Source: a virus. From it: a stretch of 64,000 nucleotides of DNA. Both the position numbers and the translations under genes were made by a program. Positions within the stretch are counted from its first letter, which is position 1. Each line of letters begins with the position of its first letter. Shown one piece after another: positions 1 through 64,000 of the stretch. The stretch is taken from positions 64,001 to 128,000 of the IMG/VR virus record IMGVR_UViG_3300036790_000396; one strand, given 5' to 3'. Below the pieces are notes generated by a model. That model was not told the DNA's origin. It did not search any database and was given only the letters and a program-made list of their open reading frames with translations.

Positions 1-3000
1 TCCCAGCCGGTTCTCGACGAGGACGGGCAGCCCGGCGTGGCACTGCTCCGTTCCCGGTTCACGCCCCTGATCCTCGCCCACGAGGCCGGGCACCTCCTGC
101 ACGTCCACCACGCCGGGATCGACGCGGGCCCCTACTCCCACCGTCACGGGGAGGAGGCCGGGAGCAGGATGCCCGACGAGGCCATGCACGGCCCGGAGTT
201 CTCCCGGCATTTCGCCGGAGCCCTCGATGCCATCTCGCCGGGCGCGGGCAGCGATCTCCTCCGCCACCGTGCCGATGCCGCCGCCCTGGTGAGCAACTAC
301 CGCCGCCGGTTCCACAGTCTCCCCCCGGTGGAGGCGTCGATGCCCGAGCCCGACTACGACCCCTCCGAGCCGCTGCCCCAGGGACGCGGCCTCTTCTGGC
401 GCCTGCACGACCCCGACGACCGCCCGCTCACGGAGCCGCACGCCCGCAGCCGCCGCGTGGACTGGGACTGGCTGAAGCCGGGTGAGACTGACCCGGACAC
501 CGGCCTGAAGAACGTGCACATCCAGACGGGACTGCGCGGTTTCTCCGCATTCCAGTCACCGCACCAGCTGCACCGGTACATGGAGGAGTACGGCTGGTCG
601 GAGGCGGGGCCGGACGGCGAGCACGCGTGGCCGGATTCCAGCCAGGTGGTCGCCTTCCACGGCAAGCAGGTGGGCCGGGGCGACGACGGCGAGCCTCTCG
701 TCATCCCGCACCCGAACGAGAAGTGCTGCGGGCGCATCATCCACTCCGGCATGGACTGGGACGAGTTCGAGCACCACGTGCAGCGCACCATGGGCAGCGA
801 CACCTCGTCTTCCCCCTGGAACCAGCAGCACGCGCACGAGAACTCCCCGGAGATCCGCTCGATCGAGCGGCATCATCACCCGCTGCGCCGCGGCCGGTTC
901 TACCCGCGCGCGCTGCGCGGCGGCCGGTTCTACCCGCACGAGGGAGCGCTGATGCGTCACTTCGCGGCCGGCCCCGAGGACTACGGGATGGACCACCGGC
1001 CTGACACTGGCGGCCCCCCGCTGCATGACCTGACCGACAGCAGCGAGACGGACTGGAGCCTGCCCGCTGACTACTACGACCGGATGCACGAGTACAGCCA
1101 GAACTATGATGCCGATAACCGCTACGGCATCGCCGAGTCCGAGCGGAAAGTGCGCCGCTACCGGGGGCAGCCGGACAAGCGCGTGAGAGTCTGGCGCGCT
1201 GCGCCGGCCGTGAACCCGGAATCCCGTAACGGCAAGCGCGGCGAAATCAACCACGGCGACTGGATCGGGCTGAGCAGGCAGAAAGCCGTCATGGAGGCTG
1301 CGAAGGAGAACGACCCTCCGTCCGGCAGCCTGCCCGCAGACCATCCGCGCCGCTATCACATCTGGTCCGCGATGGTTCCGGCGAAGCACGTCCGCAACGC
1401 GGACGGGGATCTCACCGAGTGGGGCTATGCCGGCCCCGACATCAAGGACATCACGCACTTCAGCGAGTACTGCAGCCACCGCGCCCGCGCGAAGCGCGAG
1501 GGGATCCTCCGGCACTTCGCCGGGGATTCTCCCGCGACCGGGCACTACGAGGAGCCCACGGGCGGATCGCTCTACCCGGTGCGGCACGTGTTCACCGCCG
1601 TCCACCCGGACGGCACCCGCGCCGACCTCCGGTACGTCCTGTCAAAGTCGGGGCGGAAGGGCGCGATGGACTCGCGCTTCCATATTCCGGCCGGCTACGG
1701 CGAGTCCCTCGGAGTCCCGCTCGCGCGGGCCGCCCGGCGCATGCACCCGCAGGCGAGGATCACCGGCATGCCCGGCGTCGGCCAGGACTGGGACTCGCTC
1801 CTGCCCTCGGTCACCTCACTGCACCGCGGCCTGACGCTGCGCCTCCCCCAGCCGGATCACTCTTTCCTCCACGACGACTCGGTGCCGAAGTCACGCCGGG
1901 CCGCGCGCCTGATGGAGCTGATGGCGGGGCACCCGTCGATGCACTGGGCCAGCCGCCGCGGGCTGGCCGCCGCCGAGGAGGATTTCGGCAATCACGAGTT
2001 CCGCAGGCCCGGCGATACCCAGGTGATGCTCAGCGCGGACGCGCCGCGCCGTGAGGACGTGGAGACGGATCCCGAACGGCTGCTCGCGCAGGACGTCCAC
2101 GAGCACGCGGCCCCGCACTGGGAGGTGCCGCTGAGAGAAGGCGCCCCCGTGAGCGTCACCTCCGTGCGCTGGCGGCAGGGCAGCGGCCCGTGGAGCAAGC
2201 ACCTGTTCCGGGGCGGCCGGCCGTTCACCGCCGCCCGGCAGCGGGAGGGCGACGAGCGCGAGTGGAACGGCTACACGCTGCGCTACCGCACCGAGGACCA
2301 GGGCGAGCGCAAGCCCAGGCACGTCATCGAGGCGTTCCCCGCGGACGGCACGGTCGCCGGGCGGCTCACCTGGTACGGCGCCACCGGGAAGATCCACCGG
2401 ATCGAGACGGCCGGCCCTGAGGACGCCCGCGGTGAGTCCGGCGACGGCTTCGGCAACGGCGCCGATCACCGCCGCAAGGGGCTCGCGACCGCGATGTGGG
2501 ACTGGTCGCAGGAGATGACCCCCAGGGCCCGCCATTCCGGTGACCAGACCGGCATGGGCACGGAATGGGCCCGCTCCCTGCGCCGCAAGGGCGCCCGCCG
2601 TGACCCGGCGCTTCCCAACCCGCACACGGGCGGCGACGAGTGGTTTCATGGCAGCCCCTGGAAGTTCGGCCAGTTCGGGGAGAACAGCAGCACGCTGGAA
2701 TTCGAGGATGATCCTCATGACACCAGCCACTGGAACGCCCTCCTGGGCCACCATTTCGCGGCCAGCCACAAGACCGCCGAGGAGTTCGCGGGCGCCGAGC
2801 ACTCCGCAGATCCTGACGGCAGCTACGACGATGGCGAGCCGGCGCGGAACATCATCCACGCCCGGCTGCACCTCACGAACCCGAAGATCTATGCCTCCGA
2901 GCACGACATGGACCAGGAGGCATACGAGCACGAGTGGAAGGCCGGCAACCACCACGACCTCCATCATGAGCCCGAGCTGCGCGATGATGAATGGGGCGGC

Positions 3001-4674
3001 GAATACGATCCCGATTATGACGAGCGGCCCCCGACCTACCAGTACGCCGGGCACGGCGACCGGATGCGCTCCCAGGAAGAATCTGACCCGTCCTACTGGA
3101 ACCAGTCACGTTCCTACCACCCGTACGCCACCGGCTGGCTGAATACCCACCCGGACAAGTACTCCATTGCGCAGCGCTTCAGGGACCGGCTGAAGGCCAG
3201 GGGCCACGACGGCATCGTCTACGGCAACGAGTTCGAGGGCTCCCAGATCGGCAAGGGCGACAAGCATCACCTGGCGGCGATTGCCTTTCACCCGCACCAG
3301 GTCGACGTGACCCAGCGGCACAGCGGCCCGGAGTGCATCGAGCCGGAGGCAGCCGGGCGCTCCTGGCCGGGCAGCCAGCAGCACCCTCTCCCCGGCATGC
3401 CGCGCGTGAGCGTCCTGCGGCACTTCGCTTCCGGCTATTTCGATGAGGTGAACTGGGACGAGATCCACCCCGAGATCGCGGGAGAGCCCCTCCACCGCGG
3501 CGTCGGCGTGACCCTTCCCGGTCACCTGCACCGCTTCGTCCACGACAGGGCGCTGCCCCGCCAGCAGCGCGCGGAGGCGCTCCTGGACTACCTGGGCGAC
3601 TCGGAGAAGCACGGCTACGGACGGGATTCGCAGGCGGGCCTGGGCACTCACTGGTCGATGCGCCGGGACACGGCCGAGAACTTCGCCGAGAACGCCGCGA
3701 AGCACGAGGGCGGGGGCGAGCCCCACCCTGACTACGGGATGATCCCCGGCGAGCGCGAGCACGCCGTCTACACGCCGCCGCCGCGGCCCGCGTCCAGGCC
3801 CGGCACCGCCGTGGTCTTCCATTCCCGCGTTCCGGACCGTGACGACATCGACGAGCGCGCCGGCGACGACATGGGCGTCTACCACCCCTACTCGCATGAC
3901 GAGGCGGAGGTGCCCGTGCGCTCCGGGGCCGGGATCGGCCTGACCGGCGTCTCCTGGGCACCGGTCCACGACGAGGACGACCCGCGCTCGTGGGACGGCC
4001 CGCAGTACGAGCACCACGAGTTCGGGGAGCCCGACTACCGTACGGCAGCCCGGTCGGGGAGCATGCCGCACCCGGACTACGATCCGTCGGAGGAACTGCC
4101 CGAGGGGCGCGGGATCTTCTATCGGGCGCACGACATGCGCCGTCCGCTCGATGAGCAGCACGCCCGCAGCGCCCCGCTCAGCCACGGCTACCGCCCGTTC
4201 CAGCAGAACCCCGTCTTTTCTGTCGGCCAGCGCGGCTACTCCTCTTTCCGCAGCCCGCACATGCTCAGCTCGTACATGGACGAATACGAGTGGGAGCCCG
4301 CGAAGGACCGGGAAGCAGTTGCCTTCCACGGGAAGCAAGTCGGGGTCGGGGAGGATAACGAGCCGCTCGTAGTCCCGGCCCCGGATCCGCATTGCTGCGG
4401 GCGCGTGATTCATTCCAGGATGCCGTGGGAGGAGTTCGAGCGGAAGACGTGGCCCTCGCACCTTAATGACCCGGAGTCGGAGGAGCACGGCTACCATGAC
4501 GTCGGCGCGCTCCCGCAGCCGTTGCGCCAGCCCTGGGCACCGGAACGCTGGGTGCCTGGTGCCCGCCCCTGGGAAAGCCCGGGGGACCGGTCGGAGCGCC
4601 GTCACCAGGAGAAGGAAGACCGCCGCCGCGAGCGCCGGGCATCCGCGCTGACCCTTACGGAGGCCATGGCATGA
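1..4674 (+). CDS. Giant modular (polyvalent-like) putative head/internal protein, 5'-truncated: zincin HExxH, duplicated unknown module, ART-like domains, GNAT, ART-PolyVal-like
   Basis: Frame is open from base 1. Motifs: LAHEAGH...HGPEF; HRRKGLATAMW (GNAT motif A); WFHGS...HFA...GHDGIVY (ART-PolyVal-like); two HRG...HW(S/A)...EVP modules; RHFA/RTAA junctions. Confidence 0.75.
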   Translation, partial: SQPVLDEDGQPGVALLRSRFTPLILAHEAGHLLHVHHAGIDAGPYSHRHGEEAGSRMPDEAMHGPEFSRHFAGALDAISPGAGSDLLRHRADAAALVSNYRRRFHSLPPVEASMPEPDYDPSEPLPQGRGLFWRLHDPDDRPLTEPHARSRRVDWDWLKPGETDPDTGLKNVHIQTGLRGFSAFQSPHQLHRYMEEYGWSEAGPDGEHAWPDSSQVVAFHGKQVGRGDDGEPLVIPHPNEKCCGRIIHSGMDWDEFEHHVQRTMGSDTSSSPWNQQHAHENSPEIRSIERHHHPLRRGRFYPRALRGGRFYPHEGALMRHFAAGPEDYGMDHRPDTGGPPLHDLTDSSETDWSLPADYYDRMHEYSQNYDADNRYGIAESERKVRRYRGQPDKRVRVWRAAPAVNPESRNGKRGEINHGDWIGLSRQKAVMEAAKENDPPSGSLPADHPRRYHIWSAMVPAKHVRNADGDLTEWGYAGPDIKDITHFSEYCSHRARAKREGILRHFAGDSPATGHYEEPTGGSLYPVRHVFTAVHPDGTRADLRYVLSKSGRKGAMDSRFHIPAGYGESLGVPLARAARRMHPQARITGMPGVGQDWDSLLPSVTSLHRGLTLRLPQPDHSFLHDDSVPKSRRAARLMELMAGHPSMHWASRRGLAAAEEDFGNHEFRRPGDTQVMLSADAPRREDVETDPERLLAQDVHEHAAPHWEVPLREGAPVSVTSVRWRQGSGPWSKHLFRGGRPFTAARQREGDEREWNGYTLRYRTEDQGERKPRHVIEAFPADGTVAGRLTWYGATGKIHRIETAGPEDARGESGDGFGNGADHRRKGLATAMWDWSQEMTPRARHSGDQTGMGTEWARSLRRKGARRDPALPNPHTGGDEWFHGSPWKFGQFGENSSTLEFEDDPHDTSHWNALLGHHFAASHKTAEEFAGAEHSADPDGSYDDGEPARNIIHARLHLTNPKIYASEHDMDQEAYEHEWKAGNHHDLHHEPELRDDEWGGEYDPDYDERPPTYQYAGHGDRMRSQEESDPSYWNQSRSYHPYATGWLNTHPDKYSIAQRFRDRLKARGHDGIVYGNEFEGSQIGKGDKHHLAAIAFHPHQVDVTQRHSGPECIEPEAAGRSWPGSQQHPLPGMPRVSVLRHFASGYFDEVNWDEIHPEIAGEPLHRGVGVTLPGHLHRFVHDRALPRQQRAEALLDYLGDSEKHGYGRDSQAGLGTHWSMRRDTAENFAENAAKHEGGGEPHPDYGMIPGEREHAVYTPPPRPASRPGTAVVFHSRVPDRDDIDERAGDDMGVYHPYSHDEAEVPVRSGAGIGLTGVSWAPVHDEDDPRSWDGPQYEHHEFGEPDYRTAARSGSMPHPDYDPSEELPEGRGIFYRAHDMRRPLDEQHARSAPLSHGYRPFQQNPVFSVGQRGYSSFRSPHMLSSYMDEYEWEPAKDREAVAFHGKQVGVGEDNEPLVVPAPDPHCCGRVIHSRMPWEEFERKTWPSHLNDPESEEHGYHDVGALPQPLRQPWAPERWVPGARPWESPGDRSERRHQEKEDRRRERRASALTLTEAMA

Positions 4675-7600
4675 GCAGCCGGCAGGCAGCGTGGACGCCG
4701 TCCGAGCGCATCTTCGGCCGAACATGGGGCCTGGATCACCGGCTGTTCAGCGGGGACCGCATGCGCCCGGAAGTCCGCAGGACACTCCTGGCGCGGCTGG
4801 ACAGCGCGCTGGAGCCCGTCCTCGGCCCGCAGTGGCAGGTCTTCACCCGCGCCTACCTCATGGGCTCGCAGGCGTCCCGCTGGACCTCCCCGGAGCTGGA
4901 GGGCAACGGGGACCTCGATGTCATCCTCGCGGTCGACCCGGGTCATCCCCACGAGGACGCCGGGCACATCAACGGCATCCTGCGGCGCACGTTCGACCGC
5001 GGGGACTGGCACCCGCCGTTCGATCCCCGGGGCACCTACGACCTGACGGGCTACGTCAACCCGCTGGCCTGGAACGTCACGGACATCAGCCCCTACGCTG
5101 CCTATGACCTGACCGGAGACCGCTTCGCCGTGGACCCCCCCGACCTTCCCGACTGGTCCCCGGACCAGTTCCCGCAGGGAAAGGCCCTGCTGCAGGAGGG
5201 CCGGGCTCTCGGTGCCCAGGCCCGCGCGCTGCTGCGGATGCCCGAGCCGTTCCGCTCGCAGGAGGCGCGGCGGCTGTGGGACTACATCCGCTCCGGCCGC
5301 GACGAGGGATTCGCTCCCGGCGGGCTGGGCTGGCAGTCTGCCGGGAATGTACTCGAAAAGATGCTCGACCAGATGCCCGGCAACCTCGTCGGCCGCCTGA
5401 AGGAAGCCGTCTACGGCAGGCAGGTCACTGCCGGCGCCTACGACTGGGCTGCTGACGAGGGGCCGTACACCTGGGAGGAGATCGGCGACCGGTACCCGCG
5501 CGTCTACGGCGAGGACTCCGGCGACAGCGAGGGAATCGGCTGGGCGGCCTCGCACCTGTACCACGACCGTCCCGGCCATTCGCAGGACGACAGCACGGGC
5601 GAGGAGTCCGCCGACGACATGGAGTTCCACCCGCGGACGGTCGACCCGGCCCGGATTGACTACATGCGCTCCGAGCCGGGAGACCCGCGCGTGACCCGGG
5701 CCCGCAGGGGATATGAGAGCCAGCAGCCGGAAAAGGTCCCGCCGCTGATCCTGGTGCACCGTAACGGCGTGTTCATGCCAGCCGACGGCCATCACCGGGC
5801 AGAGGGCGCGGCCAGGGCCCGCAAGCCGGTGCGTGCCTACGTGGCCTATTCCCCGCACGATGCCGAGCCGTTCTCCGACGGGGAGCGGGGCCCGTTCAAC
5901 GGTGCCGGGACCAGGGAACGGCCCCCGCTGACGGACCAGGACGGCCGGCAGTTCCGGATATCCTACCCCGGGTTCCCGCATACGGCCGAGACGGAGATCC
6001 CGCCGCGGGAGGCGTCGCTCCTGAGCCACTTCGCGGCCTGGGAGGACGAGTACGACGATGACCATGGCGACGGCCAGGATCCCGATCGCTACGTCGAGTG
6101 CGACCAGGGCCACCGCCACTGGGGCGCCGCCGGGGCCGCTGGCCTCCTGATCCGCCATAAGCGCCCCTCGGGCGAGCACGAGTACCTGCTGCAGAAGCGG
6201 TCCCCGTACGTGCAGCACGGCGGCACCTGGTCCACGCCCGGCGGTGCCCTGGGCCACGGCGAGACGCCCGAGGAAGGCGCGGTGCGCGAGGGCGAGGAGG
6301 AGCTTGGCGGGCTGCCCGACGATCTCTGGCACAGCCACACGAGCCATGACGAGCACGGCGGATGGAAATACTCGACTGTCGTCATGGACTCCCCGCGCCG
6401 GTTCGAGCCTGAGGGCGGCGGCGAGAGCGACTGGGAGCACGGCGGCCACGGCTGGTTCACGCCGGAGGAGATGAAGGACCTCCCGCTGCACCCCGGATTC
6501 GCGGCGAGCTGGGACCGGGTCCGCAAGTCCGGGGCCCTGCGCCAGGCCGTCGTCGATCCCGCCAGCCTGCCCCGCGACCAGCTGAACGGGATCACGCGTG
6601 CCCGCGTCTACTACCCGCCGGGCCAGTCGGAGGACCGGCGCCTCCTCGACGTGGCGAGCAGGCCGCGCCCCGGCACCCGCGTGTGGCGCGGCGAGCTGCG
6701 CCCGGAGGGGGAGAACCCGGGGAACGTGCAGTCGGTCGGCATGCACTGGACCGTGAACCCCAGGGCGCTGCTGCTGCGCGGCAATGAGCCGGGGTGGAGG
6801 CAGCACGTCTGGCAGGGCGTCGTCGATGACTTCGGCTCCCAGGCGTTCCCCCGCAGCCATGATGTGTGGAGGGCGGTGCGCAGCGGCGACGGGGAGCACG
6901 AGATCCGTTTCCGCCCCGGTGCCCGGGTGCGCCTGGAAGGCGCCTACGTGTCCGGCAGCGGCACGGGGGACCGCCGGGAGCCGATGGGGATCCTGGATCC
7001 CCTCCACCCGGAGAGTACCGACCCGCGCTGGGAATGGCACCCGATGGACCGGCCCGTGACCGTCCGGCACCGCCCCGGGGCGCCCGGCTCTCCCTCGCGG
7101 GGAGGTGCTGACTACGCGTCCCTGGGCATCAGCCACGAGGGCGTGGCCCACGATGACTCCAACCCGTACCTGATGGTGGCCGTCGTCCCGCCCGAGCATG
7201 TCTCCGCCGCCCTCGCGGAGTCGATGGAGCCCCTTACCCGCCATGACCCGGAGCCGCCGGAGGAGCATCACGTCACGATGCTGTACCTGGGCAAGGAGAA
7301 GGACCACACCCCGGCGCAGCGCGCGAAGCTGCCCGGCCTGGTCCGGGAGTGGGCGTCCTGCCAGCAGCCGTTCACCGTCCGCGTGCAGGGCGCGGGGACG
7401 TTCGCTAACGAGGGCGAGCACACCGTCCACGCCCTGGTCGACATGCCCGACGGCCATCACCTCCGCACGTCACTGGAGGAGCACCTCGCCGGCCATGGCA
7501 TCTCGTGGCCGCGGGATCACGGGTTCGCCCCGCACCTGACGCTGGCCTACTCGCAGCAGCCGGTCCGGTTCCTGCCCAGTGTCCCGCGCTCGGAATGGAC

Positions 7601-7679
7601 CGCCGGCCAGGTGCACTGGTGCCGCGGGAAGGACTGGCAGCCTGTCCCGCTGGGCCGCGCGCCTGCTAAGGTTAATTGA
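4671..7679 (+). CDS. Multidomain protein: Pol-beta-type nucleotidyltransferase, ParB/Srx-like, Nudix hydrolase, ART-like, 2H phosphoesterase
   Basis: GSQAS...GDLDV; PPLIL...ADGHHRA; PGG...GETPEEGAVREGEEELG (Nudix box); VWRGE...GMHWT...EHEIR; HVTM and HLTL (2H motifs). ATGA overlap with the upstream gene. Confidence 0.8.
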   Translation: MSSRQAAWTPSERIFGRTWGLDHRLFSGDRMRPEVRRTLLARLDSALEPVLGPQWQVFTRAYLMGSQASRWTSPELEGNGDLDVILAVDPGHPHEDAGHINGILRRTFDRGDWHPPFDPRGTYDLTGYVNPLAWNVTDISPYAAYDLTGDRFAVDPPDLPDWSPDQFPQGKALLQEGRALGAQARALLRMPEPFRSQEARRLWDYIRSGRDEGFAPGGLGWQSAGNVLEKMLDQMPGNLVGRLKEAVYGRQVTAGAYDWAADEGPYTWEEIGDRYPRVYGEDSGDSEGIGWAASHLYHDRPGHSQDDSTGEESADDMEFHPRTVDPARIDYMRSEPGDPRVTRARRGYESQQPEKVPPLILVHRNGVFMPADGHHRAEGAARARKPVRAYVAYSPHDAEPFSDGERGPFNGAGTRERPPLTDQDGRQFRISYPGFPHTAETEIPPREASLLSHFAAWEDEYDDDHGDGQDPDRYVECDQGHRHWGAAGAAGLLIRHKRPSGEHEYLLQKRSPYVQHGGTWSTPGGALGHGETPEEGAVREGEEELGGLPDDLWHSHTSHDEHGGWKYSTVVMDSPRRFEPEGGGESDWEHGGHGWFTPEEMKDLPLHPGFAASWDRVRKSGALRQAVVDPASLPRDQLNGITRARVYYPPGQSEDRRLLDVASRPRPGTRVWRGELRPEGENPGNVQSVGMHWTVNPRALLLRGNEPGWRQHVWQGVVDDFGSQAFPRSHDVWRAVRSGDGEHEIRFRPGARVRLEGAYVSGSGTGDRREPMGILDPLHPESTDPRWEWHPMDRPVTVRHRPGAPGSPSRGGADYASLGISHEGVAHDDSNPYLMVAVVPPEHVSAALAESMEPLTRHDPEPPEEHHVTMLYLGKEKDHTPAQRAKLPGLVREWASCQQPFTVRVQGAGTFANEGEHTVHALVDMPDGHHLRTSLEEHLAGHGISWPRDHGFAPHLTLAYSQQPVRFLPSVPRSEWTAGQVHWCRGKDWQPVPLGRAPAKVN

Positions 7680-7680
7680 T

Positions 7681-7941
7681 ATGAACGACCTCAGCATGAA
7701 GCCCGGCATGTCCCGTGAGGACCGTACCGCGATCCGCCAGCGCATCGAGGACGAGCTGGTGCAGGCGGCCCGCGCCCAGGCAGTCCGCCTGTCCCGCTCC
7801 CCGCGCTGTGCCGCTGTCGCCCCGGAACTGCCGCGTCCCGGGGGAATGACCGGGGACCAGGCGAAAGCCGAGCACGCGAAATGCCTTGCCGAGATGTCAG
7901 GGAACGGGTGCCTGTGCCCGTGCCATGACCCGGACGAGTAG
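7681..7941 (+). CDS. Hypothetical protein with C-terminal CxCxCH
   Basis: ATG immediately after an AT-rich motif; GC3-rich codons. Confidence 0.55.
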   Translation: MNDLSMKPGMSREDRTAIRQRIEDELVQAARAQAVRLSRSPRCAAVAPELPRPGGMTGDQAKAEHAKCLAEMSGNGCLCPCHDPDE

Positions 7942-7942
7942 C

Positions 7943-8185
7943 ATGCCCGGTCCTGAGACGGGGACCGGCCGCTACCGGGACATCGCCGGCGGCCAGTCCG
8001 CTGCCGCCGTCCCGGCCGGTACCCGCAAGGTGGTTGACGGGCTGCGAGAATACCGGGCGTGGCGCGGCATGCGCGATCCCCTCGTGAAAGCCGCTCTCGC
8101 CGCTGGCATTCCCGTGCACCGCATCTGCGAGGAATCCGGTCTCCACAAGGACACGGTGCGCCGCATTAAGGACGGTCACAGATGA
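7943..8185 (+). CDS. Small HTH DNA-binding protein
   Basis: RDPLVKAALAAGIPVHRICEESGLHKDTVRRI. Confidence 0.65.
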   Translation: MPGPETGTGRYRDIAGGQSAAAVPAGTRKVVDGLREYRAWRGMRDPLVKAALAAGIPVHRICEESGLHKDTVRRIKDGHR

Positions 8186-8415
8186 AATCTGCGGAGTACC
8201 CTCAGAGAAAATGCCGGGAGCGAGTCCCCGGCGACTTTCAGGATTACCTGTGCCCTATCCGCGAGCACCACGCCGGGCCGTGTGCCGCATTCGAGGTCCC
8301 GCGTTCGGTCCAGGCCCGCGATAAATGGGAAGAGGCTCATCCCTCCTGGGAGAAGATGAGCGTATTCGACGATCCTTTCGCCGAGGCTGAGAAGATCATG
8401 AAGGGGGAACAGTGA
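8182..8415 (+). CDS. Hypothetical protein
   Basis: ATGA coupling; C/H-rich motif. Confidence 0.55.
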   Translation: MKSAEYPQRKCRERVPGDFQDYLCPIREHHAGPCAAFEVPRSVQARDKWEEAHPSWEKMSVFDDPFAEAEKIMKGEQ

Positions 8416-8561
8416 TCACTCTTCACCTATGGTCCGTGATCAGCATCGGGACCGCCGGCATTCTCGTCGGCATTATTCTCGGTGCCTGCGCGCTGATGGC
8501 CGGGATCCGCTCCGGCGAGCGCCGCCGTACCGTGCGGGCGCGAAGGGAATGGACGCCGTGA
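8412..8561 (+). CDS. Small membrane protein
   Basis: GTGA overlaps at both ends; one hydrophobic helix. Not in the ORF track; translated by hand. Confidence 0.5.
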   Translation: MITLHLWSVISIGTAGILVGIILGACALMAGIRSGERRRTVRARREWTP

Positions 8562-9178
8562 CCGGCAGCCGCATCCTGCGGCCGGTGCCGCTGTCGCATC
8601 GCAGGATACTCGGCGCCTATGCCTCCGCGGCACTCGTCTTCTCCGAGAAAGAGCTGGACGACGATGATCCCGGGACTGAGCGGCGCAAGTTCCTCGCCGA
8701 GTTCAGCACGACCGTGCTGTCCGGGCGGCGCATCGAGCAGCATCCCTCCGTCACCCACCAGGTGCCCGCCTCGTGGTGGCAGCATCTCAAGGACGACTGC
8801 CTCCCTGCCTGGGCGCGGCGGCGCTGGCCCGTCCGCTACCGCGAGCTGAAGACCACCCTGCTGCTGGAGCAGGACATTCTCTTTCCCTATGCCGATTTCG
8901 TTCCGCCGCCGCCGGACCAGTTCGGCCGTCCCGTCCTGTGGGAGAGCCTCTCCGCCGAGAGCGGCCCGGGGATCCTCCAGCAGGGAGAGGGCCGGTTCCT
9001 GGACCGGCTCGACGTCCTGCACTACTTCTACCTGTGGCTGGAGCGGACGCGCCCGGCAGGCACGCGCGTCGTCCGGGACCCGTACGAGATCATCGCGCAG
9101 TTCTTCGAGTGGCTGGAGCTGTCGGGCGTGAACCCGGACGAGCTGGTGTGCCGCGGCTACGAGAAGAGGCCGCTGTGA
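8558..9178 (+). CDS. Hypothetical phage protein
   Basis: PASWWQHLK...RWPVRY motif; coupled to neighbours. Confidence 0.6.
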   Translation: MTGSRILRPVPLSHRRILGAYASAALVFSEKELDDDDPGTERRKFLAEFSTTVLSGRRIEQHPSVTHQVPASWWQHLKDDCLPAWARRRWPVRYRELKTTLLLEQDILFPYADFVPPPPDQFGRPVLWESLSAESGPGILQQGEGRFLDRLDVLHYFYLWLERTRPAGTRVVRDPYEIIAQFFEWLELSGVNPDELVCRGYEKRPL

Positions 9179-9801
9179 GCCCGCAGGAGGAAGACGCTGC
9201 CGTGGGAATGGCCGCGCTGCTGGCCGATCCCCGGCTGCGGGAGATCAGCAGCTGCCGCGACGGCGGTTTCGTTCCCTCCTCGGGCCCTCCCCGCGCTCCC
9301 GTCATGCTCGTCGGCGAGGCGCCGGGCGAGGAGGAGGCCCGGCAGGCAAAGCCGTTCTGCGGCCCGTCTGGTGCTTTCCTGGACGAGATGCTGGCGCTGG
9401 CCGGGATCGAGCGGCGCCTCTGCTACGCCGCCAATGTCGTCCCGTTCCGGCCGCCCGGCAACCGGACGCCGTTCCCGTCCGAGATCGGCGCGTGCATGCC
9501 CAGGCTGGAAACGGAAATCTCCTTCGTCTCCCCGGTCCTGATCATCGCCCTGGGCGCGACCGCGTGGAAGGCGCTGGGCGGCCCGCGCAGCGTCACGGCG
9601 ATGCACGGGCAGAGGACGCAGTACCGCCAGGGTGCCGGTGCGAATATCCTGGTGCCCGTGACGCGAACGGCCCCGGCTGAGTTCAGCTGCTCGCTCATGT
9701 GCTCCTACCACCCGGCCGCCGCCCTGCGCGACCGCGTCCGCGACAGGGAGATGCGCGAGGACTTCACGGAGCTGCGGAATATCCTGGAGAGGAAGAAATG
9801 A
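9175..9801 (+). CDS. udg: Uracil-DNA glycosylase, family 4-like
   Basis: MLVGEAPG..E....PF.GPSG; RPPGNRTP; YHPAA. Confidence 0.9.
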   Translation: MSPQEEDAAVGMAALLADPRLREISSCRDGGFVPSSGPPRAPVMLVGEAPGEEEARQAKPFCGPSGAFLDEMLALAGIERRLCYAANVVPFRPPGNRTPFPSEIGACMPRLETEISFVSPVLIIALGATAWKALGGPRSVTAMHGQRTQYRQGAGANILVPVTRTAPAEFSCSLMCSYHPAAALRDRVRDREMREDFTELRNILERKK

Positions 9802-9959
9802 TTCCCGTCATCGTGTCTGCCGTGCTCCTGGTCGAGACGGTTGCCAACACCGTCGTCTACTTCTGGCAGAAGTCAGTGATCTCCCGCCTGAACCGGGAAA
9901 CCGGGGGCCTGCGGGAGCATATCCGCGAGCTGCAGGAAACGATGGACCGGCAGTGGTGA
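9798..9959 (+). CDS. Small membrane/coiled-coil protein
   Basis: ATGA overlap; N-terminal hydrophobic helix. Confidence 0.5.
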   Translation: MIPVIVSAVLLVETVANTVVYFWQKSVISRLNRETGGLREHIRELQETMDRQW

Positions 9960-10471
9960 CTGACAGCATCATCTCGCAGCCGGGCGAGCCGGGCGAGCCC
10001 GACGACACCGTCGAGACCGAGTGGTGTCCCCTCGGCCAGTGGCCGTCCGACATCGCCGCGGTGCGCCGCACGATAGAGGAATGCGACGAGGTGATCCCCC
10101 TCCTGGAGAACGCCTCCGACGACTTCGCCGTCCACACGGCCCTGGACTTCGTCCGGACCGTCCGCGGGGAGGCCAAGGCCGCCCTGGCCATGGGGCTGCT
10201 GGCCATGCACCGCATCGAGCTGCCCGAGCGCGGGGACTGGAAGACGCCCCAGGAGATGATCCAGGCGAACCTCCGCAAGGTCGCTGAGGACGCGAAGGCC
10301 CGCCAGGACATCCGCCCGGAGGACGTCGGCATGAAGCAGCCGCCCGCGTCCCGTGCCCGCCTGCGCTCCAGCCTCGGAAGTAACGGAGGCGATGGCGATG
10401 GCAGGGATCACGGGCAACCTCGACACGGACACGGTGTGCCCGGCATGCCACCTTCCGGTCCCTCTCGGTGA
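9953..10471 (+). CDS. Hypothetical protein
   Basis: Operon continuity, codon bias. Confidence 0.55.
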   Translation: MVTDSIISQPGEPGEPDDTVETEWCPLGQWPSDIAAVRRTIEECDEVIPLLENASDDFAVHTALDFVRTVRGEAKAALAMGLLAMHRIELPERGDWKTPQEMIQANLRKVAEDAKARQDIRPEDVGMKQPPASRARLRSSLGSNGGDGDGRDHGQPRHGHGVPGMPPSGPSR

Positions 10472-10847
10472 CCCTCTTGCTTACGGGCGCCACCTGGCAT
10501 GCCAGGAGGCCCGGGTTCCCGACGGCACCGGGGACGCTGTTGCTGCCGCTGACGCTGCCCTCGGCCGCGGCGGCCGGGTCAGCATCTCCAAGACCCACCT
10601 GCGCGCTCTCGCCCTGGCAGCATCGGTCTCCCCGGTGCGCCATCCCGACAGGGGCACCCGGGGAGTGAAATGGTACGGGCGGCTGCCCGGGTGGTCAGCC
10701 GCCCGCGTGGAGCAGGGCCTTGCCCTGGATGAGGTCGCCGGCATGTGGCTCGACGCCCTCGACACCGGCCGCACCCCGCCCGTCAGCCACGGGCACCTCC
10801 GCATGATCGCGGAGGCGGCCCGCATGGCGCTAGCTGCCCCCGCCTGA
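10398..10847 (+). CDS. Hypothetical protein with CxxC...HxxC
   Basis: GGAGG RBS; CPACH motif. Confidence 0.5.
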   Translation: MAGITGNLDTDTVCPACHLPVPLGDPLAYGRHLACQEARVPDGTGDAVAAADAALGRGGRVSISKTHLRALALAASVSPVRHPDRGTRGVKWYGRLPGWSAARVEQGLALDEVAGMWLDALDTGRTPPVSHGHLRMIAEAARMALAAPA

Positions 10848-11369
10848 CTCAGCTTCCGCGATGTGCGCCGCGATTGCGGGCAGCACGTCCGACCGGAACC
10901 ACTCGCCTGCTTTCTTCCCGCTGCGGCCCAGGTCTTCGAGCCCCTCGAACTGCCGGCGGATCTCGCCGGTGAACTCGTTGCGCCAGCACCACGGGACATC
11001 CCCCTGGCTGAGCCACTGCCCGAACTGGGCGACGAGGCGCGCGTGCAGGTCCCCGCATCCGCCTTCCGGGCCCTGGTAGCCGTAGCCGGTATCGATGCTG
11101 ACGCTGATCCAGCAGGGAGGATCAGGCTCGCAGCTGCTGTCCTCGCCGGACACGGCGACGGCCCCGGCGGCTGTGTACGGCTTCTCCCCCTGCGGGTCCC
11201 CGTAGGTGATCACCCACGCGCTGAATCCCTGCCCTGGCTCGTTAACCAGGCCGTCGGGATCCTCCCGGACCTTCGCAGTCTCCGGGATGCCGGCCAGCTC
11301 GTTCATCTTCGCGTGGGCGGCACGGATGCTCACCTTGTCCTGCACGTAGATCTTGGTAGACAGTGTCAT
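10830..11369 (-). CDS. Hypothetical actinophage protein
   Basis: RBS GGAGAAGG; DTGYGY..GC..LHA.LV...G.WL...W.W.NEF motif. Confidence 0.7.
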   Translation of the reverse strand: MTLSTKIYVQDKVSIRAAHAKMNELAGIPETAKVREDPDGLVNEPGQGFSAWVITYGDPQGEKPYTAAGAVAVSGEDSSCEPDPPCWISVSIDTGYGYQGPEGGCGDLHARLVAQFGQWLSQGDVPWCWRNEFTGEIRRQFEGLEDLGRSGKKAGEWFRSDVLPAIAAHIAEAESGGGS

Positions 11370-11812
11370 GATCGTGTTCCTTCTCCGGTGATGCGGGGGA
11401 TCCGGCGCACCGTGGCGACCGCCGAGTGCTCCCGGAACCGCCAGCCGTCTGCGTGCTCGAAGCCGCCGGCGGCGAGCAGGGCGTCCAGGTCGGACCGCGG
11501 GCTGGACGCGGCTCCGCCGCCTTCCGGTGCCTGCGACCTGGTGTAGGCGAGCCTGCCGTCAGTGTCGGTGATGTCAATCTTGCGGTAGAGGGGGTGCTCC
11601 GTGAAGTACCCGAACGCCTGCAGGGGACGGTCGGCCCTCGCAGCGGCGCGCTTGTCCAGGGCCGCGATCAGCGCCATGGTGAACTCCGGGCGCCAGCCCT
11701 CGAACGCGGTCTCGTATTCCTCCTCGATGTAAGCGAGGACGGGCATGTTTCTTTCCTGCGCCTCGCTGATGAGGAAATCGGCGGAGGCGCCTTCCGGGAT
11801 GCTTCCGGTCAT
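11366..11812 (-). CDS. Hypothetical protein
   Basis: AAGGA RBS; coupled to the next gene. Confidence 0.55.
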   Translation of the reverse strand: MTGSIPEGASADFLISEAQERNMPVLAYIEEEYETAFEGWRPEFTMALIAALDKRAAARADRPLQAFGYFTEHPLYRKIDITDTDGRLAYTRSQAPEGGGAASSPRSDLDALLAAGGFEHADGWRFREHSAVATVRRIPRITGEGTRS

Positions 11813-11822
11813 GAGGGGGTCC

Positions 11823-12374
11823 TTACCGTGAGACCGTGGGAACGGGAATGTCGGGCGATATCTCCCGGCCGCCGCCGTCACCCCAGCGGCACCACGGGCA
11901 CCAGGGCTGCAGGCGCTTGTGGATCTCGGTGATCACGACGGAAGAGAAAGAGCAGGCGAACATGACCGCGAGGCCGATGCTGTCGGCCCGGTGATCTTTC
12001 ACGAGAAAGAGGAACACGAGCCATGCGGCGGTTACCGGGACCGGGAAAAAGCGCCAGCGGGAATGAGAGAACCGGAGCGCCCACCGCCGCCGGGAAGCTT
12101 TCTCCTGGGCGTTAACCGGAAGCTTTCTCAGGCAGCGCTCGCACAGCCGGCGCGAGTGCGCGAAGACATCAGCGAACATGGATGCCAGGAACGCGTAGAG
12201 CACGACGTCGCCGGGGATGTAGAAAGGGCTCGCGGAACTGAGGGGAAGGACCGCCTGCACGACGACGACGGCAAATCCCGCTGCCATGAAGCCCGGGCAG
12301 TAATGGCCGCCCCACATCAGGAGCCGGTCCAGCCAGGGGGGAAGCTCGCGGCCTCCCGGTGCCAGCACGGGCAT
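11823..12374 (-). CDS. Membrane protein with Zn-binding motifs
   Basis: Several TM helices; LCERC and H..LQPWCPWC. Confidence 0.65.
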   Translation of the reverse strand: MPVLAPGGRELPPWLDRLLMWGGHYCPGFMAAGFAVVVVQAVLPLSSASPFYIPGDVVLYAFLASMFADVFAHSRRLCERCLRKLPVNAQEKASRRRWALRFSHSRWRFFPVPVTAAWLVFLFLVKDHRADSIGLAVMFACSFSSVVITEIHKRLQPWCPWCRWGDGGGREISPDIPVPTVSR

Positions 12375-12646
12375 CAGCGGTTTCCTTTCCTCAGTCTCGC
12401 GATGATCTCCCGGCCCTCATCCGTGAGGCGGTCCGTGAAGACCAGGATTCCCCGGCGCTCGGTCAGGCCACCCCTTTCCAGGCGCTGCAGCAGCGTCATG
12501 GCTGCCATCGGCCCGATGACGGCATCTCCCCTGTCGTGCTTCATCGAGCGCACGAGAACGGTTTCTTCCTCGCCCTCGCTGCGGGCGACGGCGCGGAGCG
12601 CCTGGAGCATCCTGGCCGTGATGACGGTCCCGTTGCGGCTTCTCAC
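12374..12646 (-). CDS. Winged-helix-like hypothetical protein
   Basis: LQRLERGGL...LTDEGR; GTGA overlap. Confidence 0.5.
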   Translation of the reverse strand: MRSRNGTVITARMLQALRAVARSEGEEETVLVRSMKHDRGDAVIGPMAAMTLLQRLERGGLTERRGILVFTDRLTDEGREIIARLRKGNR

Positions 12647-12870
12647 AGCGCTACCCGCACGATCCGCGTCTTCACCCAGTACCAGCCGTCGAAGTTCCAC
12701 TCGACCTGGCCGCCGGCGCAGTGGTACCGCTCGTGCGCCTGCGCCTTCAGCTGCACCTGGCGGATCGTCTCGTCCGGTCGCGTGTCGCCCGACCGCAGCA
12801 GGTGCTCGCGCAGCTCCCCGCGCGTGAGGCGCACCAGGTGATCCTCCGGCACGCTGATGGTGCTTCCCAT
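12643..12870 (-). CDS. Hypothetical protein
   Basis: AAGGAG RBS. Confidence 0.5.
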   Translation of the reverse strand: MGSTISVPEDHLVRLTRGELREHLLRSGDTRPDETIRQVQLKAQAHERYHCAGGQVEWNFDGWYWVKTRIVRVAL

Positions 12871-13065
12871 TACTTCTCCTTCAGGATGCGGTCGCTCAGC
12901 CGGCTGAACACCATCATGGCGAGGGTGCCGCCCGCAGCGACAAGAGCGAGGACGGCGAGGATGCGCGCGCTTCCTTCCCTTTTACTGTACCAATGTTTAT
13001 TGATAAAAGCTAGTCATTGCCGAAGCCGCCCCGGAAGGACAGAAGACCACCGTGAGGGAGAACGC

Positions 13066-14574
13066 ATGGACGAGCAGCGCGGCGCCCTGCTCCGGGCTAT
13101 CACCGCGGCGCGCACCGGGGGCGATCAGGCCGCAGCCGTCGCTGCCCTCGACCGGCATGACCGGATGCAGCGCCAGGCGGCAGCCGGAGACCGGGAGCTT
13201 GACCTTTCCGCGACCGCTGTCAGGCAGGCGCTGGCCCCGGTCGCGGTGCACGAGCACCACACCGCCGCCACCGACTGGCTCGGCGAGATCCCCGAGCCGT
13301 CCCCGGACTTCCGGACGGCGATGATCGCCCAGGCCGGCTCCTGGTACCGCAGTGTCCCCGCCGAGGTCCGCGCCGACGGCGAGGAGTTCGCCGAGCAGGC
13401 GCGGCTGCGCGCCTACACCGCCGCCTCCTCCTACGGCGACGCCGCGCTCCCGGCCCGGCGCGAGTTCCTGCAGGCGGTCGGCTACCTGTCCCGCGGCGCC
13501 GCATCGGGCCTCCCGCAGGTCGACCAGGTCATCGACCCGAACAACCAGCCGTCCCCCACGCCGTACCCGACCGAGGTCTTCGACAACTTCGCGCCGCAGC
13601 AGAACGATTTCAACGCGCCGGTGGAGTCGCCGGACCACCAGAGCCAGGTTTCCAGCGAGCAGGCCCCCATGCTGCAGCAGGTCCAGCAGCAGGACGGGTC
13701 CGGATCCGGGTTCGGCAGCGGCCCCGAGCTGCCCGACCAGCACGACACGGCGATGGACACCCAGTACGGCTACGCCGAGGTGCCGCTGGGCCCTCCCGGC
13801 GTCATCCCCACCGTCCCCGCGGCCACCGATCAGGGCGGCGCGATGCCGCAGGGCCAGAGCACTCCCAACCCCGTCGCCGGGTCGGACCAGGTCGCCGATG
13901 CGGAGCCTCTCGATGACGAGGACGTGCAGCCGGGAGCCCGGAGCGCGTCGCTGACGCCCCCGGACTGGCAGGGGTACCGCTGGCGCACCGCCATGGCGCA
14001 GCCGCCGCTGGACGCCCCCTGGCACGCGCGCTGCGGCTCCCTGCACTGGCCCACGGACCCGTGCGGGAGCCAGGGGCACACCGCCGCCGTCTCCTGGGCG
14101 CAGACCGCCGAGACGTTCGCCCGGACCGCCTCCCTCCAGGCAGGGGGCTTCGCGGAGGGCACGCAGGTGATGGCCGCCGCCCGGATGAGCGTCCCCGCCG
14201 TCGCCTCGCACCACAACCAGCTCCTGGGCGCCTTCACCGCCGCCGCCCGCACCGAGGACGAGGTCCACTGGCTGCACGGCTACCTCGCCGCCGTCCGCCC
14301 CCTCCTCGCCTCGGCCGGCAAGTGCTCCGGCTGCGGCGGCTCCTGCCGCCAGGACCAGGACAAGTGCGAGGCCTGCCGGCAGAAGGAGAAGACCGCTTCC
14401 CTCCGCGCGCTCGCCAACCAGTACATCAAGCAGCGCGGGGACAAATGGGTCATCCTGCAGAAGGGCACCGGCAAGGTCCTCTCCCACCATGACTCGCAGG
14501 AGAAGGCGGAGGCCAGCTTCCGTGCCATGATGCAGTCCAAGCACGGCTCCCGGGGGCGCCTGGATTTTCAGTAG
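13066..14574 (+). CDS. Putative virion head protein (modular); probably extended by a -1 frameshift to 15101
   Basis: GAGGGAG RBS; acidic P/Q-rich segments; RTAS/KTAS junctions; ends at slippery G GAT TTT. Confidence 0.65.
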   Translation: MDEQRGALLRAITAARTGGDQAAAVAALDRHDRMQRQAAAGDRELDLSATAVRQALAPVAVHEHHTAATDWLGEIPEPSPDFRTAMIAQAGSWYRSVPAEVRADGEEFAEQARLRAYTAASSYGDAALPARREFLQAVGYLSRGAASGLPQVDQVIDPNNQPSPTPYPTEVFDNFAPQQNDFNAPVESPDHQSQVSSEQAPMLQQVQQQDGSGSGFGSGPELPDQHDTAMDTQYGYAEVPLGPPGVIPTVPAATDQGGAMPQGQSTPNPVAGSDQVADAEPLDDEDVQPGARSASLTPPDWQGYRWRTAMAQPPLDAPWHARCGSLHWPTDPCGSQGHTAAVSWAQTAETFARTASLQAGGFAEGTQVMAAARMSVPAVASHHNQLLGAFTAAARTEDEVHWLHGYLAAVRPLLASAGKCSGCGGSCRQDQDKCEACRQKEKTASLRALANQYIKQRGDKWVILQKGTGKVLSHHDSQEKAEASFRAMMQSKHGSRGRLDFQ

Positions 14575-14603
14575 CCGCCGGATGGCAGCCCGCTGCCGCC
14601 GGC
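14562..14603 (+). other. Putative programmed -1 frameshift signal (G_GAT_TTT plus downstream hairpin)
   Basis: Heptamer at 14562-14568, 8-nt spacer, GC hairpin at 14577-14603. The -1 frame is coding-like and open to 15101 with no start codon before 14745. Confidence 0.65.
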
Positions 14604-15101
14604 CCGCTCAGCCGCGAGGCCGTCTCCCGGGAGACCGAGCATCACGTCACCCAGTACGACCCCGAACGTCTCCGCGGCCACCTGGAGAGCGAGCACTCCA
14701 GCTACGGACTGCTGGGGCGCACGGTCCCCAGCGATCCCGCAGGGATGGAGCAGGCGCACCGCAGCGCGCACGAGCGCGAGGACCCGTTCTTCGGCGCGTG
14801 GCACGGGAACACCGAGCCCGCTGACCCGCAGGACTTCACGGCGATGCACGCCGAGCACCCCGACGAGGAAGACCACTACCGCGCCTACGAGACCGGCGAG
14901 CACCAGCCCCACGGCCTCGGCGCCCACCTGCTGAACGATCACGGCTACACGCCGCAGGCGGTCGAGGAGTCCTGGAAGGGCTACGACCCGGACGAGCCCC
15001 GCGACCCGTCGCTGGGCTTCCACCGGCTGCGCGAGATGCACCGGCAGGCGCACGACTACGAGCACGACGTCTACGGCGTGAACCCCTGGAGGAGCCAGTG
15101 A
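14565..15101 (+). CDS. His-rich repeat extension (-1 frame of the 13066 gene)
   Basis: Two L..HL...H ... H...H motifs, the first upstream of the first Met; stop overlaps the next gene's start (GTGA). Confidence 0.55.
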   Translation, partial: FSVAAGWQPAAAGPLSREAVSRETEHHVTQYDPERLRGHLESEHSSYGLLGRTVPSDPAGMEQAHRSAHEREDPFFGAWHGNTEPADPQDFTAMHAEHPDEEDHYRAYETGEHQPHGLGAHLLNDHGYTPQAVEESWKGYDPDEPRDPSLGFHRLREMHRQAHDYEHDVYGVNPWRSQ

Positions 15102-17026
15102 CCGAGCCGGAGCGGTCGTTCCTGCGGCACATGAGGCAGGCGGCCAGCGAGCTGCCCCAGGTGCAGCAGGTCACCGACCCCAACAACGTCCCGACGCCGC
15201 AGGCGGACATGCTGCCGCCGGATGTCATGTTCCCCCTCGACCCGGCGTTCCAGGTCCGGTGGGAGACCGGGCCGCAGGGTGCCCGGCCCGTCCGGGCCCA
15301 GGCCGCTGCGGGCTCCAGTCCCTACCGCCCCGAGGGCGCCCCTCCCGGCTACGGCCCCGACCCGCGCCTCGTCGACACCGTTCCCGCGCTCACCCTCCCC
15401 ACCGGCGAGCCGGTCGGCGACCAGGACGGCGACCTGTGGGGCGGCCGGACCCCTCCCGGCGCCCCCGCCGTCTCCAACGCCGGCAAGGGCGCCTGGGGTG
15501 ACGGCCCGATCGCCAGCCGCCGTGTGCGCCGTACCGCGCGTACCGAGCACGCGGAATGCGGCGGCTCCGTGGAGAACGGGCGCTGCCGGAGCTGCGGGGA
15601 GGAAGCCGCCCCGTGGATGTTCGGGCAGCGCGGCAAGGCTTATACCGTGGTGCGGGGCATTGAGGCCCAGGACATCGATCCCGGTCTCAGTTCCGAGGAT
15701 GACGAGTTCCTGGGCGGCCACGGCATCCAGGCATCCCGCCGTGTGCGCCGCACTGCGGACTTCATGTCCCGGCCGCTGCAGTCGACCGACGACCTGAACG
15801 CGCCTTACAACTCGCCGCAGACGACGCCGGACCCGTTCTCCTCCAACGCGAGCCCGCAGTCCGGTGACTACCAGGCCGGGTTCTCCGAGGGCCAGCAGGA
15901 CCGCGGCCGGGGCGACGCCCCTACCTTCAGCGACAACTCCAGCCACGTCTCGCCCTACGTGCAGGGCTACGCCGCGGGCTACGGCGCCGCGCCGCCGTCC
16001 GTGCCGCAGGACGTTCCCGGTTCCGCAGGCGGTGATTCCGGCCAGGGAGTGAACGTGCAGGAGGCCCAGCGGGAATGGCAGACCGCGCAGGCCGGCCTGC
16101 GCCGCCGCGCCCATGACTTCACCGAGTCCGGGCGGGAGAACGCCGCGCATTCCCTCGGCCCGGACGACAAGCTGCCCGTCAACAGCCTGCAGGACCTGAA
16201 GAACGCGCACCGCCGTGCCCACCAGGTGGAAGGCGAGCCCGAGTCCGCCGTGGACTCCTACCTGAGCCGTCTCGACGACCAGTACGGCTACCACCCCGGG
16301 AAGGAGTCGTCGCTGCGCGTTTCCGCCGCCCTCGTCGCGCAGTCCGAGACCCGCAGCGGGGACTTCCGCAAGGGCTACCGGTTCGCGTCCCGGTGGAAGC
16401 CGGGGCAGAAGCTTGCCTCCCGCGGCCCCGCCGCGTTCGAGGCGGGGATGTATGCCGCCATGTGCGACGCTCCGGGGCCGCAGCGCAGGGCGTGGATCGG
16501 CGCCCACCAGCGCCTGTCCCGCCGGCAGCCGGATGCCGTGTGGCGCCTGGAGCGCACCCTGTCGTTCACCCGGCAGGCCGTGCGCGACAGCCAGCTGCTG
16601 AAGATGGCCCGTGACGGCTACTTCCCGCGGCTGGCCGGCGTCTCCACCGACCTGATCACGGACGGCCCCGGCACGAGTCCCGACCCGATGGGCCAGACGC
16701 CGCTGAACGGGCCCGGCACTCCGCCTCCGTCCGGCGGCGGCGAGAACCCGGCCCGTCCCGGCGGAATCCCCCCGTACCAGGGAGGGCAGCCCGTCGTCGC
16801 CGACGACGGGCTGGGGCCCGCCCAGGAGCCGCCCCACGAGAACGGCCCCTTCACGCAGACGTTCTCCGGCCGCCAGCCCGGCAACATCGACCTCGCGCCG
16901 GCGGCTCCCAACAACGCGGACGGCCCCGGCTACGAGAATCCCGGAGCCTATCCCTCGGACATGCGCCGGGCGCAGGCATTCCGGGCGCGGGTCCAGGCAT
17001 CGCTGCGGGCGCGCCAGCCGGCCTGA
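15098..17026 (+). CDS. Putative virion head protein (modular)
   Basis: RQAAS/RRTA junctions; P/G-rich; shares the LPQV.QV.DPNN motif with the 13066 gene. Confidence 0.65.
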   Translation: MTEPERSFLRHMRQAASELPQVQQVTDPNNVPTPQADMLPPDVMFPLDPAFQVRWETGPQGARPVRAQAAAGSSPYRPEGAPPGYGPDPRLVDTVPALTLPTGEPVGDQDGDLWGGRTPPGAPAVSNAGKGAWGDGPIASRRVRRTARTEHAECGGSVENGRCRSCGEEAAPWMFGQRGKAYTVVRGIEAQDIDPGLSSEDDEFLGGHGIQASRRVRRTADFMSRPLQSTDDLNAPYNSPQTTPDPFSSNASPQSGDYQAGFSEGQQDRGRGDAPTFSDNSSHVSPYVQGYAAGYGAAPPSVPQDVPGSAGGDSGQGVNVQEAQREWQTAQAGLRRRAHDFTESGRENAAHSLGPDDKLPVNSLQDLKNAHRRAHQVEGEPESAVDSYLSRLDDQYGYHPGKESSLRVSAALVAQSETRSGDFRKGYRFASRWKPGQKLASRGPAAFEAGMYAAMCDAPGPQRRAWIGAHQRLSRRQPDAVWRLERTLSFTRQAVRDSQLLKMARDGYFPRLAGVSTDLITDGPGTSPDPMGQTPLNGPGTPPPSGGGENPARPGGIPPYQGGQPVVADDGLGPAQEPPHENGPFTQTFSGRQPGNIDLAPAAPNNADGPGYENPGAYPSDMRRAQAFRARVQASLRARQPA

Positions 17027-17029
17027 CAA

Positions 17030-17065
17030 GGGAAAAGCCCCGCCGTGAAGCGGGGCTTTTCCTTT
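17030..17065. terminator. Bidirectional intrinsic terminator
   Basis: GGAAAAGCCCCGC-loop-GCGGGGCTTTTCC between convergent genes. Confidence 0.8.
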
Positions 17066-17137
17066 CGCAAGACGGGGATCTCGCATTACTGATGGGGTCT
17101 TACTGCCCTGCCAGCGTAGGACGCGGCGGGGGAATGG

Positions 17138-17668
17138 TCAAGAACGGGGCTCCCCGTCCTCACTGTGGTCCGCTATCCACTGGGCGTGCTCCGCCACGCG
17201 GGTGGCGGTCTCCAGGTCGGCCTCGCGCTGCTCCAGCTCCGCCTCCTGCCGCTTCAGGCGCGTCTCGTGCTCGCGCAGCGCGATGGCCGCCCGCGCCTGC
17301 TTCTCGTCGGCGCGGTCCCGCTGCCCCCTGACGATCAGGGCGAGGAACAGGACGAAGACGAGCCACAGCGGCCAGACGGCGCCCGTGAGCACGCTGATGC
17401 CGACCGCCTTCTCCGCGGTGTGCCCGCCGTAGCAGGAGTCCTGCTTGCCTGCCGGGACGTGGCCGTCCTGGTCGAGCCCCAGCCTTTCTATGTGCCGGGC
17501 CCATTTCTGGTCCCGGCCGCTGAATTTCCACGCGTCCTCGCGGTCGCTGCGTGCGTAATGGACCTCCCCGCACAGCGGCACCCGGCTGGGGCGCGCGGTG
17601 CCGTAGGATCTCCGTGCGATCACGGTGAACCCGGCGAGGTAGACGGCAAGGATGATGATCGCGGTCAC
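17138..17668 (-). CDS. Membrane protein with coiled coil
   Basis: AGGAGG RBS; two TM segments. Confidence 0.6.
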   Translation of the reverse strand: MTAIIILAVYLAGFTVIARRSYGTARPSRVPLCGEVHYARSDREDAWKFSGRDQKWARHIERLGLDQDGHVPAGKQDSCYGGHTAEKAVGISVLTGAVWPLWLVFVLFLALIVRGQRDRADEKQARAAIALREHETRLKRQEAELEQREADLETATRVAEHAQWIADHSEDGEPRS

Positions 17669-17916
17669 TGTTCCTCCTGAATAATCATTACGTTCCGGAT
17701 CCGCGGAGGTTCCCGTCTCTGCAGCTTCGGCGTGAACTCGCGAAGTCGTGCAGCCTCTTCCGGGTACTTCTCGTCCCATGCCTCGTGCATGGCGTGCCTG
17801 ACTGTGCAATCCTCCGCGTGAGAGCTGATCTCGCCGGAATATCCCTGCCCGCACTCCCCGCAGCAGGGATTCCCGTGCCCGTCTGCGGGCCACTCGCCCG
17901 CGACGCCGGAGTTCAT
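17665..17916 (-). CDS. Hypothetical Zn-binding protein
   Basis: CCGECG...HAEDC; coupled overlaps. Confidence 0.5.
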   Translation of the reverse strand: MNSGVAGEWPADGHGNPCCGECGQGYSGEISSHAEDCTVRHAMHEAWDEKYPEEAARLREFTPKLQRREPPRIRNVMIIQEEQ

Positions 17917-18395
17917 GCGAGCCGACGGCGCGCGGCCTCGCACAGCACCGCGTAGGCGGCGGGATTGGTCATGCCGTCCGGCAGCTGCCCGAACGGCATC
18001 GCCATCAGTGCTTTCGCCATGGCCGCCGTGTCCTCGTCGTCCAGCTCCCGCGCCCGCTCGCCGGACTTGCGGCCCTCGAACGACTTCGCGATGCGGGCGA
18101 GCCGGTCGGCGCTCCCGGCGGCGGAGTCCTCGCCGAGGGTCATGTCATCGCACGCCTCGCGGATAATGCCGTCGACCAGCTGCGCCTGCTCGCGCCCCTT
18201 GGCCGTGAGGGCCACCGGGTACCATCCGCCGCTGACGGGCCCGAGGGTGACGAGCTTGCGCTGCAGGAGCCGCTTCGCGATGACGTAGGACTGCTCTCCG
18301 GGCCTCACCCGGCTGGCGCCGTCCAGGGTCAGGACCGTCAGCAGGATCTGCTCCCTGCTGCTGAGCCGCATCCTGCGTGGCTTCGTGCTGGTCAT
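17913..18395 (-). CDS. Winged-helix-like hypothetical protein
   Basis: GAGGAG RBS; LTAKGRE motif; promoter upstream. Confidence 0.6.
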   Translation of the reverse strand: MTSTKPRRMRLSSREQILLTVLTLDGASRVRPGEQSYVIAKRLLQRKLVTLGPVSGGWYPVALTAKGREQAQLVDGIIREACDDMTLGEDSAAGSADRLARIAKSFEGRKSGERARELDDEDTAAMAKALMAMPFGQLPDGMTNPAAYAVLCEAARRRLA

Positions 18396-18424
18396 CGGGG
18401 TCTCCTCTGCTCAGTGCCTGTAGC

Positions 18425-18457
18425 TTGACAATATCAATAAACCTTGCTATCTACAAG
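18425..18457. promoter_or_regulatory. Overlapping divergent sigma70-like promoters around the TAYCAA-N6-TTGNTA motif
   Basis: Minus strand: TTGTAG-N17-TATTGT. Plus strand: TTGACA-N17-TATCTA. Confidence 0.6.
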
Positions 18458-18512
18458 AACTGCCGGTGACGAGTCCCCGGAAGGATCAGGACTGCCTGCG
18501 AGAGGGATGACC

Positions 18513-19700
18513 GTGACCGACGATTTCGGCTACTCACTTTGGACGGAGGCGTCTGCGGACCATGACGCCGAGCGGCATGCCGCGGCGCTCGACGAGGCCG
18601 GGGCGCACCTCGCGTCCGTGATGCCGTTCCTGCTGCAGGCGGAAACCGAGCGGGAGCTGGGCCACCGCCTGTCGTTCGCCGGCATGCGGCTGCGCACCAT
18701 CGAGGCGTCCACCGGCGTCCCCGTCCCCGAGCTGGAAGACATGGCCCGGCGCCACTTCGCCCTGCTCAAGGAGGCCCTCCCCGAGGGCGTCGATCCCCTC
18801 CAGCAGCTCATGCAGTCCGGGCACTCCTACGGCTCCGGCCCGGAGAAGCCCGACGAGCACGATGAGGGCCCCGACTTCTCCGGCGGCTACTCCGAGGTCC
18901 CGATGGGCTACCCCGGGGGTCCCGACCCGTCCGTCGTCACGCCGTACCTCACGCAGCCCGGTCCCGTCCAGGAGGCCACCGGGTCCCGGCACCGCCGCCA
19001 CGCCCAGGGCGGCAGTGACGTCTCCCTCGCCGAGACGCCCCCCGACACCGATACCGGATTCGGCTCCGTCGACCTCGACCCCGCCGACCAGTCCAGCACC
19101 CAGTCCGGCCGCAGCGCCACGTCCGCGCGCCGCTACGCGTCCCGCCGCTACGCGGACTCCACCGCCGGCTCGCCGGCGGGCGGCATGAGCACCGTCCCCG
19201 CAGGCGTGGGCGGCATGCCCTCCAGCCCGGACGGGTCGTCGTCCTCCCCCGCGGCGCAGCCGCTGCCGCCCCTGGACCAGACCGTCACCAGCCAGGGACC
19301 CGACACCAGCTTCGACCTCACCCCGACGCCCAGTGCCGGCGCGACGTCCGGCACCGACTCGGGCACGTCGGCGATCACCGGCACCGGGTCGCGCCGCGAC
19401 CCTGTCGCCGCGCAGATCCGCGCGGTGGCCAGCTCCGTGGCGGTGTCCAACCCGCAGCTCCCCGCCAGCGAGTGCCGCCGCGTGGCGCGCCGCGTGGTCG
19501 GCGGCTACCTGCGCCGCGCCGACCTGGACAGCTCCGTCATGTCGGATGATCCCGGTGACGGGGACGGCCCCGCAGGCGGCGCCGCCCCCCAGGGCGGCGG
19601 TGGCAACGCCGTGGAGCACGGCGCGGAGTTCCAGGTCGGCAAGTCGGTGGCCCGCGGCCTGATGGGCGGCGCCGAGGATGCCGCCGCGGCGGCCTTCTAG
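18513..19700 (+). CDS. Putative virion head protein
   Basis: GAGAGGG RBS; shares GSGPE.PD.HD...GY.EVP.G motif with the 13066 gene; RRYA/RRA junctions. Confidence 0.6.
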   Translation: MTDDFGYSLWTEASADHDAERHAAALDEAGAHLASVMPFLLQAETERELGHRLSFAGMRLRTIEASTGVPVPELEDMARRHFALLKEALPEGVDPLQQLMQSGHSYGSGPEKPDEHDEGPDFSGGYSEVPMGYPGGPDPSVVTPYLTQPGPVQEATGSRHRRHAQGGSDVSLAETPPDTDTGFGSVDLDPADQSSTQSGRSATSARRYASRRYADSTAGSPAGGMSTVPAGVGGMPSSPDGSSSSPAAQPLPPLDQTVTSQGPDTSFDLTPTPSAGATSGTDSGTSAITGTGSRRDPVAAQIRAVASSVAVSNPQLPASECRRVARRVVGGYLRRADLDSSVMSDDPGDGDGPAGGAAPQGGGGNAVEHGAEFQVGKSVARGLMGGAEDAAAAAF

Positions 19701-19839
19701 CATGCGGAAGCCGAAGCTGCCCTCCCCGAAGAGGAGCAAGAGCGAGGCGGTCAACGTGAAGTCGGCGCGTCCGGCTAAGTATCCCGAGCCGCCCGTCAGC
19801 GCCAGGCTGCCGGAGGCTCCCCCGCGCTAGGCTGGCCGC

Positions 19840-20118
19840 ATGGACCTGACTTCCCCGCTGATGGACCGCGTCTTGTGGGACCGCCGCGCGTTCACCTGGG
19901 CGGGATGCTTCGCGTGGAAATGCGCGGACTGCGGGCGCATGGTGATGCCCGGCGAGGACGCCGTCCGCGGCATGCACCTGCTGACGGGCCTGTTCATCGT
20001 CCACGCCTGGCATCACGGCCTGGGCCGCGACCGGGCACGCCTCATCGACGAGGGCATGGCGATGGCGGCTGCGCGCTGGCCGTCCCTGCAGGAGCGCGCA
20101 GCGGCGCTGCGGCCCTAG
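19840..20118 (+). CDS. Hypothetical protein (CxxC)
   Basis: ORF with CADCG. Confidence 0.4.
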   Translation: MDLTSPLMDRVLWDRRAFTWAGCFAWKCADCGRMVMPGEDAVRGMHLLTGLFIVHAWHHGLGRDRARLIDEGMAMAAARWPSLQERAAALRP

Positions 20119-20195
20119 ATCGCGCGGACCAGGAACAGGATCAGCAGGATGATCACGACCAGGACCAGCAGGCCCCAGAGGCTGTAGGCAGGCAT
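20115..20195 (-). CDS. Very small membrane peptide
   Basis: GAGGAG RBS; MPAYSLWGLLVLVVIILLILFLVRAI, translated by hand. Confidence 0.45.
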   Translation of the reverse strand: MPAYSLWGLLVLVVIILLILFLVRAI

Positions 20196-20294
20196 CGTTC
20201 TCCTCTCGTCCCGCTGCTGCTGCCCGCGGTCGCGGGAATCATGCGAAAAAGCCGGGTGCGCCCCTCGTGCACCCGGCTTCTCTGACGGCCTGCG

Positions 20295-20501
20295 TTACCA
20301 GAACGGGATCAGGAAGGCCAGTGCCAGCGACGCCAGGCCGCCCGGCAGCAGCCAGCCCCAGGAGCCGCTCGTCCCGAGCCCGGTCACGATCGCGTCGATG
20401 AGGAACAGCAGGAACGCGATGAACATGAACAGCCGCGACACGGCTGCCGGGTGCGGTCCCGGTACTTGCTGGGGCGTCGTCATGACAAGGTTCCTACCCA
20501 C
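20295..20501 (-). CDS. Small membrane protein
   Basis: Two hydrophobic helices. Confidence 0.55.
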   Translation of the reverse strand: MGRNLVMTTPQQVPGPHPAAVSRLFMFIAFLLFLIDAIVTGLGTSGSWGWLLPGGLASLALAFLIPFW

Positions 20502-20697
20502 CGGTGACGGGCGTATCCTCGCTGACCTCTTCCCATCCCCACGGGCAGGCGTTGTTCACGGCCTCCGCAGCGTAGGTCTGCAGCCATTCCTGCTGCTGCC
20601 CGTCCGTCATGCCCTCAAGTTCCCCGTCAGGGATCTCGACGATCATGGTCTTGTGGTCGATCGTCCAGCTCGGCTCGATGGTGACTTCGATCTTCAT
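20494..20697 (-). CDS. Hypothetical protein
   Basis: RBS; acidic small phage protein. Confidence 0.6.
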   Translation of the reverse strand: MKIEVTIEPSWTIDHKTMIVEIPDGELEGMTDGQQQEWLQTYAAEAVNNACPWGWEEVSEDTPVTGG

Positions 20698-20706
20698 GAC
20701 TGGCCC

Positions 20707-21078
20707 TCACTCTTCGGGGCGTAGCGGGTAGACGTGAACGGTGTTGACAGAGGAGGGGACGATCCGCAGGGCCGGGTGCCCGAAGATCACGACGTGATCG
20801 TCCTGGGCCTTGACGGAGACGTGCCGCCGGAACTTGCGGTACTCCTTCTCGCTGTCGGGGTGCGCGGGCCAGAAGTTCACCGTCTCGTCCTGGCTCAGCA
20901 TCAGGTCCGGCTGGATGCTGTACCCCTCGGTCTGCGTGTTGGTGGGAGCGCCCGTGCTGCTCAGCTCGGCGATCCGCGCCCGCGCTTCCCCGAGGGTCTT
21001 CTCCAGGTGCGCGATGTAGGACCGGACCTTGCGCGTGCAGCGCGCCAGCTCCTCCGGTGTCGGCTCGTCCGTGCTCAT
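20707..21078 (-). CDS. Hypothetical protein
   Basis: Coupled operon. Confidence 0.6.
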   Translation of the reverse strand: MSTDEPTPEELARCTRKVRSYIAHLEKTLGEARARIAELSSTGAPTNTQTEGYSIQPDLMLSQDETVNFWPAHPDSEKEYRKFRRHVSVKAQDDHVVIFGHPALRIVPSSVNTVHVYPLRPEE

Positions 21079-21243
21079 CGTCTTCTCATCCCTCGTCGAA
21101 TCCGCCGCAGCGCGGTCCGTCCTGGACGCGGCTCATGCCGAGCAGCCGGCACGGCCACGCGTGGATCCCGGCAGCGGAGCGGCAGCGCGGGCGCAGCGGC
21201 CACGCCCGGTAGAGCGCGACCGCGCCGGCCACGACTGCCCGCA

Positions 21244-21561
21244 TCAGTTTTTCTCCGCGGCGATCTCGTCCGCCAGCGCGGCGATCTCCGCCGCGATCGT
21301 GACAGCCTGCGCGAAGGCCCTCGCGTCCTCGCTGCCGAACACGGCTGACGTGGAAGCCCAGCTGACGTGCGCCGGCTGCTCGGTGCCGTAGCGCCGGTCC
21401 CGGGCGTAGACCTCGACGAGATCATGCTCGTCGCCGTCGGTATCGGTGAAGGTGATGAGGACCCGGCCGCCGTCCCGGACGGCCAGCGCCCGGGCGGCTG
21501 TCGGCCGGGTGATGTTCCTGGCGATGCCGTCTCCGGTGACGAGATCGATCGTGTACTTCAT
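21244..21561 (-). CDS. Hypothetical protein
   Basis: AAGGAG RBS; ATGA overlap. Confidence 0.6.
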   Translation of the reverse strand: MKYTIDLVTGDGIARNITRPTAARALAVRDGGRVLITFTDTDGDEHDLVEVYARDRRYGTEQPAHVSWASTSAVFGSEDARAFAQAVTIAAEIAALADEIAAEKN

Positions 21562-22058
21562 GACTGCTCCTTGGATGCATCGAAGTCCGCGAGCGCCAGG
21601 ACGGCCTCGCGGTGCTGCTCCGCGGCGGCTTCCAGCATCCGCCGGGATTCCTCCACGCGCTCCTGCAGCTGGCGTTTCCGCCCGAGGGTGATGACTTCCG
21701 GGTGAGCCGCCTGGTATGCCTCCGCGACCGGGGTGAGGACGGAGGCAAGTGCCGTCACTTCCTTGTGCGTGAGGGAGGTTCCGGTGGCTGCCCGGTTCAT
21801 CGCGCCGTAGAAGTGAGGCGACAGGGCCAGGTCCCCGCCGCACGGCTCCAGGAAGAGGATCCCGCTCAGCCGGGCGCCGCGCCCGCCGGTGAGGATGCCC
21901 TTCTCCGGCTGTGACCTGTCGGCGAGACTCTGCACGCCGATGCTGCCGCCGGTGTTCCAGCGGAAGACTGCAGTGCCGTGGCCGGGCACGTCGAGGAGGA
22001 CTTCGGGGCCGTTGACGCTCATGGCCCACGGCCGGCTGGTGTTCTCGGTGTCGCTCAT
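21558..22058 (-). CDS. Hypothetical protein (probably leaderless)
   Basis: -10 TATTAT 6 nt upstream of the ATG. Confidence 0.6.
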   Translation of the reverse strand: MSDTENTSRPWAMSVNGPEVLLDVPGHGTAVFRWNTGGSIGVQSLADRSQPEKGILTGGRGARLSGILFLEPCGGDLALSPHFYGAMNRAATGTSLTHKEVTALASVLTPVAEAYQAAHPEVITLGRKRQLQERVEESRRMLEAAAEQHREAVLALADFDASKEQS

Positions 22059-22133
22059 GCCACGATAATATCAATAAACCTTAGTAAAAAGCAAGAGGAC
22101 CGGCGGATCCGCATACGCCGGTCCCCTTGCCGC

Positions 22134-22862
22134 TCATATCCGGGCAGAATCGGAGAGGTACCTCCGGTACTCCTCGTCGCATGCCGCGGAGCACACCGTG
22201 CCGTTTCCCCACTCTTCCGTGAGCTGGTACCGATCGCCGCAGTTGGCGCACCTGGACCAGTTCTCCCCGCGGTCGCGGATCCCGATGCTGATCTCCGCGA
22301 TCTGCCTGTGGATCTCCGGTGCCTGCGGGTCCGCCAGGATCGCCTCGGGATCGTACGGCGCGCCCTGATCCCGCGATGCGGGGACGTACTCCGGGGGCTG
22401 CGACGGCAGCCCCAGGCGCTGGCGCAGCCGCATCCTCAGCGCCTCCAGCGAGACCGGCCTGCTGACGGTGACCCCCTCGCCGTGCGGCATCCGCCGGGCC
22501 TCCGCCGTGGCCTTCTCGTCTGCTTGCCACCCCGGGAGTCCCGGCATCTCCCCCGGCATCTCCGGCAGCCCGACGGTCTCCGTCCCGCGCGCCTGCTTCC
22601 CCGGATCGGGAGCGTCGCCGTCCGGCATCTCCCGGTCGAAGCACTCCCCGTGCATCCCGGTCAGGATGATCTCCCGCTCCTCGTCGCTTGCTGCCGGGAA
22701 TGCCTCGTGCAGCCGGAGGGTGCGGTAGGCGTAGTAGCCGTCCCACGCCGCCCGCGACAGGCCGCTGACGACGGCCTCCCGGCCGCAGGACGGGCAGACG
22801 TAGGTCACGGTCACTTCCGTCCCGCCGCCGGCGACGGTGACGTCCTTCGGGAGCGCGCTCAT
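22134..22862 (-). CDS. Hypothetical protein with two Zn-binding motifs
   Basis: CPSCG...EREII.TG.H.ECFD; CANCG...CS..C. Confidence 0.6.
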   Translation of the reverse strand: MSALPKDVTVAGGGTEVTVTYVCPSCGREAVVSGLSRAAWDGYYAYRTLRLHEAFPAASDEEREIILTGMHGECFDREMPDGDAPDPGKQARGTETVGLPEMPGEMPGLPGWQADEKATAEARRMPHGEGVTVSRPVSLEALRMRLRQRLGLPSQPPEYVPASRDQGAPYDPEAILADPQAPEIHRQIAEISIGIRDRGENWSRCANCGDRYQLTEEWGNGTVCSAACDEEYRRYLSDSARI

Positions 22863-23392
22863 CCCAGTACCGCGCTTCGCCCGTCGCCTGAAGGGGCGCC
22901 GGCGTCGAGGAGGTCCAGGATCCGCGTGCTCCTGCCCGGGCCGAGCATGTTCTGGGCGTCCAGCACCTCGCTCCGGATGGCGGCGGTGTCCTCCGGCCAC
23001 AGCACTGACGGCTCCTCGAACGCCACCTGCGCCCCGCTGGTGCCGTCCGCCTTCACGTACCGCACGCGCCAGGCGAGACCGTCGTCGGTGACGCCCCGGA
23101 TCGAGCCGGCCAGGGTGCGCTCCGGTGTACCGATCTCCTCCAGGATCGCTCTCAGCTCCAGGTCGATGCCCTCTACGCTGGTGTGCCTGTCCCCGGGGAC
23201 GATGCGCCGCGCGCTCCAGCGCGTCAGCACGCCGTCGGGAGTGGTCTCCTCGGCCGTTTCCACCGGGATGAGGACCGAGTGGGCCTCCGACCGGCGGAAG
23301 GCGTCCGTGCGGTCGCCCAGGGCGCGGATCTCGTCCGCGTTCAGGGGCGGGTCGATGGTGATCTCCCCGCTGAGGATGCTCTGCGTTCCCAT
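22859..23392 (-). CDS. Hypothetical actinophage protein
   Basis: MG......GEITIDPPL motif; AGGAG RBS. Confidence 0.65.
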   Translation of the reverse strand: MGTQSILSGEITIDPPLNADEIRALGDRTDAFRRSEAHSVLIPVETAEETTPDGVLTRWSARRIVPGDRHTSVEGIDLELRAILEEIGTPERTLAGSIRGVTDDGLAWRVRYVKADGTSGAQVAFEEPSVLWPEDTAAIRSEVLDAQNMLGPGRSTRILDLLDAGAPSGDGRSAVLG

Positions 23393-23448
23393 GCTGTCTC
23401 CTGTCGTCTGAGGGATGCTCCAACTTTACTATAGATTATTGATATTTC

Positions 23449-23724
23449 CTAGAGCGGCTTGTTCTCTTCCGCGTGGTAGAAGAGGACGGCCGAGACCGCG
23501 AACCTGGCGGAGAACTCACCCGCCTGCTTCATCACGTCCGCTATGACGGCGGTGAACAGCATCTCCGGGGTCGGTGACCTCGCGCTGACCGTTCCCTGCG
23601 CGCGCATGAGCCGCGTTCCGGTGCCCGCGTGCTGCAGCGTGATGATGTAGAACCACTCCCGCTCCGGCTCCTCAGTCGGGCCAGCGGAGGTCGTACCAGT
23701 CGTCTCCGGCTGGGTCTTCATGAT
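23449..23724 (-). CDS. Hypothetical protein
   Basis: WFYIITLQ...VLF motif. Confidence 0.5.
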   Translation of the reverse strand: MMKTQPETTGTTSAGPTEEPEREWFYIITLQHAGTGTRLMRAQGTVSARSPTPEMLFTAVIADVMKQAGEFSARFAVSAVLFYHAEENKPL

Positions 23725-23989
23725 GCTCTCCCAGGATGTAGACGAACTTCTGCCCGTGGTCATCGGACACCGTGAGCTTCACGCCGCTTGCGGGAGCACC
23801 GTCGTTCCCCGCTATCAGGGCCACCCAGGCCGCGCCGGCTTTCACCAGGGGATCGGCCCGGGTGATCGTCCCGCGCATGCGGATCTCGGCGCTCCTCAGG
23901 ACCGGGCCGTCGAAGGTGGCGATTCCGTCCAGCCTCATCTCGCCCACGTGCCCGGTGGCGAGGATCTCCCCGTACTCCTCAGCATTCAC
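23672..23989 (-). CDS. Hypothetical protein
   Basis: ORF downstream of the methylase; start uncertain. Confidence 0.5.
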   Translation of the reverse strand: MNAEEYGEILATGHVGEMRLDGIATFDGPVLRSAEIRMRGTITRADPLVKAGAAWVALIAGNDGAPASGVKLTVSDDHGQKFVYILGEHHEDPAGDDWYDLRWPD

Positions 23990-25306
23990 GGAGCCGCTCC
24001 AGGACCGGGGGAACCAGGGCATGCCATGCCATGAACGCCTGGGCCGCGACGACCCCGTTGCCGATGATCTTCAGCTGCGCCGACCGGGACAGGCCCGGCA
24101 CTCCCGTCACCCAGCCCGGCGGCATGCCCATCATCCACTCCGCGAACGCCGCCGCCAGCCGGGGCTGCCCCTTCACCCCCGTCTCGACGGGGGCCGGGAC
24201 CGTCCTGCCGGTCACCAGCTCCCAGCGCCGGATCGCCGGCCCGTACTGCCGCCAGTCCCACTGCGGACCGTCCTGCGCCCGGTCCAGGCCGATCACCTCG
24301 CCGGTCAGCATGGTGTCCCCGCGGGTGCGGTGCTGGCCGGGCGAGCCGTGGCGGGCCTCCCCCGTCAGCGGCGTCGGGAGCAGTGACAGCACGTCCCCGG
24401 CCGCCGGGTCGCCCTTCACCCCGGGATGGCTCATGCTGCCCGCCGCGCCCCCGGACTGCACCCGCAGCGCGGCCAGCAGGGCGATGTCCTTCACCACGTC
24501 GGGCAGGTACTGGTCTCCCGGCCCGCGGACGCGCCCGTCATTGCGCACCCGGCCGACCGGCCTCGTCGTCCCCTTGGCGTCGCGGGCTGTCGGCGAGGGC
24601 ATGAGCGTCAGCCGGCGCGTTCCGTCTCCTGCGGATCCGGCTGCGGCAGCAGGAACGACACCTCGTCCTCCAGTGTCGGCCCGTGGCCGCCTGCTTTCCT
24701 CTTCTCCGGGTGCTGAGGCCCCCCGTTCGATCCCAGCTGCGCGGTCGGCGATTTCAGCAGACCGCCGGAGGAGGGCAGGGCCGCCGCTGCGGGGATGGAC
24801 GGCGAGCAGGAACCACCGCTTGCGTAGATGCGGGGCTCCGGCCTCGGCTGCGCTGTAAATCCCGTAGGACCCCACGTACCCGAGGCGGGCCAGCCCTCCG
24901 GTGACCTGCGCGAGCGCCGCGCCCCTGCTGACCCGGAGGAGGTTGGGGACGTTTTCGAGGAAGATGACGCCGGGGGGTTCCTGAACCTGGTGATCCCGTC
25001 CTCGATGTACGGCCAGAGCCAGCGGTCATCCTCGATCCCCTTCTGCTTTCCGGCGGAAGATGCTGGTTGGCATGGAAATCCGCCGCAAAGTATATCTATG
25101 TCCGGTATTCTGTTCCACGGTATCAGCTTGATGTCGTCGTACAGCGGCATCCACGGGTGCCGTGCGCCGAGCACCTGGCGCGCGGCCGGGTCGATCTCCG
25201 CCATCCAGGCCAGCCCGGCGCCCGCGGCTGCTTCCACGGCCCGGCCGAGCTGTCCCGTCCCGGCGCATATCTCGCCGATCGCCTGCTGCGTCACGGGCGC
25301 GGCCAC
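23979..25306 (-). pseudogene. dcm: C5 cytosine DNA methyltransferase, frameshifted at a C6 run (24972-24977), with an overlapping alternative-frame polypeptide
   Basis: CAGTG (motif I) and GGFPCQP (IV) lie in one frame; FLENV (VI), PH.RKRWF (VIII) and GNGVV (X) lie in another. One extra C joins them. Confidence 0.85.
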
Positions 25307-25674
25307 CCGGGCAGCCCTTCGAGCCGCAGCACGTCCATCCCCGGCAGCCGCGGGCTGCTGCTGTATCCCGCGCGGAGCCCGAGCAGCTCCGCGTCGAGCA
25401 CCCGGCGGGCGAGTTCCAGCACGTCGTCTTCCACCTGAGATGGGCTGAGCGCAGCACCGTAGAGTCTCGCGCCGGGGGTGCCGTCCTTTCTCACGCGCTG
25501 GGCCTCGTTCAGCCGGATCATGTGAAGCCGGGGCTCGCCGCCGTGGAGCTGCCGGAACTGGAAGTTAATTGACCTGGCCCGCATGCTGTAGCCGGAGAAG
25601 GGCATCCTCACGTCAGGCAGGTCACCGCTGAACGTGAGTTCCCAGTGACAGTAGCCCGAGGAGCTGATGTCCAT
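25291..25674 (-). CDS. Hypothetical protein
   Basis: GAGGAG RBS; R.RKDG.PG motif. Confidence 0.6.
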   Translation of the reverse strand: MDISSSGYCHWELTFSGDLPDVRMPFSGYSMRARSINFQFRQLHGGEPRLHMIRLNEAQRVRKDGTPGARLYGAALSPSQVEDDVLELARRVLDAELLGLRAGYSSSPRLPGMDVLRLEGLPGWPRP

Positions 25675-26192
25675 CAGGGCTCCTCTCCCGCGCTCAGCTT
25701 CCGGGAGGCGAGTCCGGTTTCCGCGAGGAACAGCCGCAGGAGCGCCTGCATGTCCATGATCTCCCGCCGTGCCGCCGCCGCGTGCTCCCTGAACCGGTCC
25801 TGGTCGAAGTCCGTGACCAACTCGGCATGATGGAGCGAGCCGGCCTTGCGGCTCGCGTCGGCGAGGGCCCTGTGCGCCGTGTCGAGCACTCCCGCGAGGG
25901 TGCCCGCGCGTACCGCGTCCTGGTCGAGGAACTCCAGGTCGCTCTCGCTGTCCTCGGTCCAGTCTGCGTGATGCCTGCGGAGCGTGCTGATCTCCGTGCC
26001 CGCTCCTTCGTCCGGGACGTGATCCCGGATGGTGTAGTCGCCCGCGTGCACTTTCCGGTAATTCCCGTCGGTGCCGATCGCGTAGACGTCCAGCCCGGCG
26101 GAGACGATGACGACGACTGCGGCCCCGGCTCCCGCGTTCTTCTGCAGGTCGATGATGTCCCCGGATTCGGGGACCCTGGTCTGGTAGCTCAT
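25674..26192 (-). CDS. Hypothetical protein (leaderless)
   Basis: -10 TAATAT 7 nt upstream of the ATG. Confidence 0.6.
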   Translation of the reverse strand: MSYQTRVPESGDIIDLQKNAGAGAAVVVIVSAGLDVYAIGTDGNYRKVHAGDYTIRDHVPDEGAGTEISTLRRHHADWTEDSESDLEFLDQDAVRAGTLAGVLDTAHRALADASRKAGSLHHAELVTDFDQDRFREHAAAARREIMDMQALLRLFLAETGLASRKLSAGEEP

Positions 26193-26267
26193 GCCCTGCA
26201 TATTACCAATAAATCTTGGTATATGCCACTCGTCTGCGGCCCGTCCTCGGAAGCAACGGGAGGCACG

Positions 26268-29200
26268 ATGCCACAGCAACGTTTTGTCCGTATAGCGCAT
26301 GATCCCGGAGACCCGCAGCTTTGTTCCCATTGCTTCGGGCCTGAGACGAGATACCTCACGCCGGATGGCGTCAAGACCTTGGGCGAGACGGTCGGGACTG
26401 CCCAGCGGGTAATGACCGCGGATTCCCTCCAGTCTCACGACGGGCGCTGGGCCGATGCTGAGATCCGCTCGTTCGGCGTACAGCAGCTGCACCGGATCAC
26501 CCTGAAGCGCAACAAGGTAACCAAGGTGATCCGGGCGACTGCCGGGCACCGCTGGCTGGTGCGCCGCCCGGATCGCATTGTCACGACGGATCGTCTTCTC
26601 CCGGGCCACCGGCTGGCCACTGCCCGGCTCCCGCGCCAGGAGCTGGCGATGGACCGTGAGGGCATCTGCCATGGTTTCTTTTTCGGCGACGGAAGCCTGC
26701 GCCGCACGGAGAACGCTGATTACGGCAAAGTGATCCTGTGGGGGCAGAAGCGCGAGCTTGCTTCTTATTTTGAGGAAATAGCAGGTCGTCCCGGCGTCGA
26801 GAAGCACACTCCGAATGGCGTTCCCGGTCTTGCGTTCCAGGCCGGGATGAAGGGCTATGCCAAGTCGCTGCCGCTGCTGACGATGCCGCCCGAGTACCTT
26901 TACGGCTGGCTGGCCGGCTACTTTGCCGCAGACGGGTGGAGCGGGGGCACCAACGCCTCTCTCTCGTCTGCGGTGCGCGCTCACCTGGAGCACGTACGCG
27001 ATATCTGCACGCTGCTCGGCATAGGTACTTACGGTATTACCTCGAAGACGCGCACTGGATTCGGGAAGGAATCTGAGATCTTCGAGGTCGGGTTCAGCCA
27101 GTCCGACCTCAATACGGATTTTTTCCTTCGCAGTGATCACCGCGAGGCCCGCAGGCCGCCGCCCCAGGAACGTTTCGGATGGACAGTCGTCTCCGTCGAG
27201 CCAGATGCTGAAGAAGAAGTCTTCTGCGCGATTGTTCCGGAGAATGAGCGCTTCGCGCTCGAAGACAACATCCTCACCATGAACTGTCCTTTTTGCGGCT
27301 CCGGTCAGATTACGGGCAGATCTGACGGGGGCATAGACTGTGCTTTCTGCGGACAAAGCTTCATAGTTCGGGTACAGCCCGCTTTCCCAGGCATGCCGCA
27401 AGCGCCCGGAATGGGCGCTCCCACCGATGCCGGGCCCGAGGGCATCCCGGTGGGCCTTCCCCCCGGTGCCGGGCCCGAGGGCCTTCCCCCCGGTGCCGAC
27501 GGCGGCATGCCTCCCGGCGGGGACGAGGAAGGCGGCGGCTTCCCGCCCGGCGGTGACGAGGACGAAGAGGCCCCTCCCGGCGCGGATGACGAAGACGAGG
27601 ACGACGGTGCTCCTCCCTTCGCGAAGAAATCATCGCGCCGCCTGGGCGCCCACGAGCATCCTGATGACGACCTGCGCCGTCACCTCGCCGAGGAGCACGG
27701 CCACGGCTGGATCGAGTACCCCGGCGTCAGCGAGATCAGCCGCATCCACGATGCCGACCACCGCAACCGCGGCGCCGCCGCCCACCGCGGGGACATCGCC
27801 CCGCCGCTGCAGTCTCTTCCCGAGCCTGCGGCCAGGCACTGGCCGGCCCACCGCCGCGAGCGCTTCGACGATCCTCGCCTCGGCGACAGCTACGGCGACC
27901 GCTTCGGGGCTGAGGATGTTGCGGACCAGTACCGCCGCGAGACGCACGGACAGCCTTCCCCGGACTCGGACTACGGCCGGTTCGCCCCCGCGCCCCCGGA
28001 GCGCCGTCACCTGTCCGTCCGCCGCTACCGCACCATTTCCGGCGACGTGCTCCCCGAGGACGCCTACATCCGCCATCTCGCCGTCCTGCACTCCGGCGGC
28101 AGCTCCCGCGTGCTGGCGCTGCTGCGCCGCGAGGCGGCATCCGGGGGCGACGACGGCAGGCTGCCCCCCCGCAGCGTCATGACGCAGCGCCAGCACCTGC
28201 AGGCGACCCGGGACATGCGCGACCGTCTCGCCGCGTCCGGGTTCCCGATGGACGCCCCGTCAGGCGACGAGGACATGCGGATGAACCCGTCGTGCAGGCT
28301 GGAGACGGGGCATCACATCTCATTCGGCGTGGAGCTGCGCGGCGGGAAGCACTCGATGTTCATCACCCACCCGGCGGACATGGGCCAGGGCCGCACGTTC
28401 CTGGAAGTCGGCCTGGGGCGTGACCCGTCCCGCGTGGCGGATCTCGCCCGCCGCGAGCTGGGCTGCCCTCATGTTGCGGGGGAAATGACGGAACAGCTCC
28501 GCGGCCACGGCGACGAGCCCCTCAGGCAGCCGCCCTCGGCCCGGTCGGTGAGGCACGAGGCGGAGGGCACGCAGCCGCGCGAGGCGTCCCTGCGGTACCG
28601 TGCCGCGTTCGACTGGGACAATGCCACCGAGGACGAGGCCGACCGTGAGTTCCAGCGCCGTGAGGACGGGATGCAGGATGCGGTAGAACGCCACGGCGTG
28701 GACAGCATCCTGCGTCCCAACCGCGTGAACCGGATAGAGACCGGTCACGAGATCTCTTTCGAGCACCATCCCGCGGAGGGGGAGGGAGATGATTACTGGA
28801 CGGTCGGCGTCAACCATCCGGCTGACTCCTGGACCGGGGATGCGGAGCGCTACCCGCGCTACTACTGGAAGGGCTTCCGCGGTCCTGACGACGACGTGGT
28901 CCGCCAGGCGGTGCAGCACCTGCGCTCTCCCCGGACGATGGACGTGATGCGCGAGCAGTCCCGCCGTGCGATGAGCCGCGAGGCATCCCTGCGGCGCCGG
29001 GCCGACCTGGATTACGACGAGGTCCCTGAGGGGCACGCGATGTCCAAGCGGGAGCAGATCAGCCGGCTGCGCGAGATGCGCGGGCGCCTGGAGGACCACG
29101 GGATCCGGATGCTGCCGTCTGATAGCGGCATGGCTCCCTACTTCGACCTGGAGACCGGGCACCGCATCCTCCTGGGCCTTTCGCAGCAGCACGGGGACTG

Positions 29201-29465
29201 GCACATGTACGTCAACCACGCCCGCTCCGGCCCCGCAGCCGGCATGCTGGCCGTGAACCTGGGCCCTGACTCCGGCCGCGTCCCGGACCTCATGCACCGC
29301 GAGCTGGGCTGCCGTACCGTCATGAATGCGATGATGAGCCAGTCGGCGAACGCGGCGAGGACGGAGCCGGGGGAAAGGCAGCCTAGGGTGCGCCATGTCG
29401 CCGAGGGCGTCATCCCGAACGAGCTGCGGCAGCGTGAGGCATCGGCACGACGGAGGATCGCGTGA
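26268..29465 (+). CDS. Zn-ribbon head-associated protein with intein and C-terminal repeated modules
   Basis: GGGAGG RBS; spliced product reads HCPFCGSG...CAFCG; three LETGH modules separated by REAS. Confidence 0.75.
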   Translation: MPQQRFVRIAHDPGDPQLCSHCFGPETRYLTPDGVKTLGETVGTAQRVMTADSLQSHDGRWADAEIRSFGVQQLHRITLKRNKVTKVIRATAGHRWLVRRPDRIVTTDRLLPGHRLATARLPRQELAMDREGICHGFFFGDGSLRRTENADYGKVILWGQKRELASYFEEIAGRPGVEKHTPNGVPGLAFQAGMKGYAKSLPLLTMPPEYLYGWLAGYFAADGWSGGTNASLSSAVRAHLEHVRDICTLLGIGTYGITSKTRTGFGKESEIFEVGFSQSDLNTDFFLRSDHREARRPPPQERFGWTVVSVEPDAEEEVFCAIVPENERFALEDNILTMNCPFCGSGQITGRSDGGIDCAFCGQSFIVRVQPAFPGMPQAPGMGAPTDAGPEGIPVGLPPGAGPEGLPPGADGGMPPGGDEEGGGFPPGGDEDEEAPPGADDEDEDDGAPPFAKKSSRRLGAHEHPDDDLRRHLAEEHGHGWIEYPGVSEISRIHDADHRNRGAAAHRGDIAPPLQSLPEPAARHWPAHRRERFDDPRLGDSYGDRFGAEDVADQYRRETHGQPSPDSDYGRFAPAPPERRHLSVRRYRTISGDVLPEDAYIRHLAVLHSGGSSRVLALLRREAASGGDDGRLPPRSVMTQRQHLQATRDMRDRLAASGFPMDAPSGDEDMRMNPSCRLETGHHISFGVELRGGKHSMFITHPADMGQGRTFLEVGLGRDPSRVADLARRELGCPHVAGEMTEQLRGHGDEPLRQPPSARSVRHEAEGTQPREASLRYRAAFDWDNATEDEADREFQRREDGMQDAVERHGVDSILRPNRVNRIETGHEISFEHHPAEGEGDDYWTVGVNHPADSWTGDAERYPRYYWKGFRGPDDDVVRQAVQHLRSPRTMDVMREQSRRAMSREASLRRRADLDYDEVPEGHAMSKREQISRLREMRGRLEDHGIRMLPSDSGMAPYFDLETGHRILLGLSQQHGDWHMYVNHARSGPAAGMLAVNLGPDSGRVPDLMHRELGCRTVMNAMMSQSANAARTEPGERQPRVRHVAEGVIPNELRQREASARRRIA
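26331..27284 (+). mobile_element. Intein (318 aa) with LAGLIDADG endonuclease
   Basis: Starts CFGPET; block B TAGHRW; GFFFGDG and WLAGYFAADG; ends ILTMN|C. Confidence 0.92.
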
Positions 29466-32400
29466 AGGTCAGGTTCTCGCCGACGGCGGCGCTCCAGCGC
29501 GACCAGGCGGTCGCCCAGGGCATGAGCCGGATGCTCGCCCGCGGCGCGGAAGGCGCCCGCGATGACATGACCCCCGAGGTCGCCGAGGCCCGCATCAACC
29601 GGCGGGCATCGCTGCGCCGGACCGGCAGCTACGGCGGGGGAGGAGGCGGCGGAGCCTCTGGAGGCTTCTCGGACATTCAGTTCGCAACCGGGAGGCCCAG
29701 GGATCCTCTCTTCTACTGGAGGCAGAACAACCTCCCGTACGACTTCAGCCAGAACGAGGAGCTGGCGAAAGTCCGTGCCTTCTGCCGGCTGCTGTACCAG
29801 ACCGACCCGATTGTCGGGTCCTGCATCGACATCTTCACGAAGTTCCCCACGATCGGGATGAACCTGGAGTGCCTCGGGCGTGACACGGGAGTCCTGACGC
29901 GCCAGGGCATGCGTCCTATCGGCGAGCTAGCCGGATCTGCCCAGGAGATCCTGACCGTCGGCGGCAAGTGGGCTACGGCGAAGTTCGAGAATTACGGCAG
30001 CAGGCGCCTTTACAAGATCACCCTGCGCCGTAACCGTCGTGAGAAGACGATTTACGCCACAGAAAATCACCGCTGGTTCCGCTGGAATGCGGACAAGGAA
30101 GCAAGGCGCTACGAGGGATCTTTCAATCCTGCTTCTAAGGTTTCGTGGGAGGATGTTCGAGAAATAAGGCTTAAATACGCTGAAGGCGATATTACTCAGA
30201 AGGACCTGGCTTCAGAGTACGGGATAACTCAGCCGGCGATCGGCCAGATAATCAGGCATGGCACCTGGAAGAATCCTCCCGCTGAGAAAAAGGAGCAGGC
30301 AACTAGAGCCTTTCCGGTGAAGGAAGAGGCAGTCACCGCTGACCTCATGCCGGGAGACCGGCTTGTCAGCGGGTGGTCGAAGAACCTCATCCATTCGACG
30401 TTTCCTTCTCCTTTTGGGATCGCGCATGGCATGACGTACGGAGACGGTTCTCTGGAGACATCCGGAGGCGGCTCCTACATCACGCTGTACGGGGTGAAGG
30501 ATCTCCAGATGCTGCCGTATTTCAACGGCTGCCATGTGACGGATCCTCCCTCTGAAGCTCGCCGGAACGGAAGGCGCGTCAGCGGCCTTCCGTCTTCGTT
30601 CAGGCAGCGCCCGACCTTGGACGAAGGGACTTCCTACCTGTACGGCTGGCTGGCTGGCTACTTTGCGGCAGACGGCACCGTGTCCAGTGGCGGAGAGTGC
30701 TACCTAGATACTGCTTTTGAAGACAATGCCAGGTTCATTCAGCATCTCTGCACAGTCTTGGGAATCAAGACCTATGACTATTACGCGTACACGGTGCCCT
30801 TTGTTCAGACGCCTCAGGGAGCTGTCTACGAAAATCACGAATCATACCGCGTGCCCATCGATTCTGCGTCTCTTACGAAGGATTTCTTCTGCATCAGCGA
30901 GCATCGTGCGCGATGGGAAGGGCGCAAGGAACGTCAGCGACGAGAAGAATGGACTGTCATAGGAGTAGAGCGTACAGACCAGGTCGAAGAGGTTTTCTGC
31001 GCTAAGGTTCCCGAAACGGAATCTTTTGTCATCGAGGGAAATATCCTCACCGGAAACTGCAAGGACAGCCGGCTGGAGGATTTCCACGGCGGCCTGTTCT
31101 TCGACGAGGACCATCTCGACTACGAGGAGTTCCTCGTCGACATCGGCCGCGAGTACTGGACTTCCGGGGAGGCGTGGCCGTTCGCCACGTTCAACGAGGA
31201 TCTCGGCATCTGGGATGACGAGGAGCTGCTCAACCCCGACGACGTCAAGGTCGAGCGCAGCCCGTTCCTGAAGGAGCCCCGCTACTTCATCCGGCTCCCG
31301 TGGACCATCCGGCAGATCCTGCAGACGCGCCAGCCCCAGTACGAGTACTCCCGCCTCGTGCAGGAGTACCCCGAGCTGACCGCCTACACGGCGGAGAACA
31401 CGTTCATGCCCGTGTCGAACGTGCTGCTGCGCCAGCTGAAGTTCCGCGGCGACACGTTCAACGTCCGCGGCCTCCCGCTGCTGACCCGCGCCATGCGCGC
31501 GATGCTGCAGAAGGAGATGCTCAACACCGCGCTGGACTCGATCGCGGACCGGCTCTACACGCCGCTGATCCTGTGCAAGCTCGGCGCCTCCGCCACCGAC
31601 CTCGGGACCAGCCAGCCGTGGATCCCCACCGAGGACGACATGGAGAACTTCGAGCTGGCCCTCGACGCCGCCCTCGCCGGGGACTTCCGTGCCCTGATCT
31701 ACAACTTCGCCGTCGACATGGCGCCCGTCCTGGGCCGCGAGCAGATGCCCGACCTCACCCCTGACTTCGAGCGGATCGAGGACACGGTGCTGCAGGTCTT
31801 CGGGCTGTCCCGCACGCTGCTCACCGGTGCCGGGGCCGGGCAGACCTACGCCGCCGACGCGCTGAACAAGGATCTCGTCACCCAGCTGATGAGCCGGTAC
31901 CAGAAGTTCCTTGCCCGCCACTTCCGGCAGCGCGCCCAGGTCGTCGCCGAGGCCCAGGAGCACTACGACTACCGCGAGCACGGCGGCAAGAGGTACGTCA
32001 TCATGGAGGAAGTCCTCGAAACCGACGAGGAGACCGGCGAGAAGCGCCTCGTCGAGCAGCCCAAGCTGCTGGTGCCCGAGCTGAAGTTCAAGGTGCTGAA
32101 CCTGTCGGACGAGGACGCCCGGCGCCAGTTCATCGAGGCGCTGCGCTCCGGCGGCGTCCCCGTCTCCCAGCGCACCCGCACCCGCGGCCTCGACGTCGAC
32201 CTGCAGGAGGAAGAGGAAGTCTCCTCCGACGAGGCCGTCCGCCAGGCGGTCAAGGAGCAGGAAACCCGCAGGCAGACGTTCATCGCGCTGCGAGACGGCG
32301 GCCTGCCCATCCCGGAGGATCTCGCGACGGACTTCAGCCCGCACGCCCAGGTCCAGGGGATGCCCGCGATGCCCGGCGCACCGGGGATGCCGCTCCCGCG

Positions 32401-32842
32401 CCTGGGCAGCGAGCCGCAGCCGCTGATGGCCCTCGCCCCCGTCCCGCAGGACCAGGAGGAGGAGCAGGCCGCGCAGGAGGACGAGATGAACGCGCCGCCC
32501 GAGGACTCCGGGGGAGAGTTCCCGCCCGCAGGGGAGGAGAGCGCGGTGCCGCCCGAGTCGGGCGAGCAGCGCAAGGGGATGCCCAGCCAGGCTGCCCTGT
32601 TCCGGCGTACCGCCTCGTCCCGCGACCGCGCGCTGGCCCGCCGCCGGGAGCGCAGCGAGCGGCTGGCCGCGGAGGCCGCCGTCCCCGAGGAGCATGCCGG
32701 GGGCCCGGACAGCACCTGGCACTCGTACGGCACCCCCGAGCCGTACCGGACGCCCGCGGTGGTGGGATCGCGGTGGTCGCGCCCGGCCGGGTCGGGCGAG
32801 AAGCCGGAAGCCGATGAGATGGAGTACTTGACACCAGGCTGA
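29462..32842 (+). CDS. Portal protein (cluster C-like) with intein
   Basis: LLYQTDPIVGSCIDIFTKFP...GLPLL.RA...ADRLYTPL recalled as cluster C-type portal; position in the head module. Confidence 0.8.
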   Translation: MKVRFSPTAALQRDQAVAQGMSRMLARGAEGARDDMTPEVAEARINRRASLRRTGSYGGGGGGGASGGFSDIQFATGRPRDPLFYWRQNNLPYDFSQNEELAKVRAFCRLLYQTDPIVGSCIDIFTKFPTIGMNLECLGRDTGVLTRQGMRPIGELAGSAQEILTVGGKWATAKFENYGSRRLYKITLRRNRREKTIYATENHRWFRWNADKEARRYEGSFNPASKVSWEDVREIRLKYAEGDITQKDLASEYGITQPAIGQIIRHGTWKNPPAEKKEQATRAFPVKEEAVTADLMPGDRLVSGWSKNLIHSTFPSPFGIAHGMTYGDGSLETSGGGSYITLYGVKDLQMLPYFNGCHVTDPPSEARRNGRRVSGLPSSFRQRPTLDEGTSYLYGWLAGYFAADGTVSSGGECYLDTAFEDNARFIQHLCTVLGIKTYDYYAYTVPFVQTPQGAVYENHESYRVPIDSASLTKDFFCISEHRARWEGRKERQRREEWTVIGVERTDQVEEVFCAKVPETESFVIEGNILTGNCKDSRLEDFHGGLFFDEDHLDYEEFLVDIGREYWTSGEAWPFATFNEDLGIWDDEELLNPDDVKVERSPFLKEPRYFIRLPWTIRQILQTRQPQYEYSRLVQEYPELTAYTAENTFMPVSNVLLRQLKFRGDTFNVRGLPLLTRAMRAMLQKEMLNTALDSIADRLYTPLILCKLGASATDLGTSQPWIPTEDDMENFELALDAALAGDFRALIYNFAVDMAPVLGREQMPDLTPDFERIEDTVLQVFGLSRTLLTGAGAGQTYAADALNKDLVTQLMSRYQKFLARHFRQRAQVVAEAQEHYDYREHGGKRYVIMEEVLETDEETGEKRLVEQPKLLVPELKFKVLNLSDEDARRQFIEALRSGGVPVSQRTRTRGLDVDLQEEEEVSSDEAVRQAVKEQETRRQTFIALRDGGLPIPEDLATDFSPHAQVQGMPAMPGAPGMPLPRLGSEPQPLMALAPVPQDQEEEQAAQEDEMNAPPEDSGGEFPPAGEESAVPPESGEQRKGMPSQAALFRRTASSRDRALARRRERSERLAAEAAVPEEHAGGPDSTWHSYGTPEPYRTPAVVGSRWSRPAGSGEKPEADEMEYLTPG
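29870..31057 (+). mobile_element. Intein (396 aa) with LAGLIDADG endonuclease and an inserted HTH
   Basis: Starts CLGRDT; ATENHRW; GMTYGDG and WLAGYFAADG; ends ILTGN|C; lower GC than the flanks. Confidence 0.92.
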
Positions 32843-32855
32843 TTACCAATAATAT
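32828..32855 (+). promoter_or_regulatory. Sigma70-like promoter for the RNA cluster
   Basis: TTGACA-N16-TAATAT. Confidence 0.6.
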
Positions 32856-32859
32856 TAGT

Positions 32860-33017
32860 GACGCGGCTCCTGGCACGTGATTCGCACTCCGGCATTCACC
32901 GGATGGAGAGGACTGCGAATCCTCTCGCGCGTGCTTCGCTAAGTCCCGGGAGCGGGCAGGCGGCTGCCGCCGACCTAGTCGGAGAGGCATCTCCGGCAAG
33001 GCGGCAGCCGCCGTCAC
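32860..33017 (+). ncRNA. Unknown highly structured two-domain RNA
   Basis: Nested stems 32866-73/32946-53, 32873-79/32928-34 and 32879-86/32914-21; perfect 13-bp stem 32959-71/33000-12 enclosing two hairpins; no coding ORF. Confidence 0.55.
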
Positions 33018-33018
33018 G

Positions 33019-33101
33019 GGGCACGTAGCTCAATAGCAGAGCCGGCCGGCGCCGTTAAACAACAGAGGCCAGAGATGCAGGTGCAAATCCTGCCGTGCCC
33101 C
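33019..33101 (+). tRNA. tRNA-like element with expanded (about 19-nt) anticodon loop containing GTT
   Basis: Acceptor GGGCACG/CGTGCCC; TAGCTC..GAGC D arm; GCAGG-TGCAAAT-CCTGC T arm; no CCA. Confidence 0.6.
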
Positions 33102-33117
33102 CTCGTACGCTGGGACC

Positions 33118-33195
33118 GGGCGGGTAGCTCAGGTGGCAGAGCGCGCGCTGGCGTCCCCGGCGCGGACAGTGCCGGTTCGAGTCCGGCCCCGCCCT
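33118..33195 (+). tRNA. tRNA-like element with elongated anticodon stem (central GTC, no U33)
   Basis: Acceptor GGGCGGG/CCCGCCC; D arm GCTC/GAGC; GCCGG-TTCGAGT-CCGGC T arm; no CCA. Confidence 0.65.
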
Positions 33196-33231
33196 GGGGC
33201 CATCCCTCGGAAGAAACGAGAGGGAGGCCCC

Positions 33232-34422
33232 GTGGAACGACGCATCACCCGGCACGCCGCCAGGCTGGCCGCGCAGGACACCGGACCGGACGCTGACTTC
33301 CGGCAGGGCCAGCGCGTGCGCACCGCTGACGGCATCGCCGGCACCGTGGCCGCTGTCGAGCCCGGCTTCTCGCCCGGCTCCGAGACCTACTCCGTGACCC
33401 TCGACGGCGGCATGGGCGGGGGCTCTTACAGTCCCGGCCAGCTCCGCGCGGTGGCCGCGATCGACGAGGTGACCGCCGATATCGACGGCAAGCTCGCCTC
33501 CGACTCCTACCCCGAGATGGGCACCATCCTGCACGACCGCCCCGACCCCGGCCGCGAGATCACCGTCATCGGCATGCGCAAGCAGGCCGCTTCCCAGTTT
33601 CACCAGCAGATGGACCCGTTCCTGTACCGCGGCCTCAATGTCGAGCTGCCGCCGGACGTGCACGCGAAGGTTCACGACTCGTCTCGCCCTGAGCATGAGC
33701 GCGGATTCCATCTCGCCCGCTACCTCCTCACGCACCCGCACCCGTTCGGGGGAGAAGCCGGAGAAGGGCTGGGCCGGGACTGGTACTACGACTCGCACAA
33801 GGCGTCCGAGGCGGCCGAGCAGAGAATGCCCTGGTCCCGGAACCTCAGCAGCGGGCGCGACCCGAAGCGCACTCCCGTCGTCGTCAAGGCGTACAACCCC
33901 GAACTGGAGCATCTCCTCAAGCCGGAGGAAATGGCTTCCTACACGCGGTCCCGGAACTGGTCTGATGTCATGATGCCCGAGCACGGCAAAACCGAGGTGC
34001 GCCGCGCCGGATCACCGGTTGAGATCCATTCCCTGTGGTGGAACCACCCGGAGCACCTCGACCCGGGATCCCTGCATTACGGGGAAGAGGGCGAGCTGCA
34101 GTTCCCGGAGCCGATCCGGGTGAAGGCCGGCCTGTCGCGCAGCGCCGCCGACCAGGGCGAGATGGAGCGCCACCTGACGCTGCCCGCCGGCAACGGCGGC
34201 CACGGCATGCCCCCGGAGATAATGCGCGCCTTCCGCAGCGGCGGCCGGGGCCTGGAAGACGTGCACTCGCAGATCCACGCGAAGCACGACTTCGGCGAGC
34301 ACGAACTCAGCCACCATCACGGCGGTCCCTCCGCCTGGGAGTACGGCGCCGACGCCGCGGGCACCCACGCGTTCACCGGCTCGCGCCGCTGGATTCCCGC
34401 CGACCCCCGCTGGGAGGCATGA
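33232..34422 (+). CDS. Modular head protein: SH3-like N-terminus, ART-like module, His-rich module
   Basis: GAGGGAGG RBS; GQRVRT.DG..G.V...Y.VTLDGGMGGG.Y; LYRGLNVELP module. Confidence 0.7.
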   Translation: MERRITRHAARLAAQDTGPDADFRQGQRVRTADGIAGTVAAVEPGFSPGSETYSVTLDGGMGGGSYSPGQLRAVAAIDEVTADIDGKLASDSYPEMGTILHDRPDPGREITVIGMRKQAASQFHQQMDPFLYRGLNVELPPDVHAKVHDSSRPEHERGFHLARYLLTHPHPFGGEAGEGLGRDWYYDSHKASEAAEQRMPWSRNLSSGRDPKRTPVVVKAYNPELEHLLKPEEMASYTRSRNWSDVMMPEHGKTEVRRAGSPVEIHSLWWNHPEHLDPGSLHYGEEGELQFPEPIRVKAGLSRSAADQGEMERHLTLPAGNGGHGMPPEIMRAFRSGGRGLEDVHSQIHAKHDFGEHELSHHHGGPSAWEYGADAAGTHAFTGSRRWIPADPRWEA

Positions 34423-37400
34423 TGGCCTGGTACGACGAGCCCGGCCATGCTCCTGTCGGCGACGAGCTGCACCGCGGCATCGGGATCTACCTCCCGCAGG
34501 ATCTCCACGACTACGTCCACGACGAGTCGGTCCCGCCGGACAGGCGCGCTCACGCGCTGCTGGACCGCATCGGGCACACTCCCGGCTGGGCCTGGTCCGA
34601 CGACCCGGTGTCCGCCAAGCGCTACGCCGAGCTGAACGAGCCCCCCGTATGGCATGAGGGCGAGTCCGGCGAGGTTACCCCGGTGATGCTGCACGCCCGC
34701 ACCCCGGGGCGCGAGCACTGGCTGTCCGGCCCGCATGCCCTGCGCGCCCGCGAGCTGGCCGGCGGCTACGACGACGAGCGCCCGCGCCCTGATCCCGCGC
34801 AGCGGGAAGTGCAGCTGGAGGCGGGTGCCCCGCTCGACGTCACCGGCATCTCCTGGGCGCGCCCGGACCACGTCGGCCCGTGGGGCATCCATGCGGGCGA
34901 GCAGTCCCCCGCGCAGGACCCCGGCTGGACGGCGCACCGGTTCCCGCGCCGCATCCAGCTGACTGCCGCTGTTCTCCCCGCGAAGACGGCTGCCGCCAGC
35001 CGGGACGACTTGCAGGACAAGAGCAAGGTCTACCTGAGGTTCGGGCACTGGCCGGAGAACGAGCGCTCTTTCAGCGGCGCGGGCGGCTATCACGAGGACG
35101 GCGTGAGCGCCTACGAGCTGGACGGGGACGGTGACCCGAAGGACCCGGATCCCGATTATGAGCGCGGTCACGTCCACGAGGGATGCGATCCTGACTGCGA
35201 CATGGACCTGGACGACCCGGACAACGACACGGGCGAGGAGATGGAAGGCCGCGTCCGCCGCGCCCAGCGCAACCGGGAGAACGGCAGTGACGTCCGGGGC
35301 GAGACCGGGCACCTCGTGAGGGGAGACGTCGCCGGCCTCGGCTACGACGCTGAGCCGCTGCTGACGAACGTGCGCCGCGTCGGCGACTGGATCGACCACC
35401 GGCACCTGTTCGTCCCGGGTGCCCGGCCGCACCGTCTTGCCCGCGATCCCTCCAGCGGGGACTACGAGCCCCCGGCGGAGCAGCCGCCGCTGCGTCACGA
35501 GGGAGCCGCTTTCCCTCATTCCCAGCTGAAGCTGTTTCACATGCAGCCCGATCCGGGCCTGAATGTCCCGGAGTCCGGCCGCCACAACCCTGAGGATCCC
35601 GGTGCCCACTCCCGCTGGCGCGAGGAGACCGACCCGGACTACGAGGCACCGCGCTGCCAGAACTGCGGCGGCAACCTGCATGACCCGGAAGGCCACGCTG
35701 AAGACCACCAGAACTGGCTCGGGGAACAGGACTGGCATACCGACTGGAACGAGGAGCAGCCAGGTCCCGTCCTGCACCGCGGCCTCGTCATGGAACTGCC
35801 GCCGGAACTGCACAACCGCGTCCACGACGAGTCCGTCCCCGCCGCCGACCGTGCCCGCGCACTGGTCCGCCATGTCATCCGCGACCAGGGGGACGGAAGC
35901 CCGCACGGGGGCCTGGGCAATTTCTGGTCCGATGATCCCGACGTCTCCAAGAGCTACGCGGAAGGCCGCGGCGGCTCCCGGTCCGAGACGCCGGTCATGC
36001 TGCACGTGAAGACGCCGCCGATGGAGCACGTCGAGACCGACCCGGATCAGCTGGAGCACTGGGGCGTATTCAGTTACCACCTGAACGGCAACCGCGAGGT
36101 CCCCCTCCAGCATCAGGCCCCGCTGGAGATCACCGGCGTCTCCTGGGCGCACCCGGGCCATGCCGTGACCAGGGGCCCCTCTCCCCATGATGCTGCCGCC
36201 TGGCATGAGCCGGGCCCGCATCACTTCGGGCAGGATCCCGCCTGGACGCATCACGAGTTCGGCGACGGCATACGCGCGCACGCAGCCAGCGAGAAGACGT
36301 GGACGGGTGATCCTGCCCCTGACTGGGAACGCGCTTTCAGGGAGAAGGACCCGCGCCTGACGGAGATGCACCGCGGCATCCGGGTGTATCCCTCCGACGA
36401 TGTCTACCGGCACGTCACCGATACGAGCATCCCCGGCGCTGACCGGGCACATGTCCTGCTGCGGCATATCGGCGAGCAGATGCGCGAGCAGCCCGGGCAC
36501 GGAATCGGCATTTCCTGGACCGATAATCCCGATCACGCGATGCGCGTGGCGCGCGACGGCGGCTGGGCCGAGGACGCAGCGCGTTCCTGGCGCTGGCCGC
36601 ACCCGGATGACCGGGGCGACCACCTGGGCGTCGTGCTCAATGCGAAGTGGCCCGAGAAAGGGCACATCGAGACTGACCAGCGGGTACTGAACAGGCATCT
36701 TGTCGTTCCCTATGACTCGCCGGCCACTGAAGGAGAGATTCCTCTCCGCAAGGGCGCTCCCGCCACGATCACGGGGCTCACATGGTCCCAGCCCCTTCCC
36801 GGATGGGGACACCAGTATGCTGTCCACTCCGGTACCTTCGGCCGTCCTGTCCGCTACAACGGCACGGACTTCGAGTTTCCCGGCCAGGACCGCATCGCCG
36901 CCTATCAGGGCGAGACTGACCCGCGCGAGAGCGAGTTCAACGGCGACCCCCAGGTCGCCGGCGTCTACTGGACCGCCCCGGCCCAGCAGTCCGCGGTGCA
37001 GGACGGGCAGCTGGACGATCCGCAGGTGCTGGCTCCCGTGCTGCCGGTCCCTCCGATGCTGCCGATGACCCCGGTCGCCACGCGGATCTACGACCAGAAG
37101 ATCGACGATCACGGGGATGCCCCCGACCACGGGACGCGGCCCCGCGCCTCCGACCCCGAGGGCTACGACCGTGACTCCACCGAGGGCAACGGCGACCCGA
37201 AGTGGTCGGACGCGAGCGAGCAGACCAAGCGCGACCAGAACGGCGCCGCGATTGCCATGTACCCCGAGGGCGTCTCCGCCGGCGGGGGCCCGGGGATCTC
37301 GGTGGGCCCGTTCACCGCGGCCCGGCTGCGGTACTCCGCCTGCGGTACCGCCCCCGAGGGCGGCGAGGTGACTGCGGCCCGTGTCCCGTGGACCGATCAT

Positions 37401-40400
37401 GAGCGCACTGTTCTCAAGGGCTGGCAGGAAGTGCCGGCCGGGCAAGAGGGAGACTTCGTGAGCAGCAGGGACTTCACCGGGCGCCATCCCGAGCCGCCGC
37501 CGGACAACCTCGCGATGCTGCCTCCCTCCGAGGCCGCGAGGAACGAGGAGACCTGGCCCGAGCTGCCCGGCGCCGACCTGGTTTCCTCGCCCCAGGAGCG
37601 CAGCAAGCCGTATCACCCCGAGACGACCCTGGAGAATTTCGACCACCGCGAGTGGATCAACGACATCGACCCGAACGCTCACAAGTCCGGGGACAAGGGC
37701 TGGTTCGAGCACACCCTCAGCTCCCTCCGCGCCCAGGCCGCAGAGGAGGGCGAAGAGGAAGACGAGCCCGCGCCCCGGTCCCTGCGCGAGTTCCGCGTCA
37801 GCCCCCGCCAGGGTCATCCCGGCCAGGGCGGAACGGTGCCGAAGAACCCGCAGTCGGCCATCACCAACGCCGTGCCGCACGACTGGGCAGCGGCCTACGG
37901 GCCGCTGACTCGCGCCAAGATGAGCGCCCTGGAGCCCACTCCCCGCGCCTTCCTCCTGGCCGTCGCCGCGGCGGCCTCTCCTGCCGCCGGCCCGGATGAC
38001 GACGATCCCGGTGAGGACGAGGAAGACGCCGAGGAGATGCCGGGCGGCTTCGATGACCGCGCCCTGATGCCGCAGGTGCTGCAGGGGCAGGCCCCTCCCG
38101 GCGCGTTCGCGCCGCCGCCGGTGGCGGCCGAGGGCCTCGATCCCTACAGCCAGGCCGGGATGAGCAGCCAGGACCGGCTGATGCGCCAGTACGAGCGTGA
38201 TCACCCCGGCGCGGGCGAGCTGAAGCCGTTCAGCCGCGACGACGAGACGGAGCGGAAGGAAGACCGCGAGAGCGTGCAGGCGCATGCGTCGCTGCGCGCC
38301 CTCGCGTCGCTGCCGGCGTTCCGGTTCGAGGTCACCGCCTCCTGGAACGACGTGCAGGCCAAGGCGCAGCGGCTGCGCACCACCGGGTCGGTGAGGATCA
38401 CCCACGCCACGAAGGGCATGATCATCGGCGAGGTCCGCGGCGACCACGCTACCTACGAGTCCGGCATCCAGTCCTATCCGGGGCGCCCGCAGTCCGTGAT
38501 GGCATGGGAGTGCGGCTGCCCCTGGGCGTCCTTCCACCAGAATCAGCCGCGGGGCAGCTCCCGCTTCGCGGCCCGGATGTGCAGTCATGCCCTGGCGATC
38601 CGGTACGAGGCGCAGTCCCGCGGCATGTTCGGCCGCACGGTCGCTCCCGACACCCGCGCCCCGTCGTGGCAGCCGCACGACGTCGTCGTCAAGTCCTGGC
38701 CGCCGTACGAGGGCGATCCGCACGCCGGCCGCTGGCGCGAGCAGCTCATGGCCCCGGCCGCCAGCCGTACCGCCGCGCGGGAGGGGGGGCTGCCGTTCGT
38801 CCCGTCCTACGGGCAGGACGATCTCCGCGCGCACCTGATGCACCACCACGGGCTGCCCGCGTCGTTGCAGAACGCCCACATGAGCGACGCGGAGACAGAG
38901 CGGTGGCACCGGGGGAAGCACCGGAACCGGACGGACGAGACTCACCAGCACGAGCGGCCGGAGGGCATCGGCGCCGAGCACGAGTACCCCGCGATGGCCG
39001 AGCCGTCCGAGGACTACGGCGCGTGGAACGGCGACCGGGAGGTTCACCCGCGGTACTTCCCCGGGATGCTCGCTGACGAGGACCGGTCGCGGGCGTTCGG
39101 GCCGCTGCCGCCCTCCTACAGCTCGCTGCAGAGGACGGCTGCCGAGGACGAGGACTCCCAGCAGGACGTCCCGTTCGGCGAGGGCGTCACGCCCGGCCAC
39201 CCGTTCCGCCGCGGTGACATCTCCAACGGCATGTACTCCCCGCACACCCAGCTCGGCAGTCCCTGGTACCTTCCCGCCGGCACGCAGGAGCGGTACGAGG
39301 AGGGAAGCAGCGACGAGCACGCCGGGCAGCTCAGCGCGCTCCGCGAGCAGCGCGAGGAAATGCGGGAGGACGCCGAGGAAGAGGAGCGCGAGCGCCGCGA
39401 GCACCAGGAGAACGGCGGCGGCTTCCGGCCGCGCCCGTCACTGCGCATGTCCCGCCGCGTGACCGCCGACCAGGCCAATGCCCCCTGGGGTGCCCAGAAC
39501 GTCGTGCAGCACCTCCCGCAGCAGCCCTACGGTGCCACGTCGCCGGCCGAGAAGGACCAGGATCCCGGCTCCTACGGCCCGCTGTCCGGCCCCGACCCGG
39601 AGAACTGGGGCGAGATCCAGGACGGGTCGGCCGTCCAGATGCCCCTGAGCAGCGAGGCCGTCCTGCATTACATCGCCGCCGGCGCCGCGGTGATGGACGC
39701 TCCCGTGCGCACGCGCCAGGTCAGCAGCCCGAAGCTCAGTGATGACGGCGGGGGTCCTCCCCCGCTGGAGATGGGCAGCGGCGGCGGAGGAGACGGCGAG
39801 GGCCGGTACCGGTACCTGATCACCCGGCACAGCCCCAACGGCTTCAGCCTCATCAACGACCTCCCGGCGGGTCATCAGGACCAGCATGTCTCCTACCACC
39901 ACACGGCGGACGAGGCGCTGCACATGCTCGGCCACAAGCAGCGGGCCGGGTCGGCTTCCCCGCACGAGGTGTACTACCTGCCGAAGATGGACGACACTGC
40001 GGGATGGAAGCAGAGCGACCGCGGGATGTACTGGGAAGACCAGGGGCGCAAGCCGCCGCCGCGCTACGACTGGGGAAAGAAATACCAGGAGCACCTGAAC
40101 CGCTGGTTCAATCCCCGCTCTCCTTCGTACAGCCCGCACCCCGATTACGTGCCGGCCTCGGCTGACATGAGCGACGCGGAGCTGCAGGACCACTGGAAGC
40201 AGCAGCACTCCCAGACGCCCATGCCGAAGCTGCGCAGCCGCGAGCAGCATGATCACCGCCATGACCGGCTGACCGACGACGTGCTGCCCGAGTCATTCGA
40301 CTCGTTCAAGAACCAGTCGAATGACTTCAGGGACCAGAAGAAAGGCGTCGAGCTGTTCGGCTGCCCGGCGAACCACCTGGAGGCCAGGGACTCCGCCGGG

Positions 40401-42116
40401 TGCGAGTACGGCGGCGGCGGCCATGTGCACGGCCCGTCGATGAGTGACCTGTTCGGCGACGACAGCGCCCGCGACCAGTACATGGACGAGGGAGAGGGGC
40501 CCGGGCACCTGTCGAGCCTGCATACCGCCGACGCGACCGCGATCATGGGCGAGCCCGTTCCCGGGCTGCTCACCCCCGGTAAGCCGACGGCCGTGCAGGA
40601 ATGGCAGGAATCATTCCCGTACGCCGACCGGGCGGCTACGGCCGGCCCGATGACCTCGATCACGCCGCACGACGGCAACGGGCTGCGGTTCGAGGAGTCA
40701 GCCGAGTACGCGCACCGGGATCCGTCGCGCCTGACCGAGGAGGACAAGGACCGCCTGAGCGGGATCACCGATGCCCGGGCGGACCGCCTGGACCCGCAGT
40801 CCGACGAGCACGAGTACATCTGGGGCTTCCGCCAGGACCGGCCGCACGAGCACATGCGCTACGGCCAGCAGGCGGCGGAGGAGCACCGCGCTGCGTACGA
40901 TGCCGGCGCCTCGGCCCGCGGGCACGACGTGCAGTGGGAGCGCGGGCACGGCTGGGGCGATCCTGCATCCGCGCAGTCCGTGCAGGGCACCTGCCGCAAC
41001 TGCGGCGGGACGATGACCGTCGGCCCTTCCAGCACCTCTTCGACGTCACACGTCAGCCGGGATCTCCGCTCCGGCCAGTGCCCTGGTCCGGGTACCGCCT
41101 GGCAGGCGCAGATGCAGGACGAGCTGGCCAGCGAGCGGTTCAGGGGCGCCGTTTCCCAGTTCGGCCATGACGTGAAGGACGGCCTCGACCGGCAGTGGCT
41201 GCGAGACCAGGGCATCGAGGCCAGCCTCCGCGCTGCGGACGCCATGCTCGTCCTGGCCGCAGAGGAAGGGTTCCGGGGCACTGACGATCATGGCCATGAG
41301 GTGGAGTACGACGGTATCGACGGCTGGCAGCACCTGGACGGTTCCGTCTCCCACGATGACGGGACCTGCGTCACTGACGGGCATGTCCGCGAGCACCGGG
41401 CATCCCTCGGCGAGCCCGAGCAGCCCGGCGGTGCCCTCGCTGAACTTAAGGACGAGCCGGACGCCGCCCTGGACCCCGACGGCCTCACCGGTGCCGCTGA
41501 CGGCACGATCGGCGGCGGGGACGCGGGAACGGACGGCAGCGCCGCCTGGGGTGCCGCCAGCTCTGCCCTCGTCAGCTCCTGGGGCGCCCGCACGTACGAC
41601 CCGAGCCAGACGCCGGCCGTAGGCTCCTCTGCCCAGCACCCGGACATGGCCACGCAGGAGCCCGGCCTGGGATCGATGGACGACGCCCTGTCCCCGGATG
41701 ACCTGTCCATCCAGACCGTCGGCTACCAGCAGTGGTCCGGTGACCAGGTCGATTCCGGTGACCTCGCGGTGTCCGCGCACCCGCAGGAGTTCCCGCAGGA
41801 GGCCGAAGCCGACGGCCCCGGCATCGCCGACGGGCAGCTGCACCTCACGGGGAAGGCTGCGTCGCTGTACGATCCGCGGCAGGAGGGGAAACTGCGCGGC
41901 GACGGCGACATCGCCGCCGCGGCCCGGCAGTTCCTCGCCTCGGGGCAGCTCTCGAAGACCGCCGAGGTGCTGCCCGCGGCCGAGGCCCAGGAGCTGATTC
42001 GGGAGGGGACCGGGTCCCGTGCCCGCAACCTGGACCTGCTGCAGCTCGACGGCACCCACTATGCCGACGCACCGGATGATATAGATGATCACGAGGATGA
42101 CGTGCTTTGGGTATAA
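34419..42116 (+). CDS. Giant modular head protein (about 2560 aa) with three ART-like modules, a SWIM Zn finger and His-rich modules
   Basis: GGAGG plus ATGA overlap; WECGCPW...CSH (SWIM); three HRG modules; TAA/RTA/HA junctions. Confidence 0.75.
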   Translation: MMAWYDEPGHAPVGDELHRGIGIYLPQDLHDYVHDESVPPDRRAHALLDRIGHTPGWAWSDDPVSAKRYAELNEPPVWHEGESGEVTPVMLHARTPGREHWLSGPHALRARELAGGYDDERPRPDPAQREVQLEAGAPLDVTGISWARPDHVGPWGIHAGEQSPAQDPGWTAHRFPRRIQLTAAVLPAKTAAASRDDLQDKSKVYLRFGHWPENERSFSGAGGYHEDGVSAYELDGDGDPKDPDPDYERGHVHEGCDPDCDMDLDDPDNDTGEEMEGRVRRAQRNRENGSDVRGETGHLVRGDVAGLGYDAEPLLTNVRRVGDWIDHRHLFVPGARPHRLARDPSSGDYEPPAEQPPLRHEGAAFPHSQLKLFHMQPDPGLNVPESGRHNPEDPGAHSRWREETDPDYEAPRCQNCGGNLHDPEGHAEDHQNWLGEQDWHTDWNEEQPGPVLHRGLVMELPPELHNRVHDESVPAADRARALVRHVIRDQGDGSPHGGLGNFWSDDPDVSKSYAEGRGGSRSETPVMLHVKTPPMEHVETDPDQLEHWGVFSYHLNGNREVPLQHQAPLEITGVSWAHPGHAVTRGPSPHDAAAWHEPGPHHFGQDPAWTHHEFGDGIRAHAASEKTWTGDPAPDWERAFREKDPRLTEMHRGIRVYPSDDVYRHVTDTSIPGADRAHVLLRHIGEQMREQPGHGIGISWTDNPDHAMRVARDGGWAEDAARSWRWPHPDDRGDHLGVVLNAKWPEKGHIETDQRVLNRHLVVPYDSPATEGEIPLRKGAPATITGLTWSQPLPGWGHQYAVHSGTFGRPVRYNGTDFEFPGQDRIAAYQGETDPRESEFNGDPQVAGVYWTAPAQQSAVQDGQLDDPQVLAPVLPVPPMLPMTPVATRIYDQKIDDHGDAPDHGTRPRASDPEGYDRDSTEGNGDPKWSDASEQTKRDQNGAAIAMYPEGVSAGGGPGISVGPFTAARLRYSACGTAPEGGEVTAARVPWTDHERTVLKGWQEVPAGQEGDFVSSRDFTGRHPEPPPDNLAMLPPSEAARNEETWPELPGADLVSSPQERSKPYHPETTLENFDHREWINDIDPNAHKSGDKGWFEHTLSSLRAQAAEEGEEEDEPAPRSLREFRVSPRQGHPGQGGTVPKNPQSAITNAVPHDWAAAYGPLTRAKMSALEPTPRAFLLAVAAAASPAAGPDDDDPGEDEEDAEEMPGGFDDRALMPQVLQGQAPPGAFAPPPVAAEGLDPYSQAGMSSQDRLMRQYERDHPGAGELKPFSRDDETERKEDRESVQAHASLRALASLPAFRFEVTASWNDVQAKAQRLRTTGSVRITHATKGMIIGEVRGDHATYESGIQSYPGRPQSVMAWECGCPWASFHQNQPRGSSRFAARMCSHALAIRYEAQSRGMFGRTVAPDTRAPSWQPHDVVVKSWPPYEGDPHAGRWREQLMAPAASRTAAREGGLPFVPSYGQDDLRAHLMHHHGLPASLQNAHMSDAETERWHRGKHRNRTDETHQHERPEGIGAEHEYPAMAEPSEDYGAWNGDREVHPRYFPGMLADEDRSRAFGPLPPSYSSLQRTAAEDEDSQQDVPFGEGVTPGHPFRRGDISNGMYSPHTQLGSPWYLPAGTQERYEEGSSDEHAGQLSALREQREEMREDAEEEERERREHQENGGGFRPRPSLRMSRRVTADQANAPWGAQNVVQHLPQQPYGATSPAEKDQDPGSYGPLSGPDPENWGEIQDGSAVQMPLSSEAVLHYIAAGAAVMDAPVRTRQVSSPKLSDDGGGPPPLEMGSGGGGDGEGRYRYLITRHSPNGFSLINDLPAGHQDQHVSYHHTADEALHMLGHKQRAGSASPHEVYYLPKMDDTAGWKQSDRGMYWEDQGRKPPPRYDWGKKYQEHLNRWFNPRSPSYSPHPDYVPASADMSDAELQDHWKQQHSQTPMPKLRSREQHDHRHDRLTDDVLPESFDSFKNQSNDFRDQKKGVELFGCPANHLEARDSAGCEYGGGGHVHGPSMSDLFGDDSARDQYMDEGEGPGHLSSLHTADATAIMGEPVPGLLTPGKPTAVQEWQESFPYADRAATAGPMTSITPHDGNGLRFEESAEYAHRDPSRLTEEDKDRLSGITDARADRLDPQSDEHEYIWGFRQDRPHEHMRYGQQAAEEHRAAYDAGASARGHDVQWERGHGWGDPASAQSVQGTCRNCGGTMTVGPSSTSSTSHVSRDLRSGQCPGPGTAWQAQMQDELASERFRGAVSQFGHDVKDGLDRQWLRDQGIEASLRAADAMLVLAAEEGFRGTDDHGHEVEYDGIDGWQHLDGSVSHDDGTCVTDGHVREHRASLGEPEQPGGALAELKDEPDAALDPDGLTGAADGTIGGGDAGTDGSAAWGAASSALVSSWGARTYDPSQTPAVGSSAQHPDMATQEPGLGSMDDALSPDDLSIQTVGYQQWSGDQVDSGDLAVSAHPQEFPQEAEADGPGIADGQLHLTGKAASLYDPRQEGKLRGDGDIAAAARQFLASGQLSKTAEVLPAAEAQELIREGTGSRARNLDLLQLDGTHYADAPDDIDDHEDDVLWV

Positions 42117-42124
42117 AACATGGT

Positions 42125-42412
42125 ATGACCGTTCCGGCGTCCATGATTCCGGAGAGCGCCTTCGGCATCGCCGCACGCGATTTCGCCGACGAGGAGATCT
42201 GGGAGCAGGACCCCTTCGGCGGGGCCGGACTGCGCCTGCGCGTCCTTGACGGGCGCATACTCACGCCCGCCGATGTCCGTGACGCGCTGGGTGCGGTACG
42301 TTGCGCCGTCAGCGTGGCCTCTGTATGGATACATCTCGATGACAACGCGGATGAGCGCCGGGAAGGAGTGAGGCGCGCGTGGGAGGGGTGGCTTGCCCGC
42401 GACCCGGACTGA
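42125..42412 (+). CDS. Hypothetical protein
   Basis: ORF after an AT-rich stretch. Confidence 0.45.
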   Translation: MTVPASMIPESAFGIAARDFADEEIWEQDPFGGAGLRLRVLDGRILTPADVRDALGAVRCAVSVASVWIHLDDNADERREGVRRAWEGWLARDPD

Positions 42413-42493
42413 CCGCCTGAACGACCGTTTTTCGGGAAGGGGCGGGGTGAAGTCTTCAGGAGGGGGCAGGCACGGTGAGATGGCAGGCCGGCA

Positions 42494-42868
42494 GTGAGCG
42501 TGCACGCGCTCGCCTCCGCGTCCTCGGCCATCACCATCAGCGACATCGCGAACTACGGTGCCCTGATCATGAACGCGGGAGCCGTCGGGCTCTGGCTGTT
42601 CGCGTTCCTGCGCCGCTGGATCGTGCTCCCCTCGGAGGTAGCGTCCGCCGAGAAGGAGCGCGACGAGTGGAAGCGCATGTTCCGGGAGGAGCGCCAGGCT
42701 CACGACCGCACGCGCGACGGGCTGCAGGCGGCGCTGCAGCGCACCGAGTCCGGGGTGGAAGCGTCCCGGATGATCGCCACCGCCATCGCCGCCGTGCAGG
42801 GCCGTGATGTTCCGCCGTCGCTGCAGGAAGGACACCGCCGCCAGCGAGGAGCTGGCCGAGGCCCGTGA
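42494..42868 (+). CDS. Holin-like membrane protein
   Basis: TM helix, then WIVLP...ERDEWK coiled coil. Confidence 0.6.
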   Translation: MSVHALASASSAITISDIANYGALIMNAGAVGLWLFAFLRRWIVLPSEVASAEKERDEWKRMFREERQAHDRTRDGLQAALQRTESGVEASRMIATAIAAVQGRDVPPSLQEGHRRQRGAGRGP

Positions 42869-43052
42869 GTACACGGCTGCCTCGCGCCGCCGTGCCGAGG
42901 AAGAGGCATCCGAGCAGGAGGAGAAACTGCGCCATGAGCAGGGGCTCGTGGCCGAGCTGCGCCAGATGAGGCAGCGTAATCACGTAGGGGAGGCCCTCAG
43001 GGCCTTGGTTGAGGGGGGGGACGGGAAAGATGCTGCCCGCGGCGCTGGTTAA
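42804..43052 (+). CDS. Small coiled-coil protein typical of actinophage lysis cassettes
   Basis: LRQMRQRNHVGE motif. Confidence 0.55.
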   Translation: MMFRRRCRKDTAASEELAEAREYTAASRRRAEEEASEQEEKLRHEQGLVAELRQMRQRNHVGEALRALVEGGDGKDAARGAG

Positions 43053-43395
43053 CGTCATCGAGTGGGGCGCCAACGTGGCTTTCTGGGCTTCGTGCCTGTT
43101 CCTGTTCGGGACGTCGTTCTTCTGGCCGTGGTGGAAATCCTCCTGGGGCGCGAACATCATCGCCCTGGAGTTCGCCCTGGTGCTGGCGATCATGCCGTTC
43201 GTGCTCAGCTACGACTTCGGGATTCACATCCAGGCATCGCTCGCCTACGGCTACACCGAGGCGGTCAGCCTCTGGATGATCGCCGTGATCGTCATCTGGC
43301 GGGGGATCCTGATCTTCGTCCAGCAGCAGCGCGGGGCGGCGGGCCAGCCGCAGCGCCGGGCGTTCTTCTCCTTCCCGCGCAGGGGGAAGCGGTGA
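43030..43395 (+). CDS. Holin-like membrane protein (3 TM)
   Basis: PWWKS.WG motif; three hydrophobic helices. Confidence 0.6.
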   Translation: MLPAALVNVIEWGANVAFWASCLFLFGTSFFWPWWKSSWGANIIALEFALVLAIMPFVLSYDFGIHIQASLAYGYTEAVSLWMIAVIVIWRGILIFVQQQRGAAGQPQRRAFFSFPRRGKR

Positions 43396-43694
43396 GCGTG
43401 ACCCCGCAGGACGTGCAGGATGCCTGGGAGCTGTACGACCGCCTGCGCCGCGAGGAAGTATGCCGCCGCGAGGAATGGGAGGAGGGCAGCGCCGCGGGCG
43501 GTACCGACGGCACCGCCGCAGCGCTGTTCTCCCGTTTCTACCAGGCCGAGCAGCAGACCGAGAACGCCTACCTCGCCTGGGCGCAGGCCCTGCGGCGGCT
43601 GTCCCGCGAGACCGGCACGTTCGCCGGGTTCGGGGGTCCTGCGTTCATCTCCGGGCAGTACCCGGTCCAGCAGCAGCCGCCCTCGGTCATCTGA
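43392..43694 (+). CDS. Hypothetical protein
   Basis: GTGA overlap. Confidence 0.5.
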   Translation: MSVTPQDVQDAWELYDRLRREEVCRREEWEEGSAAGGTDGTAAALFSRFYQAEQQTENAYLAWAQALRRLSRETGTFAGFGGPAFISGQYPVQQQPPSVI

Positions 43695-44115
43695 CCGGCC
43701 GCGCTTTTCCCTGCAGGGCCGCGAGCACCCGCAGCCGGGACAGCACCTCCCGGCTGTGCCCGCACTGGCCGCAGGCGATCCGCGTCCCCACCTCGACGGT
43801 GGTCTTCCCTTCCTGCCAGTGCCCGCACTTCAGCGGGTGCAGCGCCCGTTCCCCGAGCGTGATGCCGTTCGACCCGGGGATGAGCCCCTTCACTTTCGCC
43901 CGCTCGATCCGGGCCTGGTGAACGTACTCGCCGGTGCCCTTCAGCTCGGTGTAGGTATCCCCGAGCTGCATCCTGCGCACGGTGATCACGCATTCCTTCT
44001 CGGAGCCGGGCCAGCACTGGCCGCACTCGGCGAGCAGGATGACGTGCCGTACCTCGTCCCATGTCACGGGCTCGCCGTTCCAGGTGACGCCGTCTTCCTC
44101 GGCGATGGCGCTCAC
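43687..44115 (-). CDS. Hypothetical Zn-binding protein
   Basis: GGAGGAG RBS; CGQC, LKCGH, CGQC. Confidence 0.55.
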   Translation of the reverse strand: MSAIAEEDGVTWNGEPVTWDEVRHVILLAECGQCWPGSEKECVITVRRMQLGDTYTELKGTGEYVHQARIERAKVKGLIPGSNGITLGERALHPLKCGHWQEGKTTVEVGTRIACGQCGHSREVLSRLRVLAALQGKARPVR

Positions 44116-44438
44116 CGGCTCCTCCTGGGGACCTGCGGGGAGCGCAGGGCATCCGGCACGCGCTTCCAGTCGATGGTGATGACGGCCACATCGGCGTCCT
44201 GGTCGTGCTCGGCCGTGCACGCGTCCGCGGGGAGCTGCTCCAGCAGGATGCCGATGGCATCGGAGAGCGCGATGCCCCTGGTATCGAGCGTGGTCCAGCC
44301 GCTTTCTCCTGCCTTCAGCCTGCGCCGGAGGCTGAGCCGTGCCCATTCCGCTTCGACGGCCTCCAGCTCCCTGCGCTGCGCAGCCGCGAACTCCTCGGCC
44401 GCCGGGAAGCTGCCTGCTCCCGTGTCCTGATTTGCCAT
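44112..44438 (-). CDS. Hypothetical protein
   Basis: GGGAG RBS; coupled to the next gene. Confidence 0.5.
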   Translation of the reverse strand: MANQDTGAGSFPAAEEFAAAQRRELEAVEAEWARLSLRRRLKAGESGWTTLDTRGIALSDAIGILLEQLPADACTAEHDQDADVAVITIDWKRVPDALRSPQVPRRSR

Positions 44439-44516
44439 CCCGCTCCCTTGGTTTTCGCTAGAAACCTTGATAATCTGAAAGTACCACGGAGCGAAGAGTA
44501 GAGGAAGGCGCAAATC

Positions 44517-45122
44517 ATGGAGAACAGGAAGATGGCCCCTCAGGAACTGCTGGACGACATCGTCACCCTGAGCCGGGCCAAGGATCACCGCATGAACGCC
44601 GCGCAGGTCTCCGGCAAGCCGATGACCCTGGTCAGCGCGGAGTCCGTCCTGGCGTACCTGAGGGGGCGCGAATGGCGCGAGGGCGTTTCCCCCGCGGAGC
44701 GCGAGTCCCTCGGCGCGAGGATCGAGGGGCGTCACTTTCCCGTCCCGGGCATCCCTGCGGCACCGCAGCCGGCCCCGGCCTTCGATTCCCGGCGCATCGG
44801 CCGCGAGGGAATCTTCGTCGTGGAGAAGGACGGCGAGATGAAGGTCTACAAGGTGCTGCGCTCGCAGTACTCAGGGCACTGGCAGGCGAAGCTGTTCATC
44901 CCGCCGGAGGCGAAGGGCGGGCGTGGCACCTGGGAGTACGCCAGGGGCATGATGAGCGTCCTGCGCGAGGGCCACCGCATGACGCCCGCGCAGTCGCTGC
45001 GCTACGAGGCGCTGTACGGCTACCCGGTGTGCACCCGCTGCGGGGCCCCGCTGGAGAACGACGAGTCCCGGGAGCGCCGCTACGGCCCGGTGTGCTGGGG
45101 CAAGAAAGACGACATGGACTGA
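44517..45122 (+). CDS. DUF6011-like Zn-finger protein
   Basis: C.RCG.PL...ES..R.YGPVC. Confidence 0.7.
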   Translation: MENRKMAPQELLDDIVTLSRAKDHRMNAAQVSGKPMTLVSAESVLAYLRGREWREGVSPAERESLGARIEGRHFPVPGIPAAPQPAPAFDSRRIGREGIFVVEKDGEMKVYKVLRSQYSGHWQAKLFIPPEAKGGRGTWEYARGMMSVLREGHRMTPAQSLRYEALYGYPVCTRCGAPLENDESRERRYGPVCWGKKDDMD

Positions 45123-45235
45123 CCCGGCATAGGGGGATGTCGCCCGATTTCAGCGTTCCGGGCGACATCCCCTGATCTTTTAGGCTATGCTGCCGGGCAG
45201 AAGGTAATTTTCCTTAGGTTCCTTAGGAGGAATCA

Positions 45236-45481
45236 GTGTCTTCCGCGTCCCCGAATCCCGAGCCCCTGCTGACCCCGGCGGAGGTCGCTGCCCGTTTCAG
45301 GGTAGATCCGAAGACTGTCACCCGCTGGGCGAAGGCCGGGCGGATCACGTCCATCCGCACCCTCGGGGGCCACCGGCGCTACCGGGAGTCCGAGATCATC
45401 GCGCTTCTCAGCGGTGCCGCGCAGGCTCAGATCGCCTCCGACGTCCAGGCCGCCAACGCCGCGGTCTTCGGCCGCTCCTGA
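45236..45481 (+). CDS. bldC: BldC-family MerR-like HTH transcription factor
   Basis: EPLLTPAEVA..FRVDPKTVTRWAKAG..TSIRTLGGHRRYRESE; AGGAGG RBS. Confidence 0.9.
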   Translation: MSSASPNPEPLLTPAEVAARFRVDPKTVTRWAKAGRITSIRTLGGHRRYRESEIIALLSGAAQAQIASDVQAANAAVFGRS

Positions 45482-45551
45482 TCATCCCGGCTCCCGCCGC
45501 CCTGCACGGCGGCGGGAGCCGGGGCATCCCCCGGCACGAGAAAGGTACATG

Positions 45552-46433
45552 ATGAGCGAGGCTCCTCCCGTCCGGTTCGCCGGCCCCCTCCAGCTGGCTC
45601 CCCCTGCCGCTGTTCCCGCTGATCCCGAGGACTCGCGTGCGGTCCTCATGACCGTCACGCCCGAGACCGCCGCCCGCTGGCTGTCCCTGGACGTGCTGCG
45701 GCGTCCCGTCCGCAAGTCCAAGCTGGTCGAGTTCGCCCGCGACATGCGCGGCGGCAGCTGGGTGCTCAACGGCGAGACGATCAAGCGCGCGCTGGACGGC
45801 GGCGTGCTCGACGGCATCCACCGTCTCGCCGCCGTTGCCGAGTCCGGCGTCTCCATCCGCTCCTGGGTCATCGAAGGGCTGCCGCCCGAAGTGCAGTCCA
45901 CCATCGATACCGGTTCCCCTCGCACCATGAGCGACCAGCTTCACATGCGCGGAGTGCCCAACTCGGTGCTGCTGGCCGCGATCACCAAGCGCGGCTGGCG
46001 CTGGCTGCAGGGTCACCGGGGCAGCGGCGGTCCCACTCCCACGCACACTGAGATGGACCTGATGATCGCCACCGTCCCGGTGCTCGCCGAGGCGACCGCC
46101 TACGCGCAGCAGGCGCGCCGGGACTTCCCGATGATCAGGGCATCGGTCTACGGCACCGCCTACCTGATCTTCTCCGCCGTCTCCAGCATCGCGGCCCGCG
46201 CCTTCCTCGAAATGGTGTCCACCGGGGAAAGCCTGCACAAGGGCGACCGGGCCCTCGCGGTGCGCAACCGCATGATCCAGGCCGCCAAGCAGGGCGAGCG
46301 CAGGCTGAACGAGCACGAGCAGCTCGCCCTCATCATCATGGGCTGGAACGCCTGGCGCGACGAGCGCTCCCTCGCGCACGTCCAGCTCCCCGCCGGCGGC
46401 CTGAAGGCCGTCAACTTCCCCGAGCCGAAGTAG
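45552..46433 (+). CDS. ParB/DndB-like protein
   Basis: VTPETA..WL...RDM..G.W..NGE.I......LDG.HRL.A. Confidence 0.7.
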   Translation: MSEAPPVRFAGPLQLAPPAAVPADPEDSRAVLMTVTPETAARWLSLDVLRRPVRKSKLVEFARDMRGGSWVLNGETIKRALDGGVLDGIHRLAAVAESGVSIRSWVIEGLPPEVQSTIDTGSPRTMSDQLHMRGVPNSVLLAAITKRGWRWLQGHRGSGGPTPTHTEMDLMIATVPVLAEATAYAQQARRDFPMIRASVYGTAYLIFSAVSSIAARAFLEMVSTGESLHKGDRALAVRNRMIQAAKQGERRLNEHEQLALIIMGWNAWRDERSLAHVQLPAGGLKAVNFPEPK

Positions 46434-46459
46434 CCGCGGGGATCACCGGGGGAGCGGTC

Positions 46460-46729
46460 GTGTTCCTGGCCGGGATCCTCATCGGGCGCTACGGCCCGTG
46501 GCGCAGGAGCCCGCAGCCGCAGGAGAACGGCCCCTCCTGCGGCTGCGGCCACCACCTGTCGTTCCACGAGAACGGCACCGGCCGCTGCCGTTTCGAGAAG
46601 CGCGGCAGGGCGGCCAGCTACGACAGGGGCAGCCGCCCTGTCGGGTGGGATACGGAACGCTGCGGCTGCCAGCATTACAGCGGCCCGGAGCCGTATCCCG
46701 AGTACTACGCTCGGGACATCTCGTCCTGA
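46460..46729 (+). CDS. Small Cys/His-rich protein
   Basis: CGCGHH...C...CGCQHY.GPEP. Confidence 0.55.
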   Translation: MFLAGILIGRYGPWRRSPQPQENGPSCGCGHHLSFHENGTGRCRFEKRGRAASYDRGSRPVGWDTERCGCQHYSGPEPYPEYYARDISS

Positions 46730-46821
46730 GGGGGTGAGGCCGCTGTATCCCGTAGGTGACACGGCGCCCCTGTTAGCCGGCCTCCGTCCCTCGGAAGAAC
46801 AGAGGGACGGAGGCCGTTTTC

Positions 46822-47739
46822 ATGTCGCTGACCAAGTACGCCAGCCTGGAGCTGCTGGAGGCGTGGCGCGTGCCCGCGAAGGCGACGCCGCGCGGGCTGT
46901 CCAAGGCGGCGCACCGCGTCGACTTCGAGTACACGCCGCGGCCCGGCTACCTCGCGTACTGTTGCCATGTGAGAGACAGCAACAAGGGAAAAAGCTGCAC
47001 GGGGCCCGGGTGCCTTCGGGAAGCAAAATGCAAGGGTCTTTGCCTTGCTCATTACACTCAGCGGAGATCTGGAAAAGATCTTTCCGTGATCCGCGTTCGT
47101 GCAAAAAATGCTACGGACTCCTGCGTATTTCCCGGATGCGATCGTCCCCATTTTGCTAAAGAATACTGCAAATCCCACTATCATCAGCGGCAGCGTCACG
47201 GAGAAGTAACAGTATTTCGTCAGTTCTTGGAAATTTGTTCTTTTCCTGGATGCGATCGTGGTCACTCTGCGCATGGATACTGCGACGGGCATGCGATTCA
47301 GCTGCGGAAGGGAAAGGAGCTGTCTCCCCTCCGGGCTCGCCAGAAGGGCCGTGTATGCACAGTAGACGGCTGCAGCGATCCTTACCTTGCCCGCGGCTTC
47401 TGCGCAGTTCATTATAACCAGTGGCACTGGGCTGAATCGGAAGAGGGACGCGAGGCTCGAAAACGTGCTTTCCACAAGCGACGTGCTATTAAGGCATCTG
47501 CCGAGACAAGACTGATCTCTTCTCGCGAATGGAAGCGCCTGGTCAATCGTTACCAGGGGAAATGTGCTTATTGCAGGAAGGCCCCGTGGAATCATCGTGA
47601 GCACATAATTCCCCTAAGCCGCGGTGGAAGGGAATCGATCGGGAACCTGCTTCCGTGCTGCGAGAGATGCAACACGTCTAAGCACAATAAGCTTCTCTCT
47701 GAGTGGAGGTACGGTGCTTCGCAAGTACGCATCGCTTGA
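46822..47739 (+). CDS. HNH homing endonuclease fused to the original N-terminal 44 codons of the prohead protease
   Basis: Four C..PGC....A.G.C..H repeats; CAYC...EHIIPLSRGG...NL...C..CN..K; N-terminus paralogous to 47714-47833. Confidence 0.88.
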   Translation: MSLTKYASLELLEAWRVPAKATPRGLSKAAHRVDFEYTPRPGYLAYCCHVRDSNKGKSCTGPGCLREAKCKGLCLAHYTQRRSGKDLSVIRVRAKNATDSCVFPGCDRPHFAKEYCKSHYHQRQRHGEVTVFRQFLEICSFPGCDRGHSAHGYCDGHAIQLRKGKELSPLRARQKGRVCTVDGCSDPYLARGFCAVHYNQWHWAESEEGREARKRAFHKRRAIKASAETRLISSREWKRLVNRYQGKCAYCRKAPWNHREHIIPLSRGGRESIGNLLPCCERCNTSKHNKLLSEWRYGASQVRIA

Positions 47740-47833
47740 GGTACTGGAGGCGTGGCGTCAGACATCTTCTGCTGCTATGTCGAAAACTGCTCATAGAGTA
47801 GATTTTTCGTACATTCCACGTAAAGGATACTTG
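46954..47833 (+). mobile_element. HNH insertion element carrying a new RBS and recoded protease 5' end
   Basis: Low GC; removing it restores PRPGYL|YVRSRAISSR in frame. Confidence 0.75.
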
Positions 47834-50800
47834 TACGTCCGCTCCCGGGCTATCTCCTCGCGCACCAACGACAACCACGACACGTTCGAGGCCCCGGAGA
47901 TCGAGCAGGGCTACCGGACTTTCCTCGGAAAGCCCGCCTTCGTGAATCACCGTAACAGCAACCACCGCCGTGCCCGCGGCGTCATCGTGGCCGTGGCGCT
48001 GCACCGGGACCGCAACCCTGACGGCTCCCCCGACACCTGGGTCGAGGCACTGCACGAGCTGGACGCGGTGCGGTTCCCCAAGCTGGCGAAGGCGATCATC
48101 GAGGGCCGCGTCAACCGCACCTCGATGGGCGTCGACTGCGAGTACTCCACCTGCTCCGCGTGCGGCAACCGGGCCACCAACCCTGCTGAGTACTGTGCTC
48201 ATCTTCCGGCTCGCAAGGGGCTGAAGATCAGGCAGCGTAACAATGAGACGGGGAAACTGGAAGAGAAGCTTATTCATGAAATATGTGCTGGTCTTACATT
48301 TTTCGAGAACAGTTTTCTCGTAGAGGATCCTGCCGACCCAACTGCCCATGTTTTGGACAAGCCGGACGACAGGGGCATGAAAATAAATGCCTCACGTCAC
48401 GTGCTTCCAGGTGCGCCCCATGCGGATGCAGTTGACCGAGGAAACGGAAACGCCGTACCGGCGCGCTATGTCAGCGAGCGTGAGCGCCCCGGAACCCCGG
48501 TTCATCCAGTCCTTGCCCGTCGCGACCTGAGGCAGCAGTTCACGCTTGATGATCCGGACATCCTCTTCGGTCAGCCTGCGGTTGGGATGAGTCGCCCCGC
48601 GAGCGTGCCGTTCTTTGGACACCATGTCAGCGACGTTGTCGGCCCGCGTGCCGAGGAACCAGTGCATCGGGTTCATGCACGGCGGCCAGTCACAGCGGTG
48701 GAGTACCCCCAGGCGCGCAGGGATCGGGCCGCGAATCAGCGCCCATCCGTATCTCGATCCCAGGACACTTCTGCGGTCCGTGCCCGACAGCGTGAACCGC
48801 GGGTAGCCGGTCCTGAAGAATCCTCCCGTCCACGGATTGCAGAATCCCGGTCCGGGCGTGAAGTCGATTTTCGACAGGAAGCGCTCGATCTCGGACTCAG
48901 TGCTCGCGAAGCGTCCGTCTACCAGCGATCGTTCCATGGACGTGATTCTATCAATAATCCTAGGCAGGCCCGCTACCTCACCATGGATGAGGCCCGCGCT
49001 GCGGGCCGCGAGGCCATCCGGCGGCAGGCGGAGGATCCCCGCTTCGACGGCGTCGGCCTGAAGCAGGACGATGACGGCTGGTACGTGCGCACGCACCGGG
49101 CGCGCAGCCGTTCCCATCCCGTCCCGGAGGCGATCCCCGCGAAGGACATCGAGTTCATCCGCTCTACCGGGTCCCGCCGCACCGCCCGCAACGAGGAGGG
49201 CGGCGAGATGCCGGTAGTCCCCTCCAGCCGCCTCCCCCGGGTGAGCCTCCCCGAGTCCCGGAGCAGCTATGAACAGGCCGGCGACTTCCTGGATAACCTG
49301 CTGGGCAACGTGGGAAATCCGGACGCGGCTGAGTGGAGGCCGTCCTATCCCACCCGCGGCTGGGACGACGAGCGCCAGCCCAGGCTGCACGAGGAGCTGC
49401 GCAAGTCGCGCGAGCGCAACCTCCGGCGCGACATTGACGATGACAGCGGCGAGGGCCTGGCCAGCAAGCTCGACCGCCCGGAGCAGTGGGAGCACCAGAT
49501 CGAGCACGGCCTCCCGGAAAGCCTGTTCGGTGCCGGCGTGCACGTCACGCACGATTTCAGGGACGATCCCGAGGGCTTCCTCCGCGACCGGTGGAACATG
49601 CGCGCCTTCCCGTACCGCGACCCGGGCGGCACCGGCCCCGGAGGCCTGAAGCCGTCGAACAAGTGGGTCCGCAAGACCTGGCAGCGGGCAGTCGGCCCGC
49701 TGGCCTGCGACCACCCCGGCTGCCCGCCCTGGGAGCACCGGGGGCCGCGCCCTCAGGCATCGCTGCGTACCGCTGACCGGGACGATGATTACTTCTACGA
49801 CGAGGACGACGATCAGCACCCGGATGAGCTGCCGAGCCGCCGGGACTGGCGCCGGGAGGATGACGTGACCCGCAGCGAGTCCTACCCCTATTCGCCCTCT
49901 CCCGGCTCGGAGGGGCGCGACGACCTGGCGGGCTCCCGCACCCGCGGGCGCCGCGCCGCCGAGTCGTGGGACGGCTTCCCCGACGTGCGCCCCGCTCCGC
50001 CGTCCGGCCCGCGCCTGTCCAGCCGTGTCGCGGCTGCCGGGGACAGCTGGGAGCCTGATCAGTGCCCGGAGTGCGGCGAGGGCTGGACCGAGGGCAGCTC
50101 GCGTTTCGATGACTCAGACTCGCAGTGCCTGAACTGCGGTACCCGTTACAATGCTTTTTCCGGGGCTCCGCTCAGCGATGACGAGATTGCCGTTAATGAT
50201 GCTGCGATGGCCAACGAGCAGCAGAAGCGCGAGGACACGCGCTCCGGGCAGGAACTGTGGAGGAAAGTCCACCCGGGCCCCGGGCACGAGTACTCCTATA
50301 ACCCGGCCGGCGACAATGCCCCGCTGGAGATGATGAATGACCTGCAGGACCAGGAGAACCAGGACAAGAGCGGACCGCTGCGGCTGAACCCGAGGCTTCC
50401 CTCCTACGAGAAGATGATGCGCCGCCGGCGCGAGCGCGCCATCCAGCAGTGGCCGTCCCATCAGGAGGTCCCCGTCGCCCCTCCGGGGACGGAGAGGCTG
50501 TCCAGCCGCATGGCGAAAGGGCGCCATGACTACCGGATGATGCACCAGGCTCCCGACCGGCACAGCGGCGTTCCCTATCACGAGGCGAGCGGCGCGGACC
50601 CGGATGACCTGGTCACGATCTACCGGGGAGTGCCCCGGAACGTGAAGACGATTCACCGCGGCGACTGGGTGACCACCGATCCGGCCTACGCCCACCAGCA
50701 CGGGCGCCACAACTCCGACCCATCGAAAGACTGGCCGGTGCTGCAGGCGGACGTTCCTGCGCGGCACCTGTACTGGGACGAGAACGACGAGAACGAGATC

Positions 50801-53020
50801 GGCTACCAGGGGCCGCACCTGGGCCAGCGTGACGTGAGCTACCACGAGGAAGACCCGGATGATGTCCCGGGCGCTGCCGATCCTGATGCGTGGCGCGGGC
50901 ATTTCGCCTCCGTGCGCCGCCGCGCGGACATCTCCGACGACGAGATCCGCCGCGGCCTGAACCTCCCCGGCTCCCGCGAGGAGGAGCACCAGGAGGACGT
51001 GCGCGACAAGGTGAACGGCCTCTTCGGCCCGCTGCACGAGGACTACGGCGGCCAGGAGAACTACAACCTCGCCCGGCAGAACGACACGATGACGGACCTG
51101 CAGCGCCGCTTCGAGGGCGGCCGGGGCAGGTTCGCCTTCGACGAGGAGGGGGACCCCTACTACGAGGCCCGGCACCCGTCCGGCTGGAGGGCCCGTGTCT
51201 ACACCGACCAGAGCGGCGAGGCCCAGGTCCACCACGACGCGACCGGCGACGAGGCCCACGACGTGATGGACATCGGCGAGTGGGGGCCGCAGGGTCACCG
51301 CCTGTCAGAGACCTACGGCCCCGCCGATCTTGACCGTGATCTCGCCGCGTGGCACGGCGATGACGGCGAGGAGGGGTACCGGGCGCACCTGGAGCAGGAG
51401 GACCCGCGCATCCGCCGGCGGAAGCGCCGTCATCAGGGCGCGCGCCGTACCGCCGCCGACCAGCCGCCGCGGATGCCCCCGCCCGTCGACACGCTGCGCC
51501 CCGACAAGTGCCCCGTCTGCGGGGACAGCGACGTGTTCAAGGGCCAGCGCTGCTCCGTGTGCGGGTTCGTCGCGCCGCCGGACATCTTCCGCGATCCCGA
51601 CACCCAGCAGGCCGCGCAGAACCACCAGATGCTCGAAGAGGGCAAGGTCCCCCTCGGCATGCCGGAGGGGCCCGCCGACGAGGAGCAGGTCGGCTCCGGC
51701 CAGGACGCTGACGACCAGCTGCTGCACCCTGACCAGATCGCCCCCGACGGCGTCCCCGGCGTGCAGCCCGGCAGCAGCCAGCCCGAGAACGGCCCCCTCG
51801 GCGGCGGCCAGGACGAGGGCCTCGTCGATCCCTCCCGCGTGAGCGCCCAGGGCGACGTCCCCGAGGAGGACGAGGAGCAGGCGGCGCAGCAGGAGACGGA
51901 CGAGGGAGAGCAGCAGGCGGCGGAAGGACAGGCCGAGGAGGAAGAGGGAGCGGCCCGCGCCGACGAGGCGCAGGCAGCCGCAGCGGGGGAGCAGGAGGCC
52001 GAGGACGCTGACGCGGATGCCTCGCCCCGGAAGGATCAGGACGACGACCGCCCCGGAGGGAAACGCAGGATGGCTAAGCAGCAGCAGCGGCGGCAGGCAC
52101 CGCCCCGGTCTCGCCAGGAGCCGCGGACTGCCGCGACTGCGGTGCTGGCCGCCCAGCAGGACACCATCCGCCGGCAGGCGGCCCAGATCCGCTCTCTCGC
52201 CGCGCAGATGAGCTTCCTCGCGGACCTCGCCGGGGTCCGGCCGCAGATGGAGCAGATCCGCCGGCAGGCCGACATGATGAACCCGGCCTCCCCCGTCCCG
52301 GACCCGCCGGAGCGGCCCCCGTACGAGACCACCGAGCAGGCGCTCCAGCCGGAGACGATGGGCGACGCGAGCCGCCCGGGCACCGAGCCCGGGTCGACGT
52401 CGCACGTGCCTGCCGCGATGACCACCACTTCCGTCACGCCGGGCGTCGAGATCCAGACGGCGCCGGCCTCCTACCTCGATGACGTCACCGCTCCCGTCCA
52501 GGGCACCAACCCGTCGGAAGACGGCGGCGTGCCGGTTGAGCAGCGGCGCATCGAGACCGATGTCCGGATTGACCCTGACCCGCTGAAGGCCCAGGGTCCG
52601 GGCATCGGGGGACTGGGCAGCGACGGCACCGCCTACCCGTGGGTGATCGCCGCCCGCGGCGGCATGCCGCGCACCGCCTCGCAGGCGGCGGCCTCGCAGG
52701 AGGATGAGCACGGGGCGCGCACGTTCGCCTCGATCCGCCTTGCCCGCGCCCGCGTCACCGCGGGGCTCGCCCGCGGCGACGAGCTGGAGGGCGCGGCCCT
52801 CATCGAGAAGGACGCGTCGCTGTCCCTGAGGGACATCGAGCGGGAGATCGGCACGCTGGAGAAGGTCGCCGCCGCGGCCCCGCCGCAGCGTCCCCGCGCC
52901 TCGCAGCGCACCGCCGCCCGGTCGGCGCCGTCGATGTCCGCGCCGCCGCAGCTGGCCCGCACGGCGAGCTACTCCGACCCGGGCGACCCGATGGACGCCT
53001 CGGACGTGTTCCTCGACTGA
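47714..53020 (+). CDS. Prohead (capsid maturation) protease / cargo / scaffold polyprotein
   Basis: GGAGG RBS plus GTG; RAISSR.NDN.D.F...GKP.FVNH...TSMG...CS.CGN protease-like domain; internal modules; helical scaffold-like C-terminus. Confidence 0.8.
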   Translation: MLRKYASLEVLEAWRQTSSAAMSKTAHRVDFSYIPRKGYLYVRSRAISSRTNDNHDTFEAPEIEQGYRTFLGKPAFVNHRNSNHRRARGVIVAVALHRDRNPDGSPDTWVEALHELDAVRFPKLAKAIIEGRVNRTSMGVDCEYSTCSACGNRATNPAEYCAHLPARKGLKIRQRNNETGKLEEKLIHEICAGLTFFENSFLVEDPADPTAHVLDKPDDRGMKINASRHVLPGAPHADAVDRGNGNAVPARYVSERERPGTPVHPVLARRDLRQQFTLDDPDILFGQPAVGMSRPASVPFFGHHVSDVVGPRAEEPVHRVHARRPVTAVEYPQARRDRAANQRPSVSRSQDTSAVRARQREPRVAGPEESSRPRIAESRSGREVDFRQEALDLGLSAREASVYQRSFHGRDSINNPRQARYLTMDEARAAGREAIRRQAEDPRFDGVGLKQDDDGWYVRTHRARSRSHPVPEAIPAKDIEFIRSTGSRRTARNEEGGEMPVVPSSRLPRVSLPESRSSYEQAGDFLDNLLGNVGNPDAAEWRPSYPTRGWDDERQPRLHEELRKSRERNLRRDIDDDSGEGLASKLDRPEQWEHQIEHGLPESLFGAGVHVTHDFRDDPEGFLRDRWNMRAFPYRDPGGTGPGGLKPSNKWVRKTWQRAVGPLACDHPGCPPWEHRGPRPQASLRTADRDDDYFYDEDDDQHPDELPSRRDWRREDDVTRSESYPYSPSPGSEGRDDLAGSRTRGRRAAESWDGFPDVRPAPPSGPRLSSRVAAAGDSWEPDQCPECGEGWTEGSSRFDDSDSQCLNCGTRYNAFSGAPLSDDEIAVNDAAMANEQQKREDTRSGQELWRKVHPGPGHEYSYNPAGDNAPLEMMNDLQDQENQDKSGPLRLNPRLPSYEKMMRRRRERAIQQWPSHQEVPVAPPGTERLSSRMAKGRHDYRMMHQAPDRHSGVPYHEASGADPDDLVTIYRGVPRNVKTIHRGDWVTTDPAYAHQHGRHNSDPSKDWPVLQADVPARHLYWDENDENEIGYQGPHLGQRDVSYHEEDPDDVPGAADPDAWRGHFASVRRRADISDDEIRRGLNLPGSREEEHQEDVRDKVNGLFGPLHEDYGGQENYNLARQNDTMTDLQRRFEGGRGRFAFDEEGDPYYEARHPSGWRARVYTDQSGEAQVHHDATGDEAHDVMDIGEWGPQGHRLSETYGPADLDRDLAAWHGDDGEEGYRAHLEQEDPRIRRRKRRHQGARRTAADQPPRMPPPVDTLRPDKCPVCGDSDVFKGQRCSVCGFVAPPDIFRDPDTQQAAQNHQMLEEGKVPLGMPEGPADEEQVGSGQDADDQLLHPDQIAPDGVPGVQPGSSQPENGPLGGGQDEGLVDPSRVSAQGDVPEEDEEQAAQQETDEGEQQAAEGQAEEEEGAARADEAQAAAAGEQEAEDADADASPRKDQDDDRPGGKRRMAKQQQRRQAPPRSRQEPRTAATAVLAAQQDTIRRQAAQIRSLAAQMSFLADLAGVRPQMEQIRRQADMMNPASPVPDPPERPPYETTEQALQPETMGDASRPGTEPGSTSHVPAAMTTTSVTPGVEIQTAPASYLDDVTAPVQGTNPSEDGGVPVEQRRIETDVRIDPDPLKAQGPGIGGLGSDGTAYPWVIAARGGMPRTASQAAASQEDEHGARTFASIRLARARVTAGLARGDELEGAALIEKDASLSLRDIEREIGTLEKVAAAAPPQRPRASQRTAARSAPSMSAPPQLARTASYSDPGDPMDASDVFLD
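48392..48937 (-). CDS. HNH endonuclease with C-terminal HTH, nested antisense inside the protease ORF
   Basis: C..WTG...GY......V.H.CD.P.C.NP.H...GT..DN..D...K.R; HTH tail; own -10 TAGAAT 7 nt upstream of the ATG. Confidence 0.9.
   Translation of the reverse strand: MERSLVDGRFASTESEIERFLSKIDFTPGPGFCNPWTGGFFRTGYPRFTLSGTDRRSVLGSRYGWALIRGPIPARLGVLHRCDWPPCMNPMHWFLGTRADNVADMVSKERHARGATHPNRRLTEEDVRIIKRELLPQVATGKDWMNRGSGALTLADIARRYGVSVSSVNCIRMGRTWKHVT
52070..53020 (+). CDS. Putative internally initiated scaffolding protein (in frame with the protease)
   Basis: GGAGGG/AGG RBS and an upstream 18-bp copy of the putative late-promoter motif (52025-52042). Confidence 0.5.
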   Translation: MAKQQQRRQAPPRSRQEPRTAATAVLAAQQDTIRRQAAQIRSLAAQMSFLADLAGVRPQMEQIRRQADMMNPASPVPDPPERPPYETTEQALQPETMGDASRPGTEPGSTSHVPAAMTTTSVTPGVEIQTAPASYLDDVTAPVQGTNPSEDGGVPVEQRRIETDVRIDPDPLKAQGPGIGGLGSDGTAYPWVIAARGGMPRTASQAAASQEDEHGARTFASIRLARARVTAGLARGDELEGAALIEKDASLSLRDIEREIGTLEKVAAAAPPQRPRASQRTAARSAPSMSAPPQLARTASYSDPGDPMDASDVFLD

Positions 53021-53193
53021 TGGCGTGGTCCGTAACGGTCAGCGAGGACCTTCATGACGTGGTGCTGCCGTCCGGCCTGCGGGTGCAGGGCGGCGGCAGC
53101 GCCGTGCTGTCGGACCGGGAGTTCTCGCTGCTGCCGGAGGCGTCCCAGTTGTCCGGCGGCATTTTCTCCGCGGTGAGCCAGGTGACGTCGTGA
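53020..53193 (+). CDS. Small paralog of the head-fibre N-terminal domain
   Basis: VVLPSGLRVQGG..AVLSD.EFS versus IVLPNGLRVQGG..VVLSD.EYS; stop/start overlaps at both ends. Confidence 0.7.
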   Translation: MAWSVTVSEDLHDVVLPSGLRVQGGGSAVLSDREFSLLPEASQLSGGIFSAVSQVTS

Positions 53194-54026
53194 CCTATCA
53201 GGTGACCCTCGCCGACGGCGTCCCCGATATCGTGCTGCCGAACGGGCTGCGCGTGCAGGGCGGTGCGGTCGTCGTCCTGTCGGACGGGGAGTACTCCCGG
53301 ATCACTGACGCTTCCTCCGCGATCCTGTTCTCGTCGGTGACGTACCTGGGCGGGGGCGCTGGCAACGCCGTTTCCTCGTTCAACGGGCGCACCGGTAACG
53401 TCGAGCCCGCATCGGGCGACTACACGGTGTCCGAGGTGACCGGTGCGGCGCCTCTCGCCTCTCCCGTGTTCACGGGCACCCCCGCAGGCCCGACCGCTGC
53501 CGCGGGAACCAGCACCACCCAGCTGGCCACGACGGCGTTCGCCACGACCGCCCTGGCGCTGAAGTCGAACATCGCCTCGCCGACGTTCACCGGCACTCCC
53601 GCCGCGCCGACGGCCACGGCGGGTACCTCGACCACGCAGCTGGCGACGACCGCGTTCGCCACCGGGGCCGTCGCGACGGAGACCACCAGGGCCGAGACTG
53701 CGGAGGCCCTCAAGGCACCGCTTGCCTCCCCTGCTTTCACCGGTCAGGTGTCAGCCACCACGGTCGGTGACGGCTATTCGGTGGCCGAGGGCAGCAGCGG
53801 CAAGCAGGGAGTCGTTACCCTTGCTGCCGGATCCGCTACGGTTGACACTGCGAGCGTGACGGCGAACTCGCGGATCTTCCTGACCGTGCAGTCGCTGGGC
53901 ACAATAACCGCCCCTGCGGCGGTTGCAGTCACTGCGAGGACTGCGGGCACCTCCTTCACCATCACTTCGGCCTTGGGTACTGATACCTCGGTCGTCGCTT
54001 ACGAGATCTTCGAGCCCGCAGCCTGA
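53190..54026 (+). CDS. Head fibre/decoration-like structural protein
   Basis: SFNGRTG.V; repeated APLASP.FTGTP.APTA..GT.TTQLATTAF. Confidence 0.7.
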   Translation: MTYQVTLADGVPDIVLPNGLRVQGGAVVVLSDGEYSRITDASSAILFSSVTYLGGGAGNAVSSFNGRTGNVEPASGDYTVSEVTGAAPLASPVFTGTPAGPTAAAGTSTTQLATTAFATTALALKSNIASPTFTGTPAAPTATAGTSTTQLATTAFATGAVATETTRAETAEALKAPLASPAFTGQVSATTVGDGYSVAEGSSGKQGVVTLAAGSATVDTASVTANSRIFLTVQSLGTITAPAAVAVTARTAGTSFTITSALGTDTSVVAYEIFEPAA

Positions 54027-54037
54027 CAGGGAGCATC

Positions 54038-54334
54038 ATGACGTTTTCCGTGACCCCGTCCGCGCAGTCCGGCGGCGGCTACCTCGACGTGAGCTACGGA
54101 TCCGGGGCCGCGCGCTTCACGGTGACCGAGGATGCCGGGCACCTGCGCAGTTTCTGGGGCCAGCTGGGGCGCGAGATCTCCCGGGCCGAGGGCGTCACTC
54201 CCGGCCAGCGGGCCTACACGCGGTACCGGGCGCACACGGGCGGCCGGTCCCTCGCTTCCGGTGATGAGATCCCGGAGTGGGACGGCCTGGGCGATGACAT
54301 CCGGGAAGCCTGGGAAGCGTCCGCGCGCCCGTGA
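54038..54334 (+). CDS. Hypothetical protein
   Basis: GGGAG RBS; GQ.AY..Y....GG.S...IPEW motif. Confidence 0.6.
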   Translation: MTFSVTPSAQSGGGYLDVSYGSGAARFTVTEDAGHLRSFWGQLGREISRAEGVTPGQRAYTRYRAHTGGRSLASGDEIPEWDGLGDDIREAWEASARP

Positions 54335-54406
54335 GCGATGAGGAATGCCCGCACAAGGGCCGCTCGTGCACGGACAGGAACTGCCCCTGCAATTGCGCGG
54401 CCTGCA

Positions 54407-54607
54407 TCATCGACTACTCGCCGTGGATGAACCCGGATGAGAAGCCTCAGGGTTCCTGACGGGGACGATCCGGAACGGCCCGAGGCACACGCTGCTCTGC
54501 CGGTCCCGGATTATCCAGGCGACGCCGTCACGGCGGTCCTGCTCCGTCTGCTCGATCCGGTCCTCCGGGACCAGGACCGTCACGCACGGGATCTCCGGTT
54601 CCGTCAC
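54407..54607 (-). CDS. Hypothetical protein
   Basis: AGGAGG RBS; GTGA overlap. Confidence 0.45.
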   Translation of the reverse strand: MTEPEIPCVTVLVPEDRIEQTEQDRRDGVAWIIRDRQSSVCLGPFRIVPVRNPEASHPGSSTASSR

Positions 54608-55158
54608 CGGGATGCCTCCTGACGGGGACGGGACGGCGGGATCCCCCCCGGCGGCGGCCGCCTCATGTCCCGGCTGCCGGGCCCCAGGCACCGCCACCGG
54701 ACGCCTCCCTCGGCAGTGCGGCCCTTGATGTGGACCCGGACCGGCCCGCAGGCTGAGCAGGCCGCGGTGTGCTCGGCCGGGCTGATCTCCGTCAGGACGT
54801 GCACGGCATCGTGGCCGCCGTGCCCGTGGACATGCCGTTTCGGCTGCCCGCTCACGTAGCCGAGGCGCGGGCTGTTCCGGTCCGAGAGGGCCGTGGGCAG
54901 CCCGCACCCGCAGTGGCAGGTACCCCAGGGGACACGGCAGCCGGCCGAGCACGGGCACGGCTCTCCCTGTTTCCCCGGCTGCACGGCCAGCGCCTCCCGG
55001 GACCGCTGCGGGTCCAGGCTGCCCCGGCCGTTGCAGCGCCATTCCGCTGCCTTCCCTCGGGACTTCCTGATCCGCACGCGGCAGCCGCACTCGGAGCACC
55101 GGGCAGACGGCGGGTTCCCGCTGATCTCCGTCAGGAAATGGCGCACGGGCGGGCTCAT
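54604..55158 (-). CDS. Zn-finger protein paralogous to the DNA-binding part of the EndoVII gene, lacking the nuclease domain
   Basis: CPC..GC.VP.GTCHCGCG...G.PKR.V.GH.GH shared with 56337-57206. Confidence 0.7.
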   Translation of the reverse strand: MSPPVRHFLTEISGNPPSARCSECGCRVRIRKSRGKAAEWRCNGRGSLDPQRSREALAVQPGKQGEPCPCSAGCRVPWGTCHCGCGLPTALSDRNSPRLGYVSGQPKRHVHGHGGHDAVHVLTEISPAEHTAACSACGPVRVHIKGRTAEGGVRWRCLGPGSRDMRRPPPGGIPPSRPRQEASR

Positions 55159-55168
55159 CTTCTCTCCC

Positions 55169-55567
55169 TCATTCCCGCGTGCCCTGCTGCGTCTCCGTGC
55201 CGCACGCCGGGACTTTCTCGGGGCGCAGCGAGCTGGCGAGGCGCTCGGAGTTCCGCTGCTCGCCCGGGAGCGGTGCCGGGACGGAGACCTGGCCTGTCTC
55301 CTCTTTCCGGCTGCTCACGGTGCCCCGTGCACGCTGCTCCGTCTGCTTTTCCTGGTACTGGATGCGGACGACGATGCAGTCGTCGTACGGCACCGCCCGC
55401 ACGGCGCCGTCGGGCGCGCTCCGGCCCGGGTTGCGTGCTTCCCACCAGCGGACGGCGTCGCCGATCGCGTCGCTGAGGTCCCGGTGGGCGCAGCCGTCCT
55501 CGCCGTAGAGGGGGACGGACCATTCTTCGTACGTGACGGTGCGCGTGCTGCGGGTGTAGGCGGCCAC
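55169..55567 (-). CDS. Hypothetical protein
   Basis: GGAGG RBS. Confidence 0.55.
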   Translation of the reverse strand: MAAYTRSTRTVTYEEWSVPLYGEDGCAHRDLSDAIGDAVRWWEARNPGRSAPDGAVRAVPYDDCIVVRIQYQEKQTEQRARGTVSSRKEETGQVSVPAPLPGEQRNSERLASSLRPEKVPACGTETQQGTRE

Positions 55568-55857
55568 GGTTCCTCCCGGGGATGTGAAGAGGCCCCTCCC
55601 GCGGTGACAGCGGCGGGAGGGGCCCTGCTCCGCTCCGGCGGGGTACCGGGTGCGGAGAGTGCCGCGCGGTCCGTGCTGCGCGGCGGGAGGAGCGGGTGGC
55701 TCTCCCTGCTCCGGAGTGTACGCGAGCTGCCCGGATGATCGCAAGGTTTATTGATTTTCCCTGGAGTTCAACCTGAACCATATCGCTCTGCTCCAGGCCC
55801 GGGGCCGTAGCGAGACGGATTCGACTGGCGCTTGCGCTCCCAGTACAGCTTCATCTT

Positions 55858-56190
55858 CTAGCTGCGGCTTAGCTGCTCGTAGTCATCGGGCTTTTGGTAG
55901 ACCTCTGGCGGGAGAAAAGATCGCCGCTTCCGGTTCTGGGTAAAAGCGTCGGCCCACTGAACATTTCCGGGCTCGTAATTTCCCTCATTATCGACGCGGT
56001 CAAGAGTATGTCCGTCAGGACGTTCTCCCAGGTTGCCGATGATCCATTCGTAGAATTTTTCGTAATTGTGCCAGTCTGAATGTACCCTTATTCCTCTTTC
56101 TCCATAGTTAATATAGTCTTTGTCCCTTTCGTTCTCGCATCTGCGGATCATTGAGTACCAGGCGCTGTAGAGGGGTTTAGAGGATCCCAC
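55858..56190 (-). CDS. HNH-family endonuclease (short, low GC)
   Basis: Y..W.SM..RC......Y..YG.RGI.V...W...TLDR.DN.GNYEPGN.QWA. Confidence 0.85.
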   Translation of the reverse strand: MGSSKPLYSAWYSMIRRCENERDKDYINYGERGIRVHSDWHNYEKFYEWIIGNLGERPDGHTLDRVDNEGNYEPGNVQWADAFTQNRKRRSFLPPEVYQKPDDYEQLSRS

Positions 56191-56336
56191 GCTCCTATTT
56201 TATCAATATTCCTAGGTTCCGTACCTTCAACCTCAGCTTTAGCTCGGAAGTAGCAGGAGAGGGGCACGCGTTTCTCCCCGGAATACGTAGAGGGAGGTGC
56301 AGCGTGAGCGGACCGTACGCCGGGATGGCGGTGAGG

Positions 56337-57206
56337 TCAGTTCTCGCTGCCGCCGTCCTCCTGCAGGGCCTCCAGCAGGATGCGCCCGGCTTCCAGGATC
56401 TCCTCGCGCGAGGGCTTCAGGTAGACGATGGCCTTCGCCATGCGGACGGGATCGTCGCGGAAGGAACCGAGCCCGGAATTGCAATCCCGGTCCAGGTAGC
56501 CCCGGATGCGCCCGTTCTCGTGATCGTGATCGACGCACAGGGACGTCCCGTTGGTGCCCTTGGCGTTGGGCTCGCCTCCGCAGATGTCGCAGCGGCCAAA
56601 CCGCTTTGCTACCTGGGCGTCGTACTCGGCTCCCGTGACGCCGTACGCGCGCTTGAGGGCAGCGTCCCGGACCTGGCGCCGGTACGCGGGATTGCGCTCG
56701 CGCCATTCGGCGTGCTTTTCCTTGATGACCTCGGCGTTGGCGTTGCGGTAGTCCTCGGCGCTCTGGTGCTCCCGGTTGGAGCACACCCATCCCTTGCCGC
56801 GATCGGCTTTCTGGAGAATTCCGACGCGGCTTCCGCAGCCCCGGCAGTCAGCTGTCCGGCTCTCGGGATCGATGTTCACCAGGTAGTGCTGCGTGACGAG
56901 CCGGCCGAGGCATCTCCACTGAGTGCGTCCCGTCTTGGTCTTGCCGTGGATCCGGATGCTGACGGGGCCGCAAATCGAGCACGTGGCCGTGCGCATCGTC
57001 TCGTCGACGTCACTCAGGCCGTGCGTGATCTTGTGGCCGGCGTGCCCGCGGACGAACCGCTTCGGCTCCCCGGCGGTGTAGCCGTTCGCAGTCTCGGACT
57101 GCGTGGCGATAGTGGTCTCCTGCCCGCACCCGCAGTGGCACGTCCCGTAGGGAATCGTGCACCCGGGGGTACACGGGCAGGTCTGGTTACCAAGGTTGCT
57201 TGTCAT
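56337..57206 (-). CDS. Endonuclease VII-family homing endonuclease with N-terminal Zn modules
   Basis: YGVT..EY......G.C.IC...L.VDHDH..G.IRG.L...CN.GLG.F.D. Confidence 0.88.
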   Translation of the reverse strand: MTSNLGNQTCPCTPGCTIPYGTCHCGCGQETTIATQSETANGYTAGEPKRFVRGHAGHKITHGLSDVDETMRTATCSICGPVSIRIHGKTKTGRTQWRCLGRLVTQHYLVNIDPESRTADCRGCGSRVGILQKADRGKGWVCSNREHQSAEDYRNANAEVIKEKHAEWRERNPAYRRQVRDAALKRAYGVTGAEYDAQVAKRFGRCDICGGEPNAKGTNGTSLCVDHDHENGRIRGYLDRDCNSGLGSFRDDPVRMAKAIVYLKPSREEILEAGRILLEALQEDGGSEN

Positions 57207-57334
57207 AACTCCGAAGGTACCAGAGAGCAGAGCCTGTTTAAACAGGCTCTTTCGTCCGTTCAAACGGATGATCAGCCCGCAGTTCTACTCGGCGCTGAGG
57301 GGAAAGCCCTCGAACACAGATTGGAAAAAGCGCG

Positions 57335-58072
57335 GTGATCAGGACCTACCTCAGCAACGACTATATCAAAAGGACGATCCGTCCCCTCTTTACCTGGACG
57401 CAGGCAACGCCCAAGCCGGTGTTCCTCGACCCGAACTGGACGCGGTCGGTGCCGATCTGGCCGGGCATGGGCTTCGTCCGGACCGTGGGCGACCTCGTCA
57501 CCCTCGCCGGCTCGAACAACGCCCAGCTGAACAGTGCCTACGGCACGGCGACCGACGGCAGCGCCGGCGCCTGGGGACACGCGGGCACGTCCGGCAACGG
57601 CTCGTACGCCCTCAGCACCACGTACGGGACGCCTCCCGTCTACGGGCTCGGCGGGCTGTACGTCGGCGGCGACGGCATCGACGAGCTGCTGTACGCGGGC
57701 ATCAACGCCTTCTCGGTCTGGGTCCTGGGCCCCGACGCGGAGTTCGAGATCCTCGCGCCGGCGTTCGACCCCACCAGCACCTGGGACGACCCGCAGGTGC
57801 TGTCCGGCAGCGGCATGACCGGCGGCGGCTCCGCACTCGTCGGCGTCGCCCTGCAGAACGCCAGCGGGGCCCAGGGCTCGGCTCAGCTCGGCACCGGCAC
57901 CCTCCAGGGGCAGCTCGTCCCCTGGGCAGCGTCGGCATCCATCTCGGCCCCGGTCGCGAAGCTGCTGAAGCAGAACTCCAGCACGAAGATCACGATCGGC
58001 GGCCTGTCGCCGTACGACGCCAACCAGATCCTGGCTGGCATCGGCACGGCCGGCACTGTCGGCGTCAACTAA
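57335..58072 (+). CDS. Capsid decoration protein (cluster C-like)
   Basis: KRTIRPL...QATP...FLDP...PGM...VWVLGPDA.FEILAPAFD; directly upstream of the MCP. Confidence 0.75.
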   Translation: MIRTYLSNDYIKRTIRPLFTWTQATPKPVFLDPNWTRSVPIWPGMGFVRTVGDLVTLAGSNNAQLNSAYGTATDGSAGAWGHAGTSGNGSYALSTTYGTPPVYGLGGLYVGGDGIDELLYAGINAFSVWVLGPDAEFEILAPAFDPTSTWDDPQVLSGSGMTGGGSALVGVALQNASGAQGSAQLGTGTLQGQLVPWAASASISAPVAKLLKQNSSTKITIGGLSPYDANQILAGIGTAGTVGVN

Positions 58073-58103
58073 GGCGACGAGAGAAAAGGAAGGTAAGGCA
58101 GCG

Positions 58104-59123
58104 ATGACCGAACTCGCGACGCTGGCCCCCCAGGGGCAGCTGACCGCGCAGGGCGCTCCGTCCGGGCTGCGCCGCGTAGCGGCTCGCAAGTCTGACGACT
58201 ACGTCACGGACATCGAGCGGCGGCGGGCCTCCCGCTCGCCGCTCACCCGTGAGGCCAAGGTCCGCAAGATGGCCCTGGTCCTGTCCGACGAGATGCACGG
58301 CTTCCGCCGCCTGGGCGTCGGCATGGTCGGCCCCATCCAGCTCAAGCTCCGCTATCAGGGCATCACCCGCAACGTCCTGGTGGAGGACCCGGTCACCCCC
58401 GGCACTCCCGTCGAGTACGACGTGTGGGACGACCTGGGCCAGGCGTACATCCTGTCCGGCACCGAGGGCGAGGTCCGCGTGACCCCGTTCGAGGGCAAGC
58501 GGATCCCGGTCCGGTTCTTCCGGATCGCGTCCCGCCCGGCGATCCGCAAGGAAGACCTCTTCTACCTGCGGATCAACGCGGTCGAGCAGGCCCAGGACGA
58601 GACCAAGCAGGCGATCCTGAAGCAGGAGGACGCGCGGCTGCTCGTCATCCTGCAGGCCGCCGTCACGGACTACGCCACCCGCCCTGACCACGTCGTCACC
58701 CCGAACCACAACATCACCGAGGCCAGCGGCTACCTGACGCCGGGCTCCCTGTACTCCGCGGTCGCGATGACCGACCTGCACGAGCTTCCCTCGGCGCGGA
58801 TCCTCATCAACCCGTTCGACTTCCGGGACCTGTACAGATGGGACATAAACCAGACAGGATGGGCTTTTAAGGACAGGGTGGTAGCTGGTGAGACAATCAC
58901 CTCATTTGGTGAGTTTCAGCTCCAGCGCTCCATCATCGTCCCGCAGGCCAAGATCTTCCTGACGCCCGAGCCGAACTTCCTGGGCGTTTTTCCAGTTCTG
59001 TACTCTCTTGATGTGGAAGAGAACCATCTGGTCGAGGCTTTCTGGAAAGGTTGGGTTTTCGACGAAATGGTGGCCATGTCGATCCTTAACCCAAGGGGCA
59101 TAGCTACTATAACGAAAAGCTGA
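58104..59123 (+). CDS. Major capsid protein (Bxz1/cluster C-type)
   Basis: GPIQL.LRYQGI.RNVL.ED...FEGKR...DLYRWDIN.TGWAFKD.VVAGE...FLGVFPV.YSLDVEE. Confidence 0.93.
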   Translation: MTELATLAPQGQLTAQGAPSGLRRVAARKSDDYVTDIERRRASRSPLTREAKVRKMALVLSDEMHGFRRLGVGMVGPIQLKLRYQGITRNVLVEDPVTPGTPVEYDVWDDLGQAYILSGTEGEVRVTPFEGKRIPVRFFRIASRPAIRKEDLFYLRINAVEQAQDETKQAILKQEDARLLVILQAAVTDYATRPDHVVTPNHNITEASGYLTPGSLYSAVAMTDLHELPSARILINPFDFRDLYRWDINQTGWAFKDRVVAGETITSFGEFQLQRSIIVPQAKIFLTPEPNFLGVFPVLYSLDVEENHLVEAFWKGWVFDEMVAMSILNPRGIATITKS

Positions 59124-59177
59124 GTATTTTCTGTGATGGTCTCAGCGAAGATCATCACAGATGATACAAGGTCATCG

Positions 59178-59239
59178 TTGACATGACTCACCCTCTCCGT
59201 GTAGCCTGACATCAGGATCACATGGAGAGGGTGAGTCAT
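59178..59239 (+). promoter_or_regulatory. Promoter embedded in an RBS-sequestering hairpin
   Basis: TTGACA-N18-TAGCCT; ATGACTCACCCTCTCC (59183-98) pairs with GGAGAGGGTGAGTCAT (59224-39). Confidence 0.7.
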
Positions 59240-59241
59240 TT

Positions 59242-60219
59242 ATGGCACCAAAATCGTCAAAGCCGAAGTACATTGACGAGGTCAAGCGGCTCTACATCAC
59301 GGAGCTGTGGTCTCTTAGCGAGATCAGTCAGCGGCTTGGCCCGAGCGTGCAGACACTTTCTCGCTGGCTGGGTGAAGAGGGGATCGAGCTAGCCGCCCGG
59401 CCCCGCGACCCTAACGCAGGACGCACGCCAGGGGCCCAGGCCGAGATCAATCAGCGCATCAGTGCCGCTCAGGCTGCGCGCCTGGAGTCCGGCGGCAACC
59501 GCGGCGGCCGGGTAAAGCAGTTTGCCGAAGAGACGCGTTCCTGCGCGAATCCGGGATGTGATGCCGCTTTCCGTGTCCGCGAAGACTCCTCGCAGCAGTT
59601 CTGCAGCCGCCAGTGCGCACGCACGGTGGGCAATAAGCAGCGGTGGGACGGGAAGAAAAATATGACCACATGCCCGTGTGGTGAGATATTCTACAGCCCG
59701 TATCCGAAGAAATATCATTCAGATGAATGCCGACAGGAATACGGCGGCAAGAGGCAGCCTAACCCGGCTAACACTCTTACGGGGATCTGCCAGAATCCTG
59801 GCTGCCCGCAGTCGGCTCGTGAGTTCTCTTACCCGAAATCGCAAGGGCACCGGAAGTACTGTTCTGATAAGTGCTCGCAGGAGCATGTGCGTCCCATCGA
59901 GCAGCTGAACGGCCTGGAAAAGCAGTTCACCGGCTTGTGCGAGCTGACGGGCATCGGCTGGCGTCGGCCTTTCGCCGACGAGCAGATCTCGTGGGGCGAG
60001 CGCGGATCTTACGCGCCTGACTTCATCTGCGAGTGGCAGGGCTCCGTGGTTGCCATCGAGACCAAGGGCGACTACTGGATTAAGGAAGACACCCATGCCA
60101 AGATCGACGCGTGGCGCGCTCGCAAGGAGATTCCCGTGATTCTCCTGTTCGAGTCCCAGGTGAGGGAGCTGCGGATGATTCCCGATGCGGCTGCCTTCTG
60201 GATGCGGCTGCAGGGATAG
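59242..60219 (+). CDS. Putative homing endonuclease: HTH, Zn (TRASH-like) repeats, PD-(D/E)xK domain
   Basis: HTH at the N-terminus; three C..C...(F/Y)CS..C repeats; YAPDF...IETKG. Confidence 0.8.
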   Translation: MAPKSSKPKYIDEVKRLYITELWSLSEISQRLGPSVQTLSRWLGEEGIELAARPRDPNAGRTPGAQAEINQRISAAQAARLESGGNRGGRVKQFAEETRSCANPGCDAAFRVREDSSQQFCSRQCARTVGNKQRWDGKKNMTTCPCGEIFYSPYPKKYHSDECRQEYGGKRQPNPANTLTGICQNPGCPQSAREFSYPKSQGHRKYCSDKCSQEHVRPIEQLNGLEKQFTGLCELTGIGWRRPFADEQISWGERGSYAPDFICEWQGSVVAIETKGDYWIKEDTHAKIDAWRARKEIPVILLFESQVRELRMIPDAAAFWMRLQG

Positions 60220-60232
60220 GCTCTGCGATGTA

Positions 60233-60271
60233 GTGCCCCGGCCTCTCTGGGAGATGTGAGGCCGGGGCACT
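60233..60271. repeat. 39-bp hairpin/terminator, copy 1
   Basis: Identical to 61105-61143. Confidence 0.85.
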
Positions 60272-60478
60272 GTTCTTGCCTCATGAGCGAGCCGGAGCCA
60301 GCGGACGCCGCGCCGCGCACCGCGGGGCTGTCCGGCTGTAGTTGCAGTGTCACTTACTCCCGGCCGCAAGCGCAGGGGTTCCTGTGCCGCAAGGACCGGA
60401 AACGGCCCTCTGCGCCCGGCGCAAGCGCACGGCCGGGCCGCAAGCGCGGGGTCATGCCCGGCGCAAGCGTGCTAGCTT

Positions 60479-60751
60479 TTACCAATAAACCTTGCTATGC
60501 CACGCCAGGAGCGCCTCCATGGTCCTGGGCGCTCCTTCCTCCCACCGCGCGCCCCGGTCGACTGCGGCCATCGCGAAGTTGCAGCGGTAGCACGCCTCGC
60601 CGCGGACGGCATCGTGGGCGTGGCAGTGCTCGAAGACGAAGGAGCCCTGCGCCTGCCCGCAGATGCCGCACGGCGACCGGGCGGGGCGGAAGCCGCCCTG
60701 CCGGCGCAGGAGGGCCAGCTCGCGGTAGCTCGATGAGGGGAAGTCGTCCAT
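60479..60751 (-). CDS. Minimal endonuclease VII-like protein (leaderless)
   Basis: CGICG...EHCH.H..VRG.AC..CN; -10 TATGCT 6 nt before the ATG. Confidence 0.7.
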   Translation of the reverse strand: MDDFPSSSYRELALLRRQGGFRPARSPCGICGQAQGSFVFEHCHAHDAVRGEACYRCNFAMAAVDRGARWEEGAPRTMEALLAWHSKVYW

Positions 60752-60817
60752 GGCCCTAGCATATACCAAGGTTTATTGGTAATATGGAGCTATCTCCTCC
60801 TCGGAAGGACCGATCTC

Positions 60818-61063
60818 ATGAGCCTCGCCTCGCTGATCACCCCGCAGACCCGGCGCGAGCACCGCGCCACCTGGTACGCGTACGCCGGCGGCCGGGGGCA
60901 GCTCCTCCAGAAGATGCGCCATACGGCGCAGATGCGGGGCCACTGGGCCGGGTACGACGTGACGTGCTCCTGCGGGTGGGAGTCGCACACGGGAGGCGCC
61001 ACCAGGGGCTGCGTGAGCGGGATGCTCTGGGACCACCGCTACGCGGCGCAGGCTAGCGCATAG
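60818..61063 (+). CDS. Hypothetical protein (CSCGWE)
   Basis: GGAAGGA RBS; motif-containing promoter upstream. Confidence 0.6.
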   Translation: MSLASLITPQTRREHRATWYAYAGGRGQLLQKMRHTAQMRGHWAGYDVTCSCGWESHTGGATRGCVSGMLWDHRYAAQASA

Positions 61064-61104
61064 CTTTTACCGGCAAGTGCGGCAGCGAGGTAAGCTGCGG
61101 CGCG

Positions 61105-61143
61105 GTGCCCCGGCCTCTCTGGGAGATGTGAGGCCGGGGCACT
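61105..61143. repeat. 39-bp hairpin/terminator, copy 2
   Basis: Identical to 60233-60271. Confidence 0.85.
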
Positions 61144-61317
61144 ATTCTCTGATCTCTGAGGCCATATAACTCTCAGTTACTGGTTCAGGATCTACCAGGG
61201 TATTCTACCCAGGTCTATAGTCATATTTAACTGTTTTAATTGTCACCCATTGTGTTCGCCGTCGAAGATGAGGATGATGAGGAAGGTGCAGCCAGCACAT
61301 AGAGGCAAGGAGTAATA

Positions 61318-61461
61318 ATGCCTGGATTCGACGGAATACTGCAGCGGATAGGCAGCTGGGAGTGCGAGGCCGATCCTTCGCACCGCATCACTGTCAATAG
61401 CCGAGGCGAAGCTTCATGCGGAGTAGACCAGAGTCACGCAGTGAAGCGCGAAGAGAACTAG
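61318..61461 (+). CDS. Small hypothetical protein
   Basis: AAGGAG RBS; 47 aa with two C...H half-motifs, translated by hand. Confidence 0.4.
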   Translation: MPGFDGILQRIGSWECEADPSHRITVNSRGEASCGVDQSHAVKREEN

Positions 61462-61493
61462 CTTTTATCAATAAACCTTGCTATCCTGGCCTC

Positions 61494-61757
61494 ATGATCA
61501 CTTCCGTACCTCCCCGCGAGGTCCCGGCCGACGAGGCCGGCGGCCATGCCGCCTGGCACGCCTGGCGCGAGCACCTCGGCCTGGGCACCGCCGGCCCCGA
61601 CACGCTCATCTGGAACCGCCTCGCCTCCCGCAGCCGGGTCCTGTGGGTGCAGCGCGCCGCCGCTCCCGGCTGCTCCCTCCCCGACGACAGCGCGCTGCTG
61701 CGCCAGGTCATGGCCGCGCACGCCGCCAGCCCGGAGGCCGGCAATGGCCGCGGCTGA
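61494..61757 (+). CDS. Hypothetical protein (leaderless)
   Basis: -10 TATCCT 6 nt upstream. Confidence 0.55.
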   Translation: MITSVPPREVPADEAGGHAAWHAWREHLGLGTAGPDTLIWNRLASRSRVLWVQRAAAPGCSLPDDSALLRQVMAAHAASPEAGNGRG

Positions 61758-62184
61758 GGGAGCGCCCGGCTCCTTCTCGGAGGCCAGGTGGTTCCGGGTG
61801 CTGTGCGAGATGACCGGGATCGGCTGCCGGCCGCCGGAGGAGCGGGAGCGGGCTGTCATGGCCACCGCGAATCCCTTCCTCATTGAGTATTCCGGCTACG
61901 CGCCCCTGTTCATCTGCCGGCACGGCACCGCCGTGACGGGCGTCGAGATCCACGACGGCGACCTCACTCCGGAGATGACCCGGGACCTGGGCACCTGGTG
62001 CGCCCGGACGGGCACTGCCGTCTCCCTCATCACCGCTGCGCACGTGCGCGACCTGCGCGCCCGCACGGAGGCTGATGACTTCTGGTCCTACCTCGCCGCG
62101 CGGGACGCGCTGAACATCACCGCCGTCCTCAACGCCGCCCTCCAGCTGCCGCCGCGGGAGAATCCGCCCTCCCGTCCTTCCTGA
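61744..62184 (+). CDS. Hypothetical protein
   Basis: GGAGG RBS. Confidence 0.55.
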   Translation: MAAAEGAPGSFSEARWFRVLCEMTGIGCRPPEERERAVMATANPFLIEYSGYAPLFICRHGTAVTGVEIHDGDLTPEMTRDLGTWCARTGTAVSLITAAHVRDLRARTEADDFWSYLAARDALNITAVLNAALQLPPRENPPSRPS

Positions 62185-62194
62185 CGTCCCCGGC

Positions 62195-62226
62195 GCCCCG
62201 GTCCCCCGAAGGACCGGGGCGTTTTC
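62195..62226 (+). terminator. Intrinsic terminator
   Basis: GCCCCGGTCC-loop-GGACCGGGGC followed by GTTTT. Confidence 0.7.
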
Positions 62227-62263
62227 GTTGTTTTTCCTAAGATTTATTGATACTGTGGATCTC

Positions 62264-62863
62264 ATGAAGACCATCACCGTCGCCGCCCCCCTCCTGGGCG
62301 CTCTTGCCATCGCCGGCCTCGCCGCCTGCGCCCCTGCCACCGTCACCGCCGTCTCCTCCGCGCCCGCGGCGCCCCCGGTGCCCCCGGCCTCCGCGCCGGC
62401 TCCGAGCGCCTCTCCCTCCCCCTCCGCCACGGCGGCCTCCCTCGGCACCACCTTCGAGGTGACGTCGGAGAACACGTCCGACGGAAGCCCCGTCACCTAC
62501 AGGGTCACCCTCGACAAGGTCGACCAGGACGCGCAGCTCGGCGCCTACCAGACCCCCGACAACCCCTCCGACCACATGGCCGCCGCCGAGTTCACCGTCA
62601 CCGGCGTGACCGGGCAGGCGTCCGACGACGTCAACTCCGACGCCGTCGCCCTGGACGGCGATACCTCGGTCCTGCAGGCGTCGTTCGACGACGTGTCCGA
62701 CGGCGGCAATTTCAACTCCGGCACCTGGTCCGTCGGCCCCGGCGAGACGCAGTCCGGCTGGGCGGCGTTCGAGGTCCCCTCCGGCCAGAAGGTCACCGCC
62801 GTGCAGTGGCAGGCCGATGACGGCTTCGGCGGCTCCTCCGGCCAGTGGAACCTCGGCTCCTGA
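62264..62863 (+). CDS. Lipoprotein, DUF4352-like
   Basis: Signal peptide with LAAC lipobox; P/S/A linker; V.PGE...G...FEVP. Confidence 0.75.
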   Translation: MKTITVAAPLLGALAIAGLAACAPATVTAVSSAPAAPPVPPASAPAPSASPSPSATAASLGTTFEVTSENTSDGSPVTYRVTLDKVDQDAQLGAYQTPDNPSDHMAAAEFTVTGVTGQASDDVNSDAVALDGDTSVLQASFDDVSDGGNFNSGTWSVGPGETQSGWAAFEVPSGQKVTAVQWQADDGFGGSSGQWNLGS

Positions 62864-62924
62864 CCCTCTTCACCCGCGCCCCGTCTCCTTCCCGGAGGCG
62901 GGGCGCTTTGCTATCTTTATTGGC

Positions 62925-63155
62925 ATGGACAGCATGGACAGCACGGAAGATGGCGCGGAACGCATTGCCACGGCAATTCTTGATCTCTACACGAAGCTGG
63001 TGCCCGGACGCCGCGAGAAGCACCCGGTGATGGAGGCGGTCGAGCTGGCCGTCACGGTGTTCGACCCCTCGGCTGAGCCTTACAGTGATTTCGAACTGCA
63101 CAGGGCCTGGGGAAACGTTTCCGGGGAATATTACGCACAGGTGATCGAGGGATGA
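62925..63155 (+). CDS. Hypothetical protein
   Basis: Leaderless-type start after TATCTT. Confidence 0.5.
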   Translation: MDSMDSTEDGAERIATAILDLYTKLVPGRREKHPVMEAVELAVTVFDPSAEPYSDFELHRAWGNVSGEYYAQVIEG

Positions 63156-63328
63156 AGCTCTCCGGACTCATGACCGCCCGGCAGGTGCGCCGGCAGGAGC
63201 CGCTCTCCGTCCGGGTCCGGTACTGGCCGGGCTGGCTGAAGAACCGGATCGAGATCGCCGTCATCCGGCAGCGGCTGCGCGCGCAGAAGGCGCATGCCGG
63301 GTACCTGCGCCGGACCTGGATCCCGTAG
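63152..63328 (+). CDS. Small basic hypothetical protein
   Basis: GAGGG plus ATGA overlap; translated by hand. Confidence 0.4.
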   Translation: MKLSGLMTARQVRRQEPLSVRVRYWPGWLKNRIEIAVIRQRLRAQKAHAGYLRRTWIP

Positions 63329-63342
63329 CTATAATCCTTGGT

Positions 63343-63975
63343 ATGGACATCTACCTCGTGATCCACGAGACACATAACGCCGACACGGAGGTGACTCCCT
63401 TCGTTCTCGACCTCGACGCCTTCCGGTTCGCCTCGCAGCAGGTCCAGGATTCCTTCGCCGGGTCCGGCACCATCCCCGACCCCCGCGAGTTCGAGATGGA
63501 ACTCACGCAGGTCATGGCCGCTGCCGGCTGGATGTGGTACTGCCGCTACCATCCCGAGGGCGACTCGGTCCGCGTCGTGAAGCGGGAGCTGCGCGGCGTC
63601 GAGACGGCTCCCGGGTTCCTTCCCTCCTCCTGGATGCCGTCCCCGGAGGAGACCGCGGAGCTGGCGCAGACCCTCGCGAACGTGACGAACCTCTCCCGCA
63701 CTCCCGTCAAGCCCTTCCTGTATGACGTGTATGACAACCTGGGCCAGGCCGGGCCGTACCCTGTTCCTTCCGTGCGCCTGCCCGGCACGGAGCCGGGCGA
63801 GCACGTTCCCGTCACGGGCACGTGGCACAGCACCGCTGAGGATTCCGCCAGCGACGAGGACGAGTTCGCCGCCTGGTGGGACGAGGCCGCGGAGCTGAGC
63901 AAGTACGAGGACATCCGCCAGGCGGCCCGCAGCACCTGGATGGCGGCGCGCGGCTGGACGGGGGAGAACGGATGA
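63343..63975 (+). CDS. Hypothetical protein (leaderless)
   Basis: TATAAT 7 nt upstream of the ATG. Confidence 0.6.
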   Translation: MDIYLVIHETHNADTEVTPFVLDLDAFRFASQQVQDSFAGSGTIPDPREFEMELTQVMAAAGWMWYCRYHPEGDSVRVVKRELRGVETAPGFLPSSWMPSPEETAELAQTLANVTNLSRTPVKPFLYDVYDNLGQAGPYPVPSVRLPGTEPGEHVPVTGTWHSTAEDSASDEDEFAAWWDEAAELSKYEDIRQAARSTWMAARGWTGENG

Positions 63976-64000
63976 GCGACGGCGGCGCGCACCTGAACCG

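Follow-up and report, generated by a model that had tools for sequence, protein, structure and literature searches.

A large uncultured soil phage encodes strings of dissimilar protein modules in giant open reading frames, punctuated by short basic motifs that mostly end in Ala, and comparison with its relatives suggests that the head protease probably cuts these giants into separate capsid cargo. Comparison of sequences establishes that the motifs exist, are enriched, are conserved where they can be anchored and mark sites at which modules have been exchanged; cleavage, the packaging of ORFs A–D and injection are what we infer. The window analyzed here is a stretch of 64,000 nt, bases 64001–128000 of a 146,944-bp genome. 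Its capsid protein shares ~59% identity with the counterparts in Myrna and Rhodococcus phage E3, and the source phage is a distant relative of the cluster C mycobacteriophages. Besides Myrna and E3, the clade takes in about 280 contigs of uncultured soil phages. A megablast search with ORF I against 50,697 phage records returned zero matches, so relatives are detectable at the protein level only.

Results

Giant ORFs and Their Arrangement. All features described below are on the + strand, and GC3 values of 0.83–0.90 back the giant ORFs as coding. ORF A (1–4674 within the window) is a polyvalent-type giant of 2,288 aa in all that begins 2,192 nt upstream of the window. Its modules are, in order, zincin-like (HEAGH), DUF6098-like, ParB-C-like, ART-like, GNAT-like, ART-PolyVal-like, ART-like and DUF6098-like. 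ORF B (4671–7679; 1,002 aa) has a NUDIX domain (nt 6174–6494, E 8e-14) and a 2H phosphoesterase (nt 7191–7565, E 8e-12), both above the Pfam cut-off, besides three modules without an assigned family; its composite tag REAS-LLSHFA spans 6006–6035. ORF C (12721–14574; 617 aa) and ORF D (15098–17026; 642 aa) belong to no known family, C carrying four RTA, one KTA and one RQAA, and D carrying ASRRVRRTA twice (nt 15530 and 15749). ORF E (25782–29465) contains an intein-like insert of the LAGLIDADG type, and toward its C terminus a module is repeated three times, with REAS(L/A)RR closing each copy. ORFs A–D are encoded on the same strand as the portal gene, 12–30 kb upstream of it, with small genes on both strands intervening, and G, H and I are located among virion genes, between portal and major capsid protein (MCP). 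Searches of Pfam, NCBIfam and PDB sequences gave no match for the protease, for C, D, E and G or for most modules.

ORF G (33133–34422) is the N-terminal part of a gp96-like head protein and has the tag RKQAA followed by an ART-like module (33562–34152). ORF H (34419–42116; 2,565 aa) starts at an ATGA overlap with G, and the two together correspond to a single gene in the relatives. H carries three ART-like modules (34419–34994, 35712–36308 and 36297–36935), inserts, a conserved Cys/His core also present in Myrna gp96 (about 38262–38777) and, at its C-terminal end, an acidic-hydrophobic tail of a kind that it has in common with the scaffold and that is absent from A–D. Its tags are KTAA at 34983, RTAA at 38766 and 39132, VTA·D at 39465 and KTA·E at 41955 (a raised dot marks the junction).

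The first-pass annotation of this DNA had described head-region ORFs with module boundaries on short basic motifs ending in Ala. Both ORFs and motifs were found where it had placed them, HFA occurring at nt 208, 958, 1513, 2752 and 3421 in A, at 6027 in B and at 50900 in I; in A there is also an RTAA at 4039.

The Motif in Protease, Scaffold, Portal and Capsid. ORF I (47714–53020; 1,768 aa) encodes a protease-cargo-scaffold polyprotein. Its prohead protease domain (47774–48397), with a Cys4-type insert, matches phrog_18299 (head maturation protease; E 1.1e-21) and is orthologous to E3 gp77, annotated as a prohead protease; all 13 sequences compared have the His (VNH) and the Ser (SMG). No Pfam family, including the named families Peptidase_S77, S78 and U35, matched these 13 members, and neither a sequence search nor a profile search of PDB gave a match to the protease. 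Among the named clusters of the ESM Atlas, Peptidase_S77 comes closest (0.92, 144 shared features), which we treat as a lead only. Sequence comparison places KAAS(R/K)TA after the protease domain. A hypervariable cargo stretch follows (48404–51457), including a ParB-C-like module (50594–50821) and the tags REA·S (48905), RRTA (49178), LRTA (49766), RRAA (49949) and RVAA (50024) in addition to the HFA, and is closed by RRTAA (51443–51457). The conserved scaffold-like block (51458–53017) comprises VDTLR, a zinc ribbon, an acidic stretch and the tail ...DASDVFLD, and holds five tags of the form RTA(A/S) or RQAA. Only protease and scaffold are common to the 34 protease-scaffold orthologs (709–2045 aa), the sequence between them being hypervariable. 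Ala precedes the YGE..VDTLR scaffold block in 21 of 22 cases, with Lys or Arg at P3 in 13 of the 22.

The intein-containing portal protein (29462–32842) has RRA·S before its conserved core (29600–29611) and RTA·S in a C-terminal extension (32606–32617); R(R/T)A(A/S) is found ahead of the core in three genomes. The MCP (58104–59123) lies beyond the part of the window covered by the first-pass annotation, which had nevertheless read its leader correctly as ending in the same kind of motif (GLRRVA·ARKSDDYV, with the junction GLRRVA·A at 58164–58184). In 37 distinct leader sequences, from 36 relatives and the window and including Myrna and E3, which read GLGRFA·K, a variable leader is followed by conserved (G/S)LR(G/P)(R/K)(V/I/T/F)A. 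At the level of sequence, MCP propeptide, scaffold, portal and internal proteins appear to have a single motif in common, as processed head proteins do.

In the orthologs of Myrna and E3, gene order is the same, and the protease domain shows 45% identity to the N terminus of Myrna gp97. Myrna gp97/gp96, E3 gp77/gp76 and the window also have in common the VDTLR scaffold block, the Cys/His core and the positions of (R/K)TA. These orthologs are nevertheless much shorter (895–1211 aa for the protease-scaffold proteins in comparison with 1768 aa, and 603–1155 aa for the gp96-like proteins in comparison with 2565+429 aa for H+G), with fewer modules and weaker tag enrichment than the giants of the window (P = 0.03 in Myrna; not significant in E3). 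Myrna gp97 has an insert of ~385 aa at the same place, with a motif resembling a SAM-methyltransferase motif. GenBank labels these orthologs "tape measure," "LysM-like" or "prohead protease." In the gp96-like protein, (R/K)TA is retained ~55 aa before the C terminus from Myrna and E3 to the window clade while the flanks diverge.

Recurrent Modules. That the same module families recur in different ORFs, and even within the protease/scaffold ORF, was borne out: of six copies of the ART-like module, two are in A, one is in G and three are in H, and the ParB-C-like module is present in A and in I. A DUF6098-like module is found in three copies in A. The ParB-C-like copies match phrog_2579, "ParB C-terminal domain" (E 6e-18 and 8e-22); the module found here in A is located, in the close relative L003, right behind the protease after LLEHFA·S. 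In Myrna gp78, the ParB-C-like domain ends the protein and has no tag, and in the copies of the window the tag lies ~25 aa past the domain, which rules out, for this module, that the tags are remnants of domain ends.

The two ART-like copies of A (family 2) span 1756–2328 and 3433–4071. An AF2 model of the module (pLDDT 75.5) places the folded core within seven residues of tags on both sides, the core of the second copy lying between the HFA at 3421–3429 and the RTAA at 4039–4050. Foldseek gave a best E-value of 0.023; its first 29 rows were all ARTs, as were most of the other leading rows. With VIA, all of the first 46 entries were ARTs (LT, CT, PT, TreX, Scabin and pierisin), at Z scores of 5.0–5.6, short of the 8 that would be decisive, and rmsd of 3.5–4.3 over about 100–125 residues. 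R22 (HRG) and E159 (EVP) are invariant in 12 copies, and W-(S/T) follows the invariant W74 in most of them, the comparison with R-S-E being made from sequence alone. A second AF2 model, of 682 aa of A, was confident for the ART-like domain only. When proteins of about the length of the module were searched with its profile, one match only was obtained, which indicates that the module resides mostly inside long proteins. Other assignments in A are weaker: the PF18760 ART-PolyVal match has an E-value of 0.011 and 17 bits in comparison with a cut-off of 31, the zincin motif HEAGH..HGPEF is accompanied by Pfam hints below the cut-off (M66, E 0.011; Reprolysin_4, E 0.027), and the GNAT-like label is a reading of the sequence only. 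Several dissimilar effector-type domains are found in one polypeptide: NUDIX and 2H in B, and the six ART-like copies of A, G and H alongside other module families.

Enrichment of the Tags. An unbiased k-mer count, using no prior motif, placed RTA, TAA, HFA and KTA among the most over-represented peptides of the giants. In the seven giants, RTA was seen 18 times (3.6 expected), RTAA 7 times (0.36 expected) and HFA 7 times (1.0 expected), while RTAA and HFA each occurred once in 29,497 aa of other proteins. Of the motifs listed in the first-pass annotation, the looser RRA and RQA were not distinctive singly. Other long proteins of the same genome showed no enrichment (70 tags seen, 85 expected). 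The related genomes G005 and G002 repeated the pattern with TAA and KTA as the top 3-mers, and the density of [RKH][VITF]A was 0.48–0.52 per 100 aa in the giants vs. 0.23–0.28 in other proteins. Counts of tags in other reading frames were uninformative, as composition varies between frames. The 30 motif copies use 23 different 9-mers, indicating that the signal is the peptide and not a DNA repeat and ruling out a repeat or recombination signal at the DNA level. Signal-peptidase-like AxA sites were likewise dropped as an explanation, the tags being internal and, on reading by eye, having no adjoining hydrophobic core. A weight matrix trained on relatives only gave 32 hits in the giants vs. 14.4 ± 3.9 in shuffles; its density was only 1.5 times that of other proteins, and the tag site carries low information.

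We compared the positions of tags with breakpoints of homology. Breakpoints were near [RK]TA or HFA in 27 of 237 cases (13.1 ± 3.4 expected), with three control motifs at chance, and in the 34 orthologs of I in 75 of 344 (45.4 ± 5.7 expected). The idea that module boundaries fall on the motifs stands in this weaker form, at about twice the chance level, but several junctions have no tag: three of eight in the window part of A, and ORF B has one tagged junction for five modules. Alignment with orthologs likewise gave partial support for insertions between motifs. A ~300-aa insert in H is bracketed by PLSSEA· and SSLHTA· where relative G005 has the one junction PLSNTA·SH, but only ~11% of homology breakpoints are within 10 aa of a tag.

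The HF tags depart from the general form. The rule that boundaries end in Ala fits the tags of MCP, scaffold and portal but not the HF tag, which in the relatives ends in HFE, HFD or HFG; the HF tag thus falls outside the Ala rule and may have another reader. Over three genomes, it was counted 16 times in A/B/H-type giants and once elsewhere. The same module carries the tag version typical of its genome, RHFA in the window phage and AHFE or AHFD in G005. As judged from these sequences, the HF tag appears to be a second linker code of the form hydrophobic-hydrophobic-x-His-Phe-(Ala/Glu/Asp/Gly).

Discussion

The best explanation of the whole, which we consider somewhat more probable than its negation, is that the head protease reads a loose basic-x-Ala site and that the modules are carried, and released, as head cargo. 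The site recognized would have a basic residue at P3 or P4, one of Thr, Val, Ile, Phe, Leu and Gln at P2 and, as P1, an Ala after which Ala or Ser(-Leu) often comes next. Its use would remove the capsid leader of ~25 aa and the N-terminal piece of the portal, free the protease from the downstream part of its polyprotein and fragment the scaffold. ORF I and the gp96-like gene (G+H) would have taken up foreign modules at the linkers, such that the modules enter the procapsid within an assembly protein and are released by the same cuts. ORFs A–D, with the same tags and with modules shared with G, H and I, would probably be handled likewise, as polyvalent-type cargo.

The tags could instead be flexible linkers that travel with the modules or ease in-frame recombination, with the giants acting intact, either packaged in one piece, as the N4 virion RNA polymerase is, or never packaged, and only the capsid leader and scaffold being cut. 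We regard this as unlikely, though it has support: polyvalent proteins can enter virions unprocessed, according to Iyer et al. 2017 (PMC5512222), many junctions are tagless, the motif holds little information, and the surroundings of the tags are only slightly less hydrophobic than the background (0.205 vs. 0.226, P = 0.03). Against it stand a tripeptide retained at anchored positions from Myrna and E3 to the window clade despite diverging flanks, a tag spelled by many different codons and the tagless domain of Myrna gp78. That one module bears genome-typical versions of the tag also fits a tag that was inherited along with the module less well than one that co-evolved with a reader acting in trans.

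If the giants are cut, the enzyme could be another one, either the HExxH zincin module of A, by autoprocessing of the MPTase type, or a host protease, with the HF tag as its site. The zincin motif in A, the concentration of the HF tag in A/B/H-type giants and its breach of the Ala rule point in this direction, and autoprocessing by MPTases has been proposed by Iyer et al., with P1 DdrB as the example (PMC5512222). But [RK]-x-Ala is common to MCP, scaffold, portal and protease, the classical substrates of head proteases, H and I are tagged yet contain no recognizable zincin, and the zincin match in A is under the Pfam cut-off; we give this reading slightly less credence than intact giants. The most improbable of the readings weighed is that A–D are not virion proteins but cytoplasmic multi-enzyme takeover proteins, the tags being a compositional habit of long proteins. 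A–D do lie apart from the portal-to-MCP block, lack the capsid-binding tail and have no family assignment that links them to virions. Against this, the other long proteins of the genome are not enriched in tags, and G, H and I contain modules that are also present in A, one of which lies inside the protease polyprotein of a close relative.

The reading that we prefer, cleavage by the head protease, resembles known systems in part. In T4, a single short motif directs one head protease, gp21, to MCP, scaffold/core and internal cargo; the internal proteins (IPI–III and Alt) include an injected ADP-ribosyltransferase, and adding a capsid-targeting sequence loads foreign proteins (PMC5694885). T4, however, encodes each cargo protein in a small gene of its own, with the tag at the N terminus, and uses the motif (L/I)-x-Glu, whereas the window phage strings its modules in giant ORFs, even in the protease-scaffold gene, and its candidate motif ends in Ala. 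The proteases gp175 of phiKZ and gp245 of SPN3US, whose cargo consists of inner-body or ejection proteins, act on a large number of head proteins, in some of them at more than one site; a propeptide is present on the portal, and the protease trims its own C terminus (PMC5694885). In the window phage, tags ahead of the portal core and behind the protease domain match this portal propeptide and self-cut; in the other two phages, though, cleavage follows (S/A/G)-x-Glu, each substrate comes from a separate paralogous gene rather than from a modular polyprotein, and the lineage is unrelated. Protease and scaffold share one reading frame, with self-cleavage, in lambda C/Nu3, P2 gpO and Mu I/Z; to our knowledge, none of these has foreign enzyme modules between protease and scaffold.

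Polyvalent proteins are described by Iyer et al. 2017 as giants of 2–15 effector-type domains (ART, GNAT, zincin, ParB-like, NUDIX and 2H) that are encoded beside virion genes, are mosaic between relatives and are predicted to be injected, with release proposed via embedded metallopeptidases (PMC5512222). ORFs A and B, the latter with NUDIX and 2H, appear to fit this description. The same paper, as far as accessible, describes no shared linker motif and no tie to the head protease (the word "linker" is absent and "prohead" occurs once), and covers mycobacteriophages through solo domains only, e.g., Alice gp113 (PMC5512222). In the accessible literature, we found no proteomic or biochemical data on the Myrna–E3-type clade, and the Myrna capsid paper makes no mention of cleavage.

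A bolder possibility, which we put forward tentatively and hold to be less likely than the general explanation, is that the protease-scaffold and gp96-like genes constitute an open loading dock, in which anything inserted in frame between two basic-x-Ala sites would travel with the scaffold into the procapsid, in many copies per head, and be cut free. The HF tag would then be an independent second code that serves sorting or another protease. Such a dock would account for three features: the central part of the gene is different in almost all relatives, modules move between the protease gene and A-type giants, and even a homing-nuclease gene in antisense is accommodated without loss of frame.

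Provided that the cuts do occur, they would join head-protease processing, as in T4 and phiKZ, with the polyvalent effector proteins, two subjects so far treated apart, and would provide a simple rule by which a phage adds injected enzymes without new regulation or a new packaging signal. They would also predict where the mature capsid, portal, scaffold and cargo proteins begin and end across a large clade of soil phages that covers the well-studied cluster C mycobacteriophages, and the site could then be used, in laboratory strains, to load chosen proteins into mycobacteriophage capsids.

Enrichment of Tag Peptides in Giant ORFs

The window covers bases 64001–128000 of one virus record, 146,944 bp long with 68% G+C. 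Its major capsid protein (MCP; 58104–59123, +) and portal are, respectively, 58–59% and 38–39% identical to those of cluster C mycobacteriophages (Myrna, Bxz1 type), Rhodococcus phage E3 and Gordonia phages, and IMG/VR holds at least 281 stretches encoding a related MCP, the best 80 at 80–94% identity and several on complete genomes of 155–166 kb. From these identities and MCP relatives, we place the phage, itself uncultured, in a large clade of soil phages that has well-known actinophages as its closest cultured relatives.

The long modular + strand ORFs, hereafter giants, are backed as genes by their GC3 of 0.83–0.90. Without choosing a motif beforehand, we counted all tri- and tetrapeptides in seven giants against a composition-based expectation. 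RTA was observed 18 times (3.6 expected), TAA 17 (3.7), HFA 7 (1.0) and KTA 5 (0.7); ASL (17 observed, 3.7 expected), DPD and ART were also among the top tripeptides, and the leading tetrapeptides were RTAA and TAAR (7 each, 0.36 expected). The rest of the proteome (29,497 aa) contains RTAA and HFA once each. In the giant homologs of two complete relatives, TAA and KTA were again top tripeptides and [RKH][VITF]A reached about 2.2 times the expectation, their other proteins being at or slightly under it. As 30 tags (short basic-x-Ala peptides) are spelled by 23 different 9-mers, some with codons rare for the window genome, the signal resides in the peptide. A weight matrix trained only on the relatives' anchored junctions scored 32 sites across the giants, where shuffles gave 14.4 ± 3.9, but site density was only 1.5 times that of other proteins. 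The tag site is degenerate, and individual site predictions are unreliable.

The first-pass annotation had described LRHFA among boundary motifs ending in Ala. It is one form of a broader motif, hydrophobic-hydrophobic-x-His-Phe-(Ala/Glu/Asp/Gly/Ser), with 16 occurrences among giants from three genomes against a single one in other proteins (104,761 aa). Relatives mostly have Glu or Asp in the final position (VVAHFE, LLEHFE, AVVAHFD), making the Ala-ended form peculiar to the window genome. This HF tag often directly follows a first-class tag (HTAA-LLEHFE, REAS-LLSHFA) and also occurs ~25–45 aa from the N terminus in A-type giants; the zincin-like module of ORF A is a candidate reader of it.

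Module Families and Their Borders

Recurring modules were identified by BLAST of fragments and small HMMs. As proposed earlier, the same families recur across ORFs and even in the protease/scaffold ORF: a ~190-aa module has two copies in A (2,288 aa in total, +, with its start 2,192 nt upstream of the window), one in G (33133–34422, +), three in H (34419–42116, +) and seven more in relatives, and a ParB-C-like module (phrog_2579) is found in A and in I (47714–53020, +). All three copies of a DUF6098-like module are in A, and E (25782–29465, +) ends in three C-terminal repeats. HRG, W-(S/T) and E-V-P are kept across copies of the ~190-aa module. The top structural matches of its AlphaFold model (pLDDT 75.5) are all ADP-ribosyltransferases (cholera, pertussis, Scabin, TreX kind), but with Z of just 5.0–5.6, and we therefore call it ART-like without claiming family membership. 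B (4671–7679, +) carries NUDIX and 2H phosphoesterase domains, both over Pfam thresholds, and A contains a HEAGH motif, where metallopeptidase signals are weak, and also matches the polyvalent-protein ART, though below threshold; by this module content the giants fit the published description of polyvalent proteins (PMC5512222). ASRRVRRTA is present twice in D (15098–17026, +), 73 residues apart (15530–15760), and a 33-aa stretch is common to C (12721–14574, +; residues 247–279) and D (residues 6–34) at 58% identity.

Homology breakpoints were placed where local alignments between 21 giants, drawn from three genomes, begin or end. Of 237 breakpoints, 27 were no more than 10 aa from [RK]TA or HFA, against 13.1 ± 3.4 by circular shifts and with 0 of 1,000 shuffles as high; control motifs with Gly for Ala ([RKH][VITF]G), reversed order (A[VITF][RKH]) or other P2 residues ([RKH][LMQE]A) were all at chance. 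Among I orthologs, 75 of 344 lay near tags against 45.4 ± 5.7. Because junctions are common to related sequences, neither count consists of independent events. Breakpoints lie near tags more often than chance, but the claim that module boundaries fall on them holds only in part: five of the eight junctions in the window part of A are tagged and three are not, and B has one composite tag for five modules. An insert of ~300 aa in H is bounded by PLSSEA↓ and SSLHTA↓ (arrow, candidate cut position), where a related complete genome has the single junction PLSNTA↓SH. Model residues ~275–468, which form the folded core of the ART-like module, are flanked by HFA (266–268) and RTAA (472–475), and in a close relative (MCP 93% identical) the ParB-C-like module of A is located right behind the protease, after LLEHFA↓S.

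Tags in Assembly Proteins

The MCP leader closes with the same kind of motif, as had been noticed in the window. Across 37 distinct leaders (36 relatives and the window), a variable N terminus of 10–25 aa is followed by conserved (G/S)-L-R-(G/P)-(R/K)-(V/I/T/F)-A and (A/S/K/R)(R/K)KSDDY; variants are RTA in one relative and GLGRFA↓K in Myrna and E3.

ORF I corresponds to gp97 of Myrna and to E3 gp77 (annotated "prohead protease"). Over its initial ~250 residues it hits phrog_18299 (head maturation protease, E 1e-21) and shows 45% identity to Myrna gp97; megablast gave no DNA-level match to the ORF among 50,697 phage records. The His (VNH) and Ser (SMG) of the protease domain are invariant across 13 diverse sequences; the domain has no sequence match to any Pfam family or solved structure, and ESM Atlas gives a weak pointer to Peptidase_S77. 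The 34 distinct orthologs (709–2045 aa) have in common only the protease (residues 28–258) and a scaffold block (from ~1283), the whole stretch between them differing. KAAS(R/K)TA directly follows the protease in most. Of 22 distinct junctions, 21 have Ala immediately ahead of the conserved YGE..VDTLR block and 13 have Lys/Arg at P3; the set is anchored on the downstream block and hence not motif-selected. E3, which lacks an insert, has ...KRKQA↓YGETEAPKEVDTLR directly after the protease, and Myrna carries ~385 aa at that site.

In three genomes the portal (F; 29462–32842, +) has R(R/T)A(A/S) upstream of its conserved core. G and H, joined by an ATGA overlap and a single gene in relatives, correspond to Myrna gp96 and E3 gp76; in the gp96-like protein of Myrna, E3 and the window clade alike, (R/K)TA is retained ~55 aa before an acidic-hydrophobic tail although its flanks differ. 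Near the scaffold end, a basic-x-Ala-(Ala/Ser)-Arg motif lies ~35 aa upstream of an acidic tail, ...D-x-S-D-(L/I)-F. The tails of H (41955–42113, ..HEDDVLWV) and the scaffold (52907–53017, ..DASDVFLD) are alike, acidic-hydrophobic with (R/K)TA upstream, as in relatives, which may point to a common capsid-binding terminus; cleavage ~35–55 aa upstream would then detach it.

Several other elements lie in this region. An intein-like insert containing a LAGLIDADG_3 domain interrupts the portal between residues 137 and 532, and an insert in E (residues ~183–503) is 36% identical to it. An HNH endonuclease ORF (46822–47923; Pfam HNH_5, E 8e-11) ends at the start of I, whose initial 300 nt have 54% G+C against ~70% elsewhere. 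Entirely within I, a 181-aa minus-strand ORF (48392–48937, −; GC3 0.80) begins directly behind the degenerate post-protease junction (..MKINA↓S) and bears an HNH_3-like motif (Pfam E 0.003, under cut-off); across this stretch the GC3 of the I frame drops to 0.52–0.69, yet without a stop. A 278-aa tail-fibre-like ORF (53190–54026), whose K1-lyase_C chaperone domain scores E 2e-22, sits between scaffold and MCP, an odd location for a fibre gene, and a further HNH-like ORF (59242–60219) lies downstream of the MCP. Myrna gp97 (28589–32224 of the Myrna record) is named "tape measure" in GenBank, yet is the protease-cargo-scaffold ortholog; its insert has a G-x-G-x-G motif resembling that of SAM-methyltransferases. 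As the protease portion of I is hit by phrog_27806, "DNA methyltransferase", protease-cargo fusions may carry wrong names.

Proposed Processing and Alternatives

The best-supported mechanism, toward which we lean slightly, has the head protease cleaving at basic-x-Ala: linkers of this kind in the protease-scaffold and gp96-like genes would have taken up modules, which would enter the procapsid and then be freed by the protease, and A–D would be processed likewise. The tags could instead be linkers without cleavage; the key evidence pointing to the head protease is that the tags are common to the assembly proteins. Alternatively, cleavage could be the work of the zincin-like module of A or of a host enzyme, and A–D may not be virion proteins. 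Our confidence differs between parts of the proposal: it is greater for the MCP, the scaffold, the portal and I, near even for A–D, and lower for injection of the modules.

Processing by a head protease is an established principle in T4, with gp21, capsid-targeting sequences and Alt, and in phiKZ/SPN3US, where many head proteins are processed, the portal has a propeptide and the protease cuts its own C terminus (PMC5694885); for the window phage it is predicted from sequence. Polyvalent proteins establish the type of cargo proposed for the giants (PMC5512222). In the literature searched, we found neither a shared head-protease-type linker joining many modules in giant ORFs nor a hypervariable cargo stretch within a protease-scaffold gene. 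The main value of the finding is that cultured relatives permit a direct test.

Follow-up and report, generated by a model that had tools for sequence, protein, structure and literature searches.

A likely programmed −1 frameshift at the end of a modular gene in a soil actinophage

In a ~147-kb soil actinophage, a gene that we call gene 1 ends in a stop codon, and coding sequence continues beyond it in the −1 frame for a considerable distance before any start codon appears. How, then, could the −1 frame be translated? We examined this locus within a stretch of 64,000 nucleotides of the phage genome (the window), to which all coordinates refer. A sequence-only reading of the window had proposed that ribosomes shift by −1 at the end of gene 1. 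Its statements on the sequence itself, namely the heptamer, the 8-nt spacer, the hairpin, the start-less −1 frame and the overlap with the GTG of the next gene, all hold. Judging from sequence and its conservation, we consider it likely that a programmed −1 frameshift at the end of gene 1 gives rise to products of 502 and 678 aa.

Gene 1 (13066–14574, + strand, frame 0) was delimited by its ORF and by GC3 and encodes the short product of 502 aa (MDEQ...RLDFQ). Its Shine-Dalgarno sequence is GAGGGAG, with a duplex energy of −8.9 kcal/mol. The protein is disordered for the most part and modular, and its relatives share about 50–64% identity with it. It has no match in Pfam. The last 45 residues match phrog_3684, a family of unknown function and the sole PHROG-type match, and residues ~444–494 form a small DUF6316-like domain according to a structural match; the Atlas model of the protein is poor (pLDDT 0.50). 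Gene 1 comes after the polyvalent proteins that follow the packaging gene and ahead of the portal (29462–32842), and the major head protein (58104–59120) is encoded 44 kb away from it. The sole argument for gene 1 as a head protein, as it had been called, is its position within the long packaging-to-head region, and the idea that the extension is cargo is conjectural. The proposal that the shift is not that of a tail chaperone is borne out, as the site is not upstream of the tape measure and no tail or chaperone family matches were found around it.

In frame 0 the end of gene 1 reads CTG GAT TTT CAG TAG (14560–14574). The candidate slippery heptamer, G_GAT_TTT at 14562–14568 (+), is in frame-0 phase and is the sole in-frame xxT_TTT of the gene. 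One sense codon past it lies the frame-0 stop, TAG at 14572–14574 (+). TTT is used for 13 of the 208 Phe codons in the window's phage. Re-pairing of the Phe-tRNA from UUU (14566–14568) to UUU (14565–14567) would be perfect, and that of the P-site tRNA from GAU to GGA would be poor. Because GAU re-pairs badly on GGA, the site should effectively act as a U_UUU tetramer in bacteria. The statement that GGAUUUU is a known viral slippery site stands only for plant RNA viruses; in bacteria, precedent exists for U_UUU as a tetramer (PMC4066793). In E. coli, U_UU.U ranks third among tetramers in its tendency to shift, given a structure downstream, and the six effective tetramers show frequencies of 0.26–5.6% (PMC4066793). 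As a counterpoint to frameshifting, a U_UUU tetramer alone gives low rates only. Five nucleotides before the heptamer, DNA alignment places a G-rich, Shine-Dalgarno-like run (GGGGG, 14552–14556, +), a putative upstream stimulator whose counterparts in most relatives are GGGAG or GGGGAG runs. We rejected a shift at this G5 run itself, since the run lacks conservation and the hairpin is 20 nt away, and we rejected transcriptional slippage because the T4 run is too short.

Downstream of the heptamer, an 8-nt spacer (CAGTAGCC) leads to the candidate stimulatory hairpin at 14577–14603 (+), GCCGG-A-TGGCAG-CCCG-CTGCCG-CCGGC. It has 11 bp, one bulged A (1 nt) and a 4-nt loop (CCCG), with a folding energy of −18.9 kcal/mol. 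It ranks in the top 0.1% among all 27-nt windows and in the top 0.7% among random positions under the same scoring. Of the 473 TTTT, TTTC and AAAG tetramers that the two strands of the 64 kb contain, only the heptamer site has a hairpin of ≤ −17 kcal/mol at a distance of 5–9 nt. The fold of the whole 72-nt stretch is ordinary for its G+C content (z = −0.54), and what is unusual is confined to the local hairpin and its position. Within the stem, the A of CAG is paired with a T contributed by a rare codon, GCT. An Rfam scan returned nothing relevant. A terminator scan flagged CCGGGGGCGCCTGG followed by ATTTT, which we rejected as a terminator since it has a 5-bp stem and four U residues and is located within ORFs or at their ends.

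The open stretch of the −1 frame spans 14493–15101, and its translation includes ..FSVAAGWQPAAAGPLSREAVSRETEHH..ERLRGHLESEH... The −1 part of the long product (14568–15101, +) would comprise 177 codons (SVAAGW...NPWRSQ) and a TGA, and it forms a His-rich, all-helical module as assessed by GC3, homology and AlphaFold2. The GC3 signal passes from frame 0 into the −1 frame at ~14575–14600, roughly 150 nt ahead of the first start codon; in the start-less part GC3 is slightly below that in the rest of the ORF, with 8 of 57 codons ending in A or T. Stop-codon read-through was rejected because frame 0 has the composition of non-coding DNA past the TAG. A control junction, 34419, shows the GC3 switch at the same place as a Shine-Dalgarno sequence and an ATGA overlap; we considered it as a further start-less junction and rejected it as an ordinary ATGA overlap with GGGAGG.

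Homology also extends into the part of the −1 frame that precedes any start codon. The −1 ORF matches residues 150–316 of P0005, a phage protein, with an overall E value of 1.8e-23, and the 61 start-less codons alone match the in-frame P0005 module collinearly (E 2e-7). The AlphaFold2 model of the His module has a pTM of 0.66, and two of its helices (11–24 and 29–40) precede Met57, with a pLDDT there of 58–80. A related strain carries synonymous changes at 15000, 15002 and 15011. The module is rare, with 3 matches among 1.8 billion representatives, and its homologues P0005 (on a 17.7-kb JGI contig) and P0006 (on a 28-kb Logan contig) were compared at the protein level. A putative internal repeat of the module is weak (E 0.005). 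Searches with the fold against the PDB (Foldseek), BFVD and a wide VIA search gave no significant match, the best Z of 5.8 being noise for helical models. No match was found by blastn of 12000–17100 against phage and plasmid records. Scans of IMG/VR and JGI metagenomes for relatives of the His module gave none, and the P0005 contig is not in those collections. A protein search for longer (fused) forms of the module found none, in a weak search that also missed P0005. A scan for a near-identical phage by way of the neighboring polyvalent gene gave only relatives at 47%.

The TGA of the −1 ORF (15099–15101) is overlapped by the GTG of gene 3 (15098–17026, +; 642 aa from the GTG). In relatives, gene 3 is either fused to gene 1 or separate. 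The earlier proposal that frameshifting couples translation of this next gene found no support: gene 3 has its own strong Shine-Dalgarno sequence, GGAGGAG at 15088–15094 (duplex −9.3 kcal/mol), and therefore needs no coupling. We also rejected a second shift, out of the His ORF and into gene 3, for want of a slippery site or structure and because gene 3 is equipped with a ribosome-binding site.

The strongest evidence for the putative programmed frameshift comes from relatives. We compared the window with eight related phage contigs, nine loci in total. The heptamer is kept at the same junction in all eight relatives, either as G_GAT_TTT or, in three of them, as the canonical A_AAT_TTT, which answers the call for a conservation check on GGATTTT. 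The junction is spelled CGC CTG GAT TTT in five contigs and CCA AAT TTT in three. ATTTT is invariant in the nine loci, amid flanks whose column identity has fallen to 64%. An in-frame xxT_TTT occurs once per ORF (500–1360 codons), always at the junction; in the ORFs of the relatives TTT makes up 7 of 215 Phe codons (3%) and GAT 13% of Asp codons. One relative, L042, carries a T5 version of the site.

The relatives fall into two polarities. In six of them (L028–L030, L033, L041 and L042) genes 1 and 3 are fused in one ORF, and the −1 frame closes 1, 4, 1, 0, 9 and 4 codons past the Phe codon, against a background median of 43–93 codons to a −1 stop (per-locus background fractions 0.011–0.126). 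In the other two, L034 and L039, as in the window, frame 0 stops 1–5 codons after the site and the −1 frame continues. The layout in which a shift truncates the product (dnaX-type) is thus absent from the window, with its 177 codons of −1 frame, and present in the six fused relatives, with 0–9. The fused L042 and L029 read RLDFSRAA and RLDFLLAA..AAADG in one frame, where the window has RLDF in frame 0 and SVAAGWQPAAAG in the −1 frame. In a tree built on the N-terminal domain (HEHHTAATDW), the three loci of window polarity occupy three different positions. Hairpins at 5–8 nt downstream are enriched over the nine loci, with percentiles of 0.007–0.15 in eight of nine: L034 has a 9-bp stem after a spacer of 8, and L029 and L042 have GCCGCUGAGGCGGC. 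L039 is the one locus without a notable hairpin. The hairpins of the nine loci are not alignable with one another. Taken with the homologue that runs across the joint, the conserved rare-codon heptamer upholds the earlier proposal of a −1 shift at G_GAT_TTT by which gene 1 would be extended into the start-less His-rich ORF.

Could the locus be explained without recoding? An error in the sequence, by which the true DNA would contain an additional T (or lack a base elsewhere) and would read from gene 1 directly into the module, is the least probable of the explanations we weighed and is hardly credible. Homopolymer runs are the usual places for such errors, and both available assemblies, JGI and Logan, come from the same sample and were compared at the contig level. 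Against an error, an independent Logan contig of 37.9 kb is identical to the window over 12500–17200 with no gaps, so that, at the contig level, the indel check came out in favor of the sequence as given. Both assemblies yielded the 502-aa and 118-aa proteins in exactly this form, T4 is short for an Illumina-type error, and two phages from other samples share the polarity. A related strain in run X2 gave no visible coverage of the heptamer. An assembler indel is unlikely because the second assembler gives the identical sequence at a depth of ~204. An ordinary separate gene is also improbable, though somewhat less so. In this explanation, the His-rich ORF would start at ATG 14745 (118 aa) or further upstream at a non-canonical codon, perhaps because ribosomes re-initiate once they have terminated at the TAG. 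Gene callers did report the 118-aa protein in two assemblies, and P0006 is called as a stand-alone protein of 131 aa with its start inside the module. In L039 and L034, moreover, a CTG overlaps the TGA stop where L009 has a GTG start, and a coupled CTG start could serve. Speaking against a separate gene, the −1 frame holds no ATG, GTG or TTG before its first ATG (14745–14747, +), which lies 170 nt from the stop and has an anti-Shine-Dalgarno duplex of only −0.3 kcal/mol, compared with a random median of −3.1 and with −8.9 and −9.3 for genes 1 and 3. ATG 14745 is probably not the real start because it is internal to the conserved module, with the homology and two predicted helices described above upstream of it, and is without a ribosome-binding site. 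The −1 codon that overlaps the stop is GTA, which is not a start codon and is two changes from AUG. The in-frame CTGs at 14682, 14709 and 14712 are without a ribosome-binding site and downstream of conserved sequence. Gene callers place the starts of the window ORF and of P0006 at different points within the module. ATG 14582 was rejected as a start, being in the wrong frame with a junk translation.

Two further explanations were weighed. The more serious is a fixed frameshift mutation or recombination scar, by which an ancestral fusion of gene 1 and the module would have been broken when the T run lost one nucleotide or modules were joined out of phase. With no recoding, the His module would be dead or reduced to the truncated 118-aa protein from ATG 14745. 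We regard this as unlikely, yet as the most probable of the rivals. Module shuffling is rife at the junction, fused forms are common among the relatives, and the T5 site in L042, the slightly lower GC3 of the start-less part and the rarity of the His module all fit a scar. But a scar leaves unexplained why rare xAT TTT codons are present in all nine loci, even where nothing needs to be repaired, why the −1 frame closes immediately in six of six fused relatives, and why the same break occurs at three places in the tree. Neither does it explain the top-0.7% hairpin exactly 8 nt downstream or a frame-0 stop one codon past the site, when off-frame stops are typically 40–90 codons apart. The conserved nucleotides might also have a role other than recoding, as a linker that serves as a joint for homologous recombination and/or as a peptide motif (GSRLDF/PPNF), for example a protease site. 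Different phages do attach different modules at this border, and 10–14 nt stay constant there while the flanks differ. A peptide motif, on the other hand, would use the common codons GAC TTC, a recombination joint predicts neither −1 stops within 0–9 codons nor a hairpin at 5–8 nt, and the window, L039 and L034 would be left with unexplained coding sequence that has no start; as a full account we give this very little credence. Such a linker or motif is compatible with frameshifting and does not exclude it.

In the frameshift that we favor, most ribosomes would read CTG GAT TTT CAG, stop at the TAG and release the 502-aa protein. A fraction would pause at the 11-bp hairpin 8 nt downstream, where the Phe-tRNA would slip back from UUU at 14566–68 to UUU at 14565–67 and the Asp-tRNA would re-pair poorly on GGA. 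Translation in the −1 frame would then continue for 177 further codons to the TGA at 15099–15101. The long form would have 678 aa (501 + 177) and carry the His-rich helical module at the C-terminus of the gene 1 protein; the joint would read ...GRLDF-SVAAGWQ..., with LDFSVAAGWQPAAAGPLSR as the predicted joint peptide of the transframe protein. Ribosomes probably do shift here, at a low rate in the per cent range. In the fused relatives the same shift would end translation within 0–9 codons. In the window and the two other phages of its polarity, a 1-nt difference in phase downstream of the heptamer would reverse the roles of the frames. Because the shift would truncate in the fused type and extend in the window type, all these phages would make a short and a long form.

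The locus can be compared with several known systems. With the lambda gpG/gpGT tail chaperone it would share a −1 shift near the end of a gene, a minority C-terminal extension, a heptamer with a structure and a position conserved in divergent phages. It differs in that the site is between the packaging gene and the portal, not upstream of the tape measure, in that the upstream protein of 502 aa is disordered and modular and has no sequence relation to the chaperone, and in that the same site would truncate instead of extending in homologues. In dnaX of E. coli (gamma/tau), ribosomes shift at the heptamer A_AAA_AAG and read one codon before a UGA, and a G-rich run lies 10 nt upstream. The six fused relatives resemble dnaX, since a −1 stop after 0–9 codons would shorten the product and since a hairpin and an upstream Shine-Dalgarno-like run are present. 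In contrast to dnaX, the heptamer is G_GAU_UUU or A_AAU_UUU, the G-run is ~6 nt from the site instead of 10 nt, and the window has the opposite polarity, in which a shift would extend the product. C-terminally extended forms made by frameshifting are also found in T7 gene 10A/10B and in the capsid and tail proteins of a Listeria phage. The broader class has been reviewed (PMC5009743). As in the T7 type, a phage gene of the virion region would make a short major and a long minor form by recoding at its 3′ end; unlike there, gene 1 is probably not a capsid protein and the extension is a separate, mobile His-rich module. The closest match in sequence is the proven p33/p94 signal of pea enation mosaic virus 2, G_GAU_UUU_UGG_UAG (PMC4737148, PMC5009743). 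Umbravirus and dianthovirus signals have the identical non-canonical heptamer, a stop one sense codon on (here G_GAU_UUU_CAG_UAG) and a hairpin shortly downstream. Theirs function on eukaryotic ribosomes in plant RNA viruses, where they serve polymerase expression and involve long-distance RNA contacts, whereas the present site belongs to a dsDNA phage with a bacterial host. So far, the known cases of G_GAU_UUU with a near stop as a shift signal come from plant RNA viruses alone, which use eukaryotic ribosomes (PMC4737148, PMC5009743). The resemblance is convergent and reflects no family relation.

We give an even chance to a broader interpretation, in which the cassette of G-run, heptamer, near stop and hairpin would be a conserved recoding switch at a module border in long modular proteins of ~150-kb actinophages. 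One-base changes in phase would have flipped it repeatedly, both forms would be made in inverted ratios, and the same DNA would serve as a joint for module swaps. Under this interpretation the window, L034 and L039 form the set that extends, and L028–L030, L033, L041 and L042 the set that truncates.

To our knowledge, few conserved programmed frameshifts are established in tailed phages outside tail chaperone genes. If true, the present one would be a new and comparatively well-supported case in high-G+C actinophages. It would also mean that gene callers mis-annotate all three loci of the window type, here by calling a truncated 118-aa ORF. The use of one site in both ways among homologues would provide a natural experiment on how the ratio of short to long product is set and re-set in evolution.

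The record that holds the window is a complete virus of 146,944 bp with direct terminal repeats and ~70% G+C. On its plus strand gene 1 (13066-14574, 502 aa) starts at an ATG preceded by GAGGGAG and ends ...CGC CTG GAT TTT CAG TAG. The next long ORF on this strand is in the -1 frame, open from 14493 to a TGA (15099-15101) that shares bases with the gene 3 start codon, GTG 15098; no ATG, GTG or TTG occurs in it ahead of the ATG at 14745. The end of gene 1 is best read as a programmed -1 ribosomal frameshift at the heptamer G_GAT_TTT (14562-14568). A shift here would yield a 678-aa protein (501 + 177 residues) alongside the 502-aa one, probably at a low rate. Gene 3 begins 11 codons past GTG 15098 in the JGI call (631 aa) and at this GTG in the Logan call (642 aa); the latter, longer form is probably correct, as the GTG also has a strong GGAGGAG site.

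Third-position G+C marks the reading frame sharply in this genome. Its signal moves from frame 0 to the -1 frame at about 14575-14600, ~150 nt before ATG 14745; at a control junction (34419) the switch falls exactly on GGGAGG and an ATGA overlap. GGGAGG precedes the giant gene that starts there (34419-42116, about 2565 aa), whose ATG is part of an ATGA overlap with the gene before it; where ORF listings put the start at GTG 34035, the gene comes out ~380 nt too long. Among 1.8 billion representative proteins the His-rich -1 ORF had only two relatives (three matches including the window). One of these, the 1267-aa P0005, is homologous to gene 3 and has the His module in frame at residues 150-316. 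The P0005 alignment covers the 55 residues upstream of ATG 14745 (PERLRGHLESEHSSYGLLGR versus PAGLHRHMSGEHGQFGLLGR), and the 61 start-less codons by themselves match P0005 at the collinear place (E 2e-7). An AlphaFold2 model of the His ORF is all-helical (pTM 0.66, mean pLDDT 68); its helices 11-24 and 29-40 precede Met57, with block pLDDT of 58 to 80, and structure alignments take residues 5-72 as a single predicted sub-domain. Because both the homology and the predicted helices extend upstream of it, a start at ATG 14745 would cut the module.

The hairpin that the sequence-only reading had placed 8 nt past the heptamer is real: 14577-14603 forms 11 pairs (-18.9 kcal/mol). It falls within the top 0.1% when all 27-nt windows are ranked, and within the top 0.7% of random positions under identical scoring. 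Of the 473 TTTT/TTTC/AAAG tetramers that the 64 kb holds on its two strands, only this one has a hairpin of <= -17 kcal/mol 5-9 nt downstream. The 72-nt fold around the site is ordinary for its composition (z -0.54), which leaves the local hairpin and where it lies as the features that count. A G-rich run ~6 nt upstream of the heptamer, GGGGG in the window and GGGAG in most relatives, is a candidate stimulator. A perfect palindrome, GTCTCCCGGGAGAC (14622-14635; 5-bp stem, loop CCGG), sits 19 nt past the main hairpin, within the start-less coding stretch.

Two IMG/VR scans gave 21 distinct related loci, and these were sorted into four groups. Genes 1 and 3 form one ORF of 1111-1359 codons in type A (L028, L029, L030, L033, L041 and L042). 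In type B (the window, L034, which equals L008, and L039, which equals L005) frame 0 stops 1-5 codons past the site, and the -1 frame continues for 177, 588 and 834 codons, respectively, with no canonical start nearby. Type C (seven loci) has an ordinary stop/start junction, and type D (six distant loci) is fused and does not carry the motif. Conservation of the heptamer, proposed earlier as a check, was borne out: every type A or B locus carries CGC CTG GAT TTT (RLDF) or CCA AAT TTT (PNF) at its junction. In-frame xxT_TTT occurs once per type A or B ORF, always at the junction, and never in type C. In L034 (6057-6129) and L039 (5985-6057) a canonical A_AAT_TTT stands at the gene 1 end and the -1 frame enters gene 3 directly; in L039 a conserved GAPFAGY module precedes any canonical start. 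Small G+C hairpins begin 5-8 nt past the heptamer in 8 of 9 loci (percentiles 0.007-0.15), among them a perfect 9-bp stem at spacer 8 in L034 and GCCGCUGAGGCGGC, common to L029 and L042.

Past Phe, the -1 frame of the six type A loci has a stop after 1, 4, 1, 0, 9 and 4 codons, against off-frame stops typically 43-93 codons away in these ORFs (per-locus background fractions 0.011-0.126). The same shift would there produce a shortened form, as it does in dnaX. The stop near the site is one element that changes phase between loci: TTT CCT GAG of L030 holds TGA in the -1 frame, and TTT CCC TGA of L039 in frame 0. Fused proteins cross the predicted joint with GRRLDFSRAAEAAL (L042) and RLDFLLAA..AAADG (L029), and the window reads GRLDF in frame 0, then SVAAGWQPAAAG in the -1 frame.

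U_UU.U ranked third among tetramers in E. coli when a structure lay downstream, behind A_AA.G and U_UU.C; values for the six effective ones were 0.26-5.6%, and natural IS elements use U_UU.[U,C] (PMC4066793). The signal of pea enation mosaic virus 2, which has been dissected experimentally, is also G_GAU_UUU, with one sense codon between it and a stop that adds to efficiency (PMC4737148, PMC5009743). This is a eukaryotic system, and its likeness to the window's site is an analogy only.

Independent initiation of the His ORF is improbable. ATG 14745 has no Shine-Dalgarno sequence (duplex -0.3 kcal/mol versus a random median of -3.1; gene 1, -8.9; gene 3, -9.3). The -1 codon overlapping the gene 1 stop is GTA, no start codon. 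In L039 and L034 a CTG overlaps the TGA at the place of the GTG start of L009, a related locus, which makes a coupled CTG start an alternative for those two; it is not available in the window. A fixed indel or scar with no recoding, the strongest of the rivals, is still unlikely. In the N-terminal domain tree the three type B loci occupy three separate positions among those of type A, and the starred branches require at least two changes. This pattern could be blurred by mosaic recombination.

That the conserved DNA is only a recombination joint or peptide motif is more doubtful again. A peptide motif alone would use GAC TTC, and the codons kept are rare ones (TTT 7/215 Phe, GAT 76/581 Asp and AAT 22/226 Asn in the relatives' ORFs; TTT 13/208 Phe in the window's genes). 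A sequencing error is the least probable. The Logan assembly of run X1 (37.9-kb contig, depth ~204) is identical over 12500-17200 with no gap, and the exact 502-aa and 118-aa proteins are recorded from both JGI and Logan assemblies. As X1 is perhaps the source sample, this agreement excludes an assembler artefact and leaves room for a read-level one. Run X2, a soil metagenome from a different study, holds a related strain at low depth with scattered base differences over the same interval; all three seen inside the His ORF (CGC to AGG at 15000/15002, TCG to TCA at 15011) are synonymous in the -1 frame. No rival accounts at once for rare codons being conserved at the site, for -1 stops coming directly after it in fused forms, for how far the hairpin lies from it and for the repeated appearance of the window's polarity.

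No Pfam hit was obtained for gene 1, gene 3 or the His module. These genes are flanked by polyvalent proteins behind the packaging gene on one side and by the portal at 29462-32842 on the other; 58104-59120 encodes the major head protein. The earlier labels 'head gene' and 'cargo' are therefore positional guesses, and the coupling proposed for gene 3 is not needed, given its own GGAGGAG. In the head region, 47624-53017 encodes another polyvalent-type giant of 1798 aa, with an N-terminal match to a head maturation protease family (phrog_18299) and, in addition, a ParB C-terminal-like stretch. For the last ~50 residues of gene 1 the only matches are to phrog_3684, a family of unknown function, and to a DUF6316-like fold. 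This small domain (14391-14555, residues ~444-494) contains ..KWVILQKGTGKVLSHHDSQEKAEASFRAM.., and two other phages carry it inside another protein, ~650 aa long and acidic at its tail (L017:7085-7306, L022:6958-7101); modules such as this one move between proteins. The His module (14577-15098 in the window) is predicted to be helical with two subdomains, and no fold or family match was found for it. Ten His residues are invariant in its three known members, and metal binding is our guess.

The mechanism itself is classical. New would be its place, in a modular protein family of large actinophages and not the tail chaperone, the G_GAU_UUU heptamer in a bacterial setting, and that homologues put one conserved site to use in both polarities.

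Follow-up and report, generated by a model that had tools for sequence, protein, structure and literature searches.

To our knowledge, homing endonuclease genes in essential coding sequences have been thought to survive only by means of introns, inteins or gene splitting. In yeast mitochondria, intron open reading frames (ORFs) that are in frame with the upstream exon let the nuclease borrow the start of the host gene, and RNA splicing restores the host gene. In the mobE-associated "genes-in-pieces" nrdA of Aeh1 and in the split gp43 of T4-related phages, the host protein is made as two polypeptides that reassemble. The free-standing homing endonucleases of T4 (SegF, SegG, SegB, and mobE) home without an intron and with co-conversion. 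In fungal mitochondria, mobile endonuclease ORFs (mORFs) replace the ends of genes, as in Glomus atp6, atp9, cox2, and nad3 (PMC3630166) and in Allomyces macrogynus atp6 (Paquin et al. 1994, as cited by PMC3630166). In actinophage methylase genes, ShiLan-type HNH genes form hidden, out-of-frame insertions through which the host frame reads (PMC11855218).

The locus analyzed here places a zinc-finger HNH nuclease gene inside the prohead protease-scaffold gene of a double-stranded DNA phage. As with the free-standing nucleases of T4, a nuclease lies beside a conserved gene, its distribution is patchy, and diverged host-gene DNA would travel along with it, but the T4 nuclease genes lie between genes and replace flanking DNA, with neither gene-end duplication nor start fusion. 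Like Aeh1 nrdA and the split gp43, it has a homing endonuclease gene within an essential phage coding sequence without splicing, whereas the host protein here would stay whole by means of a duplicated N-terminus. The translation start of the host gene is borrowed as it is by the yeast mitochondrial intron ORFs, but those depend on RNA splicing. Several features are shared with the fungal mORFs, in which the endonuclease enters a conserved gene without an intron and brings a diverged gene end that completes the expressed gene, the native end is left as a duplicate with low DNA but high protein identity, and the endonuclease ORF can be in phase (PMC3630166). Conversely, replacement in fungi affects the 3' (C-terminal) end, the nucleases are of the LAGLIDADG or GIY-YIG type, and the genomes are organellar, whereas here it is the 5' end that is concerned, a new ribosome-binding (SD) site and start come with the cassette, and the nuclease takes over the native start that was displaced. 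The cassette therefore works like an mORF, as its 5'-end mirror, yet is not a member of the fungal mORF group. Gene-end replacement by endonucleases in fungal mitochondria had been named as a precedent in a preliminary description of this DNA, and that precedent is real (PMC3630166). No description of the 5'-end arrangement in phages was found in the literature searched, the coverage of which was limited.

Anatomy of the locus and identity of its genes

The window (the whole stretch of DNA that was analyzed, 64,000 nucleotides) comprises bases 64001-128000 of a complete, metagenome-assembled viral record of 146,944 bp with direct terminal repeats, and its base composition is approximately 69% G+C. 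Relatives of its head module occur in the Mycobacterium phages Phrappuccino and cluster C and in the Rhodococcus phages Finch and E3, where the counterpart of the protease gene is a long ORF of 850 to 990 codons placed between the genes for the portal and the major head protein. The arrangement in the window was as follows.

46779..46821, plus strand: native protease 5' UTR, with hairpin arms at 46779-46792 and 46802-46815 and GGAAG in the loop
46822..46953, plus strand: copy A, the native 44-codon protease leader, with a GC3 of 1.00 like the rest of the genome and with the family leader motifs present
46822..47739, plus strand: leader-HNH fusion ORF of 305 amino acids, the 44-codon leader followed by a 261-residue nuclease
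46954..47833, plus strand: putative mobile cassette of 880 bp, comprising the HNH body, then an SD and GTG, then the replacement leader
47705-47709 and 47714-47716, plus strand: new ribosome-binding site GGAGG and GTG start, the SD lying within the conserved C-terminal E-W-R codons of the HNH
47714..47833, plus strand: copy B, the 40-codon replacement leader, with a GC3 of 0.42, contiguous with the core
47834..53020, plus strand: remainder of the ORF of the prohead protease-scaffold polyprotein, with the core protease domain ending at about 48350

Copy A joins the HNH in frame without a stop and is now both its N-terminal extension and its translation start. The GTG at 47714 begins four bases past the GGAGG, and copy B shares its first 26 nt with the HNH ORF but is read in a different frame, the HNH stop codon being at 47737-47739. 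The preliminary description had noted both the in-frame joining of the GC-rich segment 46822-46953 to a low-GC HNH and the overlap of the HNH 3' end with a GGAGG, a GTG, and an AT-rich second leader that runs into the protease, and the coordinates and features of both were verified from the sequence. It had also claimed that removal of 46954-47833 restores a seamless gene and had proposed a search for empty alleles. A protease search of a 5.8-billion-protein collection returned 922 homologues, and the junction was checked in the best 120 of these. A single leader directly before Y-V-R-S-R (..GYL-YVRSR..), as in the window after that removal, was found in 117 of the 120, which are empty alleles; the other three were the gene call of the window itself (P0001), a near-twin (P0009), and one row missed by the junction pattern. 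The cassette, a low-GC island, is therefore missing from more than 100 homologues and present at this one site in a handful of carriers. Among the empty alleles, the DNA at the leader|core boundary was nearly invariant.

The first approximately 210 residues of the protease matched PHROG 2774 (1.6e-57) and the head maturation protease family phrog_18299 (3.8e-23), and gp77 of Rhodococcus phage E3 is annotated as a prohead protease. As for a possible Ser/His catalytic center, the protease alignment showed an invariant H and a T-S-M-G motif. An AlphaFold model of residues 1-229 had a mean pLDDT of 61. When this model was compared to the PDB with Foldseek, the top matches were herpesvirus assemblins and T4 gp21 only, with weak E values of 0.015 to 0.3; a PDB sequence search with the protease gave no match. 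The ORF combines homology to head maturation proteases with a position in the head module, where the portal gene lies on one side and the genes for the cement and major head proteins lie on the other, and on the basis of the PHROG matches, this position, and the weak assemblin and gp21 fold matches, we accept the ORF at 47714-53020 as a prohead protease-scaffold polyprotein. In the model, residues 1-26 were below a pLDDT of 50 and the first beta-strand began from residue 39, that is, at the junction. The leader|core junction is predicted to fall where a flexible N-terminal leader gives way to the first beta-strand of the core, and such a boundary would be a tolerant place for protein re-initiation.

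Upstream of copy A, the native SD GGAGG (46809-46813) lies in the 3' arm of the hairpin, 8 nt ahead of the ATG. A related UTR motif, CCGGAAG...GGAGG, was present upstream of the single protease start in empty-allele relatives (L005-L011), and this conserved hairpin element may serve to control late expression or translation. The public gene calls of the protease, both P0001 and P0009, begin at the Leu of G-Y-L (TTG 47831 in the window), dropping 39 codons of the replacement leader, because of the overlap with the HNH ORF; the cassette thus explains a mis-annotation through which the leader was lost.

The HNH domain occupies residues 248-293 (about 47563-47700), C-terminal to four Cys/His zinc-finger-like repeats. 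It matched Pfam HNH_5 (7.6e-11) and HNH (5.4e-9), both above curated cut-offs, and the ORF also matched several PHROG HNH families and the PDB HNH 4h9d at 1e-7. Residues H258, H261, N275, C280, C283, and N284 were invariant in eight homologues, and the ORF carries the HNH catalytic domain expected of a homing endonuclease gene, with its metal-binding and catalytic residues intact. The family is rare, with only about nine close members in very large protein collections. A scan of IMG/VR with the HNH alignment gave 80 loci, all of them distant HNHs. Identity was no higher than 52% when counted along all or nearly all of the matched stretch, most of the loci matched only the C-terminal part of the query, and none adjoined a protease of this family. 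Among 147 representatives of the wider zinc-finger-HNH family, N-terminal capture was found in protease-leader cases only (P0122, P0128, and P0150), the other N-terminal extensions being extra zinc-finger repeats or unrelated sequence.

The two leaders encode similar proteins in very different codons. They were 64% identical in amino acids (BLASTP E value of 4e-18) and 77% identical over aligned DNA columns, with a pS of 0.79, which is at or beyond saturation, and a pN of 0.27. Only 9 of the 27 residues conserved between them used identical codons, the longest exact run common to both was 14 nt, and 7 of the last 15 bases before the right junction differed from the native copy. The GC3 stepped from 1.00 in copy A to 0.53 in the HNH body and 0.42 in copy B and then rose to 0.92 in the next 100 core codons. 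No intact predicted target was left within the window.

Occurrence of the cassette in related phages

An independent JGI contig from another metagenome (L012, which encodes P0009) was 99% identical to the window across 46700-47900, both leader copies and the HNH included. No same-lineage empty allele was found in IMG/VR and JGI metagenome contigs using either a copy-A-specific exact 26-mer or a degenerate empty-junction pattern. The same layout was present in four more lineages (L013, L017, L018, and L102, the L102 member being P0150, a more distant one), whose HNHs were 45 to 57% identical to that of the window and whose protease cores were 58 to 67% identical, so that at least five diverged lineages have it. 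In all five lineages, a native-type leader in frame with the HNH is followed by an overlapping SD and start, a replacement leader, and the core; a duplicated, diverged gene end flanks the nuclease and the element-borne copy completes the gene, as in mORFs. The end of the HNH ORF and the beginning of copy B have 4 to 26 nt in common, and in four of the five (the window, L013, L017, and L018) the SD is GAGTGGAGG, which encodes the conserved E-W-R.

The right junction was always exactly before Y-V-R-S-R. The window and L013 have the left junction after G-(Y/F)-(L/I); it lies two residues earlier in L018 and deeper in L017, the leader having been shortened in these two by in-frame deletions where copy A meets the HNH, and it follows G-Y in L102. 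The frame was intact in all of these variants, and in each of the five lineages the only SD-backed in-frame start for the HNH was that of the native protease, preceded by the native UTR. The upstream genes varied between lineages. For copies A and B, pS exceeded pN in all five lineages, which indicates coding constraint; every family-conserved leader residue was kept by copy B in spite of saturated synonymous change. As far as sequence can tell, copy B is the functional N-terminus of the protease.

In L014, L015, L016, and L020, the same HNH family is divergent from the protease. The distance to the protease start was approximately 100 bp for the HNHs at L014:3900-4741, L016:1-946, and L020:1-1209. 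In these relatives the leader is reduced to a remnant or absent; the remnant was found at the HNH 5' end of L014 and L016, as an inverted partial duplication, and that of L016 matched 9 of 11 consensus residues. Because the leader is truncated in L017 and L018 and is a remnant or absent in the relatives with divergent HNHs, it is dispensable for the nuclease, and the divergent relatives L014, L016, and L020 show that the fusion is not required. The remnants retained by the divergent copies of L014 and L016 suggest that the leader-HNH fusion was ancestral to the family. The same truncations and losses leave without support a proposal of the preliminary description that the nuclease gains from its leader a K.A|H cleavage site and perhaps packaging.

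Three observations bear on mobility. In a protease-core tree, carriers were scattered among empty alleles, with seven label changes for nine carrier rows, although the tree, built from 125 columns, was poorly resolved and well-supported branches forced at least two of these changes. Functional leaders beside this HNH family had GC3 values of 0.42 to 0.80 versus 0.84 to 0.99 for their own cores, also where the HNH is divergent from the protease, compared to 0.80 to 0.97 for leaders and 0.92 to 0.99 for cores in empty alleles, in which a step of this kind was absent. The GC3 step beside the HNH family always ended at the leader|core junction. From this constant end point and the near-invariant junction DNA of the empty alleles, we infer that cleavage takes place in the region of the junction and that the nuclease would carry the leader-coding tract along with it.

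Proposed mechanism and competing explanations

Segment 46954-47833 is probably an intron-less, intein-less HNH homing cassette lying between codons 44 and 45 of the prohead protease-scaffold gene. Translation of the nuclease would begin on the native leader, displaced together with its own UTR, SD, and ATG, and would yield the leader-HNH fusion, and the SD in the E-W-R codons at the 3' end of the cassette, together with the GTG, would re-initiate the complete protease without RNA or protein splicing. The nuclease would cut the leader|core junctions of cassette-free relatives, at highly conserved DNA, and the break would be repaired from the carrier genome, with the native leader as left arm and the core as right arm, so that the HNH and copy B would be copied in. 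The divergent spelling of copy B would both remove the target and lower its identity with copy A so far that deletion would not be easy. Because the upstream genes differ between lineages, a cassette with both homology arms in the target gene itself would be portable among mosaic phages. The core of the preliminary interpretation, a start takeover with a replacement N-terminus and no splicing, is supported by the five-lineage comparison and by the Rfam result given below, although its ideas on K.A|H leader cleavage and on packaging are not.

The preliminary description had also held that the recoding of copy B destroys the target and avoids recombination, and the spelling of copy B fits this. 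The AT-rich spelling may stem either from inheritance from lower-GC donors or from selection for distance from the native sequence; the protein sequence of the tract matches that of high-GC relatives, which would favor selection. Each lineage's copy B was closest to its own copy A and not to other B copies, which ruled out a clustering of B copies as element-borne DNA. This pattern would be unexpected if copy B simply traveled with the cassette and argues against one widely traveling copy B, in favor of spread within lineages, gene conversion, or an origin on several occasions.

More tentatively, and at somewhat less than even chances, both leader copies may be working parts, copy A as left homology arm and nuclease start, and the AT-rich copy B, along with other nuclease-linked patches in this genome, as sequence selected for maximal synonymous distance. 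If so, homing with the arm provided by copy A would not depend on the upstream genes, which vary in mosaic phages, maximal distance from a native sequence with a GC3 near 1 would provide both cleavage immunity and a block on deletion by recombination, and AT-rich patches would be a general signature of homing-endonuclease target sites in high-GC phages.

The duplicated leader could instead be the passive scar of one-sided homing by an ordinary free-standing HNH upstream of the protease. In such an event, the HNH and the donor leader and core would have been copied, the left side, without homology, would have been sealed by end-joining, and the recipient leader would have stayed behind; copy A would have no function, and copy B would be AT-rich only because its donor was. 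Several of the observations agree with free-standing nucleases whose cut lies in a neighboring gene and whose homing co-converts the tract in between. The leaders beside divergent-orientation copies of the HNH are AT3-shifted, the 215-bp recoded tract beside the second HNH (see below) replaces native DNA without duplication, the left junctions differ between lineages, copy B belongs to the same clade as copy A, and the upstream genes vary from one lineage to another, which would often deprive the left side of homology. On the other hand, all five co-oriented lineages have copy A in frame with the HNH and no other SD-backed start, and the secondary deletions also preserve the frame. No complete co-oriented arrangement lacking the leader was found; in L021 a stop occurs 18 nt ahead of the HNH, but the contig extends only 42 nt upstream. 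A leader remnant persists even in the divergent copies of L014 and L016. We consider a passive scar unlikely.

A self-splicing intron, with copy A as exon 1, the endonuclease ORF in frame with this upstream exon, and copy B non-functional, is very improbable. An ORF in frame with the upstream exon is a classic intron arrangement, as in many organellar group I introns, and introns are reported in actinophage capsid and tail genes (PMC3706429). However, Rfam gave no group I or II match over 46000-49600 at an E value of 1 or below, only a chance miRNA match; the insert has only about 94 nt outside the HNH ORF, and these are coding-like. Copy B, with an SD and a start of its own, encodes a protein conserved in five lineages, and it would be pointless if it were spliced out. 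An intein was likewise rejected, since a stop closes the HNH ORF, copy B is read in a different frame, and Pfam gave no Hint domain. The chance of a metagenome assembly chimera or artefactual duplication, which the sharp GC change in a metagenome-assembled record could suggest, is negligible, because the structure is 99% identical in an independent sample (L012), the same layout occurs in four diverged contigs from different sources, and both reading frames are intact.

As an HNH homing cassette, the segment would represent a further route open to phages, in which the 5' end of a gene is duplicated, the old start is given to the nuclease, and a respelled new start serves the host gene. The leader|core junction is a concrete predicted target site, and abrupt patches of A/T-ending codons in high-GC phage genes are suggested as markers of nuclease targets and recombination boundaries.

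A second nuclease gene and other low-GC tracts

A second nuclease gene, of HNH_3 type and on the minus strand, lies inside the protease-scaffold ORF, the plus frame of which is open throughout. By comparison with L012, from which it is missing, the insert is 48400-48966 (567 bp). The preceding tract, 48185-48399 (215 bp), encodes nearly the same protease residues as L012 with a GC3 of 0.51 versus 0.96, a pS of 0.82, and a pN of 0.17, and identity resumes abruptly at 48967. This is a one-sided co-conversion or recoding tract without duplication, and the second HNH serves as an internal control. An actinophage HNH in a host ORF with neither intron nor intein is common to the start-capture cassette and the ShiLan type (PMC11855218), but ShiLan lacks the duplication, and its host frame running on through the insert is matched by the second HNH and not by the cassette.

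In the diverged relatives P0002, P0005, and P0072, a homologous read-through insert occupies the same site past the protease domain. Duplicate copies of an A-x-V-x-G-x-P-D-x-R-G-L segment flank this insert in P0002 and P0005, which suggests that a linker, possibly a processing site, was duplicated around the antisense nuclease gene. The L102 allele (L102:1149-1880) carries the leader-HNH cassette and, right after the conserved Y-C, an intein-like insert (C-F-L-P-G-A-L-V-T-M-A-D-G...). The protease gene family is therefore a hot spot, with no fewer than three types of selfish insert.

Elsewhere in the window, an Endonuclease VII-family gene with zinc-finger repeats (56337-57263, minus strand; Pfam 6.9e-17) is divergent from the cement-protein gene (57335-58072), whose start lies within a low-GC island (57151-57427); region 56337-57427 shows the same pattern of a nuclease beside a recoded gene end, without duplication. 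Another island (58780-60219) spans the 3' end of the ORF at 58104-59123, taken as the major head protein by position and without a Pfam match, and the start of a Cys-rich ORF at 59242-60219, also without a Pfam match. Further low-GC islands were found at 26689-27396, 29964-31114, 55693-56298, and 61104-61540.

Follow-up and report, generated by a model that had tools for sequence, protein, structure and literature searches.

How can a complete homing endonuclease gene lie on the opposite strand of a long, probably essential phage head gene and leave the frame of that gene unbroken? We addressed this question in the window, a 64,000-nt stretch of DNA with a G+C content of about 70% that comprises bases 64001 to 128000 of a virus record of 146,944 bp that carries direct terminal repeats, from a large soil phage. 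The explanation that we consider likely is that a free-standing antisense HNH cassette resides in a linker of a polyprotein, is read through by the ribosomes of the host gene, is tolerated there, and spreads by homing.

The gene that contains the insert extends from 47714 to 53020 on the plus strand and encodes a protein of about 1768 residues, in which variable cargo or scaffold-like modules follow an N-terminal protease-like domain. Its frame is uninterrupted by stops from 47624 to 53020 (a 1798-residue translation), and its start is the GTG at 47714, with GGAGG 4 nt upstream. The gene lies between the portal gene (29462 to 32842) and the major head protein gene (58104 to 59123), and it is syntenic with Finch gp17, Phrappuccino gp53, and Myrna gp97. 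Among isolates, the closest are cluster-C-like mycobacteriophages and Rhodococcus phage Finch, where the homologous domain heads proteins of about 850 to 1200 residues that are encoded upstream of a small gene and of the gene for the major head protein. Megablast of 46800 to 53100 against isolated phages gave no matches. The N-terminal 215 residues or so of the polyprotein matched phrog_2774 (E = 1.5e-57; a profile of 1263 positions) and phrog_18299, annotated as head maturation protease (E = 3.6e-23). A profile search with the conserved protease-like domain (47780 to 48358, plus strand) returned 2486 representatives, nearly all of them N-terminal in proteins of 300 to 2557 residues, which identifies the host gene as a polyprotein made of a protease-like domain plus variable cargo. 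The cargo modules vary greatly among relatives.

Ten relatives carry the protease-like domain at 75 to 81% identity to the window copy, and His57/His62 and Ser115 are invariant in alignment A2. The domain had no Pfam, NCBIfam, or PDB sequence match. An AlphaFold2 (AF2) model that drew on 11 close sequences was of low quality (pLDDT 60), and fold searches with this poor model by Foldseek and wide VIA-align gave no clear match, with the proteases of VZV and HCMV seen only at noise level (Z of 4.4 and E of 0.2). Herpesvirus UL26-type protease-scaffold proteins and HK97-type prohead proteases have an N-terminal maturation protease with capsid-interior modules downstream and release by self-cleavage, and the cleavage sites of the UL26 type are Ala/Ser (here and below, a slash marks the junction). 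The host polyprotein resembles this layout in its N-terminal protease-like domain and downstream modules, although hhalign of the domain against HK97 gp4 was negative (probability 0.3). The PHROG match, the invariant His and Ser residues, and the head-module synteny together hint that the domain may be a phage head maturation protease.

Inside this frame, directly after the protease-like domain, a gene for a 181-residue HNH homing endonuclease with a C-terminal helix-turn-helix (HTH) domain occupies 48392 to 48937 on the minus strand (start at 48937), antisense to the plus-strand ORF in codon register 0. The HNH ORF matched PHROG HNH families with E values of 1e-17 to 1e-12, and the Pfam HNH_3 profile gave 17.5 bits, under its cutoff of 24.8. 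By tblastn, HNH homologs were found in more than 1000 phage records at 89 to 98% coverage, with a best identity of 38% among isolates, and no isolated phage carried the HNH cassette by megablast and tblastn. An AF2 model of the protein (pLDDT 82) resembled I-PpoI over residues 12 to 116 (Z of 8.4, rmsd of 3.9, 103 residues aligned) and I-HmuI (Z of 7.6, rmsd of 2.9, 87 residues aligned), with the next matches at a Z of 5.4, and residues 120 to 178 resembled HTH domains (Z of 3.3 to 4.7). Residues H80, C82, C87, H92, and N101 were unchanged across 20 HNH homologs. The catalytic core and fold are those of a free-standing HNH (beta-beta-alpha-Me) homing endonuclease. Codon-position G+C gave a third-position value (GC3) of 0.86 to 1.0 for the host plus frame on either side of the insert and, over 48390 to 48940, a shift of the coding signal to codon position 1, which indicates minus-strand coding. 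The original prediction from the sequence had described a complete HNH and HTH gene inside a plus frame that stays free of stops across the gene and its 5' flank; the PHROG, tblastn, and AF2 results bore out the gene, and a frame scan confirmed the open plus frame. The HNH stop codon TGA is the in-frame host codon TCA at 48392 to 48394. The prediction had drawn attention to this Ser codon as the HNH stop read backwards, which is true but mere arithmetic, and the same host position is Leu in three lineages whose HNH stop is TAA or TAG.

Using the HNH protein alone as a query, we recovered homologs of 55 to 70% identity from soil metagenome and viral contigs. These represented seven further HNH lineages (L010, L012, L013, L014, L015, L018, and L022, with L011, L019, and L020 identical to L022) and, with the window, made eight. 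In all eight, the HNH gene comes directly after the same protease-like domain (...FFENS.LVEDPADPTA...) and is antisense to the host gene in codon register 0, and the host frame is open across the insert, in ORFs of 1250 to 1800 residues or ORFs that run to the contig ends. The two remaining antisense registers in these lineages are interrupted every 15 to 215 codons. Two deeper lineages (L027 and L028), with HNH proteins 47 to 48% identical, have the same arrangement. They were found via the host protein, as were five polyproteins that also carry the junk peptide, as we term the sense-frame product of the insert; since this route yields open frames only, the two lineages were left out of the openness statistic and the five polyproteins were not counted. 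All of these genomes are metagenomic, and each was assumed to be viable. With the host frame stop-free in ten diverged relatives, the host protein most likely carries the junk peptide.

Orthologs that lack the insert were compared with those that have it, as the original prediction had proposed. The insert is missing from relatives L005 to L009, which are 80 to 88% identical and have flanks of 78 to 88% identity. One of these, L005, provides an empty site for L010, with flanks of 78 to 85% identity and a net difference of 185 codons between ...DKPYLH and REPAFTP. In a sequencing run from a second soil study (X2), a relative of about 96% identity had a weak joint from 48346 to 48964, with only 23 nt on one side and unknown letters between, which is no more than a hint of an empty site for the phage of the window itself. 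Related genomes are thus polymorphic for the presence or absence of the element at one site, as is characteristic of homing endonucleases.

The HNH gene also appears to have a promoter of its own. The putative leaderless promoter core (48938 to 48950, minus strand) consists of a -10 hexamer, TAGAAT, at 48950 to 48945 and a 7-nt spacer to the ATG. A TAnnnT box stood exactly 7 nt upstream of the HNH ATG (positions -13 to -8) in 10 of 10 lineages, with the hexamers TAGAAT, TAGCAT, TAGGAT, TAGTAT, TATGAT, TACAGT, TATGCT, and TACTTT represented, in agreement with the leaderless promoter that had been predicted for the window. Within the window, TAnnAT-N7-ATG occurred 4 times against 0.57 expected. 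A scan for consensus sigma-70 promoters found none, and terminator-like matches were no more frequent than expected by chance. A -10 box at such a spacing from the ATG is the geometry of actinobacterial leaderless transcripts, and the conserved TAnnnT box fits a putative leaderless promoter private to the HNH gene.

The two overlapping frames are under very different selection. Across the eight lineages, the HNH frame had dN/dS ratios of 0.16 to 0.41 at dS values of 0.6 to 1.6, revealing the purifying selection on the minus frame for which the prediction had suggested looking. For the host frame over the same columns, pN was 0.33 and pS was 0.28, which indicates no protein-level constraint on the host frame over the insert. 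Together with the fold and the distribution, this pattern supports the HNH element as a real, selected, homing-type nuclease with predicted cleavage activity.

What the host frame would require of the HNH gene is that it contain no TTA, CTA, or TCA, the only HNH codons that would be stops on the host strand. None of these occurred among the 1430 HNH codons of the eight lineages (0 of 171 CTN and TCN codons ended in A, and TTA was absent), the plus-frame stop avoidance across homologous inserts that had been proposed as a check. In the same genome, genes with a similar GC3 contain 5.9 of these codons per 1000, from which about 8.6 would be expected here (P of ~1e-4). The strictest internal control, a comparison of A and T endings in the Val, Ala, Pro, and Thr boxes of the same genes, gave a P of ~0.04. 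These P values assume independent lineages though ancestry is shared, which pairwise dS values of about 1 make roughly fair. Of 20 conserved Leu and Ser columns, 12 switch codon among the lineages; the endings used are G, C, or T, and A never appears. Two free-standing HNH homologs have 3 stops (GC3 of 0.81) and 6 stops (GC3 of 0.60) in this register. Stop avoidance on the host frame thus appears real but not overwhelming, and it suggests that the host frame is in use and that ribosomes read straight across the insert in the host gene.

An open antisense register in the window by itself is unremarkable: in these phages, 29 to 49% of 190-codon windows with a GC3 of 0.75 to 0.90 are open, as the original prediction had itself cautioned for GC-rich DNA. 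This raises the possibility that the arrangement is a product of chance or decay, in which a recent, tolerated or mildly harmful hit was left with an open register by base composition, and the downstream modules are either dispensable or internally initiated. The wide differences among cargo modules, some of which may be dispensable, would be compatible with such a history. The caution holds for the window alone, however; all eight independently ascertained lineages are open despite a dS of about 1, and the product of the chances over their eight observed GC3 values is ~3e-4. Moreover, GC3 stays at 0.86 to 1.0 over the approximately 1350 codons downstream of the insert, and the C-terminal modules are conserved. 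We found no in-frame start preceded by a Shine-Dalgarno (SD) sequence past the insert in any lineage, and L013 lacks any start codon within 70 codons. Homologous inserts with plus-strand stops and separate downstream starts, which the prediction had named as evidence against itself, were likewise absent from the eight lineages found with the HNH query. We therefore regard chance or decay as very improbable. Removal of the segment by splicing, whether it were a group I or group II intron carrying an ORF on the antisense strand or an intein whose endonuclease is encoded antisense, has a documented precedent in the antisense endonucleases of actinobacteriophage inteins (10.1101/2025.01.02.630785). 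At this locus, a search of 47500 to 49500 on both strands against Rfam gave nothing at E values of 1 or below, and the 1798-residue translation contained no Pfam Hint or intein domain. The insert amounts to the HNH ORF plus about 8 codons, and the approximately 25 nt outside the ORF leave no space for a ribozyme or Hint domain. An intron has no need of stop avoidance, which instead argues for translation, and the host frame over the insert, with pN at least equal to pS, lacks the protein-level constraint of an intein; the junctions lack a C, S, or T at +1 after HN. Both an intein and an intron were rejected on these grounds; with neither found and no SD-preceded start, splicing and split-gene models are without support, and we consider splicing of the segment extremely unlikely.

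A third explanation concerns the fate of the junk peptide. This stop-free sequence of about 190 residues (48392 to 48964, plus strand) is encoded opposite the HNH gene and its promoter and is rich in Arg, Ala, and Pro, with 16% Arg, no Lys, Cys, or Trp, a pI of 10.9, and a GRAVY score of -0.86. It had zero Pfam matches, and in a database of 5.8 billion sequences it matched only the window's own protein (proteins of 988 to 3147 residues searched). The original prediction proposed that the peptide is bracketed exactly by two protease sites, MKINA/S on the left and PRQA/R on the right, and is cut out by the host gene's own protease, as a proteolytic analogue of an intein. The right-hand part of this claim has some support. 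A candidate cleavage site, R-Q-A-R (48962 to 48973), directly follows the insert and is a variant of an [RK]-[TQ]-A-A module-boundary motif that recurs in the polyprotein tails (observed versus expected tripeptides were 22 versus 5.2 for RTA, 33 versus 8.5 for TAA, and 13 versus 1.7 for KTA), where such motifs are enriched 4- to 8-fold; L014 has RQAA in place of RTAA at the same C-terminal position. The strict [RK]-T-A-A-type motif occurs 5 to 19 residues past the insert in four of the eight lineages and 10 to 16 residues past the domain in three of four HNH-less relatives, at a base rate of 6% per 25 residues. This boundary motif was defined post hoc and is suggestive only; conserved modules such as CPVCG account for most of the 3-mer enrichment. 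The insert apparently lies downstream of the domain and ahead of the first native boundary motif, and the likeness of the window's RQA to that motif makes candidate cleavage downstream of the junk peptide plausible.

The left-hand part of the claim fared less well. A/S lies exactly at the HNH stop in the window, L012, and L022, only three of the eight lineages; the left junction elsewhere reads GM/S, RG/L, AG/L, or TS/S, and the strict motif is absent from the 30 residues left of the junk peptide in all eight. A duplicated P-D-x-R-G-[LM] linker flanks the peptide on both sides in L013, L014, and L015, which would suit bracketed excision, but R-x-A-like strings also occur inside the peptide, and the identity of the protease is itself weakly supported. 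On balance, excision by bracketing protease sites seems unlikely to us, and we favor read-through of the insert with probable cleavage downstream of the peptide.

The DNA next to the insert points to how the cassette may spread. The 3' codons of the protease-like domain and the linker (48185 to 48391, plus strand; ending in ...PDDRGMKINA) are synonymously recoded to A- or T-ending forms, so that GC3 falls to about 0.47 over this patch (approximately 48200 to 48390) against about 1.0 at the same codons in HNH-less relatives. The AT-rich recoding noted at 48185 to 48390 in the original prediction is thus a genuine feature of the allele, as HNH-less relatives have nearly all G- or C-ending codons there. 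Such A/T-ending synonymous codons in the last 20 to 60 codons of the domain were restricted to HNH-bearing alleles. The recoded patch over H-E-I-C-A-G is common to the window, L010, and L022, and the relative of about 96% identity in X2 uses G/C-ending codons at 48184 to 48316. These comparisons suggest that the likely target of the HNH is the conserved protease DNA in its un-recoded form, with the recoded flank moving along with the nuclease gene.

We propose the following model for the locus. The cassette consists of a -10 box, a leaderless ATG, a 181-codon HNH and HTH ORF, and a stop, approximately 190 codons in all, and the HNH gene would be transcribed separately from its own host-type leaderless promoter. 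With TTA, CTA, and TCA avoided in the HNH frame, ribosomes on the head gene would read through the insert, and the product would gain a basic segment of about 190 residues, probably disordered, between the protease domain and the first cargo module. The host may tolerate this addition because the insert falls in a linker and the polyprotein is probably processed into separate pieces in any case. Once the first native boundary motif downstream is cleaved, the junk peptide would most likely remain attached to the C terminus of the freed protease domain or be left as a fragment. The HNH probably cuts the un-recoded protease DNA of HNH-less relatives and spreads via repair together with the recoded flank. 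A further reading, which we offer tentatively and regard as possible but doubtful, is that a homing endonuclease lineage has specialized for antisense residence in an essential head polyprotein, as a proteolysis-dependent analogue of inteins that is kept viable by selection against three codons.

Free-standing homing endonuclease genes are known to interrupt phage genes, as with mobE in Aeh1 nrdA and mobA with the gene 60 bypass in T4. Those elements likewise place a free-standing HNH gene in a conserved phage gene and are thought to spread by cleavage of a nearby target with co-conversion of the flank, but they split the host gene or need ribosomal bypass, whereas here the host ORF is single and would be read through. 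A closer parallel is the ShiLan domain, a hidden, out-of-frame HNH in a DNA methylase of cluster F1, E, J, and A1 mycobacteriophages (Arsenault, Gosselin & Gogarten 2025, PMC11855218). The likeness lies in the arrangement: both are in-frame insertions with no host stop and no intron or intein, with the HNH in another frame of the insert, and both have a patchy, homing-like distribution in actinobacteriophages, with leaderless initiation invoked. In contrast, the ShiLan HNH shares the strand of its host gene, uses frame +3, and starts at a GTG inside the host transcript, whereas the HNH gene described here runs antisense in register and has a conserved -10 box of its own. ShiLan resides in a dispensable methylase gene; here the host gene encodes a head-module polyprotein, and the insert falls in an interdomain linker. 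Inteins, too, can have their homing endonuclease encoded on the antisense strand (Gorbalenya 1998; Gogarten 2002; actinobacteriophage survey, bioRxiv 10.1101/2025.01.02.630785). In these, the segment is likewise translated through as non-domain sequence, but a conserved Hint domain flanks and removes it; the insert studied here has none, and its peptide would be removed by proteolysis or never. The original prediction saw in this locus a third way for a homing element to be silent, neither intron nor intein. Neither was found, as it held, yet ShiLan is already a splicing-free in-frame HNH insertion, so the arrangement is not new in kind, and its antisense orientation and residence in a structural gene are extensions of published cases. 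The cassette thus unites features of ShiLan and of antisense-endonuclease inteins without a splicing domain and adds a private promoter and a head polyprotein location.

With these findings, the hidden homing endonucleases that need no splicing come to include an antisense form, housed in a phage gene that is structural and probably essential. Many diverged copies, which are lacking for ShiLan, made it possible to see that the nuclease frame is under purifying selection, that the host frame merely avoids stops, and that the private promoter is conserved. Gene callers give one long ORF at this locus and overlook the nested HNH gene. The recoded flank would be a natural example of target-site immunity through synonymous change, and the linker past the protease domain may tolerate about 190 arbitrary residues, which would be of use for phage engineering. 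For these phages, splicing would not be the sole route by which a homing element can become harmless to the gene that hosts it.

In the polyproteins of relatives carrying or lacking the antisense HNH insert (L005-L022), as in the window (48959-53020, + strand), the cargo modules 3' of the protease-like domain are shuffled from one genome to another; zinc-ribbon modules occur among them, as do an ITGEEAEPG module and, with a match to phrog_2579 (E = 4e-22), a ParB-C-like segment. A C-terminal R-L-A-R-x-R-V-x-A-G-L block is conserved in every polyprotein compared, that of the window included. In three insert-bearing relatives, L013 (4544-4600, host strand), L014, and L015, the P-D-x-R-G-[LM] linker that follows the protease domain is doubled, with one copy flanking the HNH gene on each side. 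This arrangement of the sequence suggests that a copy of the host tail belongs to the HNH cassette itself.

We also found a second, low-GC HNH gene (46822-47739, + strand) just 5' of the polyprotein and overlapping its start. A contig from run X2, the second soil study's run that holds a relative about 96% identical, joins 46953 to 47834, with 77 nt at the side of the joint, and skips the 880 nt between them (46954-47833). Therefore, this contig represents a close relative without the second, upstream HNH element. Downstream of the polyprotein and ahead of the major head gene, still inside the head module, is a tail-fibre-like gene (53190-54026, + strand) whose product has a K1-lyase_C domain, an intramolecular chaperone (E = 2.4e-22).

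Two further sites fit the leaderless-start-like pattern TAnnAT-N7-ATG, one at 26190-26205 (- strand) and one at 63330-63345 (+ strand). The site at 26205 and the HNH promoter have ATT(T)ATTG in common ahead of the -10 box.

The portal ORF (29462-32842, + strand) has approximately 530 extra amino acids at its N terminus, and its PHROG portal match begins only at residue 532. Residues 222-278 match the HTH portion of the HNH-family profile (E = 2e-10), and the N-terminal extension may be what remains of another element.
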